Below are positions 1 to 64,000 of a stretch of DNA of 64,000 nucleotides, piece after piece. The notes under the pieces are model-generated. The model was not told the origin of the DNA. It did not search any database and was given only the letters and a program-made list of their open reading frames with translations. The translations under genes were made by a program, and so were the position numbers. Each line of letters starts with the position of its first letter. Positions within the stretch are counted from its first letter, which is position 1. Source of the DNA: Vitrella brassicaformis CCMP3155 (taxonomy: Eukaryota; Protista; Chromerida); assembly GCA_001179505.1 (NCBI GenBank), contig CDMY01000385.1, positions 62,001 to 126,000 of the forward strand, written 5' to 3'.

Positions 1-1209
1 CGCCTGAGGTCGTGCAGTTCTAGGCGGTGGTCGCCCGGGTAGCCCGCCGCTATGGGCCCTGCCTCGGGCACCCTGGAGGGGTGGACGGCCACGATGGATG
101 ACCGGTCCGTCCATGCCAGGTCGCTGCCGCCCTTGTGGATCTTGCCCTGTGTGACCACACACGGAGGAACACACACACAGACACACAAACATGACATGCA
201 GCTGACGACTCACTAAGTCACTGCGCCGGGCTGTGTGTGTGGGGGTCTGTGAGCATGTGGTGGATGCGCTGCACGCGTCACTTACGACGAGTCTGTCGTT
301 AGTGTACTTGCCGATGTGGACTTCGCCCGTGACATCCCCCGCAGCGAAGTAGCCGTCTTCGCTGACACTCAAGGACGTGCACCTGACCACACACACGTCC
401 GTCCGGTCCGACACGGCTGGCTGGGGGGATGGATCGAATGACCTACCTACCAGAACTGGTCCTTATAACCGTTGTCGATCCAGCAGCAGCGGAGGTAACG
501 ATTCTCCTGGATGTTCCACACACGCACCGAATGAGCCTCTGCGCCAGTCAGTCAGTCAGTCACCCACGCAGGCAAAGCAAACCAACACACCACACCACAC
601 CACAACACAACACAGCACAACACATCCACCGATAAACAAAAGGCAAGGCGCCCGGCCACCCAAACCAATGGCTGACCCTTTTGTCCCTTCTGTGAGGGTG
701 TGTGCATGGTTTTGGTGGCCATGATGGTGACCTCCTTCTCCCGCGGGATGAACTGCAGCAGCTGCACCCCGTGCTTCTTGGACTGAAGCGTCTGCGCGCT
801 GACCATGTCCAATGTCGTGTCGCCATCGTCGTCTTTGCTGATCAATCAATCGACAGCAACCAACAGTCCTCGAACTGTGGGTGGTTGGTGCGTTGGTTGC
901 TATGGCGCGTGGCAGGCTTGAATGAATGCTTACGTACTTGATCCTGACTTTGTATGTGTGGGCGGTGTCGTCGTCGGAGGAGCTGACGAGCAGCTGGCTG
1001 TCGTGCGGGCACCACGACAGCGAGTTGAGCCGCAAATCGTTGTCCAGGAACTTGCGGTAGAATCGATAGCTGCACAACACAGCACAGGGAGTGAGATAGA
1101 TGCAGATCAATTACACAATGTGTGGTTCACCCTATCTATCTGTGGGTGAATGCTCTTCATCTCACTCTGATGGTCGCGGCGGCTTCTTCTCCAACCCATC
1201 GACGTCCAT
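1..1209 (-). CDS. WDR82: WD40-repeat protein, WDR82/Swd2-like (COMPASS / 3' processing subunit family); multi-exon, 3' end lies outside the window
   Basis: ATG at 1209. Exons splice in phase (exon 1 1209-1166, exon 2 from 1069). Translation MDVDGLEKKPPRPSDYRFYRKFLDNDLRLNSLSWCPHDSQLLVSSSDDDTAHTY...QTLQSKKHGVQLLQFIP...HSVRVWNIQENRYLR parallels the recalled WDR82 N-terminus (ISSSDDDSIVLY...LYSKKYGVDLIRY...HDNKYIRY). Confidence 0.75.
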
Positions 1210-1372
1210 TACTCCCTCGCTCGAAGGAAGTTTGCGACCCGAGGGCTTAGGAACAAGCGTCTCGTCAAACCCATAACCGACCGAGGGTGTGGCCGCATTA
1301 AACAGCAGCACAGTCAGATCTGCGCTTCTGCGCACGTGTGTTTGGTAGCGCTTCTTCTCGGCACTGCAAGCG
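1210..1372. promoter_or_regulatory. Putative bidirectional promoter between WDR82-like (-) and DUF1254 (+) genes
   Basis: Only 163 nt separate two divergent ATGs (1209 minus, 1373 plus). Confidence 0.6.
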
Positions 1373-3607
1373 ATGAGTGATCTCTCTGACGCCGAAATCG
1401 TCCGCCTCGGCAGCGAGGCATATGTGTTCGGGTGAGTCAGTCAGTATGTGCCTGATCGGATTGTCATGTGTGGTGGGTGGTGGGGAAAGGGGAGGGAAGG
1501 CAATGAATGAACGCCTTGGCGAACGCGTGTGCGCCTCTCTCTCCTCTGCAGGTATCCCCTGGTGCTTATGCAGCTGACCAAGCTCAACCTGAGCAAAGAG
1601 GTACCTGCTGGGCTGGGCTGGGCTGTGTTGTGTTGTGTGAGCGAGGGTGCTGTCACTGCCGTGTCGATGACTGCATGCACGGAAACAAAAACACTGGTGG
1701 TTGCTGTGCTGACTGACGCCTGCGCCCTATCCTATCTGTTTCCTTGCTGCAGCCCAACAAGTTCCACCACATGTTCAAGACGCCTGATCACAACTTCCGC
1801 CAAGTGAGCTGCACACTCAGCAGCCGCCCACGCCACGCACATCGCATGTGTCGACACATGGCGTTCTTGGCCTGTACCCCTTTGTGGTATTTTTCCAGGT
1901 GGTGAAGCCGAACAATGACACGCTCTACTCGACAGCTTTCCTCGACCTCACCGCAGGCCCTGTGGTGGTCTCGGTGCCCGACACGAATGGCAGATACTAC
2001 CTCATTCAGTGCATGGTGAGGGAGAGGCAGGGAAACACATACACACGGATGGATGGATGGATGCCCCTTCTGTCTGTCTCCTATGTGCCGTCTGTCTGCA
2101 TCTGCAGGACGCCTGGAGCAACGTCTTCGAGTCGATCGGCACGCGCACCACCGGCAACAAGGAGGGCCACTTCGCCTTCTGCGGCCCCTCATTCAAGGGC
2201 ACCCTCACAGGCGCCCCCAAGAACGTCACGCGCGTCGACTGCCCCACCAGCATGGCGTGGCTCATCGGCAGGGCGCAGCTCAATGGCCCTGACGACGTGC
2301 CGGCGGTCAACGCGATGCAGAGGAAGCTGGGCATGACCAAGTGGGAGGCGTTTGTGGCTGGCAAGGTGGACACCGAGGGACTCGACGCCTTCGCTCTTCC
2401 CAAGAAGGGCGAGCCCAAGGAGGTAATAAGGTGTTGGGGGAGGAGAGAGGCACATGAATCGACGGATGATTAGAGTGCGGTGGATCGAGTGTCTGTGTGT
2501 GTGCAGGAGGTTGCGGACATGTCTGCGTCGAAATTCTTCGGCACGTTGGCAGAGCTGATGAAGGACAACCCCCCAGCGCCAGCCGATGCAGCCATGGAAG
2601 CCGACCTCAAGAAACTCGGTAAGACGATGGAATGAAACCACAACCAGGTATCTCGACGCCCAGACACGCACATATGCATGCCATCCCCTGACTGACGCAG
2701 GCATCGTTGCCGGCGAGCCGTTCAAGCCCTCCGACCACGTGCTGCGTGTGCTGAGCGAGGAGAGCATCCCGACCGGCAAGAAGAAGCTAGGTGAGCTGCC
2801 CGGAGAGCCGCCAAAGCACTCCAACGGCTGGATAAACGCAGAGGAAACATTTCCGATCGGCAGCTACGGAAAGGACTACCACGCAAGGGCATTCATTGCG
2901 CTGCTAGGTAGGGTAGGTGGGTGGGTATTTATAGCAAGGCACCAACGCAGGACAGGCGGCACTGGATCGGCACCCTTGTGCGTGTGCGGTCAGGTTTCGG
3001 TGCCAATCTCCGCCAGGATGCCGTGTATCCGATGCTCAATCGGGACAGCGAGGGTCGCCCCCTGTCGACGTTGGCTGACGGAGCCGAGGCCCCCCTGGTG
3101 GCCTACAAGCTGCACTTCCCACTCGGCACCATACCGCCAGTGCAGGTGGGAGTGGGGAGTGAGTGGGGCAGGGAGACCGGTGTGGTGGGTCCATCTTGTC
3201 CATCCTGCCTGCCTGCCTGTACGCCCTGGATGTGTGGTGTTGTGTGACGTAGGCATTCTGGAGCCTGACGCTGTACGATGCCGCGGACTATCTGTCCGAG
3301 AACCCCATCAACCGTTTCTGCATCGGCGACCGTGACAAACTCGAGTATGCAGCGGACGGCTCCCTCACCCTGACCATCTCACACGAGGCACCCAAGGACC
3401 AGCCGCAGGCCAACTGGCTGCCGGCACCCAAGGGAGTCTTCTCAATCGTGCTGCGCCTGGTGAGAGAGCCAGAGGCTTGGATGGATGGATGGATGGATGC
3501 CGCATCTCTCTGCTGCTGTCTGTCTGCATATATCGCATCTGCAGTATTGGCCGAAGCAATCGGTCGTCGAGGGACTCTGGACGCCGCCGCCCCTCGTCAG
3601 GGCGTGA
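1373..3607 (+). CDS. DUF1254/DUF1214 domain protein (bacterial-type), 10 exons
   Basis: The spliced ORF contains the family motifs [96 protein letters not shown] and FSIVLRLYWP. Nine GT-AG introns are phase-consistent. TGA at 3605-3607. Confidence 0.9.
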
Positions 3608-4111
3608 CCGAGAGGGCAGGTGGGTGCGGTGCGACAATGAGCGATGCCGATTCGCCTTTCTTTAGTATGCATGTAGTCCGTCGCTTGTCGCACGACCTGC
3701 CGTCACGGCGCCTTTTTCGTATGGTGGCTGCTTGTGGGTATAGGACGTTTTGATGTGGGTATGGTGTGGTGGGCAGGCAGAGGCGAGAGATTGATAGTCA
3801 GTGCAGTACCATGGGATGCAATATATAGGCCATCATAGCAGTCATAATTATTATGTGTCTCCGTGAGATGCCTTTTTTCAATGGCAGCAAGGGAATGCGA
3901 CGACGGGGTGACCATGACTTGCAGACAGTGCAGAGAAGCCCGTTGGAAGAGTAGTGAGACAGACGGTAGCTGACGGTACGTACGATGCGTGTGATCAAGT
4001 GACGAGACACGACCCCTACGCCTCGATATGCAACACCTGCGTGTCAAACCGGTTCACGTGCCGCATCAGACTCAATGCCACGGACAGAGAAATACAGCCA
4101 GAGAACGGGCA

Positions 4112-6903
4112 TCACGGGACAGGGATAAGGTATACAGCTTTCAACACGTCCCCAGCGTCGGGATGATCGCGAAGTTGGTGAATTCTCGCAACGCGCTGCC
4201 TGTCAATCTCAGCCCATCGCACAGCCCTCCTCAGTTCCAGCTGAAGCCACTCCATCTGCTTCTTAATGGCAGCGTCTCTCTCTCGTGCTTCCGACTCCTG
4301 CATTGCATCGATACATGCATGCAGCCAGCGGTTGGGTCGTCATCTTGTTGTTCGAGGGAGAGACATAATGCTTTTGTTTTTTTTTTGTTTGTTACCTTTT
4401 GTGCGCTTTTCCCTTCATACCGCCTTTTGGCCAATGCGACTCGCTTTGCTCGATCCTGAATACCAGACAACTCAAGAGCTAATGGCGTGCTGGTGGCTGG
4501 CTGGTTCTCCTTCTCTTTCGAACCTTCTGTATCCTGTCGAGTAGAAGCACTGTCTCCTCCTGTAGACGATCCTCGGGCAAATGAGCGGTGATAGCTATTG
4601 CCGCCCTGCCCCTGCACACAGACGTATACATACCATCAGATTGCCAGCCAGCCAGCCCCCCAGTTCTGTCCCTCGATCTCACTTGGCTGCCTGTGGTGAG
4701 GGCGGCGCACTCTGCGACGGCGCACTTGCAGGTGCCGACATGATTGCTGCCACGGACGCCCGTGCACTGGGTGACACGCTAGATTGCCGCCGACTGAAGA
4801 GCTATAAAGCGAAACAAATGAGACGAAGATGCAGCCAGCTGTCGTGATGTCTCCATCTGCATACATACCTTCTTGTACGTGGGTGATGCGGCGCCAATTC
4901 CTGATGCAGTGGGCGAGAGAACTGGTGGAGAGACCACGACAGGGGTGGCCTCCTTCGCGACGATGACCCCTGCGGCTGCGTCGGCCTTTTCTTGATCACG
5001 CTGCCGGATACTCTGCTCACGAAGCTCTCGCAAAGAGTCCTGGAAAAATGAGAAGACATGAGACACAATGCAGTGGCAATAGCCACTGAATCCCCTTGGC
5101 GTGGCACACCTGCGCCTTCCGCTCAGTGTAGCGCTCTTTCCTCCGCTTCTCACGGGCTTCGACCAGCACTCGTTTGCGGCTCTCCAGCTCCTTCAATCGG
5201 GCGACTTCCCTCTCTCTCTGCACCGCTTTCAGCTGCTGTGCCCTCTTGAACTCTGCAATGCGTCTTTTCCTGTCTCTGGCCTCTTCAGCGGCCTCCCTTC
5301 GCCTCTCCAGCTCCTCTTGACGGACCTCGTTGACAGCCCTCAGCTGCAGATATGACGAACAGAATGGTTTGCCCTGTCCACCGTAGCTAGCTACAATTGG
5401 GGCGGTAGGTACCTTTGCCATTTCTCTGTGTCTTATGTGCATGTCGACGAGTGCGTGTGCCTTCCTCTCGGCCCTGTCCTCCTCCGCTTTTCGCTTTTCC
5501 TCGAGCTTCTGATCGCGCCACTCCAGGTACTCAAGCTCACGCTGCTTCTCCATCTCACGAATCGCCTGGATGCGGTCCTCGCGACGGCGGCCCAAACGCT
5601 CCCGGCGGTCTCGCTCCTGCTGCTGCTTGGCCTTCAGCGCTGCCGCATCGGCCACCGCCTTCCTGAGTGAATGAATCAATGAATGAGACGTGTGATTCTC
5701 CCCCGTGAGCTTGTGTCTACTGGACGCTCACTTGGCGAGTTCTTCTTGTTTGGGAGCCTCTTGTTCAGCTCGTTCCTGCTCAGTCAGGGCTTCTCCCCGC
5801 TGCGGCTCCTCTGTGAGGTGCTTCTTTCGCTCCTCCTCGGCCTGCAGCCAGAGGGGCTTCTTCTTGGCCTCCTTTATCTCGTCTACCGCATGTGCCTCCT
5901 TGCAACGCTCCGCCTGGACGCTGCCAAGCAGACAGAAACAGGGGAGTGAGCAGACATGAATGACATGGATTGTGACTGATGCATACTTATATGTACCGTT
6001 TGATCTCCTGTAGGCGGCCGATGCGCTCTGCTCGCTCAGTGTCGAGCTTCTGACTGCGGGCGGCGGCCTTCATCTGCTCGATACGCCGCTTCTCTTTTAG
6101 CTCCTGGAGGAATACCCGCCGGGCCCTCTCGCTCTTGACGAGGTAGGCCTGCTGTTTGAATTCATCTTCCTTGTCCAGATCCTGCATGCAATCAATGACA
6201 GACAGGCAGTGACAATCGCAATGCCGACTGACTGACCAATCGGACGATATGACAGACAGCAACTTACACTCTTGATTTTGGCTTTGTCTGACGGCGGAAC
6301 TCCCGGCCGGCCAGTGGCTTTACGAGGGTATGTCACAAGCTCCCCGGGATCGACGTCAGCCTCGGTCGCGACGGCCAACTGCCAAGGCAGAGAGGAGGAA
6401 AGAGTCAACTGGTGTCCCTGGTTTCAGCCTGCAGCCTGCCTCCCCTACCACTCGTTTCGACGGCGTCTCCCAGAGGAAGTCCAGGCGGCCGATGAGCCAG
6501 TGGAAGCGGGCGTCTTGGTTGGCCCGGTTCATTAGGTCTCGGTTGTATTTGAAGAGGTCGTCAAAGTCGTGGTATGAGTACCTGACGAGCGACGTCTCAC
6601 CCGTCTCCAGCTCGAACACTGCAAAGATGTAGCAGCTCTGCTCCGCGTTCTCATACACGTGACACACGCAGTAGTCCGAGCCAATCTTGCGACCCTCCGA
6701 ATACACTAACTGCCCGTCAACGTGTACCTGCGTGCAGATCATGAAGAGCCAGACACAGATGCAGATCAGTGGATGGCGGTCGGTGAGAACGTGCTGCCAG
6801 CAATGCAGACCTCTTTTGGTGTGATGGTGGAATACGTGAGCTTTTCATTCTCGCTCTGTGTCGGCGGCTGGAAGCCGAGAGGAGATGGCAAGGTCACAGA
6901 CAT
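4112..6903 (-). CDS. Uncharacterised coiled-coil protein: globular N-terminal domain followed by a long E/R/K/Q-rich helical region; multi-exon
   Basis: ATG at 6903 (MSVTLPSPLGFQPP...). In-phase exons give VHVDGQLVYSEGRKIGSDYCVCHVYE...FDDLFKYNRDLMN...RFHWLIGRLDF, then charged coiled-coil exons at 5987-6185, 5700-5930, 5420-5670, 5100-5350, 4870-5040, 4660-4800 and 4120-4610. The 3' exon assignment is less certain. Confidence 0.7.
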
Positions 6904-7026
6904 GATGGATGAAAGGCTCCTTGAAGAGATGTACTCAAGTCGCGCTGCAACAAACAAACTTCGAGACTGGGGGCGTGGGGGCGAGTGCAGGCTTGGAACC
7001 AAAGAGAGAGAAAGAAAAAAACAAAA
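6904..7026. promoter_or_regulatory. Putative bidirectional promoter (123 nt between divergent ATGs)
   Basis: ATG at 6903 (-) and ATG at 7027 (+). Confidence 0.55.
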
Positions 7027-9833
7027 ATGCTGCCTCTTTCACCGCCTTCCCGCTACCCTGCCTCGCCCTCGGCCTTCGGCCCACTTCCGTCCCCTCGGCA
7101 CGACCACCACCCCTCACCCCCACTACCACCACCACCCGTCTTCGGCCCTCCGCTCTCGCCCCTCTCTCCCCACCCCTACAGCCCCACCACGGCCGGCCCA
7201 TCCCCGAGGGGATTCTTCCTTGATCCGTCCCTCGTCTATGACCCCCAGCTGTATGGCGAGGACGAGGACACATTCCGCTTTTCCACAACTCCGCTCCCCG
7301 ACTTCCCCATCCCCGAGAGGGACCGTCGGCACCTGTACTTCTACGACGACTGTGAGGTGGATTGGGACCGGGAGGACAAATGGAGGTTTGCTGCCAACCG
7401 GAAAAAGACCCACAAGAACCTCTCATGGGAATTGGTACGCATGCATGGGGTGGGTGGGGGGAAGGAAAAGACAGACAACAAATCGAGAGGACCACCCCAC
7501 GCTTGTTGATGTGACGTGCATGGATGGCCTCGTCTTTCAGAATGAGGAAATCGAGAGGACAAGGCGCGATCGCCTCCGTGAGGAAACCGAGGAGGCCCCT
7601 TCAGACCACTGGCAGCAGCGCCAGATGGAAGCCCCACCGCAGACATCAGCGGCTGGCTCAGCATACGGTGCACCGGCCGGTGCATCGGGAGGCACGTCGG
7701 CATACGTTGTGTCAGGGGCCGCCTCCGAGGCCTCATCCCAGCAGCAGCGCCGCATGTCTCGCGGGCCGACCTACGCCCAGGACAGAGAGGATCGCCCCCG
7801 GTACACCGACCCGTTCACAGAGGAGTTCATGGCAGCCGGGCCCCAACGTGGTATCCGACCAGTGGCGTACCCTCCGAAGAAGTCCACGGTGCCACGATCC
7901 ACCTCGGTGGGGGAGAGATGCAGCCAAGCAAGGAGACACCACATACGACATCCGCCCGTCTGCATCGGTGTCGTGTGTTGTGCGCTGCAGATGGCCAGCT
8001 ACCAGTCTGAGGAGGCCAGGGGTCTACCTCCCCAACAAGGCGTGTGTCTCTCAATCTTCAGCTGTTGCTGCCCCGGACCAGAGGTGCGCCCGCCCAAAGA
8101 GACGGGGAGGTCGGGACCGACGGACGCCGATGGATCGTACTGGGATGAGGAGGAGGAGAGATACTCTCAGCGCCAGCCAGGGAGGGAGCAGGCCAAGGGA
8201 GGAGGAGTCATGGGTTGGCTCTGTCCGGGTTTTGTCAATTGGTGGTCCAGCGTCGAATGGATCCCCAAAGACGGGAACGTCATGCACAACAGAGGAGGAG
8301 GCAGCAAGATCGGCATGCCCGATGACGTCTTCGAGACAGATCAGGAGCTGCAATTTAAGCCGCGAATTGACTTCTACCCACCACCACCCCAAGACACCAC
8401 AACCGACCAGCGCAAAGGAGTAGGCCCCACACAGCCAGCCAGCCAGCAGCGGTCCCAGCACATCTTGTCTCTCCTGTCTGTATCTGTCACTTTGGTCTTC
8501 AGGCAGAAAGGGGGCCTGCGCGGATGCCATCACACGTTCTCACCGATCGCGTGAAGGCCCAGATCGACTCATCACTGCAGTTGACAGAGGAGGGCATCGT
8601 GCCAAAGGAGCGCCAGAGAGATGGAGGGCGTGATGCATCGAAGGGAGTTCGCTTCGAGGGGAATGGTCGTGGTGGACAGTATCATCAGACTCAGCTGGCA
8701 GGGGAGGAGCGAGGGAATGGCATTCCCCGAGACATGAGCGATGTGGAGGGATCTCGTGGCGACGACAGACAGGGAAGACCGCCCGTGCTGGACACGTACT
8801 TGCATGAGACACAGCAGCAGGCTCAAGCTGGATCATCAGTCGCAACCAAGTGCGTCAGCTCAGGCAGGGAAGGATGAGGGGCAGCTGAGGCTTCTTTTCT
8901 CTGTGTGTGTCCACTCAGCGGTCAGGTCAAGAGCCCTCATCAGATGGAGCCCTTCATTCCGGCTCCCTACGGCCATTCAGAGGAGCACGAGTGGCCCCGT
9001 GAAGACAGGGACAGAGACAGACAGGAGGCCGGCAGCCCCGCCAATCTGGGGCGGCTGATGCCAGCACCACCCACTCCTCAGTTCATCGACCCCAACGCGC
9101 TGCTTGCGCCAGGTGACAATGTGGATCAGCGTCGGGTGACAATGTCGGATCGCAGTGGGTCCGACATTGGTGAGAGTGACATCGCATCGCAGAGCCCTGG
9201 TGGCGGCTCGCCGCACCGCCGGAGCGTTCAGTTTGAGGACGAGTCGGGCAATGGGGAGAAGCGTGGGTCGGGGTGGATGCGGCAGGTGGGCGGGATGATC
9301 ACTTCGTGGATGACGGGCAGGGGAAACGGCCACTCCGCGGAACTCGCCGAACAAAGGAGACGCAGGTACGTACCACGCACAGAAACATACATATGGAGTG
9401 CGGCTGTGTTGTGTTGTGTGTATTCTGCCTGCAGCATGTCCATGGCAATTGATCCACACCCTGTCGATTATTCAGCAGCTTTTCAGGGCCGCCTCGGGGG
9501 TTCCTCGTACGACTACCCTGCAGCAGAACAAGGACCCCGCAGCCCCCGTCAGCAACAAGGTGGGCAAACAAACAACATACACCTCACAGACTCACCAAGC
9601 CACACCTGACGATGTCATTCATGTAATGGTTGGTCCTCTGTGGGTGCGTTGGTTGTGTGTCTCAGGTGCTCAGCAGCAGCACTTTGAGCGGCGAAGACTC
9701 CGCAAGTCTTCCCGAGGTATGGCACCTGACAGCTAAGGGAGCGCGTGTCGAGCATGTCTCACCTCATGATCTGACAGGGCCCGACGGCAAGTACCTGCCA
9801 CCCACCTTCCCTCTGCCGTCGCGAGACCGTTAA
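7027..9833 (+). CDS. Uncharacterised, largely disordered P/S/R/Q-rich protein; multi-exon
   Basis: ATG at 7027 (MLPLSPPSRYPASP...). Consecutive open exons are joined by phase-consistent GT-AG introns (e.g. AAA GGA|gtaggc...cag|GCA GAA). It includes a YFYDDCEVDWDREDKWRF segment and a CLSIFSCCCP cysteine cluster. TAA at 9831-9833 in the best model. Confidence 0.6.
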
Positions 9834-10826
9834 TTGACCATCTATGGCCTTCAAATCAACTACAGGTGAGTGCGTATTAATGCGCTGCGCACGGGCTCAG
9901 ACCATTGTGTCTATGTGGTGTCTCCTTGTGTGTCTGCAGATTCTTTCTTCCTTCGAAGGTCGGGTGTGAGCGTGTGCGTGGTTGATTCACGAGTGCGTGT
10001 TGCATGGTTAAAATGGTCTGGCGTCTGAAAAGGGCTGCCTGCGTCCGTGAGAGCAAAGGGCAAGGGACGAGGAGGAAGGACAATCGCTATGCAGCAGAAA
10101 CTGCTGCAGGGACAATTCTTTGCTCACTTAATCGCTCTTTTTCTATACCGACCGTTGGAAAAGAAAGCGAATTTTGCACCCACAGCAGCTGGATTGGTTA
10201 CACAAATACCATCAGTCATGAAAGAGATGATATTGTCCTCTCACACACATGCATATGATGATAAGTAACGCCACATCAGGTCGGTCGTCGGTCAGCAGTG
10301 CACGCACATTCGGCTGACCACGGAGCAAGACGAATGAAATGCATGCACTACTTACGACAAAACAAACAAAGGCGGGTACGGTACACGTCAAGCCGGCCGA
10401 CAAAAGGGGGGCGTGTATGCACGTGTGTATGTCAGCCCGCCAGGCAGCTCCTTACTGAAAGTCGTCTCTCGTCTGGCTCATTGTGTAGTGACACATAGGG
10501 TTGGAGCTCGATGGATGGATGGAAGGATGTGTGCGATGGGGAAACAAATGCGAGCCATATATGTATATGCATTGCACACACACACATACCCACACGTGAT
10601 GGTATGCGTGCGCATACATACGTACATGTACATGTACATGTAGACAGCCTGTCGGCTGACATGCATGTGGACATGTGGACATCTACATGTGCAATGCAAG
10701 CCAGGTAAAGAAACACGTCTACTAATCAATCAAAGACCACCAACCGCTGAGCACGGACGCAGCCGCACGTCGGCAGACACTCAGACACACACACACACAC
10801 ACAGACAGCCAGCCAACACGTCCGAG

Positions 10827-10960
10827 ATCCCTTTCTGCAGGGAATGCTTACGTGTCTGTGTTCATCGTGGATGCGAGGGTCCACGATGAACACAGACACG
10901 TAAGCATTCCCTGCCCCTCGCAACATGACAGATTACGGCACGCAACATCCCTTTCTGCAG
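10827..10960. repeat. 14-bp direct repeat atccctttctgcag flanking the hairpin (possible target-site duplication)
   Basis: Copies at 10827-10840 and 10947-10960; a partial third copy catccctttc(ag) at 10975-10986. Confidence 0.8.
10837..10914. repeat. Perfect inverted repeat: 35-bp stem with 8-nt loop (78-nt hairpin)
   Basis: 10837-10871 gcagggaatgcttacgtgtctgtgttcatcgtgga is the exact reverse complement of 10880-10914; the loop is tgcgaggg. Confidence 0.95.
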
Positions 10961-13900
10961 CCAGGTCGCTCGCCCATCCCTTTCAGTCACATTTATCCAT
11001 CAGTCCGGCACACAAGCACCGTCGCACACACATGAATTGGGGCACACACCAGCTGCACGAACCATCCGTCATACCCATCCATGAATGCACCCCACTCCAC
11101 CGGCTCCCTGCAACCCTGACCGACACGGAGAGAGAGAGAGAGAGAGTGAGGGAGAGAGCTGGCAGCTAGGCAGAGAGGGAGGGAGAGAGGGGGTCACAAA
11201 TAGGCGAAGTACTGCAAGCAATCAATACACGCGCCGGTAGTCAACGCATACATGTTCTACCGGCTCGATCAACAGACAGACAGACAGACAGGAAGGCAGG
11301 TCGATACTGGTGCATCAGGCAAGAAAATACAATTCTGACTCGCTCACAGTGAAGACACGTACACGGGCAAGTGGAGGCACGGCCATAGAGGCAGCCAAGC
11401 AGGCAGGCAGGCAGACAGGCGAATTAAGGCGACGGTTCTGGTTCTCTTCTTTTCAGGACGATCGGTCCACCCATGAATCCCACGTCCATCCATCTATCTG
11501 TCTGTCCAGTCACCATTCTTGTAAGCACGTGTTGCCAGGCAAGCACGTGATTCATGGGAGGGTGCTGTCACACCCTTCCCTTCCCAGCCAGGCACACAGA
11601 GAGGCAAGCAGGCAGTCAGGCCGATCTCCCAAGCAGAGAGAAAAAGATTCTGCTGCATACATGGAAGAGGAGAGAGGGCAAAGAGCGTACTGACTGTAGC
11701 AAAGAAAGGTCCATCGATGAATGATATGCTTGATATGACGGACGGACGGACGGACGGACGGGCGGATGGATGGATGGATTGTCGATGCACGCACATTCCA
11801 CACAGACAGATAGATGCAGTGACGCCACCACGGATGCACGCAGTAGGGCACGCACATAAACACTCAGATGATTGATGCACGCAACGCACATACAATGCAT
11901 TGACTAACACACTCAACAAACATCATGAATGAATGAAAGAGAGTGCCAATCAATCAATGAATCAACGGGGACTAAACCACTTTGTTTCTCTGCTTGCGTC
12001 AAGCCAATCAGTCAGCCACTCAACCCACCAGCCCGCCCGCCCGCCCACGTAAAGTCCCTCGCCCCCCTCCCTCCCTCCCTCCCTCTCTCTCTGTTTACGC
12101 TCTCTCGTAAGTCAGTGAGTTGTCTGTCCGTCTCCTGCCGTCCTCACTTAAACACAGGCAGACAGACAGACAGACAGGCAGGCGGGCATTCCAGCCAGCC
12201 ATCTTTGCTCCCATCCGTCCATCCACATGCAAAAAAGGCCTTACTCACATCACATCACATCGATGGTACATATACAGTCCACAAAACACCCATGGCTCGT
12301 ATGCACCGACGAAAGACCGACAGGATGGTCCATCCGTCCATCCATCCATCCGTGTCATTCGTTCGTCGCTGCTGGACAGCGACGCGAGTCATGTTCTTGG
12401 CGGCATACGCAGACAGACAGCTAGACAGAGAAGGTGTGTCATCACGCTGACTATGTGCTAACTACTAAGAAGGCAGCCTGGCTTGCTGGCTGGACATTTC
12501 AGCTCCCCTCCTGTCCTCTGTCTGTCTATCTGTCTCTCTGTCTGTCGTCTTGGCTTCTTACAAGAAGGATGAACGATGTACGCATGATACGGACATACCA
12601 AACACAGCACTAGGTGACACGGTTAACAAACGCATGAACCAGCACATGCACGCACGGTCAGTCATAAAAAGGCAGCATGTCCGTACGCATGTATGTGTGT
12701 ACGCCGAGTGAGTGAGTGAGTGAGTGGATGGATGGGCTGGCGAGTGGTGGCTGGCTGGCTGGCTGGCTGTTGTGTGTGCACCTACCTCCCCACCGACTCT
12801 CTCATTCACTCTTTTCAACGCGCCCCACCCACGCCCCCTCCTCCCACTCACTCTCGGCAACTCCATCCATCCATCCATCCAGACAAGCATATCAATCAAG
12901 AACACCTCCCTCTCTTTTTGCCTTGCCTGCCGTCGGGTCGTATGCGGCCTCTAGCGAGGAGTCAGTCAGCCATGACATAGCGCTTAAATGGTCGCACTTA
13001 TGTACTCATTCACTCGCACACAATACACACACAAAATACACACAACACACACAGACAGACACACTCACGCCAGGCTCAATACGATCGATCTTTACGGCAC
13101 AGCGGAACACCCCACCCGCCCCCCGCCCCCCGTGTGCAGAAAATACACAGAGGGCTGGCTGGTTGTCGGCTGTCTTCCATCGCCGATTGAGTCCCTCAGA
13201 CTCCCTCACACACCTTGATGAGCGATCCGCTATGGTAGCGGGACACACATGGAGGCGCGTGAGGAGTTCGAAGGAACTCAGGCGAACAAGACGCCCGCCG
13301 ACCATAGAAAGGAAGCGAAGAGGGAATCGGTCAATAAAAGGCCCACCGCTGCCAGGCGCTGCACTGCATTCATTCACTAAGCAATAATCAGTAATGGGGA
13401 AAAATGATCGATCACTCGATAGATTGATCCATCCCCGTTTGCTGTGTGTCGCCCCTCGGCTACCCTTCCCGCCTCTCCCCGTCCCGCCCACAAGAGTACG
13501 TAATCAAAGGATAAGAACAGAAATGTCATTGTGAAGAAGAAGGCAAGAACACGCCACCCAGCCAGCCAGCACCAACTACAACACAACACAACACAACACA
13601 CCACCCCCACGCACATTGACTGAATGAACTTAAGTGCCGACTTATCGTACGTACGCACGCACTGTGTGTAGTGTGGGTACCCCACCCCACCCACCACCCG
13701 CCATACGGCCCTCCCGTATACAATGTGCAAAACAGAGTGGATGCATGGATGGATGGATGGATGGATGCCCCCCGTAAAGAAATCGATAATAAGCGATAGT
13801 GCAAGTAGTGGCTGGCAAGTGACCAGCGGAGTGAGTGAGTGGGGGTACAAAGCAAAACCGACGCGACGATGCAGTCACTCATTCATTCACCAAACACAGA

Positions 13901-14168
13901 CAGGCAGGCACAGAAACTAGGTGCGTAAACACTCTGCACTGACCATATGACAAACCGCAATACCATCCATCACAAGTGTACATGTCGATGTGGGTGGGTG
14001 AGTGTCCTGCCTGCAGCCCCTATGCCATTCCACATTCGCTGCCTGGCTGGCCAAACAAGCCATCCATCCAACCATGAATCCCAGCCCCATGGTCAGTCAA
14101 GTCAATCAATCACCCCGACAGTCCCTCCCCCTCCACCCCTCCTGGTGCCACAGCGCGTCGTCAGTCGA

Positions 14169-15865
14169 TCATCTTCTCGCCACCCGCGGCGATGACCACC
14201 CGTGGCTGGTTGGCGCATGGTGAGGCGGATGGGGCGGTGTGTAAAAGTGTGAGTGTGGTGGCGGCACAATGGCAATCGTACGGCCGGGAAGCAGTGGGGG
14301 CGGCGGCGGCGGCGGCGGGATCGACGGAGGGGCGGGCAGCTGCTGATGAAATGGGTGGTGGTGGATGAGTGACGATGATGATGACCCCCTTATTGGCTCC
14401 TCTCCCATCTCGCTCGGTGTCTCGGTGGTGGTCGTCGTGCGACTGATGGGATGTGACGACACGGGCGTGTGGTGGAGGGGGTGGGGGCGGGCCGGTGTGA
14501 ACGGCGCTGCCGCCGAAGACGGTGACATGTCATCAGACTGAAGAATGCATGGAAAGAGACAAAAAGGGAGTCACACGGGTGGGAGTCTTTCTATATTTAC
14601 CAACCTGGTTTTGTGCCTGCCGCAGGGCTTTGAGGAATTGTCGCTGTTTCTTCGACGGCCGGGGTGGCTTCTTGCGCGGCGTGTGGTTGAAGTGGCAGAA
14701 CTGGCAGCTGATGCCGTTGGCACAGCCGCCCTTGCCGATGTTGTTGACAAACACACACGGCTTGCAGGCCCCCTGGTGGTGGCCTATCGACCCGACACTC
14801 AGCAGCTTGCCCGTGGTGGGGTCCCGCGGCACCAGCTGCAGCAGCTCCTGACGGGTCATGCACGACACGTCCGGCAGCCGCGGGCTCATGCCGCCCCTAC
14901 CCCTCTCGCCACGGAACCACGGCCCGTGATGATGCTGAAACGCCCCCCGACCCGGCCCCGAACGATACGGCGACGCGAGCCTGACGAGCAGTATACATAC
15001 ACATTGGGTCTTTTCTCCGCACTGCGGTTGGGTGTCCCAATCTTGCGCACTCACCGCTCTGATGTGGCGCCCTCTGGGCTGGTGATTGGCGACGGGTGTG
15101 TCGGGTGTGGCGGGGAGGGGGAGGGGGTAGTCAGCGGCGATGTGTTCAGAGGCGTGTGGCGCTCCGGCGACGAAAGACCCTCGCTGACACACACCACAGA
15201 CCACACAAGACGACAAAGACAAACATCGGCTCACCGACGTGCGTCGACTAATGTGCTGTCTGTCGTTGCAGGCCGCTCACCTGATCATCTGAGGAGACGA
15301 CTGGCCCGCCACGTCCACCTCTGACATCGAACCAACCAGCCGATACTTGACTCTGGAGTCCTCGAAGAATAACACAGACGCCGGAAGGTCGATCTTGAGA
15401 CGCTTGGCGCGGTTGCGGAGCGCCACAGTGAGGGCGGCAGACGAGGGAGAGGGCGGCGGCACATCTGGCTGGATGTCGATGCCATCATCCTCCTGAAGGG
15501 CGAGAGATGGCTGCGGGGCGCACAGTGTGAGGTGGTGCAGGGGGGTGTGAAGGGTCACTCGCGCAACGGGAGTCGGCCGATACAGGGCCGCTGCAACACA
15601 CAGACAGCAGACAGCCACACAGACAGACAGTCAGATGCCGTTGTCACTGCAGTGCGCTTGTTGCGTTATCTGTGTCTGCTCACTCACCCAGCAGCGACCT
15701 CGTGAGGGGGTCGGTGGTAGAATCCAAGAGCTCACAGGAGCGGGCCGTGCGCAGGTGCTCAGCGTTGGTGTTTGTGCAGTCAGGAGGTGCGAAGGAGAGG
15801 AAGGTGTTGACAATGCGGGGAGTCCAAGATAATGCAGCTGGGGGGGGCGAGAGTGAGGTCGACAT
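14169..15865 (-). CDS. CCCH (C3H1)-type zinc-finger protein with extended SxGSxxHxxGxCKPC motif; probable RNA-binding protein
   Basis: ATG at 15865 (MSTSLSPPPAALSWTPRIVNTFLSF). Phase-consistent exons lead to LSVGSIGHHQGACKPCVFVNNIGKGGCANGISCQFCHFNHTPRKKPPRPSKKQR (C-x10-C-x5-C-x3-H). A Pro/His-rich last exon ends at 14169. Confidence 0.8.
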
Positions 15866-16020
15866 TCCGGCATCACGCCTTCTTGGAAATCCCTTCCCTC
15901 CCAGAGTGCGAGCTTGCAAAAGCCGACTCGATGGGAGGTTCCGCGCGCTGATCTGGGCTGGAAGGGCATGGATTGGGCTGCACTCGTAAGCGCTGGCTCG
16001 ATGGGCGAGGCTCAGGCTCG
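15866..16020. promoter_or_regulatory. Putative bidirectional promoter (155 nt between divergent ATGs)
   Basis: ATG at 15865 (-) and ATG at 16021 (+). Confidence 0.55.
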
Positions 16021-19000
16021 ATGAACAGAGGAAAGACACAGCGCACCGCCTCTGACATTGCGGGCATCTGCGGTCATGATCTCGTGCTGCTGGTGGTGGT
16101 GATGATGGTCATACTCAGCGGCGTGGTTGCGGCCGGTCTGTCAACTCCCTCCTCAACCTCTTCCTTTATCGCCCATCCATCTCTTGTGCCATCAAGCGGC
16201 AGCAACGACCTACCGCATCGCCACGACAGACGGCCTGGACACACTGGTCTGTCAGCAACAGTTCATCACCCACCCCGGCCGCCACAGCCACAGCCACAAG
16301 TGGTCCCATCGCCATCGCCGCATCCACCTGAGCGTCACTGGCCGTCGCCACTCAAGGTGCTGCGAGACCGTCGGAAGCAGCAGAAGGCTTCCCGTGAGAT
16401 GTCTGAGCGGACCCCCGTGTCCATCACCCTCTATGCCGCCCACACGGCAGCCGGGCAGGGCAACGCGGCTGAGGCGCTGCGGCAACTGTCGCTGGCTTGT
16501 AACTACACGGCCAGTGCTGTCAAGCTGCAGACGTCCTTCCTCCCCGCCTGCAGCCGCATCCTCAAGACACTCGTGGAGCGGTGCGGCCTGCAGGCGGGGC
16601 TCGACGCGCTCGACGTCATGGAGCGTGCGGCCATCAAGCCGGATGCGCCGATTTTCACCATCCTGATAGCCAGGCTGGGGGCGGCCAGGCAGGTGCGGGC
16701 GGTGGAGAGGGTGTGGGAGCGGGTCAGGGGGAGCGTGCAGGTGGACCTGCGGCTGTACAATGCCTACATGGCCGCCATGGCCAAGTGTGGCCGCGTGAAT
16801 GAGGTCCTAAAGGCATTCAAAGAGGTAGGTATGGTATGCAGCAAGTCATAATGAATGAAGACAAACAAGAGAGGCCGAAGGATCAGCATGTGTGTGTGTG
16901 TGTGTGTGTGTGTGTGGTGTCATATATATAGATGGAGGCGTCGGGGCTGCGTGGTGACGTGGTGAGCTTCTGCTCTGTCATGAACGCACACGCCAAGACG
17001 GGAGACTTCGCCAAGTCAGTCAGTGAGGGAAGGAAGAACATAAGCACATCAGTCAACAGCGCAGCACAGCCATGTAGGTCTTCTCGCTTCGCTTGTGTGT
17101 CATTCCTCTCTTCTTCCCTCTCTGTGTGGGCTGGGCAACATATATGATAGGGCCAACGACACATTCGCTTTGATGGTGTCGCGTGGAGTGTCGCCCAACG
17201 AGCGGGCCTACTCCATACTCATCGACGCGTACGCGCAGTGGGGACACGTTGACAAGGCTTTCCAAGTGCTGCAGGACATGGTGAATGACCCCACACACAC
17301 ATGGACATGGACATGGACATGGACATGGACACACATATATCAGCAACTGGTGAATGCGGTTGTCTCTCTTGGTGTGTTTGGTTCTGTCTGTCTGTTTAGG
17401 AGAGCCGTGCGGAGGACGGGAGCAGCTGCATGCCCAATGCGGTCACCTATTCGTCGCTCATCAAGGCCTGTGGGCGGGGCGGGCAGGTCAACCTCGCCAT
17501 ACAAACATTCACCCGAATGAAGAATGCGGTAGGTAATTGTGTGTGCACGTCACTCAAAGATGTTGGTCTGGTTTGGTGTGGGTGTGGTTGTGGTTTGGGC
17601 AGGGTATCGAGCCCAATGTGGTGACGTGGACGGCCCTGATTGACGCGTGCGGCAAGGGTGGCCGCATCGACCTCGCACACGCGCTGTTCCACGAGATGAT
17701 CAACAGAGGGGTGCCGCCAAACATGTAAGACATCACGTCACATCGCGTAGAGAGAGGGAGGGAGGGAGCACAGACAGCAACGGCAGGCAAGGCAAGGAGG
17801 ATAAGCGAATTCCTCGTTTCCAATGGCCGTCGGCCCCACCGGCAGGCAGCCAATGAGGCCAAATACTCATCATCACTTTGAACTGAGCCTCACTCATACG
17901 TCTTTGTGTCCACCTGTAGCAAGCATGTTGACACATGTGGATGCATCGCCCCTACGTGCCTCCCTCCCTGTGTGTGTCAGGGTGACGTGCAGTGCCATGA
18001 TTTCGGCTTTTGTCAAGAAGGGCGAGATGGACATCGCCTTCGAGGTGAAGGAAAGAAAATTCACAAAGAGGAATGAATCCCTCTGTCTACGTCTGTTGCC
18101 CCACCGGCGCATCTGTCTGTCTGTGTGTCTGTGTGTGGCACACACAGGTGTTCGACTACATGCGGGACGCGGGCCTGAGGCCTTCACAGGTCACCTATGG
18201 ATCGCTCCTGCACGCATGTGTCAGCAGGGGAGAGGTCGAACGGGTGGGCAAGGCAACCCCACAACACAACCAACCGCCAAAACACACATCCATCCAACGA
18301 GTGTCTGTCTGTTTATGTGTCTGTCTGTGTCTGTCAGGCGGCATCGTTGGCTCAGTTTATGAAGGACCACGACGTCAGCATTCAGTCCAATCTCACACGG
18401 CCCCTCATGCAGTCAGTCACACACACCACACAATATCAGGACTCTCCCCCACTCGCCGGCCTCTCTCTCTCTCTGCCTGTGTCTGCCTGTGTCTGTCTGT
18501 GTGCCATGCAGGATGTTCAGCCAGGCGCGTCTGTTGAACCGTGCCTTCGACATGTTCGAGCGCATGATCCAGCAGCGGCAGGCCCCCGACCAGGCCACAC
18601 TGCAGACCCTCTTCGACGCCATCGACACCGGCAGGGAGCTGAACCGCGCCGCAGAGCTTTTCGGCCGCATGCGGGAGTCCACCCACATCAGCCGCGTGAC
18701 GTATAGTGCGGTGCTGGGGGCGTGCAGGCGGGCCAGGACGATCGTCAAGGCATTCTTGCTCTTCAAAGACATGATGGTGGGGGGGGAGCTTGTCGAGACA
18801 CCCGTAGCGGGCGGCTCATGTGTGTGTGAGTGCATCTGTCTGTGTGGGTGTTTGTTGTGTGCAGGCTGCCGGTGTGACGCCTGGCGAGTCGGAGTATCTT
18901 TCGCTCATGGAGGCCTGCAGGGAGGTCAAAGACTTCGAGTCAGCCATCGAGGTGATCGAATAGAAAGACTTACATCGAATAGAAAGACTTAAACAGCGAG

Positions 19001-20316
19001 GAAATGAGCACATGAGGTTTGAGCAAATGAGGGCACCTGACCTTACTGCGTTCTGCTGGCCTCTCTGTTTGTGTGTGTCATGACACATCACACACACAGG
19101 TGTTTGCTGACGCCAAGCAGCAGGGCGTGCAGCCGGACGTCCACATGTACACGGCCCTCATGCGGACCGTCAGCGACGAGTTCAGACGCAGGGCGGCCCG
19201 CAAGCTCAACAGACACAGACAAATCGCCGACACTCCCATCACGGAGCCATCGCAGACACCCGACACTTCCCTCGATCGACTCCCTCCATCCCCATCCCCC
19301 GCCCAATTCCCGTGGAACGCCGCCATGTCTTCAGTCGACCTGCGGCAAGGCAAGAAGCTGAGCCCTCCGCGTGACGTGCTGGACAGAAGGAAGAAGCGGG
19401 CGGAACCGTCTCCACCAGAGCGACGAGTTGAGGCTGAGGCCCTCCCGGCCTCCGCGCCACCCTCTGTGGCTTTAGGTCTGTCCCGCCCCCGCCTGCGTCA
19501 CCTTGACAGCATGGCTTATTCGCTGGAGGAGCAGCACTACTACCGCGAGAATCTCTTTCGCATCTTCTTGGTGTTCCAGGAGATGCAGAGCAGCGGCGTG
19601 CAGCCCGACCTGTGTGCCTACAACACGCTGCTGGACGCCTGTGGCCGGGCGGGAGAAGTCGAAAAGGCAATGGAAGTCTTCAAAAGGTCAGCCAGTCCTT
19701 GGCTGGCTGTTCCTGAGTCGTGTGTGAAGTGAATCGACCGTCCCTCTCTCTCTCTCTCTCTCTCTTTGTTTATGTGCAGGCTGGTGTCAGAGGGTCTGGA
19801 GCCCGACTACGTGACCTACACCACGCTGATCAAAACGTTCGGCATAGCCGGCATGGTGGACCGTGCAGAAGAGGTCTTCACGGCCATGCAGCAGCGCACC
19901 AACCACTTCGCCAGCTGCGTGCTGCCCAGCGAGCTCACCTTCAAGCAGCTCATGCTGGCCAACCGCAATGCGTACCGACTCAGGCGGGTGTTCGAGCTCT
20001 TTGACATGATGCAGAGGCAGCACGGCATCCGGCCGACACTGAGGACGGGGGCGATCGCCATTCAGCTGGCGTGTGAGGTCAAGCAGGTCGAGAGGGCCTT
20101 GGACATCTACCGCACTCTCACAGTGAGGGCAGTGAGTGCTGGTGGGGAGGGGCGAATGAATGGATGAACAGATGCCGTATCACTGTGTGTGTGCCCCATC
20201 AGGCGAATCGGGTGCGTTTGGACAATCGGTCGCTGCACGCGCTGCTGTCTCTTCTCAACGAGAAGGGCCTCCACGACATGGCCAGCCGGATACGGCAGCA
20301 GCGAAGCCTCATGTGA
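16021..20316 (+). CDS. Pentatricopeptide repeat (PPR) protein, about 16-17 repeats, with N-terminal signal peptide plus transit-peptide-like leader
   Basis: Repeats include TYSSLIKACGRGGQVNLAIQTFTRMKNAGIEPNVV, TWTALIDACGKGGRIDLAHALFHEMINRGVPPN and AYNTLLDACGRAGEVEKAMEVF. The hydrophobic stretch LVLLVVVMMVILSGVVAAG is followed by an S/T/P/H-rich, acid-poor segment. TGA at 20314-20316. Confidence 0.92.
17301..17330 (+). repeat. (ATGGAC)5 hexanucleotide array in a PPR intron
   Basis: Read directly; lies within intron 17281-17399. Confidence 0.9.
18955..18991 (+). repeat. 19-bp tandem duplication (atcgaatagaaagacttac) at the start of a PPR intron
   Basis: Two copies at 18955-18972 and 18974-18991. 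Confidence 0.85.
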
Positions 20317-20832
20317 CCGACGAGAGAGATCGGTGCGACGTAGCCGGCCAGCCTTCTCCACGTACTTATCAGTTTTCCATCTGCTGGCTGGTGCGGTGTC
20401 TTGTGGTGTGCCCCACCCCAAAGGGAAGACGAGACACACACACATGACAGACAGACACAGCCAGCGGATGCACTCTCACACAGAAACAGGCTGGCTGGCT
20501 GCATGCACGGGCAGAGAGAGAGAGAGAAATACGTGGGGCGTTGTGTTGTGTTATGGTCCGTTTAATGAAGCCCGATTGTTTGGTTTTGTCGGACGAGGGA
20601 AGGATGGCGCTTTTCCTTAGTAGGGGGAGGAGGAGGGCTCTGTGTGTGTGTGTGTGCTGTCCCTCTATAGTAGATAGAGAGGTCGATGGATGGCGAGATT
20701 GCATGCCATGTCACGTACGTACAGACTACAGTCTCACAGAAACCGGTATGTAAAAGTGAAGACAAGTCATGTCAGTCGTCTCTTGTGTCGCTTTGCACGA
20801 TGGGCACATGAGCACTAGAGACACCACACAGG

Positions 20833-20870
<38 letters not shown>

Positions 20871-21440
20871 CTCACACACTCACAGACACCTTACTGCCTG
20901 GTGGCTATCACACAGAAATGGCTCACACAAGAGTGCGTGTGGGTTTGGCCTTCGATCCACGCTATCCGGATGGATGGAGTGGATGGATCTGCCAGAGACC
21001 ATCGACACAGACATGCATTCATTCATTCATTCATTATCTCGTCATATCGCCCTATACTGTACGCCTTTGGGCACACACGGGTGTGGTGTGTGTATTGTAT
21101 GTCAGCACACAAAAATGGCCGTGCGTTGGGGGGCGGGGCAGGGCAGCGCAGCGCAGCCAAGGTAACATAAAATGGGAAGGAAAAACGACACGCACCACGA
21201 CACAACACAACACACAGGCACACACAGAAAGACCGAAGGAAGAAAATCCCTCTTCATCATAATTCCCAACACACGGTGTGCGATATCTCTCTCCCTCTCT
21301 CTCCCTCCCTCCCTCACACAGCCACGTAAACCAGCCAGATGATCTCTCCAACCAACTAGTGCAGCAGGCAGCGAGTGAATTATGTGTATGTCTATGTGTG
21401 TATGAATTCATATCGGTCAGTGAGTGAGTGAGTCGTCTGT

Positions 21441-23371
21441 CTAGTCGGGGCCTTCACGTCTGTCGCTGCTGACCGTACGTAATCGGTGGGTGACGCCCAG
21501 CTCAGCAGCCATGGGCGACCTGATGCTCGATTTGATGAACTGCTGGTCGTCCCCCACTATCTGCCTGTAACTCAGCACGACGTCATCATTGCCGTCCAGC
21601 CGCCAATCCACCTCCCCGTTGATCTCTTTCTCAAACTTGTGCTGGTTGAACCTGCAGGCAGGCAACACCACACAGCACAGCACAGCCAGGGGGTTGGGTC
21701 CACGGATCAATCAGCGCGCGTGTGCGCCATTCATATGCATGAATTCTCTTGCTAACCAGAATATGGCCCTTATCAGGTGATGGTCTTGCGACCAGCCGTA
21801 GACCTGCCGCATCCACGCAGTCTTGATGGCCGCCTGAATGCAATGCAGCCAGCCACAAATCAAATCAGGCCAAGTTAGCAAGGGAGGGCAACGGTGCCCC
21901 CACGCACCTCTGAGGCGCCCAGGCGATCGGTATTGAACAGTGCCGCCGTTTCGGATATCATCATGGGTTTGTTGAGCCTTTGCGTGACGTTGGCATAGAA
22001 GGTGAGGACTGCGTCGCGGAACATGCGTGTCTTGGGCAGGGTGTTGTAGCCCGGCGCGCACACTCCGTCCGGCTCCTCACACCCCCAGTAATACACACTG
22101 GGGGGGGAGATGGGATGGATCCGATCGATCCGCCCACACATACCATACACACGTCGGTTTGTGAGATTTGGCGAATCGTTGTCTCGGTCACGTGTGTGTG
22201 TGTGTGTGTGAGTCAAAGTCACCAGTCACCTCACCTCATGCCGACCCAGTCGACCAGGTCTTGGTCTGGCAAGAATTGCCAGAATGCGTCATCCACAATG
22301 TCCCCATCTTGGTCGATGGAGGCATTGTAGTAGGGACCCTCGGGCCATGGAAAACCCCACCTGAATGAAATGAACCAAACAAACAGAGATGGATGAATGG
22401 ACAGCAAACCGGCCGTCCCGTCCCCCTCCTGACTTACTCTAGGTTAGGGGTCCACACCATCGCCACGTGGCTCGTTCGGTTCTTCATGATTCGAGCGAAC
22501 TCGTTGAACTTTGCAATGTACAGATCCGGTTGCTGGCCCCTGCAGGCACGACAAGGTAACAGGACGGCCACCTCAGCCTGTGCGTCCGCGGTCGATTGAG
22601 CCGGTACTACCGACTCACTCACTCACCATGGGTACCAGCTGCCGTTCATTTCGTGGTTATAGCGGATGAATATGGGCACGGTGTCGTTCCACTTGTTCAG
22701 GAAATCGGCCAGGTACTCGACGTGCTTGGCGGTGTAATTGTTGAGCCCTGTGGCCCGCACCGCAGCATGTCCCACACACACACACACACACACACGCAGA
22801 GCCGTTTGCAGAGGTTTGTGTCTGTGGGCTGGCTGGGCTGTGCGTACCGCCCATGGTTTCCAGTGTCAGTGCCGCCATGGCGCCATTCTCCCGACACTCC
22901 TCGAGGAAGAGATGGGCCTTCGCCCTCTCTGTCCAATTGACCACGATGTTGGGGAACGGAACAAACCGGAGGAAAGCTGCGTGCCTGAGAGTGAGCGAGT
23001 GCAGTGCACCACACAGCGGATTTTGGATACACACGTGTGTGTGTGTGTGTGTGTGTGCAGGGCCGGACGGGTGGCTCGCTCACTCAATTCGTGTGTGGGC
23101 GTTGAAACTGGCCAGGCTCTCGTTTGCCTGCAAGGCGAGAGCCAACACACAAGCAACAGTGAGCAAGAGAGCAGGGGCCTGGACTGGCTTCTGCGTCGAA
23201 GAGGCTGACCGGGAGGATGGCGCCCAGAATGATGCCGTTGCGGGAGCGGGAGGGTAGTGTGCCACCGTGGGGGGGTCCAATCCGTCCCATGGTCTGACTC
23301 CAGAAGCCCTCCAGAAACAAGGAGAAAAGGACAAGCAAGCTGAGGGGATTCTGGCGTAGGGGCATCCTCAT
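21441..23371 (-). CDS. Secreted glycoside hydrolase family 26 (beta-mannanase / beta-glucanase / xylanase-type)
   Basis: Signal-peptide-like N-terminus MRMPLRQNPLSLLVLFSLFLEGFWS. Spliced ORF contains the acid/base motif FIRYNHEMNGSWYPW, then AMVWTPN, DLVDWVGMSVY, nucleophile motif KPMMISETAA and RAIFWFNQHK. TAG at 21441. Confidence 0.9.
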
Positions 23372-23788
23372 CAAGGCGTCGCAGCTGAGTCACAGCACCG
23401 CGTTGTCTTTATTATGTGTGCGCTTCGATGGCAATGCGATGGCTCGCTTGCTTCCAACGGCTTTACACAGTGTTCACTTGGCCAGGATGTATGAGTATCA
23501 CTCAGTGTTCATCTGATGTCATTCATTGGCTGAGAAGAGACTGACGCAGGCAATGCCAACATGAAAGCACCCATCATGAGCGCGCGAAAGAACAGACACC
23601 ATCCCCCCTGGAAGTACATACATGCCGCGGACCAAACGCATCAAGACATCAAGAGCTGAGCTCCGTATACACAGATGAGGGAAGTGCTGCCGCAACCAAG
23701 ACAGAACCAGAGACAAACGCACGGAGAAAACAACACCTCTTCCTTTCCCTCTCCCTTCCCTTGCAACCCGAGAAGCCTACACCCGCCA

Positions 23789-25385
23789 CTACGTCTGCTC
23801 GAGGTTCTCCTCCTCCCCATCACCACCTACAATGCCATCCATGTAGGCAATGACCTCGTCGATCGACGCCCTCCGCCTCTTATTGGGCACGCACATCTTG
23901 TCCCACAGCGCCCTGGCCACCGCCATGTCCACCCTCTCCTCATCCGTCAGCCCACCCACACCCTCGATCCTGTCCAGCAGGTCCAGCAGCCGCTGGTGGC
24001 GCTCGCGCGCCTCGCGGTCACAGGTCTGCAGAAAGCGCTCACGGGAGTACTTGCCCGTCGCCTTGTCGCCCCATTGCTCCGGGATGGTCACAAAGATGTC
24101 CGCCAGCTCGTTGCCCTCCTTCTCCTGACCCGCCTGGAGGGCAGACATGTCCTCCCGCAGGGCAGACAGACCGGCCAGAGCGAGAAACAACACACCTACT
24201 GCGGCGGCATAGGTGTCGCGCGACTGAGGGGAGACAATCCACGCACACAGAGAGAGAAACGATGACAGCAGGATGGATGCCTGCTGGGGTCATCTTGTCT
24301 GCACCTGGTCATCCGGCGAGCCCATCATGCCCCAGTCGCTTTCGGCGATCTCCCTGAAGGCCTCAGGCGGCAAACACTGGATGGGCGGGATCGTCCGCGG
24401 CGCCGACCGGAAGTTGCCCCCACCCACCAGCACCTGAACGCTCTGATAGTCGATGATTCGCGGCCTCAGCAGCGAATCGTACACAAAGTTGTTGTCGTTC
24501 ATGTCGTTGTGGATCAGCAGACGGAAGCCAGCGACAGAGCTATCCTTCTCCCTGATGTACGGTGGCGACGAGCATGTGGCGGAGGGCGGGAGGAACTTGT
24601 GAGTAGGGTGGATGTTGCAGCCCGAGCTGGAGGGCGACTTGACCCCGTCGTGTGTCGCGTGGAAGGCTTTGGTGGCCGCCAGGGTGTCGCGGATCACCTG
24701 CCGATATCGGGCGGGCGAGAGGGCCGATGGGCCGCCGGCTGCTCGAGCAGCCGTGAGGCCGTGGAGAGTGGCCCCTGTCTGGCCCTCCGGCGAGCCTGCA
24801 ACACACAGCCAACACAGTGGAGCATTTCTGTGCTCGGTGTTTCGTGTCCCATCCTTCCTTACGTATGTGCTCCAGCAGCAGAAATGGCCCGCCCAACTCG
24901 ATGTCATCCAACCCATTCGCCTCCTCGCCGTCACTGTTGAGACCTCCCCCCTTCAGCAGCCGCAGTGCGAAGGGCAGGCCGCTATCTCGGCGATCGCCCG
25001 CTGCCCCACTGTCGGCTTCTGCGGTTGCTTTGCGCTTCTCGCGTCGCGTGAGGAGCAGGCGGCCCCTCTCATAAAGCACAGGTCCGATGGGGCAACCGTT
25101 GTTCTCCGTGGTGAAGCGGAAAAGTAGCTCCCCCTCGTCCTCGAGCTCCTGAGTCAGCACCTCCTTTGTGCAGCAGTTGTGGGGGTCTTCCTGGAGGGAG
25201 GCGGGGGTGAGGGTTTTGAGCAGGACGTCGGCTGGTCCTTTGCTGGTGTCGATGGTGCCCTCGATGTAGATGAACTCGTCATTTTTGTGCACGTAGCGGC
25301 CGGAGCACCGCAGCGTGTCTAGAAGAGGGTAGGGCGTGCTGCTCCATGAAGGCTGGGGAGGCTGGAAGTGTGTGTGCGGGGCCAT
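23789..25385 (-). CDS. Divergent protein kinase-fold protein (non-RD, atypical loops), 3 coding exons
   Basis: Subdomain II VLLK, III KEV, hinge LLLEHI, catalytic loop LIHNDMNDNNF (HxDxxxxN), IIDYQ in place of DFG, LPPE, SRDTYAAAV (IX) and NKRRRAS (XI). Introns are phase-consistent. TAG at 23789. Confidence 0.75.
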
Positions 25386-25460
25386 ACCGTCAGTTGCCTG
25401 GAATGAGTGGAAAGAAAGCACCTCGTTTCATCCATCCTGCGTCCACATAGTAGGGGTTTC

Positions 25461-25482
25461 ATGCAGGGTTCGAACCCTGCAT
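25461..25482. promoter_or_regulatory. Perfect 22-bp palindrome ATGCAGGGTTCGAACCCTGCAT containing a Pol III B-box consensus match (GGTTCGANNCC)
   Basis: Read directly; lies between the divergent kinase and CWF19L2 starts. Function is not shown. Confidence 0.6.
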
Positions 25483-25601
25483 TCCAAACCCTGCACTTAC
25501 TGGAGGAACCACACATGTTTGCGGGAGTCAAAGTCGTGGTGAGAGTCAGCAGGAGGCAGTGAGAAGTGTCTTGGATCTCTTACCGTCTTCTTGCTTGTGT
25601 T
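25470..25601 (-). repeat. Copy A of a duplicated 5'-end module (inverted relative to copy B at 50732-50881)
   Basis: Reverse complement of 25601-25508 matches 50732-50825 at 90/94 nt (first 57 nt identical). Reverse complement of 25504-25470 matches 50847-50881 at 32/35 nt. There is a net 18-nt indel between the two blocks. Confidence 0.97.
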
Positions 25602-28600
25602 GTCAGAGCCAAGATGGCGACGGGCGGCGGAAGAAGTCCAAGAAGGACAAGAAGTCCAAGAAGAGCCGCAGACGGGATGACGATGCGTCAGACTCATCAG
25701 GAGATGACGCTGCTCTCGCTGCAGCTCCCGATGTAGACGCCAAGGTACGAAGCACTCGATGAGTGAGGAATGATCAACCCAGTGAGTGGCTTCTGGTGCG
25801 GGTGCTGCTGTGCTTCATGCAGGATGGCGATTCGCGAGGCGCACGGGACGACTGGATGCTCTCGAACAAGGAGGTGAGGGAGCCAGATGACGGCACTCGA
25901 CCATCGATTGGTTGCTGATACATACATGGCTCGGTGTGCTGGCTATCAGGATGGCGATGCGTGGCTTGATTCGTTGGGCAGTGAGGTCAAGAAACCAGAC
26001 ATACTCGAGGAGAAGAGGAAACAGCAGGAAGCGGTAGGGACGATAGATAAACACACACACACACACACAGTCCCACACAGTCACACCAGTCTGGCTGGTG
26101 GTGGATGGACTTGTGCTTATCTGCAGGCTGAGAAGGCCATCCATCCCCTGGAGCTCAACCCGTACCTTCGCAAGCCACCAGAAGGTGACCGACCACACGC
26201 GGCCGTCTCTCTGACCACACCGAAGAGTTCGAAACTCTCTGCCATTTGACGTGTCATCAGGTGGCGAGAGGCCAGGCGAGACTCCCGAATCAGACGGCCC
26301 CTCGTCTGGCGCCGGCAACGTCCCCGCACACCTGTGTGTGGGCGACGGCGGACGCAGGTGGCGAAACAGAGCCATCAGGCGCGCTAAGGAACAGGTATGT
26401 TGCCGGCCGACTACACGTGCCTGTTGAAGGGCTTCCTGTCAGTCTTTCCTGTCGTTTCTCATGCGTCAGGCTGAGGCCACTGGTGCCTCTGTGGATGAGG
26501 TCGTGGGCGAGCATTTCGGGGAGGGCTTCCGCGAGCGTGACAGGCGTGACGACAGGGGCGGGGACGACAGGGGCAGGGACCACAGGGGGAGGGGTGACAG
26601 GGGGTGGGAGAGGAGGAGGGATCGCAACAGGGACTGGGAGGACCGCAGAGATCGCAGAGACGACGATCGCGACTGGAGAGAACGGAGGAGAGACCAGGGT
26701 GGGCTGACACGCGCTGGGAGAGTGCACCCATCATAGACACACATGCACACCTGTATGGCCTGTTTATTGTCCGTGCAGATTCGTCTGATCGGAGGGAGCG
26801 TCGCGGGCAGGGCTGGCGGAGGTCGCAGGACGACAGGCGGGAGACCGACGGCCCCAGCAGCGACAGACCCCCGCCCCCCTCCAACGGCCAGCCAGCCCCC
26901 ATGGATGTCGACGAGTCCCCGATGGACCATTTCACCGCCCTTAAGGCGAGATACACGCCTGCCGCGCAAGAAGCGCAGCCGTCACAAGACGACCAGCAGC
27001 CAGAGACCTCTGAGAAGCCCAGAGGCGAGGAGGAGGGGGGCGCGGCGGACTACTCGAGCATGAATGCAAACGAGCTGTCTTCGCTAGCGATGAAGGCCAT
27101 GTTGGCGGGCAACATGGACGAGTACCACCGGCTGAACGCGGCGCTCAAGCTGAAACAGACCAGCGACCACCTCAAGCCGAAGGCCCCCACCCCTGAGCAG
27201 CCGTCCGGTGCACGTGCCGGCGCCAGTGCTGGCGGTGCTGGTCAGCGCGTCGAGGTCATCGAGGAAGTGGACAGTGCCGGTGAGAGAGGACGTGCACAGC
27301 ACAGACGGTGTGCGACGAGCGGTCCCTATGTATGTTTGTGTCGTGGTGTCAGGTCGCATGCGGACAATGGTGTCATCCGTGGCTCAGTCTTCCGCCCTGG
27401 CCAAGGGCAAGAAACGCCTCACACACGAAGAGGGAAAGAGGTAAGCGCCCCACCGACACACCACGCAGTACCAAACGCGCCTATCGCTGCACCATCGTCA
27501 ATTGTGTCTGTGTGTTTCCGTTCCAGCTACTATGCGGATGATGCGGTGTCGCTGGAGCAGCTGCTGCGCCGCGAGAAGGTGGAGGGCGTGCAGGACTATG
27601 ACGCCAACTACGCGGGATACATTGTCAGAAAGTAAGACAGCCCGGTCACAATCAACGCAGGAGGGGGGCCCGCCATTGATCCGCGTCTGTGGGTGTTGCC
27701 TGTCTGTCGTAGGGGCAAGCGCTTCAAGGAGCTCCATGAGGATGAGGACGAGAGCTATGCTTTGGGGCGATATGAGTCGCGGGAAAAGGTGGCCGACCCG
27801 CGCAAGAAGGCACACAAGGAGCGGCAGAGGCTCGTACGAGACAAACAACGGCTGCAAAAGAAGAGGTTAGCCGACCTTCTCGCACACGTGCACCCATCGT
27901 GTGCACTGCATGGTTTGTCTGTTGTGCGTGTGGTGATGCAGTGCGGATTGCTCGTTCTGCATGGAAAGCGACAAGTTCGCTGGGCGTCTCGACTGCCTCA
28001 TATCGCAGTCGTTCAAGGTGTATCTGTGCTTCCAGTCCTTCAGCCAGGCCTCCTTCGACCCCCACCTCTTCATCGCACCCATCCCCCACGTCGGCAGCGT
28101 CACCAACCTGGACGAGGACGTCTACGACGAGCTGCGCAACTACCAGAAGTGCCTGGTGCGCTACTTCGACGCCCGCAACCAGGCGCCCATCTTCATCGAG
28201 ACGGTGCGGTTCTTCGTCTCGCCCGAGAAGGCCATGATGGGCGGCGGGCCGCACACCATTGTGGAGGTGGTTGCCGTGCCGGCCGACAGGCTGCAGGAGG
28301 CCAAGACCTACTTCAGCAAGGCCTTCGGCGAGAGCGGGTCCGAGTGGTCGCAGAACAAGAAGATCGTGCCGACGAGCGGCAAGACCGGAGTGAGGGGTCG
28401 CATACCGAAGAACTTCCCCTACGTCCACGTCGACTTCTCGCTGAGTGAGGAGGACTGAGACCTACTAGTGTGCTGGGAGGTGAATGAAATCGGTGTCTGT
28501 GTATGTGTCAGCTGAGGGCCTGGGCCACGTCATTGAGGATACCGAGGAGTTCCCCAGGTATGTGAGTCGGAAGCCACCCGGCATACGAGCGGATGGCACA

Positions 28601-28847
28601 TGGCTGCGCGTATGGGTGTGTCAGGAACTTTGCTCGTGACGTGCTGCTGGGCATGTTGGAGATGACCTCGATGGACAAACCGTTCGTCGACAAAAAGTAA
28701 GTGCTGGAGAGCAGGTCTACGATGCTCAGGCAATCGCTGTGCATGGGCACCTCCCTGTATGTGTGTGTGTGCAGGTCGTTCTACGCGGCTGTCAAGGCGT
28801 TCAAGGAGGGCTTCCAGCCATTCGACTGGACGGCCGCCCTCAAGTAG
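25515..28847 (+). CDS. CWF19L2: CWF19-like protein 2 (CwfJ C-terminal domains; spliceosome-associated); multi-exon
   Basis: Exon 1 MFAGVKVV (25515-25538) splices through intron 25539-25606 in phase 0 to SQDGDGRRKKSKK. Later motifs: HPLELNPY, VGDGGRRW, ELSSLAMKAMLAGNMDEY, DCSFCMES, HLFIAPIPH, DEDVYDELRNYQKCL, HTIVEVVAVP, EWSQNKK, PKNFPYVHVDF, GHVIED, FQPFDWT. TAG at 28845-28847. Confidence 0.9.
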
Positions 28848-29152
28848 ACCATATGACAGGGCAAACATCGGCAGGCAGCCAGTGGATGCCCCAGTAAGTG
28901 GATGAGTGGTCGTGCTGGGGTACATAAGTGTGTGTGCATTTTTCTCGTCGATGCGTTGACGACAGACCGTTTCGATTGATCCTGTGCGAGAGACAATGCC
29001 ATGCATACACTCCCTCGTGTAAAGGGATGTGTTTGTCGAAGATGTGATGAAGCCATTGCCCCATCCCCCTGGTCACCCTGCCATTCATGATCCACCAACC
29101 CAATAGTGCCCACCCACCAGCCACCAGCTGCCTGCCTGCCTGGCTGCCTCAT

Positions 29153-30250
29153 TTACGCTTCCTGTTCCTCGCCCTCCCCTTCCTCCGAGTCATCCTCGTC
29201 CAGTTCCTCTTCAGGCAGCGCTCCCTTCGCCCAGTCATACAGCCGCCTCACCTCTTCCTGCAACGCTCTGTACTCGGTGGCGTGCTGCAGCTCCGCATAG
29301 GTGGGCCGCTTGGCCACGTCAGGCCTCTCAGCTGCAGAGACACCAGTCAGCACATGTGGTCTGTCGGTTCCTTTCGTCTTTCGTTTGTCACCTTTGAAGG
29401 CCTTCCACTTTGTCGTCAAGGCAGAGATGTTCCTCGGGTGGTCGCCGTGAACAAAGGTGGACCCCGGCACCAAGCCGGGCTCCTTGTAGTAGCCCGGCTG
29501 GTAGGCCACGGCTCTGTAGGGCTTGTCACCGCTCGATTGGACGGTCACACCCGCTCTCTTCTCGCCAAATCTGTCCTTAAACTCACGCCGTTTTCTCGTC
29601 ATTTCTGCCACGAATGGCCGCTCTTGCCCCCTCCTGCGTGGAAAAATGATTGATTCCATTCGAATGAGACATGCTCTGTTGGAATACCTGTCCGCGGCCC
29701 GCGTAGTGTCATCAATCATGACGGTCTGGAGGCCTTGCGCCAAATCATCCATGCAGACGCCGGCAAAGGGATTGTTTGGCGTGATGTGTCTCCTCTCGGC
29801 TCTCTTCTTGGTGGCTGGGACGTAAGGCAACTTGCTTATCTTGGTCACCGGCTCATCCCATTTGTTCCTGGGTGGGGTGCTCTGATGCGGAGGGACCACA
29901 ATCCTGCCCACACGCAACAGACAGCCACAATCGACGCTCGTCGACTCTTCCCCCATCGATATCCAGGTCGTGCTGCCTGACCTACCTGCGCGATGGCCTG
30001 AAGAGGACCGCTGCCTCCGTTCCCCCATACACCTCTGATTGGACGAATCATGCCAAGTGACAGTGAATACTATTCATGTGGATCTCAGCCCAGCCCTAGC
30101 TACCTGCGTCCACGACGCGCTTCCTCCCCCCCATGTGCTGGTGCACAAGCCCCGACGGGTCTCGGAAGAAGCCGTCAAAGCCCACCCTCGTCAGGGTGCT
30201 GTGCTTTGCAGGCTGATCCACCATCCCCTTGCTGCCCGGAACCATCCATT
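29153..30250 (-). CDS. Uncharacterised multi-exon protein with acidic C-terminal tail; 5' end unresolved
   Basis: Long open frame with coding-like content (NKWDEPVTKISKLPYVP, RAVAYQPGYYKEPGLVPGSTF, YAELQHATEYRALQEEVRRLYDW, EEELDEDDSEEGEGEE) and embedded GT-AG introns. I could not join the upstream exons unambiguously. Confidence 0.55.
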
Positions 30251-30699
30251 TGCACGGGCGGGTGATGGGGTCTGACCGCATTCTCACCCCATCTGCGACA
30301 GAAAGAGGGGGAGGGGCCTCTGCTTCTCGTCTCTCGCAGGGAGAACTCGTGGAGGCAGGCAGGGCATCGCAGATGGGTGGTGGCAGCGCCTCTTGGCTCC
30401 CCTCCATCAGTGTCCGTGCGTTTGCTCTTTTCGGGCGCGAGCTCAATCTCACTGCTGATCGATCTGGGAGCTTTCGAATTGAAAGCTCAGATGGTGCACG
30501 ACGTCGAGCGCCCCGCCACCATGAGCAGGTGCGGTGGTGGCGGATTCGCTGCCTTGGGAGCTCCGAAGTGAATGGACGGTGCGGTTACTCTTTCTGCTTT
30601 GGCCAAGATGCCATGACCTAGCAGTGGTCGCATGTATCGCCATTGATTGGATGTCTATCCTCTTGTCTGTTTCTTCTTCTATGTGGCACATCACCTCCC

Positions 30700-32076
30700 C
30701 CTTGCAGCTACCGTGTGTGACGCTCTAGGCCATATCGACAGATGGGCTTCCGCCCGTAAGAGGAGCACACATGACGATATGGCCCACACCATCCCACACG
30801 TAAGCGCGGCAGCTCACCATCACTCACAGCATCTTTTTCCCTCCCTCGCCGCCCTCCTGCCCCACCCATCCATTTGCCTGCCTGCCTGCCTGCATTCCTG
30901 CCATGCCCTTCGATGTATCTCGCAGCGAGAAAAAACACAGCGACGATCGATCGTCAGTCAGCACATGCATGCACGGATGCAACGCACGACCTCGCTACTT
31001 CACTCCAGGCTATCAATCAATCAAGGCAGCGCATGTATAGTGAAGGAAGGGACACAGCTCGCTCATTCAATGTACGGGGCAGCAGTACAAGGCAGGCTAC
31101 ACATACGCGTGTCACCGATCCGTTGTCCGTCTGTCGGTCTGTCTGTCTGTGTCGCTCCTCTCCCCTGCTCTCCCCTGCCCTCATCCCCTGGCCAGTCATG
31201 CAGCCGGTACATAGTACACAGAAAACACCACTACCATTCCTCTCGCGTCGTTCCTGTCCTCGGCTTCCTCTTCCTGATCGATCGACGCATCCCATCTGAT
31301 GTCGGTCTGTGTCTCTGTCCCCCGTTCTGCATGGACCCTAGGAAAGCCAGTACTGCCCGTGTTTAGGCGTACCGGTCAACCGCAGGAGGTCCAAGCAGAC
31401 ACCGGGCGACTCACACGACCCCATCCATTCATCACCAGTGCGCTCTCTCAGCATACGTACATACGCAAACACAAAACACCACCCTCACAGACGCAGACAA
31501 GTCGTGCTCTTCCGTCATCGTGTGTCCCATCATCGAGATAGCTCCCGTTTGCCTCTGTCTGCCTGGCTCGTCGACGACTGCATGAGGAAACGCAAAAACT
31601 CGACGTCAGTCCGTCGGTATGCATCTCAGCAGCTTGGTAGGTAGCTTGGTATGGGTTGGCTTACACCATTCTCTCTCCACACACGTGCACTCTCTGTCAG
31701 GCCACTCGGGAAGAGGTCAGACGGTCAGTCAGTCGGTCAGTCAGTACACAGGGATGTACAGCAAAAAGTTGCCACGGTAGGAGGGACGGATCGAAGCAGT
31801 CGATTGACACCCTCCTGATATTGGCTGATTGGCCTCAGCCACATCGCATCAGCCAGCATGGAGCACGGACAACATGCATGCACAGGCAAGCATGGATGCA
31901 TTCATGGGATGGAAGCAGAAATCAGCCAGCCGGCCAGCTAGCCGGCAGCGCCAGTCGATCGATCGATCGGTCGATAGCATATCAAGTGTAGCCTTATCCA
32001 CCCACCTGCCGGCAGGGGCGGTGTGGCACCCTGCTGTCAGACATGACGTGCACGAGACATGACGACACGACCTCAA

Positions 32077-32109
<33 letters not shown>

Positions 32110-35100
32110 TACACATACACTTACGTACAGGTAAACACGCACACACATGTACACAGGTAAGTAGGTCATATGTGAGTGGGTAGCTAGGTAGGTAGGTAGA
32201 TAGTACGCGTGTCACGTACTCATGCGGTAGACAATATACGTACACATAAAACACACACACACACACACACGCAAAGCCAAATTAGGACGCCCTCCTCCCT
32301 TTCCCCCCAAAATGCACGCACGACACAGACACAGACACAGACAGCACCATACCACATCATTCATACACAAAAGGTAGAACACAAAGCCGGCAAACAGCGC
32401 CGCCCGCCCGCCCGCCCGCTATCCAATCATCTGTCTCTTCTGCATCATCAACCTCGTCACGCAGCAAAAAGCATAGCGTATATCTCTCTCCCTGTCCTGT
32501 CTTGCTCGGTTCTCTTGTACATGCATGCTTACCAAATTCAGTGTCGTTGCGCCGCACCAGCTATGTTTGCTGGCTTGGGCAAGCATATCAACAGGCATGC
32601 GTCCATCATCCATCGATCGGTGCGTCACACATTCCAACCTTCTTCCCTTTTGCTTGTCTCTATCTCGCTCGATCATGGCAAGTGAGTAAGTAACAAATCG
32701 TCGGCAGCAAAACCATCCATTCCATGCAAGCAAAGGCACTCACACCAAAGCACACATGTATGACCTGGCTACGGAGACCGTTCACATCACATCACAACAC
32801 AGCACGTAACGCAATGCACGCAATGCAAAACAGCCATCCAGGATTGACAAGATTGACATCGGCCCGTTCGCCAGCACCCTGCCGCATTCGTCCATTTGCC
32901 CATCCGTCCTGAAGCAGGCAGCAAAACCCCCCGACACACCATCCGATCCGACAACACACACACACGGACACACACACACACACACACAGAGCTTCCGAAT
33001 TTCCTTCTAGGACAGACAGGCGGACACGCAGAGAGCATGCAGAGAATGAGATGTAATGCCGTGGGTGGCAGGTGACAGTTCTGTACTTACACGACCGAGG
33101 TCCCTGAGAAGCAAAACGGGCAGACACGCAGCGAGTCAGGCAAGAGAGAGCCTGAAATCGACGAGTAGAAAGTAACACGACAGCGAGTGACTGAGAGGCG
33201 AGAAAAAGAGTGTGTGCGTGTGTGCGTAAGGGGCGAGTTGAGACGAGAGACACAGGCGAGCGAGCGAGTGAGCAACAGGATGAGCCAGGCAGCACAAATG
33301 ACTGTCCTGAGACGGTAGTGAACTTCACGGTAAGCAGTGGAATGACACAGAAAAGGCTGACTTCCGGCCGACTCACTCACCTTGCCTCGACTAACTAGCT
33401 GATTAAACTCTGGGTGGGTGAGAGAGGTGAGCTGAGCGGGTGGCGGGGTGGCATGGAGTGGAATGGAGCAAGGGAAGGAGTCATCACAAATATGCCAGAC
33501 AGTGAGGAGCACGTCACGCGAGAGAGAGAGATGGAAACAGACGAACAGACAGCAGTTGGACTGAGAGCGAGCGATTGATCGGTGGATGGAGGCACAGCGG
33601 CTCGTGTATCTCAGCAAGATATGCAAGATGGATGAACTAGCCAGCCAGCCAGCTATAGACTATAAAATGTGATCGATGCATGTGTACGTAGTATACGTAA
33701 TACGTAGGCGGATATGTATACATACGTACGCAGGCCGATATGTATGCGTATGTATGTATATGTATGTGTATGTGGATGTGTGTGTAGAGACAGACGTGTA
33801 CATATATGCATATGTATGTATGTAACGAGACATTACGTACGCGTGTGTGGTGGTTAATTGCTGCCTCTGTCCGTCGGGGTCGGTGTCGGCAGAGACGGCA
33901 TACACGGCAGGCAGGCACACCGAAAAGCAACCAAAGAAAGACCGAAACAGCAAGAAACATGGGCGGCGCGTATACGTGCATAAATACGTAACATACGTAT
34001 GGAGGGATGTGTATGCGTGTGTCAGTGGATGGCGAAAAAAACCTCCTCTGCCCGTCCCACCCTGGTCTCCCCTCCCCCCCTCGGTCACATCACCGCACTA
34101 AAGGCATCGCACGCCACGCACTCCGCCCGCCCATCCATCGATCGATCAGGTCAAGCAAAGGATTGATTGAGAGAGCAATGACACGTTGCCGGTGGTTCTA
34201 CGAACACAACACCTGTAGAAACCTGTCAAAGCCCTCTCTACACACCACACCACACCCACGCACGCACGCACGCACGCACGCACACATGTAAGCAAGCAAG
34301 AGTGTCCTACAGACCGGCCCTACAGGTGTCAAAAAAACTAGGTGAACTAGGTAGGCAGGTATGGCAGGCAGATTATCGAGGGAAGAGCTGTGCTCTGGAA
34401 GGCACACTGACGTGGTGGACGGGCAAAGCAGAGATCTGAGAGCATACCTTGCTAGCACACCACCCACGCACACGGAGAAGCCATCGCAGTCCCACATACA
34501 CACACGCTGAGGCACAGACCAGACATGAAGAACCACCTGGCTCGCCATACACACACAGGGGAGTGAAACCTGGTGCAGACAGGCAGGCAGTGAGGCAGTC
34601 GGTATGAATGAATCGAGCAAGCGATTGGTTGGTCGGGAGTCGGCTGCTCCCGACCGGTAGACACAGGCAGACAGACGAGCGAGACACTACACGCCCCTCT
34701 AGCTAGCCGTGGGGCGTCCATACATCCGTCCATCGTATACACGCATTGGTACTCATCGGCACAAGACACCAAGGGAAGGGCAGACAGGCAGGACAGACAG
34801 GTAGACGGGCAAACATCGCCCGAGAGATGATAGAGCCTCGCTGTCAGCGTGCGTGCGTGCGTCAGTGCGTGCTGCGTCCACCACGGTCACATGCATGGAC
34901 GCACAGAACCACTAAATTCAGAAAAAGGCTGACTCAACCAGTTCGTGTGGTGGGCGTGGGTGGGTGGTGGGTGGGCGTGGGTGGGTGGGTGGGTGGTGTG
35001 TGTGGTGGATAAGCAAATCGTGGGGTGAGTATCTGTGTCTGTGTGTGGGCGGGTGGGTGGGTGCGTATAAACAATGGCGGGGTGCGGTGCGTCGCGTGTG

Positions 35101-38100
35101 TGGGATGAAATGTACTCGACAGACAGACAGACAGACACACACACATCGATCGATCGACATGACATGACACGACACGAGTTGTGAGAGAAGAGACACAAGG
35201 GGTCGGCCTGCGCTTTCGTATGAAACAAACTGGCAGTCAGTTAGTCAGTCAGATGATTAAGTAATGGACTCTGGACAACACACGGACGCACGCCCTCACG
35301 CAGCCAGGAGCAACAGATAGCCAGGAGGAGATTGATACGAGTGAATGAATGAATGGATGAGTGAATGGACGATGAGAAGGAAACAAATACGCTCAATAAA
35401 GTTCCTTCCTGTGCGCCTCCCTCCCTTCCTAGCTGTGCCAGCCAGTCCTTTGTCTTGTCACCCCACACGCATCTCACTGATCGACCTCCATCCCACGTAC
35501 GTGCAGCCTATCTGCCTGTCTGTCTGTCTGGTTTGGTACGTCAATTCCACGGTTAATTGTGTGGTACACCGCAAAACCACACACTCACACACATCCGTCC
35601 GTCCATCATCCATCCATCGCTCGCACCTCGACCGCACCTTTGCATACATCCACCCACCCACCCAGTCGCCCTCTCCCCCTCCCCCTCCATCCGGCAGCCA
35701 AGGAACACTCCCTCCCCGCAGGTTTGTCCCCCCTCCCCTGTTCTGGCGATTTATACGTCGTCATTGCTTTGGCAGCGATTAAAGGCAGTAGGCAGGCAGT
35801 GCGCACACACACACATGTACAGGCAGGCAGGCAGGCAGGCACGTAGGCAGGCAGCAGCGAAGCAGTGCAGCAGCAACAGCAGCAGCAAGATGTAGGCACG
35901 TCACATCACATCACCTCACGTAGCAGGTCAGCCATGTTTCCAACACACGTGCGGCAGTCGGTCGATCTCTCGTCTTTGGGAGGAAGGGTAGCTGGGTACG
36001 GTACGAAGGGGGCATAGGTGAACGACGGAAGTCACGATAAGACAATTAACTCGCAGGGACGCACCAGCCAGCCAGCCATCAATAAATCAAGTCATGTTTA
36101 TGGTGAGAGGGACCTCCAAACGAACGATCGACCTGAGCCTCACTCTCCCTCCCGTTGTCTTTCTCTCTCCATCATGTTAGCGCGTGTGTCAGTCAGTGTG
36201 ACGGCAAGTAAGCCAGCCAGCCAGCCAACACATAGATACAATACAGTCGACCTGTGTGCGTGAGCGTCATCTTCCCTCGTCAGAGTGAGTCGACGCGTCC
36301 AAAAGCATATATGGCACACGGGAAGTCTAGCCTGGCCCTGGCGTGGCCTGCCTGCCATTGATCAACTCATCCGTCAGCCAACACGCACAAGAAAGCCTCT
36401 CTCGTGTGCGTCGGACCTCCCTGTCGTGTGGGGTGTTCGTTTCCTCTTTCCGCCCTCTCTGTCGGCCTGTCTCTCTGACCGGTGACACATCAACATTTCC
36501 CTGGTGAAGTTAAAGCACAACACATTCGCCCTCATCAGAGGAATGAACAACAGCCTCTCCTCGCTCTCATTCTCGCCCCGTGAATGCACTCATCCATCCA
36601 TCCCTCCCTCCCATGACGGTCACCTTAAACGATGAACCGCCAGGCCACCCCGCCCCGCCCACCGAGAGTGAAAGTGTCAGCGATCAGTGAGTGTCAGCCA
36701 TCCGGCTAGAAAGAAAAGTGCAGTGAGTACATGGCCAAGTGGCCAGGAAGAGAGCCAGCAACCTCCAGCAGCAGAGGGGTCATGCACACACACGCGCACA
36801 CACACACATCAGAACACGCAAAAGACAGAACCCGCATCCACGTCAGCCAGCCAGAGGGCGAAAACGTATCCATACACCCACACGTGGATCGATCGACCTT
36901 GAAAGTGAATGTGACGGATGAATGAGTGAATCAATGAATGAATGGTGGCGCGAAAGACACTCACACGATTGAAAACGATCGGCCCTCTCTGTTTTACATT
37001 TCTGCTTCCTGGTCGGCCTGTGCGCTCACTCTCTGTCCTCGTGTCGTGTCGCGTCGGTCGTGTGCAAATAACATACATCATACAACCGGTAATAGCCTCG
37101 CTCGTGGTCATGCGTGATAGAAACCCGTGACATACACGATGCCATATACGTCTTTGTTGACCGACGCCGTGCTCTCTGCATCCCACCAGGCAGTGTGCGT
37201 GCCCATCAGTAGAGCCGTGTAGCTCATGCGTCCGTCCGGACATCGATCGACATACATCCGCCAACAGACAAACGGTGAGTGAGTGAGTGAGTGAGTCAGT
37301 GTGTGGACAGGTGAACCCCCCAGGCCATCTCGCATCCCAGTTGGGAGTGACGCGATGGCCAAGACGCAGACAGACGGACAGACAGGAAAAGCAGACAACC
37401 TGATTAATAGACAGCCATGCCATGCCAGCCAGCCAGGGTGTGTGTGGTGTGTATGTGTGTGCATGCGTGTGTGCGCGCGCGAGAGTGCGTGCGTCGGCAG
37501 CAAAGCGACAAATACAGGCAGACGACAGCTAGCTGGTTGAGCAGGCAAGAGAGAACATGCACACACCGGCCGACCGACCGACCAGTACATGCACGCAGCC
37601 ACCACCGAAGCAACAAACACAGCCGGCCACACCAATCACGCAGGCCAACCGTGTGTGTGTGTGTGTGTGTATGTATATATGCGCCAGCCAGCATCCGGCC
37701 AGTCAGCGTGGCTTGCCGATCGGACGCTGGCTGGCACTGCACGCCACAGCAAGGCACGGCGCTCACCAAACGACACACGAGAGGGAGGGAGGGAGTGGGC
37801 GGGCTGACTGGGTAGGTGAGTCGCTGCTCGTGCTCTCCGCACGTTGTGTGGTGGTCCAAAAACAGCAGAGCTGTGCCAATCACTCACTCACCGCCCTCCC
37901 CCTCTGTGACCGACCGGCTCTCAGAAACTTTCATCATGTGGGTAGGTAAAGCCATCCGTCTACACCTGCGTGTACACGCACGTGTAGCGTGCCCGTACAT
38001 GCCTGACTGACTGACGTGTATACGATACGCGTACATACTGACTCAAGTATGTATGTAAACAACAAATCGCCAGCCAGCAAATCAGTCGCGCCCTAGAAAG

Positions 38101-40300
38101 TAAGAGAGTAAGAAAGAAAGCAAAGCGAGCGTCCGCACCGTGAGGGAGGGAGTGGAGTGGAGTGAGTGAGTGAGTAAGCGAATGAATCAATGGATCAATG
38201 ACCTACCCTTTGCAACGCATAGCAAGCATCCATACAGACCATGATCAGACCAGACGGGCAGACCGACGTAGGTCAGAGAGCCACCCGTCCATCCGTCCGA
38301 CCCACGCGAATTGAATCAACCAACCAGCCAACCATCGAGCCAGCAGACCAACACGCGTCGACCGACAGCGCTCTCCCGCCCGCCATTAGAAAACGAGCTG
38401 GCTCAGCGCCACAAAGATGAGAGACGAGCACCCGTGTGTACAACACAAGAACGAGGCAACGCGGGTGGGTGGGGGGGACATCACGCCGCAGAACCGCCCG
38501 CTTACAAGTGGTGCGAGTGTGCAGAGGCGCGGGTGAATCTTGACGCTTGCCTGCCTGCCTGTCTGCCTGTCGACCGACACACGCGTCTCGTCTCGTCTCG
38601 TCTCTTAAAGCGACCAAAAAACTGTGGGTGTACGTGGCAGTGTGTGTGAGTGAGAGTGACGTGTGACCGAGAAACGGCCGGCCAAGCTTCAGACACTGAC
38701 CGAGTGCGCACCGTACGACAGAGCCGTGTGTACGTGCGTGTGGTGCGCTGTGTGTGAGTGGGAAAATGGTGTGATCCAGGTGGATGGCATGACGGCATGC
38801 ATGAGAAAAAGCGATGTGCATGTCGACAGCAGCAGCATGGCACGGCAAGAGCCTCTCGCCGGCGAATTCGCCGCGTGGTGCATGTGATCTGCCTTTCCTC
38901 CCCTCCCTCCTTTCCCCTGCCTGTCTCTCTTTCCCTCTCTCTCTCTCCCGATGCCTCCGTACGCGCGTGTGCATGTCGAAAAACAACCCATGCACGGTGC
39001 TCTCTCTCGACTCGATGGTGATTCCTCTCTCCGAACACGAACACACACTGACCTGCCGTGCCTGTCGGTCAGTCTGTCTGTCTGTCTGCCTGTTTGTCTG
39101 CCCGACACGAAAAAGAGCGCAGTGGATGAGAGAAAGAGGACGGGAAAGCGTCAGGCAGGCAGGCAGGCAGGCACACATGAACGAGGGAAACGGGTGAGAC
39201 ACTTCTCACACATAAGAGTCAGTAGACAGCCAGTCACACAGTCACATAGGCAGAGTGCCTGACAGAGAGAGACAGGTGGACAGCTAAGCCAAGCAAAGCC
39301 ACGCCACGAGGGCAAAAAGTGTGTGTGGGTGCGGATGAATGAATGAACGAACACTGAAGCGATATTTGCTGTGGTGTGGTGTGCTGTGCTGTGGTGTGGA
39401 CGAAAGCAAGCATACAAGCCAACAGCCGACGTGACTGACTGACACCAGCCAAAAGACCGGCCAGCCACCAAGCAACCAAGCAACCAAGCAGCTCCACGCA
39501 CACACGTTCATGCATCGCATCCATCCATCCATCATGTAGGCAACGGAAGAGCACAGACAGGTAGTCAAAGTGTGTACGCAAGTACGTCCCGGTAGGGACA
39601 CTCCGCCCCCCAAAGCAAACAAACCACACCCGCCCCGCCCACCAGCCCCAGCCCACCTGCCAATTCAGCCATCCCATCTCTCGCCAACACACAAGTCCTC
39701 CGCTCACTGATGCACTCATTCTTCGCGAATCGCGACGTGGGAGGCCGGGCGCCACATGCATTCGGGCACACATAAAAAAACATCAACGAAAGAATCAAGA
39801 CAGGCGTCGGCAATCCAACGACGACGCGCGAAATCTCTCTCTGTCCCTGTCTCTCCAGCAGCCAGTCAGCGAGTGAGTGCACGAAAGCAGCCAGACGAAG
39901 GCATGGGAACTACAGGTCACACACACGGCCAGCCAGCCACAGCACACTCGACCGACGTGCACGCAGACGTGCGCTCGAGGTGCGTATGGCCAGGCCAGGC
40001 CCCTCTGGTGAATCCAGCCAGTCAGCCACACCATGACATACATGATCATTCACTCACATCCACGATGTCCATGAAATGTCATCCATCCATCCAGACAAGA
40101 CAAGAGGAGAGAGGAGAGAGAGTCAGTTTGCTGCAGCCACCGCACGCACTCATGCACACCTGCACTGCCTGCATATACACGAAACACTTGTTGTTATGCG
40201 AGTAGAGAGGAACAAAGCTGCCTGCCTGCCTCCCTGTACACCATTCATCCATCCATTCATCTATCTCTTTTCCCCTCGCCGCTGAGTCAGTCATACGTAT
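30700..40300. repeat. About 10-kb microsatellite-rich interval without recognisable coding sequence
   Basis: Arrays of (CA)n, (GACA)n, (GGCA)n, (GCCA)n, (CATC)n, (GAGT)n, (TATG)n; ORFs are low-complexity artefacts. Confidence 0.65.
34952..34993 (+). repeat. (GGGT)n-type tract with nine GGG runs (G-quadruplex-capable)
   Basis: GGG runs start at 34952, 34958, 34962, 34969, 34973, 34979, 34983, 34987 and 34991. Confidence 0.75.
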
Positions 40301-40418
40301 CGCCAGCCAGAACAGAGGAGTCATAGACAAAACCGCGGAGTCAGTCACGTTCCCTTGCTGCCGTCACTCGAGGGCCGCCCTCCCCTCCCTCCCTCCCTCC
40401 CCCCGAGTAGCGGTGTCC

Positions 40419-41376
40419 TCATTGTGTGATGGATCGGCGGAGCAGTCGCTGCTCCTTCCGCCGCTGCCACAGCGGACTCTCCTCCACACTGCCCAAACGA
40501 AACTCCCTGACACACAGGCAACACACAACAGCACACCACCGTCATATCGCATCGCGTAGGTCCCTCCTCCCTCCCTCGCTCTGTGTCTCTACGTGCGTAC
40601 CTGATGCCGTCAGCCCCGTCGGATGCGACGAGTCGGGGTAGGAATGCGGGTGTGTCGTCGTCGGACGGCGTGGGGTCCCATCCGCGGCTCCAGAAGGGCG
40701 GGCGGCTGCTGTGTGAGGTCGGGGGAGACGGAGTGCGGCTGCCGCTGCTGTCGGCGGAGTGTGTGTGGGAGGGCACGATGGCCTCGAGGTCGGTGGAGTG
40801 GAGACGGAAGAGGGTGGGGTTGAGGGAACTGTACCCAGCCATGTGGGGAGTCGATGGCTCTGACAAACAAAATGACACGCACCCTGCCTGGTGTCTACTG
40901 TCTCGCGTGTTGGTGTGTGCGTGTCCGTGGTGTGCTTGTGTACCATCGAAGGCTGGGCTGTCGATGTCAGCACAGTAGTCGGTCGTGGCACAGTCAGAGA
41001 AGACGCCAGCATCTGAATCAACTGACAGACAGGCGGAGAGACAGACAGACAACCACACAAGACAGTCAATCGACAAGCACGTGCCACATGCGTCTCGCGA
41101 GGCTAGGCGTCTCTTTCCTGCCGTCTCCCCTCGTGTGTCGCCTGTGCTTGCCGCACCTGATATCTTGAGGTCGGCCCGGGGCATCTTAGTATTGGTGTGA
41201 GGCACGTCACTCACAAACTTGACTGAAGAGCGAGGACAGTGAGACGGCACTGTCTGGACGGCCGGGACGCCATGGCAGCTCTGCACGCACGCCGCTGTGT
41301 GCTCTCCGTCGGCCGTCTCAGGCTGAGCTGCACACGAGTCGTGATGGCGGTCACCGCAGGAAACCTCCAGGGCCAT
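40419..41376 (-). CDS. Orphan disordered S/P/D-rich protein, 4 exons (about 240 aa)
   Basis: ATG at 41376 (MALEVSCGD). Three GT-AG introns (phases 1, 1, 2) join open frames and end EFRLGSVEESPLWQRRKEQRLLRRSITQ-stop at 40419. No known domain recognised. Confidence 0.6.
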
Positions 41377-41611
41377 CGCTGTCAGCTGCTCACAAGCGCG
41401 GTGGTAGGCGACAAGGGTGCGCAAGGGACAGTGTGACAGACAGCAGCGAGATCTGGGGGGTGCGAGCTCGACAAACGTGGTTGGCTGGGTTTGAGTGTGA
41501 GGACTTGATGTGGACACTGTGACAAGATCTGGGCGCCGTTACCCTTCTTGTGTCCCTGCGACCGCTTCCTTCATACCGCCGTCTCGCGCGGCCTGCGAGA
41601 CACCACTGGCG
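41377..41611. promoter_or_regulatory. Putative bidirectional promoter (235 nt between divergent ATGs)
   Basis: ATG at 41376 (-) and ATG at 41612 (+). Confidence 0.5.
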
Positions 41612-44573
<2,962 letters not shown>

Positions 44574-44599
44574 GGGGCGGGGCGGAGTGCGGGGGGCGG

Positions 44600-47500
44600 C
44601 GCTGCGTTGTTTGGTTGTGTTCGTGTTGTGGTGGTGTGTGTGCTTGAGAGGGGTGGGTGACACAGGGGGCCATGCATGGGGTTCGTGAGTGAGGGAGGGA
44701 GGGAGGGAGGGCTGGCTGTCTTGGTTTCTTTTCTCTTCCTGCCTCCTCTATGCCTTCCTGCCTGCCTGCGTGCGTCAACTCTTACACACATTTGCGTACC
44801 TGCGTGCCTGCGTGAGGCTGGTGGGTGGGGCATACATTGTCTGTCTGTCTGTCTGTCTTTCCTCCCTCCCCCTAAGCTAAGACCCTTTCAGTGCACTCGC
44901 AGGTACACACATGCCTACGTTCACACTCACCACGGCAATCAATCAAGGGGTTGGGCTTTCTGCCACGTGGCAAGGTTATCAGGTATCTATCTATCGTGTC
45001 TATACCACAACACAACATAACCTAACCTGGCGCAGCACCGCAGCTTTCAAGGTCAGAGCAGGGCGGGCAGGCAGGTCGGTCATTTTTGTAAGTGGCTGTC
45101 CGTGTCGACTGCGTGTCCGTCCGTCCGTGCCCGTGCCTGATTGACGGAGGTAGATGCTCGCTAGCTGCTGTGGTATGATGCTCACTAGCCGCTGACTCCC
45201 CCAATGTTGCTCGCTATCTGAAAGAGAGAGAGCAGCCGAGGGGGCAATGCATGAGACAGAGAGACAGACAGACAGGCAGGAAGGCAGGTAGACAGGAGTG
45301 CACATCTGCCTGAGTTCGCCTATGGCGCCATTGGGGAGGGCTGAAGGGCGGGAAGGGGAGGGGAGGACGGCCGTACTGGGCTCTTCTCATGCGTCCGTCC
45401 ATCACTTGACACATCACACCACATCAATCGCATCGGGTTTTCATGCGGTTGTGCTAATCGCATTCATTCCACTCACAGGTCCATTATGATCAATCATCTT
45501 ATATATCTTGTGAATGGATGCAGTGCACGTGTGTACGGTATGTAATGTGTAACAGCAGGTGGTTGCTCACTTCGAGCCGAGTGAGGTTTTGCATTCCATT
45601 CATGCAGGTGATATGCATCCGTCGCGTTTCGTTTCGTTTCGTTTGGTTCCTTCCGTTGCGTTCGTTTGTGCGTGCGTTTTCTTTTCTTGTCTTTTCGTTT
45701 CACGCTGGCTGGCTGACTGCTCGACTGGCTGACTGGCCTGTTTCTCGGTTGATTGCTCTGTGGCCGATGAGTACATGCGGGTGTGCCGAGCCTGATTGTG
45801 GCTGATAGGTAGGTTATCGCATGCAGCAGGCTGGCTGGCGAGAAGATGCGGTGCTTGTTGTTGTATCGAGCATCAATCCATCCGCCAGATAGATAAAGGA
45901 CGATCGATGCAACTGACGGGCGGCGATGGGCGATCTTTTTGGTCGGTATGATATGCAGCGGGCTTGCTCATGTATGTGCGGATCGATCGACCAGTCAGCG
46001 TGGTCGGCTCTTTTTTCCTTCCTTGCTTACTTTGCATGCATGCATGGATGCATCTATCCTATCAATGGTTTCTTTGAGTGCATGGTGTGAGCATCGAGCA
46101 CCCACCCATCCATCCCTCCATCCCCTTGTTTTGCCGCATGTATCGCAACTCATCCACGGATACACATACTCACACGCACGGAAAGCGACACACGAATAAA
46201 CGGGGTTGTGGGCGAGTGGGTGGGTGGGTAGGCCGATCAGATAAACGGACCGACTGTGAGGTGGAAGGCAGGGCAGAGAGACAGAGGGAGGGAGGGAGGG
46301 AGGGAGGGACAGATGAGGGGAGGAACAGCAGTGTTATCTGCTGAGTACGACGCAATTCATAGAGAGAGAGAGAGAGGGCGGGCTGGCTGGCTGGCTGGCT
46401 GGCTGCGATGAGTGAGGGAGGGTGCATGGCATGTTTCTCTGCTAATGGTGTGCACGTGTATGTGTGGCCTGTCCGTGTGCGCTGGGCTGGGGTGGTCTGC
46501 TGAGTGCGTGGCGTGAATGACTGGCTTCCTGGCTTGCTGTGGTAGCCTTGTTACACACATCGATGTATGTATGACACGTGTGTATTTCTATGTCTGTCTG
46601 TCAATGCTGGCTGGCTGGCTGGTTTTATTCACTCACTCACTCCCCGCTCATTCAGTGCACCCATTGTCCGTCCGTATGCGTGGTGACTCGTTCGGTCCGC
46701 TCCCTCGGTCTCTGTTCGTTCGTTCGGTCGTTGGCTGCTCTGTCCTACCGGCCGGTAGCGCAGAGGCCTTTCTTCATACACACACACAAGGAAGGAGATA
46801 TACAAACACGGCGGCCAGGGAGGCCACCACGCTCACCTCATTGTCTCTTTCTCACCTCATTGTCACTCGTCATTGATCCGCTCATCCATTGCATCCATTG
46901 CCTCCATCCATCCACCCATCAGTGCATTGGTCGATTGGTCGTCGTGTGCCCTACGTATGCTATGTATCTAAACATGTACGCACCTATGAATGTATGTACG
47001 TATGTATGTGTATGTGTGTGTACTGACTTACTTCCTCTGTGGAGAATGTGTATGTGAATGTGTGTATGTGTATGCACACCCATGGCCTGCAATGCACTCA
47101 CTGCAGCACATCTTTTCTTCTCGTCTGCTCGCTCGTTGCATTTGTACTCATTCACACATGGGCGCTTCGGCACGGATGGATGGATGCATGGATGGATGGG
47201 TGGACTCTCTCGTTGTATTTTTCGTCGCGGCTTCCCTGCTCGTCTCGTGTGTGCACTCCTCACGTGTCACACATGTATCGAGCGGTGATCCGCGGTCATT
47301 TGATCTCCCTTCTCCGTCCGTCCATCCATTCATCCATCCATCCATCACTCACTCACTCACGACACACACTCTTTGGACATCTCTCAGTCTGTCTGTCTGT
47401 CTGTCTCTGTCTGTCTGTCGCTCTCTGTATGTATAGCCCTTCCTTGCACTCTCGCACTCCTCTCATCTCCTCTGCGGCCTTCTGGCTCGAGGTTATTCGT

Positions 47501-50500
47501 ACGTACGTAAAGCACTCACTCTTACACATAGTCAGACGCCTGGATACCTGCCTCCCCGCCTGCCCGCCCGATCAAACTGTGGTCGTCAGTTTTTCTCTGC
47601 TTTGCAATGCGCTGCCTGGGGTAGCACAACACAGAGAACAGCATGCTCTCAAGCTTCCAGTTGACTCTGTGTGTGTCTGTCTCCTTTCTATGTATGTATT
47701 TTTCGAGGTGGCTGGCGAACTTGGTGGCTGCGTTCATTCGTCTCTTCTCTCCTTCTCTGGCTGGCTGGCTGTCTGGCTGTTCGGGCGCTGCGGGTCTGTG
47801 GGTCACGTCACACACAGGGAGGGGAGGGGAGAGAAGGTCCGGTCCCTTGGTCGATCGGCTGCTTGGCGGGCGGGCGGGCGGGCAGGCAGGTTGTATAGGC
47901 ATTCACACATTCGTATTCGTTATATATTCGTTTGTCCGTTTTCTTTGATTGTTTGTGGGGTCGATCGATCGGTCGATGTGTATGTGTGGATGTATATACA
48001 TGTGTGTGTATCACTCACTCACTCTCTCTCTCTCTGCGGCTGGTCGGTCGGTCGGTCGGTCGGTCGGGCACTCATCCACTTCCTCTCACTTACTTGCCTC
48101 GCTCTCCTCTCTATCCGTCTGTGTGTCGTGTTGTGTTGTGTTGTGTTGTGCTGCACAGTGCTGGGTGACACGGTGTATACTAGGTAGCTCTCTGCCTGTC
48201 CTCTCTCCCTTGGTCCTGCCAAGACGTGCCCTCTCTCACTCGCCGTGCCTCACGATGGATGGATGGATGGATGGAGTTTCATTGTCGATTGGCTGGTTGG
48301 CTGGCTGTTTGCTCTCCTCGTGCTATGTGGGTGTTGGTTCGGTGGGTCAGTCAACAGGTGTGTGTTCGGTTGGTCGGTCGGTCGTACTTTCTTGTGTGTC
48401 TTGTCGATGGATGGATGGATGGATCGGCTGAGTGAGCTGCTTTTAACATTTAAGGCCGGCACGTGTGCAATGGCATGGGTGCTGCAGTGTGTGCTGTGCG
48501 TACCTTGTCTGTGAGCCTGTCTGTCTGTCTGTCTGTCTGCAAAGGGCCTTTTTGAAACCAACACCAGCAAGGAAGTCAAGTCGATCGATCGATCGACAGC
48601 CATCCCCCGCCTCCCACCCACCCCCTCACTCACTAGACCCCCCCGATTCATACATAGCCTGCCTGCTGTGTGTATGTATATATATCCGCCTGCTGTGTGT
48701 GTGCGTCCGAGACGAATGGATGGTATGGATGATCATGGTATGGTATACACGTGTGACAGCCAGCACTGTGTGATGCACCCATCTTTTTGCGTACGTACAC
48801 AGTGGATCGATGCATCGCCTGTGTGTGTGTCTGTGTGTGGTGTTTTTCCCCTGCTCCATCTGAGTCTCTCTCTTTCTTGCCGCCCGCCTACGGCGTGCGT
48901 GGGTGGGTGCGTGCGTCTCACTGCATTGCGGCTCTGGAGAGAGCCTAGGGCATGCTCGTAAGCCGTTATCACGACCGACCGACCGACCGACAGACAGCCA
49001 AGCCGAAGGCCCGACCGACCGCTTTTATTGATGTGCGTACGTCACATGCGTATGGATGTGCTGTGTGTGTGTGTGTTGGTGAGAGAGTGCATGGCGTGAG
49101 GTGAGCAGTCAGTCGTGTATGGGCAGTCAGTCAGTCCGTCCTGCTGTGATGCGATGCGATGTGTGTCCCAGTCAGCGAGTGTGACCTTTTTTGTGTGTAT
49201 GTCCGTCCATCTGTCTGTCTGTCTGTCTACGCGTACCAGCTGAGGCCAACCCATTTATCTACAGCCAGCGACAAACGAGGGAGGGAGGGAGGGAGGGAGT
49301 AAGGGAGTAAGGGTGCGTGTTGTCCACCGGAGGGCATTGCACACACAATGGCAAAGATACAGATTTTGATTATGCATGCGTACCGAGGCGAGGAGAGTGC
49401 AGTGCCCCCCTTTTTTGTTCCATGCTCACCCCACCCACGCAACGCACCGCACCCCCTATACACACCTGCGATGCATTCCTTCATTTCTTCGTTCGTTGTG
49501 CTGGCTGGTGTGTGCATGTACGTATGCATCCATCCATCCATCCACCAACCTCATCCCACCTACCATACGCACCCGCATCTCTCTCTCTGTTGCCTCTCTC
49601 TACCTCCCTCTCTCTAACCTTGATCCCTCCCGGCCAGCTGACGCGCCTGGGTTGGTTTTCCCTCTGCCTTGCCTTGCTTGAGTATTCCATTCATTCCTTA
49701 ATTCGGCCGTCGTTGCGTACTTGTGTCTCGCTCGGCTTCCTCATTCGCGCGCGACGCACAACGTGTCAGCCACGCCCTCGGTCAACCAGTCAGACGGACA
49801 GGCAGACAGCAGGACAGACAGCGACAAGACAGCCAACACATTTAGTAAGAGTGAGCGACTGACCGGAACGAAGGAAGGAGCACATGCACATAAGTACGTG
49901 CACATAGACGAGGCCAGCGCGACGGGACGACGGCCGCACTGCTTACATCCGATACTTACCTGCTGCTTACTTGCTATACTCTCTCGTGGGCGTGGGGTGG
50001 CCGGCGACGGTTTTGCCTGAATCGATCACAGCCAGCCGCATGCACCCATGCTTATCCATGCTTATCGATCCATCGTTCCCGAAGAACATACATGTGTGCG
50101 TGTATACTTGTCCTGTGCGTCGCTCCTTTTATATATGTGGCTCCCTCTATCTGCCGCAGGGTGCTTCGCTTCGGAGACGCGTCGGTCGGTGCAGTGTGTG
50201 CGTGTCGTGTCCATCTGTCTATCTGTCTGCATTAATTGCTGTACGTTACTTACACGTGTGTCGTGTCGTGTCGTGTGGTGTTGTGTTGTGTGAGTACATC
50301 TGTCTGTCTGTGTATGATGTGGGTACTTACTCGCTGACCCGACAGCCGACTTGCACCTTGCTTGCTTGTAATTAACTAGGCACCTTCTTACTTGCCTGTT
50401 GCCATGTCTGCATGTGTGTATGTGTGGCTTGCCTTCCTCCCTATCTCTGTCTGTCTCCGTCTCCTCCCTCCTGCGCGTCAAGATGCGACAACACATGATG

Positions 50501-50700
50501 ATGCACTCATGCGGTGGATGGATATGGCATGGAGAGACATATGATGTCCGGACGCCGGCTGTGCGCGTAACTGCGTCACATCCACCTGTGTACGTGGATG
50601 GGATGATCACTCTGTGAAAGCTATTTATGAGCAGAGGAAAAATTACAAGATGGGGGCCTTAAGAAGGACCATGGATGACCAGATCGTGTGAATATTGACA
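44600..50700. repeat. About 6-kb microsatellite-rich interval ((GT)n, (CTGT)n, (GGAT)n, (GGCT)n, (GGGA)n, (GTCG)n)
   Basis: Read directly; no recognisable coding sequence. Confidence 0.65.
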
Positions 50701-50731
50701 TCAGACAAATACATGCACACTGCAGGGTCCG

Positions 50732-50818
50732 AACACAAGCAAGAAGACGGTAAGAGATCCAAGACACTTCTCACTGCCTCCTGCTGACACTCACCGCGAC
50801 TTTGACTCCCGCAAACAC
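50732..50818 (-). pseudogene. Defunct copy of CWF19L2 exon 1 and most of intron 1
   Basis: Minus strand reads GTG TTT GCG GGA GTC AAA GTC GCG|gtgagt (start ATG changed to GTG; FAGVKVA). It is followed by 63 of the 68 intron-1 nucleotides, truncated 5 nt before the acceptor, with no exon 2 downstream. Confidence 0.85.
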
Positions 50819-50881
50819 GTGCGGTGTCAGATGGGCGAGGAGCTCATCCAGTAAGTGCAGGGTTTCGAGAGCAGGGTTCGA
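50732..50881 (+). repeat. Copy B of the duplicated 5'-end module
   Basis: See copy A: 90/94 and 32/35 identity to the reverse complement of 25601-25470. Confidence 0.97.
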
Positions 50882-53800
50882 GTGCATGCAGGGTTCGGTT
50901 CGGAAAAACCCTGCAGACGTGGACACTTTTGCTCCGGGAGGCCGAGCACGGCCCTCCATAGGCTGCCAGACAGTTGGGGTCGAACAGAGGTGCTCAAGGG
51001 AAAAGTTGCATGCAAAGACGGGGGGCGACTGGGGGCTTTGAGCGAGCTTCTTCATCGAGCGTGTCGCTGGGAGTTCCTCAATTGATGGTGGACTCACCGG
51101 CTGACCAAAATTCACCTGTTGCCATCGCTCACGAGCCACGCGACTGCGCCAATCGCGATTGACCGCACTGCAGGATGAGTACGCTTAGCACCGGGCCCGT
51201 TAATGGGCCTCTCCGACAGCGAGGCGTCTATTCGGAGGTGCTGGGACAGAAAAACATCGACACAGTCCAGGTACATGGCACAAATGCGCCAGCAATGACA
51301 CACACAGGCAACAGGAATGACAGACAGGGCCGCGCCAGTGATCAATGCTGTTCCTGTACTTATGCATTGCCATCTCTGCATTGCCGTTGCAACACACACA
51401 CCTTTGCTATGTGCTGCACGTGTGTGCGTGTGTGCGCAGAAGTCCGTCCGCGGCCCCACCCAAGAGCGGGATGTGTCGGGCGGCATCATCGAGATTGCCC
51501 CTCCCCGCGCCGCCACGTTCGTGCCCAAGGAGACTCCCGGTGCCACATCTGCCATGGCCCGCCCTCCCCCCACGAGCAAGGCCAGAGTTGACCCCAAGGT
51601 CATCGAGCCATACGTGCAGGTGCCCGGCAAGGCGCCGCGCAAGGTGATTGTCGAGAGGCGGAAGAAGCTCTATGAATCGCTCGACATAGCGGACCTGCTG
51701 AGGGAGAGAGGGGTGGACTATGGAGACCCACAATTCGACACGAGAAGATGGTACATGTATGCTCAGATGACCCATGAATACACAGACACAGGGCAGGTGG
51801 CGTGCGCTGTTGCAGGCTTCCCCTGGAGCCGTTTGACGACACCGATTTCGACACATACACACTGGAGGAGTGGGTCCAGCAGGGCGTCAACGCACAGGGC
51901 AACTTCCTGCCGCTGCCCGCCAAGGGCCTCAGAATCGACGCCGATGGCATCGGCCTCTGGCGAGAGTGTCTCGTGTTTGGCGTGGACCCCAAGTCAAGGA
52001 AGATCGACGTCAGGTGGCACACCGACAACGTCGCAGCACAGCTTCCCAGGCTCAAATTGCTCTTTGATGTAGGGTGGGAGGGAGGGAAAGACAGAAGCAG
52101 TGTCGATTGGCATTCAACGTTGTGTGTTGGCTGGCTGGTTTCAGGCTGAGGACCCAACCCTTTTTGCTGACCGTGTTGCCAAGGCTCACCAGCTGAGGCG
52201 TTTTTCCGAGAGTCTTATTTTGTACAATTTCTATATCGATAACATGCCCACAGAGGAGATTGCTGGACTCGGTAGGCACAAACAGAGCAACCAGTGCCGG
52301 ATATCCACCCTTTCTTTGTGTGTTTCAGATGCTGATCAGGTGACTCGTTTGCTGGACAGTGCTCAGAACGTGCAGGCCGTCCGCGAGGCCCACCTCGACA
52401 CGGCCGCCTTGCTCAAGGAGGTCAACCTTGACTTCGCCAGGACCATGAATAAGATCATTTTCGAACAGCACATGTCGGAACACCCCGGTGACATCTTGTA
52501 CAAAGACCTAGAGCTCCCTCCACCCCCTGAAGCCCCACCCGTACCATGGTCAGTCTCCGCGCTTTTCTGCAAAGACACCCCTCCGTACCTCTTTCTTTGC
52601 GTATGTTAGGTTCGCTCTTGTGCCCACCCCAGCTCACAATTTCACTGACGCCTTCGCAAGTTTCTGTTTCTCCTCACTCTATATCAAGGGCGAGGTGGTC
52701 AAGGGTCTTTCGTCCATCCGGGCGGAGAATTCGGCCCTGCTCGATCACAATATCTTCACGGTCACCTTTTCCAAGGCTCTCCGTCTGGACGAGTTCAAGC
52801 AGGTTGAGCGGACGGCCATCAGCCAGATGTCGTACCACCTCAAGGAGCACTGGGTGCAGAACATCCAGCGGATCATCATCAAGCAGTTCGAGAATGTGGG
52901 CAAGGGGTGGTTCAACATGCACGAGACCAACAAGGAGACGTACGAGTACGGCAAGCTCAAGAAGTTCCTCACCGTCGTCAGGTTCATGATGCAGGACACA
53001 CTCAGGTACGCATGAGGTGAAAATTGCGCGGCGGAGTTGACACATGTTTGCTTTTGTAGGGATTTGACCATCAAGTCTCTGAAGACCTATTGCACATCGT
53101 TGAAGGGCTACGTACCCAAACTGGTCGACGTCAAGTCGGTCCATACAGTCGAGAACGAATGGAGGTGACATCGAAAAGAGACACAAGAACATGTCTCTCG
53201 ATTTGTCTGCCGTCACGATGTCTCGCCCTGTCTCTTTTCATGACATCATTCTGCTCGTATCAGTGAAGAGTTCAAGCCGCACCTCGACGGGCCCCCCGAG
53301 CGCACGGCCCTGTTCGCCATCGAGCTGACCAAGACACAGGACAATGAGGGGTTCCAGTTCAGCACTGACCCAGCACAGTTCGTCGAAGCCACACTGGAGA
53401 TCCTCGAAAAGGGGTAAGCAGCACTCGAAATTTCTCTCATATACATGTCTCCTTGCCTCTGTGTGTGTGTATCAGTTTGCAGCAGATGGGCGACATTCCG
53501 CAGCCCGAGAAGCTCATCCTGCCGCACCTGTTCAAGACGCAGCCTAAGCTGGTGCTGGCTTCAGTCAACCTCGACGAGGGCTGGGTGCAGGAGCTTCGCA
53601 CCTCGCTGGACGATAGTCTCGAGACCAGCCTTCCATACATGACCGACTACCTGCAGTGCTTCCAGCAGTACATCGACCTTCTGAAGTTGGACCCCGCTGC
53701 TCACGTCAAGGCATTGCAGGAGCAGGAGACGCCTCCTTCCAACGACGATTTCGCCAAACAGGTGCAGGAGAACCTCGACAAGGAGCAGCAGCTGTATGGC

Positions 53801-56800
53801 AACATCCCGGAGACGCTCACCATCGGGCTGTTCCAGCTCAGCTGCAAGGAGATCCGCAAGCTGCTGGGCGGCAAGCTCCACAGCCTGGCCGGGCTCATGC
53901 AGGACGTGCTGGCCGTGCGGCTGCGTGAGCAGTGCGCCACTGTGCTGGAAAGCTTCCAGGGCATGTATGTGCAGCTGCGGAAGAGCCCCAAGAACATCGA
54001 GGAGCTGTCGGAGCTGAGGGAGTACATGGCCAGCCTGCCGGCAGAGGTCGAGAAGCTCACCGTGGAGATCAACGCCAATATCGACCTCTTCTCGATCCTC
54101 GAAAACTTCCGGTTCCTTCTAGCGCGATTGGCTGTGCTGCATGTCTTTATGCATGCATGTCTATGTATGTATGTGTGTGTCAGGTACAAGTTGAGTGCTG
54201 ACGACCACCACACGCGCTGGAAGATGTTCGGGTCCCCGAAGGCGACATACGACCTCATCGCGGCCACCGACGCCGCTCTCACCAAGGAGCGTGAGAACTT
54301 CTTCAACACCATGCAGTCACAGCAGTCGGAGTTCGACGAGACACTCAACGACCTCGACGGCATCGTTGGAGACTTCGCACAGTACCATGACCTCACTAAG
54401 GTCAACTTATCCCTCTGCGCATCATCAAGTGCCCCATACATGTACTTGCTTGTCTGCTGTGTGTGGTGCTCTCTTTCTTAGATTGACGAGATTGCTGCGA
54501 ATGTGGCGTCGGTCAACGAGCGCCTGCAGCTGTCTCTGCAGCAGGCCAAGCTCTTCAACTCTCGGGAGGGCCTCTTTGGCAAGCACTCTACTGACTACAC
54601 ACGACTGCAGCGGATCGCAAAGGTACGGCAGCTAAACTAGCCATGGTAACCCATCCACACATCTGTGCCTTGTCAGGATTTTGAGCCGTTCAGCAACCTG
54701 TGGACGATGACAGCGTCCTGGCTGGTGAATCGCAAGAAGTGGACCGACGGCGCCTTCGACCAGATCGACGCCAAGGCGCTGGAGGACCAGGTCATGAACG
54801 GGAGCAAAACCATGTTCAAAGTGGCCCGCGCTTTCCGCGACCGCGACAACCCCGAGGTGCTCAAGATAGCCGAGAAGATCCGGTCAGAGCTGGAGGAGTT
54901 CAAACCCTTCGTGCCGCTCGTGGTGGCTCTGCGCAACGACGGCATGAGAGACCGACATTGGCAGCAGGTCTCAGACAAATGCAGCGTGCAGGTCTCACCC
55001 GCAATGGAAGACTTCACGCTGCGGTCGGTTGAACAAATGGGGGTGTGATTTGTCAAGGCATAGCAGCTTCTTTGCTCACTGCAGTCGGTTTCTGGAGTTG
55101 GGCATGCATGAGAGTGTGGATGCCATATCTGAGATCGGCGACAAGGCCGGCAAGGAGTTCTCCATCGAAAAGGTCAATCAAAAGAGACACATACCAGTGG
55201 ATGCCCACATGTGCATCATCTCTTGGTCAGGCTTTGGCTAAGATGAAGAAGGACTGGCACGGCATCGAGTTTGACGTCAGAGAGAAGTACCGCGCCACAG
55301 ACACATATATCCTCAAGGGATCGGACGACGTAAGGCACACACACAGACGCGCAAAGCACCAGGGATGTTGTCATGTCTCTCCTGGCTGTAGGTGAGCGCG
55401 TTGCTTGACGAGCACATCCTGACGTCCCAGGCGATGCAGTTCAGTCCGTTCAAGAAGCCCTTCGAGGAGGAGATAGAGGAATGGGCCGCCAAGCTTATGA
55501 CCGTCTCCGAGACACTCGACGAGTGGCTCAAGTGCCAGCGGTCGTGGCTCTACCTGCAGCCCATCTTCGACTCACCCGACATCATGAAGCAGCTACCGGC
55601 CGAGGGCAAACGCTTCAAGTCCGTCGACAACATGTGGCGCAGCACCATGAAGCAGACACACGACAACCCGGGTGCACTCGAAATGTGCGCACGGGAGGGA
55701 CTGCTCGAGAAATTCCAAGAGGCAAATAAGAACCTCGAGCTCGTCCAGAAAGGTGCGCTGTAGACTCATCGACGACGCGTCTCTGTCGAACCAACGGTTG
55801 TCTTGTCTGTCGCATGTATGCAGGTTTGGATGATTACCTGGAGACGAAGCGCAGTCTGTTTGCCCGCTTCTACTTCCTGTCCAATGACGAGCTGCTGGAG
55901 ATCCTCTCGCAGACCAAAGACCCAACGCGCGTCCAGCCGTAAGCAACACAATCATGACAGACACAGACCGCCGCTGCCGACAACCCATCAATCACTGTGC
56001 ACGGTGCAGTTTCCTGAAGAAGGTGTTTGAGAGTATGGCCAAGCTTCAGTTCCACGAGGACTACTCGGCTAACGCCATGTACAGCGGCGAGGGCGAGAAG
56101 GTGCCGTTTGTGGAAACCATCTACACCAAGGACAAGAATGTCGAGACCTGGATGACCGAGATTGAGATACAGATGAAGAAGGCCGTCAGAGACGTCCTGT
56201 ACAAATCTATACTCGACTACCCTACAAAGCCAAGGTGATTCATTGATCCATGCCTAGATGGACGCATGAGTGGGAAGATTGCCATGTCTCTTGTGACTTT
56301 GCTGTTGGTTGATGCAGAGCCGAGTGGGTGTTGGTGCATCCCGGTCAGTGTGTGCTGAATGGGAGCCAGGTGCACTGGACGAGCGAGGTGGAGGAGGCCA
56401 TCCAGAACGGGACGGTCAAGCAGTACTGGGAGGGCCTCAACCGTCAGCTCCTCGATATGGTGGCACTTGTCCGCACGGGCCTCAACAAGATGAACTCGAT
56501 CAGCGTGGGTGCGCTGATCGTCATCGACGTGCACGCCAAGGACGTGGTGGAGAATTTGGTCAAGGAGAAGATCGACAACATTTCTGCCTTTGAGTGGATC
56601 GCCCAGCTGCGCTACTACTGGCAGAACGACGACTGCTGGTGCCAGTGCGTGCAGACAAACTTCCCTTACGGATACGAGTACCTCGGCAACAGCATGCGAC
56701 TTGTCATCACACCACTCACCGACATGTGCTACATGACGCTGCTCGGTGCACAGCAGCTCAACCTCGGTCAGTCCATGTGGAGCAGAACCCACCCTCACAT

Positions 56801-59800
56801 CACGCCAATTGCACCCCGTGTCTCCTCCCTTTTGTGTGTGGCTGTGTGTGCAGGTGGCGCCCCGGCCGGCCCGGCTGGTACGGGCAAGACGGAGACAACG
56901 AAGGATCTGGCCAAGGCGCTGGCAAAGCAGTGTGTGGTGTTCAACTGTTCTGACATGATGGACTACATCATGGTGGGCAAGTTCTTCAAGGGCCTGGCCT
57001 CCTCTGGCGCATGGTGCTGCTTCGATGAGTTCAATCGCATCAACATCGAGGTGCTCTCCGTCATTGCACAGCAGCTGCTCATCCTCTTCGGCGCAAAGGG
57101 GGAGCTCGCCGGATTCAACGACTCCAAGGCACGCACTTGTTCGTTCACGGCCAGGAATCGACTGCACACGTGACAGACAGGATGTGTGTGTGTGCAGGAG
57201 GTAGATTTTGAGGGTTCAGTGATCCGGATGTACCCGACTTTCAACGTGTTCATTACGATGAACCCGGGCTACGCCGGCCGCACTGAGCTGCCCGACAACC
57301 TCAAGGCGCTCTTCAGACCGATGGCCATGATGGTCCCCGACTATGCCCTCATCGGTGAGATCATGCTCTACTCATTCGGATTCGACCAGGCCCGCGATCT
57401 GGCCAGGAAGATGGTCGCCACATTCCGACTGTCGTCCGAACAGCTCTCCGCACAGGTGGATATGCACATCGATGCCAACAGTCTCTCTGTCGGTCTCCTC
57501 CCATGGCTGGCTGCTTGTCGACAGGATCACTACGATTACGGTATGAGGGCTGTGCGATCGGTCATCAATGCTGCGGGCCTGCTCAAGCGAGCTGACCCAG
57601 GTAACACACACAGACAGATAGGGAGACACACAACGACACGCATACGGCCTGAGACCGAATAGTTGTCTTGTATGTATGTATGTCTCTTTCCTTCTGTGTG
57701 TTGATTTGATTTAGACATGGACGAGGACAAGCTGCTGCTGCGTGCGCTGCGAGACGTCAATGTGCCCAAGTTCCTCAAGGACGATCTGCCCCTGTTTGAG
57801 AACATCATCATCGATCTGTTCCCGGGTGTGGAGCGGCCTAAGATCGACTATGGCAGGCTGCTGGATGCCATCCACGAGTCGTCCAAGGGGCTCAACCTGC
57901 AGCCGGTGGACCCCTTTGTGGCCAAGGTGATCCAGCTCTACGACACCATCCAGGTGCGACACGGTCTCATGCTCGTCGGACCAACCGGCGGCGGCAAGAC
58001 ATGCAACTATCGAGTGCTCCAGAAGGCATGCACGTCGCTGAAGGAGTTGGGCAAGTTCGAACCTGTAAGCACGAAGGACACACACTGTGCTAATGTGACT
58101 CGGGGCGTGTGCGTGTGCGTGTGGGCTTTTGTCCGTCTGTCAGGTGCACGTGCACTGTTTGAATCCCAAGTCGATAACGATGGGTCAGATGTACGGCCAG
58201 TCGGATCCCATCACACAAGAGTGGACCGACGGGGTGCTCAACATACTCATGAGGTGGGTCGGCCGGCAGCAGAAGACACGGAGATACTAGTGCTATGCCT
58301 TAACCTCTTCTCGCCTTTCATCTTTCGCAGGGCAGCGGTGAAGGACACTTCGGAGGACAAGCACTGGATCATGTTTGACGGGCCAGTGGACGCCATCTGG
58401 ATTGAGAACATGAACACCGTGCTCGACGACAACAAGAAGCTCTGCCTCAACTCGGGTGAGATCATCGCCCTCTCGCCGCAGATCACCGTCATGTTTGAGG
58501 TGGAGGACCTCGCCGTCGCCTCGCCCGCCACTGTAAGCCGATGCGGTATGGTCTACATGGAGCCTGGCGCGATGGGGCTGGAGCCCTTAATCGACTCATG
58601 GATAGAGCAGCTGCCCTCGACGTTCCGACAGAGCCACAAGGACCTCCTCCACACACTCACCAAGGGATTCATACCAAACGGCATCAACTTCATCAGGAAA
58701 TCATGCAGAGAGGTCAGCCGGCAGATGGACAGAGAGAGACACGTGTATTGCTTTGCATGGGTGGTGTGGTCAGATGGTGACGACGATGGACAACAACTTG
58801 TGTGCGTCGTGTCTGCGTCTCATGGACTGCTACTTCGACTCCTACCGCCCGACAGAGGTCAAGACCCCGTCCAAGGAGGAGCTCGACGAGCTGCAAAAAC
58901 AACTCGTTCCCATATTCATATTCTCGCTCGTCTGGTCCGTCGGCATCACCACCGACCGTAAGACCACACTCCTTAAGACAGGGAGTTTTCTTTGAAGCGA
59001 GCCTTTGTGTGTGTATGTGTCTTTGTTAAGAGCACGGCCGGTCTCTGTTCAACGATTGGTTGTGGCGTGAGTTGATAAAGCAAAACCAGCGGCCTCCCGG
59101 TCTCAAAGACGACGCCTTCCTCTATGACCTCTGCTACAACGTGGAGAAGTCAGAATGGGTCGGATGGATGGAGGTAAGTACGGGAGCAGAAACACAGCCA
59201 GTTCGGGAGCAGAAACACAGCCACACTATGGCCATGGCCCACAGGCACTCTACTAGTCGCTCCTTCCATCTCTCTGCAGACCATCCCAGGGTACTCGCCC
59301 CCTTCCCAGTCGACCTACGACGGGATTGTGGTGCCGACGCTCGACTCGGTCCGCATGACTGCCGTGTTCAAGACCCTGGTGCTCAACAGGCATCACGCGC
59401 TGTGTCCAGGGCCGACGGGCACCGGCAAGACGGTCAACATCTCACAGTATCTGGGAAGGGAGGCGCCCGAGTACCTGCAGTCCGTCTTCATCACATTCTC
59501 GGCCCAGACACACGTCAACCAGCTGCAGGATTTGCTGGACGGCAAGTTTGAGAAGAGGCGGCGTGGTGTCTTCGGTCCACCGGCACGTAAGGTGTTTGCG
59601 ATATTCGTGGATGACTTCAACATGCCCAAGAAGGAGGAGTATGGTGCACAGCCGCCGCTGGAGCTGCTGAGGCAGTGGTTCGACCACAAGGGATGGTACG
59701 ACAGGAAGGAACTCACATTCAGAGAGATCGTCGACGTCTGCATGGTGGCCGCTATGGGTCCGCCCGGCGGAGGCCGCACCTTCATCTCCAACCGGGTCAT

Positions 59801-62800
59801 CCGCCACTACAACGTGCTGACGTATCCCGACCTGGGCAAGACGTCGATTGCCACCATCTTCAACACCATCCTCAAGTACCTCTTCGCGCCCTTCGACGAG
59901 TCGATCCAGAAGATCACCGAGACACTGGTGGAGTCCCAGATCACCGTCTTCGAGAAGGCGCTGAAGGAGCTGCTGCCCACACCCAGCAAGTCCCACTACA
60001 CTTTCAACCTGCGAGACATATGGAAAGTCTTCCAAGGAGTCTGCTCACTCTCGCCAAAGATTATCAACAACAAATTACAGGTGAGTGGGGTGATGCTTGG
60101 TGAGACACAGCTTATCACCGCTCTCTGGTGTCCGTCTGGAACAGGTTCTGCGCTGCTGGGTGCATGAGAACTGCCGCGTGTTCGGCGATCGTCTGATAGA
60201 CGATCCCGACCGGCAGTGGCTACGCAAGACGCTCCTGCACCAGTGCGATATCAACTTCGACACGGAAGAGCAGGACATCTTTGTTCGCGAGCGGCTGATC
60301 TTCGGAGACTTCATGGTGCCGGGAGCAGACATACGTCACTACCAGGAGATTGAGGACCTGGACAAGATGAAGTCGGTGATCGAGGAGTACCTGGAGGACT
60401 ACAACAACGTCCACACACACGGCATGCCGCTCGTCATGTTCCTCGACGCATGTGAACACATCACACGCATATGCCGCGTCCTCCGACAGCCCTCGGGCAA
60501 CTGTCTGCTGCTGGGTGTGGGCGGTAGCGGACGGCAGTCTCTCAGCCGGATGGCCTCGTTCATGATGGAGTGTGCGTGCTTCCAGATTGAGGTCGGCAAG
60601 GGATACGGCATGAACGAGTGGCGAGACGACCTCAAACGGTGCCTGATGAAGTCGGGCGTGGAGGGCAAGAACCAGAGCTTCCTGTTCACGGACACGCAGA
60701 TCATCAGAGAGGCCATGCTGGAGGACGTCAACAACGTCCTCAACTCTGGCGACGTGCCCAACCTCTACCGCCTCGAGGACATGGACGCCATCATGACGGC
60801 GTGCCGCGGCATGTGTCAGCAGCTGGGGCTGCAGCCCAACAAGACCAACATCTTTAACTGCTACCTCACGAGGGTCAAGAAGAACATCCACGTTATCCTC
60901 GCCATGAGCCCAGTAGGCGCTCAGTTCCGGACTCGGCTGCGAATGTTCCCCTCTCTCGTCAACTGCTGCACCATCGACTGGTTCTCAGAGGTACAGAGAC
61001 ACGCATACGCATACACAGGTGCATATGTCTCTCTATGTCATATTGATGAATCGATCGACCAGTGGCCCGCCGAGGCGCTGTATTCGGTGGCCAAGCAGCA
61101 GATGATGCAGTCCGACCTGCGGCTGTCCAACCTAGAGGGCGTGCTCAACATCTTCCGCACCATCCACCAGTCTGTCGAGCAGATGTCCACCCGCTTCCTC
61201 AACGAGCTGCGGCGGTACAACTACGTCACACCCACCTCGTACCTCGAGCTGCTCTCCACTTTCAAGACCATCATGGAGCTCAAGAGAGACGAAATCGGCA
61301 CGTTCAGGAAGAGATTCCAGACCGGTCTGGACAAGCTGGGTGACGCGGCCGACCAGGTGGCGCAGATGCAGGCGCAACTCACAGAGATGCAGCCGCAACT
61401 GGCGCAGACACAGAAGGAGGTATGACTTTGATGAAGGACACGTGGTTGAGCGATTCGAGTGTATATTAGTTGCCTTGATGCATGTGCTGTGCACAAATAC
61501 AATACAGGTAGGTGAGAAGATGGTCGTGATTGAGGGCGATAAGGCCAAGGCCGATGAAACCAAGAAGATTGTCGCCAAGGAGGAGGCTGAAGCTACCGTA
61601 AGAAATACACACACGGACCACATGCATCCTTTCAACGCAGGCCGACAACAGCCCATCTGATTGCCTGCAGGCCAAGGCAGCCGAGACGCAGGCCATCAAG
61701 GACGATGCCCAGCGGGACCTCGACGAGGCCCTGCCCGCACTTGAGCAGGCAGTCGAATGCCTCAAGAGGCTCAAGGCCGACCACATCCGTGAGGTCAAGT
61801 CACTTGGCAAGCCGCCACAAGGCGTCATCCTCTCTATGGAGGCCGTCTGCATCATGTTCCAGGTCAACAGCAGCCAGACAAACAGATGGAGAGAGGGCGG
61901 GGGCAAGAGTGCTGGCAGCATCGTGATGTGATGGGTGGGTATGTCTGTGGTCAGATCCCGCCAGTCAAGAAAGCCGACCCGAACAATCCGGCGGGCAAGA
62001 AGATCGACGACTACTGGGAGGCGTCGCAGGCCAAGCTGCTCAAGGACCCGAAGAAGCTGCTAGACGACCTCATGAACTTCGACAAGGCACGTCCACCACA
62101 ATACCTCCCATGCCCTTGGTGTCCATATGTCTCCATCTGTATCTGTATGTGCTGCCTTGTTGATAGGATAACATTCCCGACTCGGTGATCACCAAGATCA
62201 AGCCATACATCGACCGTGAAGACTTTGACCCCGCGGCCATCAAGAAGGCCTCTGTGGCGTGCGAGGCCATCTGCATGTGGGTGCGGGCCATGGACAAGTA
62301 CTACCACGTCTCCAAGGTGGTCGAGCCAAAGCGCGTGCTGCTCCGCAAGGCAGAGGCCGAGCTGCAGGTCACCATGGGCCAGCTCAACGAGGCCAAGCGC
62401 CGCCTGCAAGAGGTAGTCGACAAGATCGAGCGGCTGGAGGCCGAGTACAACTCGGCTGTCGAGAAGCAGGACCAGCTGGCACGCGACATCGAGGACTGCC
62501 AAGTGAAGCTGGACCGCGCTCAGAAGCTGATTGGCGGTCTGGGCGGCGAGAAGGCCCGGTGGACAGAGCAGGTGCAGATGCTGGGTGCCCAGTACGAGCT
62601 CATCCCCGGCAACGCCCTGGTGGCGTCGGGAATGGTGTCCTACGCGGGGCCCTTCACATCCCTCTACCGCGGGGAGCTTGAGAAGGGCTGGCTGAACGCC
62701 CTCAGGGACGCACAGATACCACACACAGAAGGGACCTCAATGAGCAGCTTCCTCGGTGAGCACTGAGTGGACGCAAGGGCCGTGTGTCCGGATGGATGTG

Positions 62801-64000
62801 TATGTGTGTGTGTGCATCGATGTGCTTCATGCAGGTGAGCCGGTGAAGATCCGTGTGTGGAACGCTGCCGGTCTGCCGAATGACGGCCTGTCGATCGAGA
62901 ACGGCATCATCATCGACAAAGCGCGACGCTGGCCGCTCATGATCGATCCACAGGCAGAACGGACAACCAACTGTCGTGCTGCAATCCATCCACCCATCAA
63001 CGTGTCCTTTGCATTTGTTGTGTCTCATGGCAGGGTCAAGCCAACCGATTCCTCAAGAACATGGGCAAGCAGACGCCGGAGGGCATCGACGTGTGCAAGC
63101 TGTCGCAGACTTCGTTCCTGCGTACTCTGGAGCTGGCGATTCAGTTCGGCAAGTGGCTGCTGCTGGAGAACATCGGCGAGGAGCTGGATCCCGCTTTGGA
63201 GCCGGTACTGCTGCAGCAGAAGGTCAAGGACGGCACCAGCTACGTCATCAGACTGGGAGACAAGACCGTCACCTGGACGGATACATTCAGGTCAGCTGAG
63301 CCAAGCCATCAGTCTTGACTGACTGACTGACTGAGACACACTCAATCCAATCTACTGCCTTCCTCTCCTCGCTGTTGTCAGGTTTTATATGACGACCACA
63401 CTGCCCAACCCTCACTACCCACCCGAGACATCCGTCAAGGTCACTCTCCTCAACTTCGCCATCACACGCGAAGGTACGAAAAGGCACTTATCCAATGTGC
63501 GTTGCGTTGCCTATCCCTCGTGTGTGTGTATGCAGGTCTTGAGGAGCAGATGTTGGGTCTGGTGGTGGCCAAGGAGGCGCCCGACCTGGAGGAGAAGAAG
63601 AGCGCCCTCGTGCAGTCCAACGCCAAGATGCGCAAGGACCTCAAGGACCTCGAAGACGAAATCCTGAGGCTCTTGTCGACGTCAGAGGGCAACATCTTGG
63701 AGGACGAGACACTCATCAACACACTCGCCGCATCCAAGAAGACATCGGAGGAGATCAACGAGAAAGTCAAGGAGGCGGAAATCACAGAGAAGGAAATCGA
63801 TGCAGCACGGTCGGTGCGCACAACACGCATATCTAATCGATTGGGCATCCTCTCTGTGTTGTTTGTGTGTCGCTTTGTCAGAGAGTCCTACCGGCCGGTG
63901 GCGTATCAGGCGAGTGTGCTGTTCTTCTGTATCGTGGACCTGGCCAACATCGACCCCATGTACCAGTACTCTCTGCAGTGGTTCCAGTCGCTCTTTGGCA
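50831..64000 (+). CDS. DNAH1: Axonemal inner-arm dynein heavy chain, DNAH1-like; about 38 introns in the window, 3' end outside the window
   Basis: N-terminal [18 protein letters not shown] and LPLEPFDD resemble recalled DNAH1 sequence. Motor motifs: [16 protein letters not shown]; AAA1 GPAGTGKT (56868-56891), [25 protein letters not shown]; AAA2 GPTGGGKT (57978-58001); AAA3 GPTGTGKT (59409-59432); AAA4 GVGGSGRQS (60514-60540); stalk FDKDNIP; AAA5 [12 protein letters not shown]. Predicted exon 1 MGEELI(Q) (50831-50850) splices in phase 2 to 51174. Confidence 0.93.
57129..57197 (+). other. Probable GC-AG intron in dynein heavy chain
   Basis: AAG|gcacgc...gtgcag|GAG GTA GAT restores NDSKEVDFEG. 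An alternative GT/TAG pair is possible. Confidence 0.65.
59181..59223 (+). repeat. 20-bp direct repeat (cgggagcagaaacacagcca) with 3-nt spacer in a dynein intron
   Basis: Copies at 59181-59200 and 59204-59223. Confidence 0.9.
62087..62166 (+). other. GC-AG intron in dynein heavy chain
   Basis: AAG|gcacgt...gatag|GAT AAC ATT CCC restores the conserved FDKDNIP. Confidence 0.9.
62954..63033 (+). other. GC-AG intron in dynein heavy chain
   Basis: CAG|gcagaa...ggcag|GGT CAA GCC restores the conserved MIDPQGQAN. Confidence 0.9.

What the first reader, a model, noticed from the sequence alone, without database searches (positions are those of the whole stretch)
25470..25601. Duplicated gene-start module with reciprocal loss of start codons (copy A here, copy B at 50732-50881)
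Seen: the reverse complement of 25601-25470 matches 50732-50881 (90/94 nt, then a net 18-nt indel, then 32/35 nt). The module carries two opposite gene starts. Copy A keeps the CWF19L2 ATG (25515), exon 1 and the whole of intron 1, but lacks the segment holding the dynein ATG. Copy B keeps the dynein ATG (50831) and its in-phase GTAAGT donor, but its CWF19L2 start reads GTG and the intron is cut 5 nt before the acceptor. Inference: one ancestral overlapping bidirectional start shared by CWF19L2 and DNAH1 (ATGs about 12 nt apart) was duplicated. Each copy then kept one gene and lost the other, which amounts to subfunctionalisation of a ~150-nt promoter/first-exon unit.
Basis: partly seen in the sequence, partly recalled or inferred. 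Interest (0 to 1): 0.9.

Follow-up and report, generated by a model that had tools for sequence, protein, structure and literature searches.

The report
Inverted copy of a gene-start region
In the alga Vitrella brassicaformis, about 150 bases holding the start of the splicing-factor gene CWF19L2 occur twice, in opposite orientation and 25 kb apart; this is a real but fairly ordinary small duplication, possibly left by a chromosomal inversion, and the dynein gene next to the second copy starts outside it.

Summary
The repeat is real. 25508-25601 matches 50732-50825 in inverted orientation (90/94). Copy B then has 18 extra bases, followed by a 34/38 match. There are two copies in the window and no homology outside them. 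Independent read assemblies reach each copy from its own flank, so it is not a mis-assembly, and word depth excludes a high-copy repeat.

Copy A is the working CWF19L2 start. A cDNA contig begins at 25502 and uses ATG 25515 (MFAGVKVV), and its first intron is 25539-25606. About 18 orthologues of 150 hits start with a similar peptide, ML[SAT]G[LIV][KR].

The dynein half of the reading fails. A spliced RNA contig places the DNAH1-like first coding exon at 51058-51270, with ATG 51175. No RNA covers 50654-50975 in that run. Left unspliced, ATG 50831 opens only a 7-codon frame.

So one real start codon was duplicated, and it decayed to GTG in copy B.

The origin is unresolved between two models: a 25-kb staggered-break inversion (favoured) and a templated patch insertion.

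First-stage notes list several similar inverted promoter copies elsewhere in this genome. Only one has been followed up.

The parts
25441..25601 (.). Copy A of the module. The core is 25470-25601; a possible extension through the hairpin reaches 25441.
   Evidence: Genomic contig L008 from run ERR558200 covers 23037-25574 at 100% identity.
25502..25538 (+). CWF19L2 exon 1, as far as the cDNA contig reaches. ATG at 25515, peptide MFAGVKVV.
   Evidence: cDNA contig L007 from SRR646408 encodes residues 19-770 of P0002. About 18 orthologues start ML[SAT]G[LIV][KR].
25539..25606 (+). CWF19L2 intron 1 (68 nt, GT..AG). The module holds all of it except the last 5 nt.
   Evidence: L007 joins 25538 to 25607.
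25386..25500 (-). Unspliced 5' leader of the divergent gene X (P0001, 482 aa, ATG at 25385). It runs through the GTAAGT and GCAGGGTT arm of copy A.
   Evidence: cDNA contigs L002 (5' end at 25500) and L003 (5' end at 25432).
25545..25601 (.). 57-nt block identical in both copies (equals 50732-50788). It lies inside CWF19L2 intron 1, about 45-100 nt upstream of gene X's cDNA start.
   Evidence: Read-assembly contigs break exactly here.
25461..25482 (.). Perfect palindrome (ATGCAGGGTTCGAACCCTGCAT) in copy A. It forms a 9-bp hairpin.
   Evidence: z = -3.4; motif counts.
50732..50881 (.). Copy B of the module, inverted relative to copy A. A possible extension through the hairpin reaches 50922.
   Evidence: Genomic contig L006 covers 48038-50761, and the X1 contig covers 50759-52595.
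50795..50818 (-). Decayed copy of the CWF19L2 first coding exon. The start reads GTG and codon 8 has changed from GTG to GCG.
   Evidence: mismatches at 50818 and 50796. No RNA lies over it in run X6.
50826..50843 (+). 18 nt present only in copy B. It holds ATG 50831. Unspliced, the frame reads MGEELIQ and then stops at the TAA inside GTAAGT.
51058..51270 (+). RNA-supported first coding exon of the DNAH1-like dynein. ATG at 51175, in-frame TGA at 51160, uORF at 51085-51162. Its 5' end is not defined.
   Evidence: Spliced contig of run X6 (record 26); sequence.
51271..51439 (+). Dynein intron 1 (GT..AG). Exon 2 begins at 51440.
48038..50635 (.). Abundant unspliced RNA without a convincing reading frame. 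It ends about 100 nt to the left of copy B.
   Evidence: X6 contig at depth about 570, against about 21 for dynein. Composition.

Best explanation
About 130-190 bp from the 5' end of CWF19L2 exists as two inverted copies 25.1 kb apart in Vitrella brassicaformis contig CDMY01000385. The piece holds the TSS region, a 13-nt leader, the first coding exon, intron 1 minus its last 5 nt, and the adjacent GCAGGGTT/hairpin region.

Shown:
- Copy A is the working unit. CWF19L2 mRNA starts there. The divergent gene X starts back-to-back with it, with cDNA ends at 25502 and 25500.
- Copy B lies in the untranscribed gap between an upstream RNA, which ends near 50635, and the DNAH1-like dynein. Its CWF19L2 exon is decaying.
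- The dynein ATG supported by RNA is at 51175, outside the module.

Inferred:
- The module is native to CWF19L2, because it encodes that family's conserved N-terminus and is contiguous with exon 2.
- The pair is most likely the by-product of an inversion of 25602-50731 made by staggered breaks. Under that model CWF19L2 and the dynein were once head-to-head. The stretch between the two nicks was filled in on both ends, so each gene kept a copy of the shared start region. Gene X then acquired the dynein-side half as its new leader and promoter.
- The identical 57-nt block and the conserved hairpin may be the promoter parts still needed in both copies.
For: - Repeat anatomy.
- Organism and gene calls.
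- CWF19L2 cDNA. Conserved N-terminus.
- Gene X cDNAs.
- Dynein RNA structure, and zero RNA depth over copy B.
- Dynein class (best matches Chlamydomonas DHC2 and DNAH1).
- Both copies seen in independent read assemblies that each stop 30 nt into the shared 57-mer (L006, L008, X1 and X4 contigs).
- Hairpin kept in both copies.
- Inverted duplications of 46 bp to 1.9 kb flank 59% of fixed Drosophila inversions, often from one breakpoint only: PMC1885836.
- The two copies are inverted, and the left homology boundary in copy B (50731|50732) is sharp.
Against: - No outgroup or second arrangement was available, so the inversion itself is not shown.
- A copy-and-paste repair event would give the same picture.
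- Copy B is flanked by near-identical 11-nt motifs (GCAGGGTCCGA at 50722, GCAGGGTTCGA at 50871). This fits homology-primed patch synthesis at least as well as it fits an inversion.
- The dynein TSS is not mapped. The only hint is an X10 contig starting at 50874, and that run also holds unspliced pieces.
- The 57-nt identical run is only marginally unusual (P = 0.08).
- In run X1 the shared 57-mer has depth 26.2 against 23.5 on its flanks, not the 2x expected for two copies.
Confidence: 0.5

Rival explanations
1. Templated patch insertion without any inversion. A break in the region upstream of the dynein was repaired by copying about 150-190 bp from the CWF19L2 start 25 kb away. Synthesis was primed at a shared GCAGGGTTCGA motif and joined at the other end by end-joining. 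X and CWF19L2 were always neighbours, and copy B is a neutral or co-opted insert.
For: - Motif copies lie directly left of copy B (50722-50732) and at the end of its core (50871-50881).
- No second duplicated segment exists at the other presumed breakpoint.
- The copy includes the intron, so it was made at the DNA level.
Against: - Patches this long, taken from 25 kb away, are rarer than inversion-linked duplications.
- Homology probably continues past the motif, through the hairpin, to GTGGAC. That weakens the motif-priming argument.
- First-stage notes list many inverted (not direct) promoter copies near their source in this genome. These are leads only.
Confidence: 0.3
2. The module holds two real, opposite start codons (CWF19L2 and DNAH1) about 12 nt apart. 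After duplication each copy kept one and lost the other. Dynein is translated from ATG 50831 and spliced at the GTAAGT at 50852.
For: - ATG 50831, the 21-nt frame and GTAAGT are present.
- Splicing from 50851 to 51440 would stay in frame.
- Contigs drop rare isoforms, so a minor first exon cannot be excluded.
Against: - The spliced RNA contig uses exon 51058-51270 with its own ATG 51175, preceded by an in-frame stop.
- RNA depth is zero over 50654-50975 in X6.
- The same GTAAGT in copy A is retained unspliced in gene X's cDNA.
- By analogy with copy A's cDNA ends, ATG 50831 would lie upstream of the rightward TSS.
Confidence: 0.1
3. The module is a member of a dispersed repeat or MITE family, or one copy is an assembly artefact.
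For: - The module contains short internal repeats of GCAGGGTT and a palindrome.
- The whole assembly could not be searched.
Against: - The shared 57-mer has word depth 26.2 against flanks of 23.5 in X1, and an estimated 2x in X4. That is not tens of copies.
- There are no terminal inverted repeats or target-site duplication at the module ends.
- The module encodes a conserved protein N-terminus.
- Each copy is reached from its own unique flank in separate runs.
Confidence: 0.04

Closest known systems
Inverted duplications at inversion breakpoints (staggered-break model; Ranz et al. 2007, PMC1885836)
   Same: Two inverted copies of an otherwise unique, partly genic sequence lie 25 kb apart. The size is within the reported range of 46 bp to 1.9 kb. 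Duplication comes from one breakpoint only. One copy is decaying.
   Different: The inversion is not demonstrated here, because no outgroup order is available. The organism is a chromerid alga. The duplicated piece is a compact head-to-head gene-start region, not a gene body.
Promoter or leader capture by local duplication, such as the aquaporin/EMC10 case noted by this scan in the same genome (s1-080137)
   Same: A short inverted copy of a neighbour's start region sits in front of another gene. In copy A, one arm serves as the leader of an unrelated gene, X.
   Different: Here the copy next to the dynein is not shown to contribute any transcribed sequence. The RNA-supported first exon lies downstream of it.
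Templated insertions or filler DNA at double-strand-break repair sites
   Same: A short stretch was copied from a nearby locus, with a sharp junction and a possible short homology at one end.
   Different: At about 150-190 bp it is long for this class. Nothing here shows that the recipient site ever existed without the insert.
Bidirectional promoters of head-to-head gene pairs
   Same: In copy A the cDNA 5' ends of X and CWF19L2 are back-to-back (25500 and 25502). The coding starts are 130 nt apart.
   Different: Promoter activity was not assayed. Copy B is not shown to drive transcription in either direction.

Membership tests
Inversion-associated inverted duplication (staggered breaks) | Two copies in inverted orientation, of a sequence that is otherwise unique | tested here: met
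   Word depth of the shared 57-mer is about 1-2x the flanks.
Inversion-associated inverted duplication (staggered breaks) | The segment between the copies is inverted relative to an outgroup or ancestral order | not testable with these tools
Chromera velia Cvel_5095 (P0012) is not on record with genomic context. The nearest orthologue that has context is Cardiosporidium, which is too distant and has no dynein neighbour.
Inversion-associated inverted duplication (staggered breaks) | Each copy stays contiguous with its ancestral neighbour on one side and has a novel junction on the other | tested here: inconclusive
   Copy A is contiguous with CWF19L2 exon 2, which is necessarily ancestral. The boundary at 50731|50732 is sharp. 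The other two sides cannot be polarised.
Bidirectional promoter | Divergent transcripts whose 5' ends lie within about 1 kb of each other | tested here: met
   Copy A: L002 starts at 25500 (-) and L007 starts at 25502 (+). Copy B: only rightward RNA from 50874 or later in X10, and none in X6, so this is inconclusive for copy B.
MITE or dispersed repeat | Many genomic copies, with terminal inverted repeats and a target-site duplication | tested here: not met
   Depth about 1-2x. No terminal repeats or duplication at the ends.
   The CWF19L2 function is kept in copy A and lost in copy B. A dynein function of copy B is not shown, and its proposed ATG and donor lack RNA support.
CWF19L2 (CwfJ family) gene start | CwfJ_C_1 and CwfJ_C_2 domains, and the family's N-terminal peptide at the start codon | tested here: met
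   Pfam hits. MFAGVKVV compared with ML[SAT]G[LIV][KR] at residue 1 of about 18 orthologues.

The most novel reading that the evidence does not exclude
Short inverted duplications of compact head-to-head gene starts may be a recurrent by-product of staggered-break inversions in Vitrella. Breakpoints that fall in shared promoters would survive only when the promoter is duplicated, so gene partners are reshuffled and promoters are handed to unrelated genes. In this window the orphan gene X would have acquired the dynein-side half of an ancestral CWF19L2/DNAH1 promoter. The identical 57-nt block plus the hairpin would be the portable core.
Probability: 0.3. Interest if true: 0.55.

Novelty: new member of a known kind. 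Interest (0 to 1): 0.35.

Why it matters
Taken alone, this is a well-documented small duplication. It corrects two gene starts.
- CWF19L2 begins at 25515, not at the annotated 25461.
- The RNA-supported dynein ATG is 51175.

It also shows a working gene-start region copied next to another gene.

The wider value lies in the pattern. If the many similar first-stage notes in this genome hold up, Vitrella would be a good system for two questions:
- how inversions in gene-dense genomes avoid destroying shared promoters;
- how often promoters are passed between unrelated genes.

Both can be tested with a second Vitrella or Chromera assembly and with 5'-end mapping.

Tried and rejected
- Two scans of metagenome contigs, one with an exon-1 21-mer and one with an exon-2 30-mer, found nothing.
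- A word-index protein search with dynein exon 2 found nothing because of the length filter. The annotated dynein start was therefore not obtained.
- The Chromera orthologue has no genomic record in the look-up. The Cardiosporidium locus shows no dynein neighbour but is too distant to be informative.
- Rfam and tRNA scans of the window were empty. The intron block is not a known small RNA. The GGTTCGAACC string, which looks like a B-box, is not part of a tRNA gene.
- GCAGGGTT as a general promoter motif was rejected for this window: 7 of its 8 occurrences lie in the two copies.
- A second duplicated segment at the other presumed breakpoint was looked for and not found.
- Selection on the 57-nt identical block was tested. 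A run that long arises by chance with P = 0.08, which is suggestive only.
- The orientation of the upstream RNA could only be guessed from composition. Its + strand is T-rich, as known 3' UTRs and introns here are on their sense strand.

Full report
**Where this is.** A protein search with the reading frame left of copy A returned a Vitrella brassicaformis CCMP3155 protein (P0001). Its genomic record is CDMY01000385.1 of GCA_001179505.1, and window position plus 62000 gives the record position.

- Read as reverse complement, 25601-25508 matches 50732-50825 at 90/94.
- Copy B then has 18 extra bases (50826-50843).
- After that, 25507-25470 matches 50844-50881 at 34/38.
- A 56-nt probe hits only these two places, against 0 expected.
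- A sensitive local search of both neighbourhoods finds nothing further except short hits to a GCAGGGTT motif. That motif occurs 8 times in the window, 7 of them inside or beside the two copies.
- Both copies also keep a hairpin (TGCAGGGTT, loop, AACCCTGCA) just past the core. Homology therefore probably runs with indels to about 25441 and 50922.

**Copy A is the working CWF19L2 start.**
- The gene is confirmed by CwfJ_C_1 and CwfJ_C_2.
- The annotated protein (P0002, 770 aa) starts at 25461 and contains MFAGVKVV followed directly by exon 2.
- A cDNA contig from an independent run (L007, SRR646408) encodes exactly residues 19-770. It begins at 25502 and carries ATG 25515. It joins 25538 to 25607, so intron 1 is 25539-25606.
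- Among the 150 best CwfJ-family hits, about 18 begin with ML[SAT]G[LIV][KR] at residue 1. These include Toxoplasma-group, plant-like and animal sequences. MFAGVKVV is thus the family's conserved N-terminus. The true start is 25515, and this sequence is native to CWF19L2.

- A gene X (P0001, 482 aa, no Pfam domain) lies on the other strand with its ATG at 25385.
- Two cDNA contigs cover it. One (L002) starts at 25500 and runs unspliced through the GTAAGT and GCAGGGTT arm.
- The two divergent mRNAs therefore start back-to-back, at 25500 and 25502. In copy A the 'donor' GTAAGT is simply leader sequence.

**Copy B and the dynein.**
- The gene is a DNAH1/DHC2-type inner-arm dynein.
- Contigs of four runs were laid on 48400-53200. 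Runs X1 and X4 behave as DNA, with flat depth and colinear contigs. Run X6 behaves as RNA.
- The dynein contig of X6 is spliced: 51058-51270, 51440-51749, 51815-52068 and onward. The tool placed the first junction 3 nt to the left; a shared CAG allows the GT..AG reading used here.
- That first exon has ATG 51175, an in-frame TGA at 51160 and a uORF at 51085-51162.
- X6 has zero depth over 50654-50975, which includes all of copy B.
- A contig of run X10 covers 50874-51136, but that run also holds unspliced pieces. It only hints that transcription towards the dynein may begin at the right edge of the module, which corresponds to gene X's cDNA start in copy A.
- Unspliced, ATG 50831 opens MGEELIQ and stops at the TAA within GTAAGT. 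Splicing from 50851 to 51440 would stay in frame, so a rare alternative first exon is not excluded. No RNA supports it.
- The CWF19L2-like exon of copy B reads GTG for ATG and GCG for codon 8. It is not covered by RNA.

**Is it an ordinary repeat or an artefact?**
- In X1 the shared 57-mer (50732-50788) is its own 57-nt contig, and the neighbouring contigs stop 30 nt into it. This is what a de Bruijn graph does at a sequence that has two contexts. The flank contigs of X4 stop at the same points.
- Genomic contigs fetched by exact reading frames confirm each context separately. L006 (ERR558149) covers 48038-50761, and L008 (ERR558200) covers 23037-25574.
- The 57-mer's depth is 26.2 in X1, against 23.5 on its flanks. 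My estimate from the X4 bin sums is about 2x.
- Either value excludes a high-copy family. The X1 value is lower than two copies should give, and I cannot explain it.
- The module has no terminal inverted repeats and no target-site duplication.

**How it arose.** Because the module encodes the conserved CWF19L2 start and is contiguous with exon 2, it belongs ancestrally with CWF19L2. Two histories fit.

(a) A 25.1-kb inversion of 25602-50731 with staggered breaks.
- CWF19L2 and the dynein were head-to-head. Nicks about 150-190 nt apart across their shared start region were filled in, and each end kept a copy.
- CWF19L2 moved next to X, and X took the dynein-side half as its leader.
- This mechanism is documented. 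59% of fixed Drosophila inversions have such inverted duplications, sized 46 bp to 1.9 kb and often from one breakpoint only (PMC1885836).
- The idea came to me from an earlier first-stage note on this genome (s1-197160).

(b) A templated repair patch copied from the CWF19L2 start into the dynein upstream region.
- The near-identical 11-nt motifs at 50722 and 50871 that bracket the core of copy B fit this model.
- The likely continuation of homology through the hairpin weakens that argument.

No outgroup was reachable, so I put the inversion at about 0.5 and the insertion at about 0.3.

**Possible function of what is shared.**
- The mismatches cluster in the exon and leader part. The 57-nt block is identical, but a run that long arises by chance with P = 0.08.
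- The block lies about 45-100 nt upstream of gene X's cDNA start and at the matching distance from the right edge of copy B.
- It may be a proximal promoter element kept in both copies. This is inference only.

**Context in this genome.** First-stage notes list several other inverted copies of bidirectional promoters or gene starts in Vitrella. One was followed up and judged clear but ordinary (s1-080137). These are leads, not evidence. They suggest the class is recurrent here, and that is where any wider interest lies.

**Verdict.**
- It is a new member of a known kind.

Noticed in passing
window 48038-50635: An abundant unspliced RNA with depth about 570 in run X6, against about 21 for dynein. 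It has no convincing reading frame and contains many (TCTG)n-type repeats. Its + strand is T-rich (AT skew -0.25), as known 3' UTRs and introns here are on their sense strand. It may be a very long 3' UTR of the upstream MAPK-like gene, or a non-coding RNA.
   Followed up: partly
window 50732-50788: In the DNA-like run X1 the 57-mer shared by both copies has word depth 26.2 against 23.5 on its flanks, not the roughly 47 expected for two copies. Other short repeated contigs in the same run do show 2x or more. This is unexplained.
   Followed up: partly
window 25461-25514: The public annotation starts CWF19L2 18 codons too early, at ATG 25461. The cDNA contig begins at 25502, and the family's conserved N-terminus begins at the ATG at 25515.
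   Followed up: yes
window 10837-10914: A perfect 35-nt inverted repeat with an 8-nt loop, forming a 78-nt hairpin. Its arms begin GCAGGGAA and end TTCCCTGC, which resembles the GCAGGGTT motif of the module.
   Followed up: no
window 51085-51162: A 25-codon upstream reading frame in the dynein leader. It ends 12 nt before the main ATG at 51175.
   Followed up: no
window 24500-28500 (runs X11, X14-X19): Marine sediment metagenomes from 2023-2025 hold 6-37% of the sampled words of this stretch. Near-identical Vitrella-like DNA therefore occurs in natural sediments, and these runs could serve as population samples for the inversion test.
   Followed up: no
window 25465-25476: The centre of the palindrome reads GGTTCGAACC. 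From my own knowledge this matches the RNA polymerase III B-box consensus. No tRNA gene is present in the window.
   Followed up: partly

What the first reader, a model, noticed from the sequence alone, without database searches (positions are those of the whole stretch)
25602..50731. Candidate recent ~25-kb inversion bounded by an inverted breakpoint duplication
Seen: the two module copies are inverted and bracket a 25.1-kb block holding CWF19L2, two orphans and the MAPK. Flipping this block puts CWF19L2 on the minus strand directly against copy B, rebuilding a head-to-head CWF19L2/DNAH1 pair like the five other pairs in the window. Established: inversions made by staggered breaks leave inverted duplications at both breakpoints, as described for Drosophila inversions. 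Seven substitutions in 129 aligned nt suggest a fairly recent event (inference).
Basis: inference. Interest (0 to 1): 0.8.

Follow-up and report, generated by a model that had tools for sequence, protein, structure and literature searches.

The report
Inverted copy of a gene start
In the alga Vitrella brassicaformis, about 140 bases from the start of the splicing-factor gene CWF19L2 exist a second time, flipped and now dead, 25 kb away in front of a dynein gene; this could be the scar of a 25-kb inversion or a copy-and-paste repair event, and the sequence alone cannot decide.

Summary
A unique segment occurs exactly twice, inverted: 25470-25601 and 50732-50881. There are 8 substitutions in 132 aligned nt plus an 18-nt indel, and the copies bracket a 25,130-nt block.

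The anatomy needed correcting. RNA contigs, the annotated protein and orthologue N-termini show that copy A is the working 5' end of CWF19L2. It holds the leader, the conserved start ATG at 25515 (not 25614, which is out of frame), 8 codons, the splice donor and all but 5 nt of intron 1.

Copy B has GTG in place of that ATG, and nothing coding follows it. It is a dead pseudo-exon 293 nt upstream of the ATG of a DNAH1-type dynein gene.

An RNA contig and unitigs from another run confirm the assembled order. Both inner junctions also occur in a sediment metagenome.

Outgroup tests failed: Chromera's locus was unavailable and apicomplexan loci share no neighbours.

My estimates for the origin are staggered-break inversion about 0.45, templated copy-insert about 0.38, other about 0.17. 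The scan has noted similar duplicated gene starts elsewhere in this genome. This is a known kind of footprint, of modest interest.

The parts
25470..25601 (+). Copy A of the duplicated module. It is functional and continuous with CWF19L2: 5' leader with ACCCTGCA motifs, conserved start ATG at 25515, 8 codons, donor at 25539, and 63 of the 68 nt of intron 1.
   Evidence: Repeat. RNA splice joint 25537/8>25606/7 in X12. P0001 N-terminus equals 25461-25538 spliced to 25607. Orthologues start at the residue aligned to M19.
50732..50881 (-). Copy B, the inverted duplicate and a pseudo-exon. It has GTG (50818-50816) in place of the conserved ATG, an 18-nt insert, a retained GTGAGT donor and 63 nt of intron. 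No coding sequence follows it on the minus strand.
   Evidence: substitution list; translation; no minus-strand ORF with coding-like codon usage in 44.4-50.9 kb; tblastn of P0001 residues 4-25.
25461..25538 (+). Annotated first coding exon of CWF19L2 (26 codons from the ATG at 25461). The conserved start is more likely the in-frame ATG at 25515.
25539..25606 (+). CWF19L2 intron 1 (68 nt, GT..AG). The repeat ends 5 nt before its 3' end. The last 57 nt of the repeat (25545-25601) are identical in both copies.
   Evidence: RNA joint; alignment; run-length test P=0.08.
25461..28847 (+). CWF19L2 gene (770 aa, CwfJ_C_1 and CwfJ_C_2 domains).
   Evidence: eight RNA-confirmed introns.
23789..25385 (-). 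Gene A: lineage-specific 482-aa protein P0154, head-to-head with CWF19L2. Its ATG at 25385 lies 84 nt from the left repeat edge.
   Evidence: RNA contigs over 23524-25315.
25461..25482 (.). Perfect 22-nt palindrome (TGCAGGGT / ACCCTGCA arms), the longest in the window. Its centre lies 2 nt from the left repeat edge, and it is degraded in copy B.
   Evidence: shuffles give 0.03 palindromes with arms of 11 or more; motif has 9 hits against 3.8 expected, 7 of them at the two loci.
25602..50731 (.). The 25,130-nt block between the copies, which is the candidate inverted segment.
29153..30224 (-). Annotated 268-aa gene without a Pfam match.
41630..44477 (+). MAPK-like protein kinase gene with a low-complexity C-terminal extension. 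Exon limits are approximate.
44500..50731 (.). Low-coding, microsatellite-rich stretch abutting copy B. Its T>A skew on the + strand resembles the sense strand of confirmed introns.
50831..50850 (+). ATG plus CCA|GTAAGT donor on the dynein strand inside copy B, the ATG being inside the 18-nt insert. It would be in frame with the dynein ATG at 51175 if spliced to the acceptor at 51173/4. Its use is untested.
   Evidence: Sequence. No transcript-derived fragment was found.
51175..64000 (+). Axonemal inner-arm dynein heavy chain of the DNAH1/DHC2 type. It runs off the window, and its first in-frame ATG is at 51175.

Best explanation
Shown: a single segment of about 132-142 nt from the 5' end of CWF19L2 was duplicated once, in inverted orientation. 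It comprises the leader with a palindromic ACCCTGCA motif cluster, the conserved start codon, 8 codons, the splice donor and intron 1 minus its last 5 nt. Copy A stays in continuity with the rest of CWF19L2 and is the expressed original. Copy B lies 25 kb away and 293 nt upstream of the ATG of a DNAH1-type dynein gene, pointing away from it. It is a decaying relic: its conserved ATG is now GTG, it carries indels, its palindrome is degraded, and nothing coding lies downstream. Inferred origin, my single most likely choice and only narrowly so: CWF19L2 once lay head-to-head with the dynein gene. Staggered breaks on either side of the module, plus a roughly blunt break 84 nt upstream of gene A, were filled in and rejoined with the 25.1-kb segment flipped. 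CWF19L2 left with one copy of its own start region and became the divergent partner of gene A, and the other copy stayed behind at the dynein promoter. Only breakpoints that leave each gene with its core start region would survive selection, which would explain why both breaks lie right at gene starts.
For: The duplication is real, unique and inverted, and unitig depth indicates two copies genome-wide. Copy A is functional: the RNA splice joint lies inside the module, the annotated protein starts there, and orthologues begin at the residue aligned with M19. The junction of copy A with CWF19L2 must be ancestral, because a working intron straddles the repeat edge. Copy B is dead: A25515G removes the conserved start and no coding ORF follows. 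The assembled order has independent support. A spliced RNA contig links the copy-A-specific bases to CWF19L2 exon 2, and an X2 unitig links gene A to copy A. Features that favour inversion: the inverted orientation at both ends of a block of whole genes; copy B positioned and oriented exactly like a divergent gene start, about 356 nt start-to-start from dynein with TGCATGCA motifs between; a size and one-sided duplication that match the Drosophila precedent; no terminal microhomology and no clean target-site duplication at the copy B junctions.
Against: No outgroup or strain with the opposite orientation was found. Chromera's locus was unavailable, Besnoitia and Cardiosporidium share no neighbours, and JGI metagenomes lack the organism. 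Both inner junctions are already present in organism B and in a sediment metagenome. The present arrangement is just as orderly, since gene A and CWF19L2 are head-to-head, so flipping gains nothing. Inversion requires a break only 84 nt from gene A's ATG at the edge of a 6-kb non-coding stretch. The left repeat edge lies 2 nt from the centre of the longest perfect palindrome in the window, which is awkward if that junction was made by end-joining, unless the homology really starts at 25460. The flanks of copy B share a 10/11 direct match (102/5000 random sites). Earlier scan notes (unverified by me) report short flipped copies of gene-start pieces 1-2 kb from their source in this genome, which inversion cannot explain.
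Confidence: 0.45

Rival explanations
1. Templated copy-and-insert without inversion. Gene A and CWF19L2 have always been neighbours. During repair of a break in the dynein upstream region, about 140 nt were copied from the CWF19L2 start and inserted in flipped orientation. The template was either DNA, perhaps initiated at the palindrome, or the 5' end of the unspliced pre-mRNA. Copy B has been decaying since.
For: Copy A is fully native in function and nothing requires its left junction to be new. The repeat edge lies 2 nt from the centre of a perfect 22-nt palindrome, a classic site for hairpin breakage or template switching. The module starts about where the CWF19L2 leader should start and ends inside intron 1, like the 5' end of a nascent transcript. 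The copy B flanks show a weak direct repeat (10/11, P about 0.02). The event would be near-neutral for all four genes. Earlier scan notes describe several short flipped copies of gene starts or introns close to their source in this genome (leads, not verified here).
Against: The source is 25 kb away, further than in the noted local cases. Neither junction has terminal microhomology, and the flanking repeat is offset by 5 nt, so it is not a clean target-site duplication. It leaves as coincidence that the copy landed in divergent orientation at a typical head-to-head distance from a gene start. The inverted orientation is only a 1-in-2 outcome.
Confidence: 0.38
2. Duplication first, by any route, followed by one or more flips of the block through homologous recombination or gene conversion between the two inverted copies. 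The present orientation would then say nothing about the ancestral one.
For: The last 57 nt of the module are identical, while the first 75 nt carry all 8 substitutions and the indels. This is compatible with a recent conversion tract. Inverted repeats are substrates for such flips.
Against: A difference-free run of that length is not significant (P=0.08). 57 nt is short for efficient recombination. No alternative junction was seen in any run laid, although unitigs cannot phase across the 57-mer.
Confidence: 0.08
3. Remnant of a larger inverted segmental duplication of CWF19L2 next to dynein, the rest of which was deleted.
For: Larger inverted duplicated cassettes are noted elsewhere in this genome (unverified).
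Against: The inner edge of copy B is sharp, with no residual similarity beyond 50731, and nothing resembling CWF19L2 occurs elsewhere in the window.
Confidence: 0.05
4. The module is a mobile element, a small RNA gene, or an assembly artefact.
For: None beyond its being repeated.
Against: Only two copies exist, and there are no terminal inverted repeats or clean target-site duplication. Rfam has no match, and folding z-scores lie between -1.2 and +1.4 on both strands. Both copies and their junctions are present in independent runs, and a spliced RNA contig bridges copy A.
Confidence: 0.02

Closest known systems
Inversions with inverted breakpoint duplications from staggered breaks (Ranz et al. 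2007, PLoS Biol 5:e152, PMC1885836)
   Same: Ancestrally unique, non-repetitive sequence is present as two inverted copies at the two ends of a segment. One copy is functional and the other is degenerating by substitutions and small indels. The 132-150 nt size lies inside the reported 46 bp-1.9 kb range. Only one of the two breakpoints is duplicated, as in 12 of 18 Drosophila cases.
   Different: The Drosophila cases were established by comparison with outgroup gene order, and no outgroup order is available here. The organism is a chromerid alga, and the segment is far smaller (25 kb) than the cytological inversions studied there.
Templated insertions / filler DNA at repaired double-strand breaks (own knowledge, not looked up in a paper here)
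   Same: A short stretch of unique sequence is copied from elsewhere on the same chromosome into an intergenic site in either orientation, with the donor left intact.
   Different: Such insertions usually show junctional microhomology and often come from very near the break. Here there is no terminal microhomology and the donor is 25 kb away.
Other duplicated gene-start modules noted by this scan in the same genome (s1-197160, s1-080137, s1-201647)
   Same: These are short (85-330 nt) inverted copies of a gene's promoter, first exon or intron placed beside another gene. In s1-197160 the copies also flank a gene block and the origin was left unresolved.
   Different: In those cases the copy is reported as reused by the recipient gene (new first exon, leader or intron). 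Here no reuse of copy B could be shown. I did not verify those notes.

Membership tests
Staggered-break inversion with inverted breakpoint duplication | Two inverted copies of otherwise unique sequence at the two ends of the segment | tested here: met
   Two copies only, by unitig depth (24.3x against about 12x).
Staggered-break inversion with inverted breakpoint duplication | One copy remains continuous with its parental gene, and the other is orphaned at the far breakpoint and degenerates | tested here: met
   Copy A is spliced into CWF19L2 mRNA. Copy B has lost the conserved ATG and has no downstream coding sequence.
Staggered-break inversion with inverted breakpoint duplication | An outgroup or ancestral arrangement shows the segment in the opposite orientation with a single copy | tested here: inconclusive
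   Genomic context of Chromera Cvel_5095 is not on record. Besnoitia and Cardiosporidium share no neighbours with Vitrella. Gene A is an orphan. Metagenome scans were empty.
Staggered-break inversion with inverted breakpoint duplication | Duplication size in the documented range | tested here: met
   132-150 nt against 46 bp-1.9 kb.
Templated insertion (break-repair copy) | Donor locus intact and native on both sides | tested here: inconclusive
   The right side is native, because an intron straddles the edge. The left side cannot be judged without an outgroup. The palindrome spanning the edge suggests it is native.
Templated insertion (break-repair copy) | Junctional microhomology or a target-site duplication at the recipient site | tested here: inconclusive
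   There is no terminal microhomology. A 10/11 direct match occurs between the flanks, offset by 5 nt (102/5000 random sites).
Templated insertion (break-repair copy) | Recipient flanks contiguous in relatives that lack the insert | not testable with these tools
   No relative or strain without copy B could be accessed.
Shared bidirectional gene-start module (CWF19L2 and dynein both starting inside it) | Dynein mRNA begins in the module and uses the ATG at 50831 and the donor at 50850/1 | not testable with these tools
   Only sequence logic is available: the ATG is in frame with the ATG at 51175 through the acceptor at 51173/4. No transcript-derived N-terminal fragment was found. The ATG lies in an 18-nt insert that copy A lacks.
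Mobile element (MITE / Pack-MULE-like) | Multiple copies, terminal inverted repeats, clean target-site duplication | tested here: not met
Structured non-coding RNA gene | Match to a known family, or folding better than shuffled sequence | tested here: not met
   Rfam has no hit in either copy. Folding z-scores lie between -1.2 and +1.4.

The most novel reading that the evidence does not exclude
The palindromic TGCAGGGT/ACCCTGCA element at this gene start could be a recurrent fragile or recognition site. It would seed short, flipped copy-and-paste events or small inversions of gene starts throughout the Vitrella genome. This case would then be one visible product of a genome-wide process that shuffles promoters and first exons between unrelated genes.
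Probability: 0.1. Interest if true: 0.65.

Novelty: new member of a known kind. Interest (0 to 1): 0.3.

Why it matters
On its own this is an ordinary footprint of structural change: one duplicated, decaying gene start. It is useful in three ways. First, it corrects the CWF19L2 gene start. Second, it gives a dated marker of about 6% divergence, with two explicit, PCR-testable ancestral junctions that would separate inversion from templated insertion. Third, together with the similar cases this scan has noted in the same genome, it points to a possibly frequent process that moves promoters and first exons between genes in a compact chromerid genome. That process deserves a genome-wide census more than any single locus does.

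Tried and rejected
- Module as an RNA gene: no Rfam hit and no unusual folding.
- Module as a mobile element: only two copies and no clean target-site duplication.
- Assembly artefact: rejected by the spliced RNA contig and by independent unitigs.
- Copy B as first exon of a minus-strand gene. I considered this because an ATG-initiated frame and two in-frame indels survive. I rejected it as unsupported because no downstream ORF has coding-like codon usage, and because the conserved start is M19, which copy B has lost.
- Homology extending into the flanks: not above shuffles. A possible 9-nt extension (shared CATGCA with a 3-nt offset; chance about 1% from the motif density) stays ambiguous.
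- A second-breakpoint inverted duplication: none.
- Outgroup synteny. Metagenome scan with a dynein exon: no relatives. Metagenome scan with the module core: no match. Chromera orthologue: not on record for context. Besnoitia and Cardiosporidium: no shared neighbours. Gene A: no homologues.
- Dynein 5' end from transcript-derived proteins: nothing found.
I searched exon by exon by reference and used the annotated proteins that the tools returned.
Full report
**Observation**

The window holds one inverted pair of a sequence that is otherwise unique: 25470-25601 on the + strand and 50732-50881 as its reverse complement. The pair has three parts:
- a 94-nt core at 96% identity;
- an 18-nt indel present only in copy B;
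- a 38-nt outer part at 89% identity.

That gives 8 substitutions in 132 aligned nt. The edges are sharp. Neither the outer nor the inner flanks align better than shuffled sequence, and no third copy exists in the window.

**Organism and genes**

The CwfJ exon retrieved the organism's own annotated CWF19L2 protein (P0001, 770 aa). Its locus is Vitrella brassicaformis GCA_001179505.1, contig CDMY01000385.1, identical to the window with an offset of 15460. In window coordinates the annotated genes are:
- a GH26-like gene (-), 21441-23290;
- an orphan 482-aa gene (-), 23789-25385, called gene A here (P0154; its only hit is itself);
- CWF19L2 (+), 25461-28847;
- a 268-aa gene (-), 29153-30224.

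No gene is called from 30225 to at least 38847. A MAPK-like kinase (+) lies at about 41.6-44.5 kb. A dynein heavy chain closest to DHC2/DNAH1 (+) starts at 51175. The stretches 30.2-41.5 kb and 44.5-50.7 kb have almost no coding signal on either strand.

**What the module is**

The single read-laying run showed spliced, RNA-derived contigs. One joins 25537/8 to 25606/7 (GT..AG), so an intron of 68 nt (25539-25606) lies almost wholly inside copy A. The annotated protein begins MQGSNPAFQTLHLLEEPHMFAGVKVV|SQDGDG, which is exactly 25461-25538 spliced to 25607.

Orthologues from coccidia, Cardiosporidium and MMETSP transcripts begin MLAGLRF or MLSGLRF, aligned with Vitrella M19 (MFAGVKVV). The conserved start is therefore the ATG at 25515. 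Copy A thus holds:
- CWF19L2's leader, carrying a cluster of ACCCTGCA motifs;
- the conserved start codon and 8 codons;
- the splice donor;
- intron 1, except its last 5 nt.

Because a working intron straddles the right edge of the repeat, the junction between copy A and CWF19L2 must be ancestral. This excludes the variant in which the module originally belonged elsewhere and was fused onto CWF19L2.

**Copy B**

Read on the minus strand, copy B has GTG where the conserved ATG should be (A25515G in the alignment). It also carries an extra 18 nt, and its version of the palindrome is degraded. It keeps a GTGAGT donor and 63 nt of intron.

Downstream of it on the minus strand, no open frame between 50.9 and 44.4 kb has coding-like codon usage. 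Per-codon scores there run from -0.31 to +0.03, against +0.11 to +0.35 for real exons. Copy B is therefore best read as a dead pseudo-exon.

Copy B sits 293 nt upstream of the dynein ATG and points away from it. On the dynein strand it contains an ATG, inside the 18-nt insert, followed by CCA|GTAAGT. If spliced to the acceptor just before 51175, this would be in frame. Whether dynein uses it could not be tested; a search for transcript-derived N-terminal fragments found nothing.

**Is the assembled order right?**

The 57 nt identical in both copies (25545-25601) form a unitig at twice the flanking depth in run X2. Short-read graphs therefore cannot phase across it. Splicing, however, removes that stretch. 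The RNA contig carries the copy-A-specific bases of 25502-25538 joined to CWF19L2 exon 2, and an X2 unitig runs uninterrupted from gene A to 25574. Together these give the order gene A, copy A, CWF19L2 independently of the reference assembly.

The inner junction of copy B (module followed by CGGACCCTGCAG...) appears as a loose end in X2 and in a marine sediment metagenome (X11). The duplication is therefore present outside the reference culture. No alternative junction was seen.

**Inversion or insertion?**

Un-flipping 25602-50731 would put CWF19L2 divergent from dynein, about 356 nt start to start, with TGCATGCA motifs in between. The size and the one-sidedness of the duplication match the Drosophila precedent: 46 bp-1.9 kb, with 12 of 18 cases duplicating one breakpoint only (PMC1885836).

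The argument offered for it is not discriminating, though. In the present order CWF19L2 is already head-to-head with gene A, with start codons 129 nt apart. Both orders therefore contain one divergent pair and one gene facing a 6-kb non-coding stretch.

Points that lean towards inversion:
- the inverted orientation;
- the gene-start-like placement of copy B;
- the absence of junctional microhomology or a clean target-site duplication.

Points that lean towards a templated copy-insert:
- Inversion needs a break only 84 nt from gene A's ATG.
- The left repeat edge lies 2 nt from the centre of the longest perfect palindrome in the window (22 nt; shuffles give 0.03 palindromes with arms of 11 nt or more). 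That is easy to explain if the palindrome is native and provoked breakage or template switching. It is hard to explain if the junction was made by end-joining, unless homology really starts at 25460, as a shared CATGCA with a 3-nt offset hints.
- The flanks of copy B share a weak direct repeat (10/11; 102 of 5000 random sites).
- The module spans roughly the leader to intron 1, like the 5' end of a nascent transcript.
- Earlier notes of this scan report short flipped copies of gene starts or introns 1-2 kb from their source in this genome, which inversion cannot explain. I did not verify those notes, and I use them only to set the prior.

**Outgroups**

All accessible tests were uninformative:
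- Chromera's orthologue (Cvel_5095, P0011) has no genomic context on record.
- Besnoitia and Cardiosporidium share nothing with Vitrella around CWF19L2.
- Gene A has no homologues.
- JGI metagenome contigs contain neither relatives of the dynein exon nor the module core.

**Other readings rejected**

An RNA gene, a mobile element and an assembly artefact were all rejected.

All substitutions fall in the first 75 nt of the module. This is suggestive of conversion or constraint in the intron part, but it is not significant (P = 0.08).

**Verdict**

The event is a single inverted duplication of the CWF19L2 start, with a dead copy left at the dynein promoter.

The origin stays open. I put staggered-break inversion at about 0.45, templated copy-insert at about 0.38, and other routes at about 0.17. 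Those other routes are later flips by recombination, a remnant of a larger duplication, and an artefact or mobile element. This is a new member of a known kind of footprint and is of modest interest by itself. The recurrent pattern across this genome is the more interesting lead.

Noticed in passing
window 25461-25517: The annotated CWF19L2 start (ATG at 25461, M1) is probably too far upstream. Orthologues from several alveolates begin at the residue aligned with M19 (ATG at 25515, MFAGVKVV aligned with MLAGLRF). The ATG at 25461 sits inside a CATGCA promoter-type motif.
   Followed up: yes
window 25461-25482; also 50721-50728, 50856-50863, 50887-50894, 50908-50915: The rare 8-mer ACCCTGCA/TGCAGGGT (9 hits in the window against 3.8 expected) is concentrated at the two module loci, with 7 of the 9 hits there. 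Three of those lie just outside the repeat edges at copy B. At copy A it forms the longest perfect palindrome in the window. It may be a promoter element or a fragile site.
   Followed up: partly
window 30200-41500 and 44500-50731: Two long microsatellite-rich stretches with almost no coding signal flank the kinase gene. They have opposite AT skew: A-rich on the + strand to the left and T-rich to the right. By comparison with confirmed introns, this suggests transcription away from the kinase on the left and in its direction on the right. No gene is annotated in 30225-38847. Such long non-coding stretches look unusual next to the closely packed genes elsewhere in this window.
   Followed up: partly
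window 10837-10914: A 78-nt near-perfect palindrome (92% self-complementary) turned up in the self-comparison of the window.
   Followed up: no
window 27632-27712 and 28209-28281 (run X11): The sediment metagenome X11 holds contigs identical to the reference and also contigs with many differences. There are about 8 differences in 60 nt of one CWF19L2 intron and fewer in exons. At least one clearly diverged wild relative or strain therefore exists that could serve as a near outgroup.
   Followed up: no
window 21441-25385: The annotation splits the minus-strand coding run left of the module into an orphan 482-aa gene and a 362-aa GH26-like gene. The exon at 22632-22745 matches Glyco_hydro_26 just below threshold. 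Whether they form one gene was not examined.
   Followed up: no
L003 1-2247 (Besnoitia besnoiti CM008349.1): In Besnoitia a protein kinase gene lies about 8 kb upstream of CWF19L2, and in Vitrella a MAPK-like kinase lies 13 kb downstream of it. No sequence relationship between the two kinases was seen by tblastn, so this is probably chance.
   Followed up: partly
window 33703-33824, 32086-32156, 46962-47030: Sub-threshold Rfam matches to mir-297, mir-466 and similar families fall on TG/TA microsatellites and are almost certainly composition artefacts.
   Followed up: no
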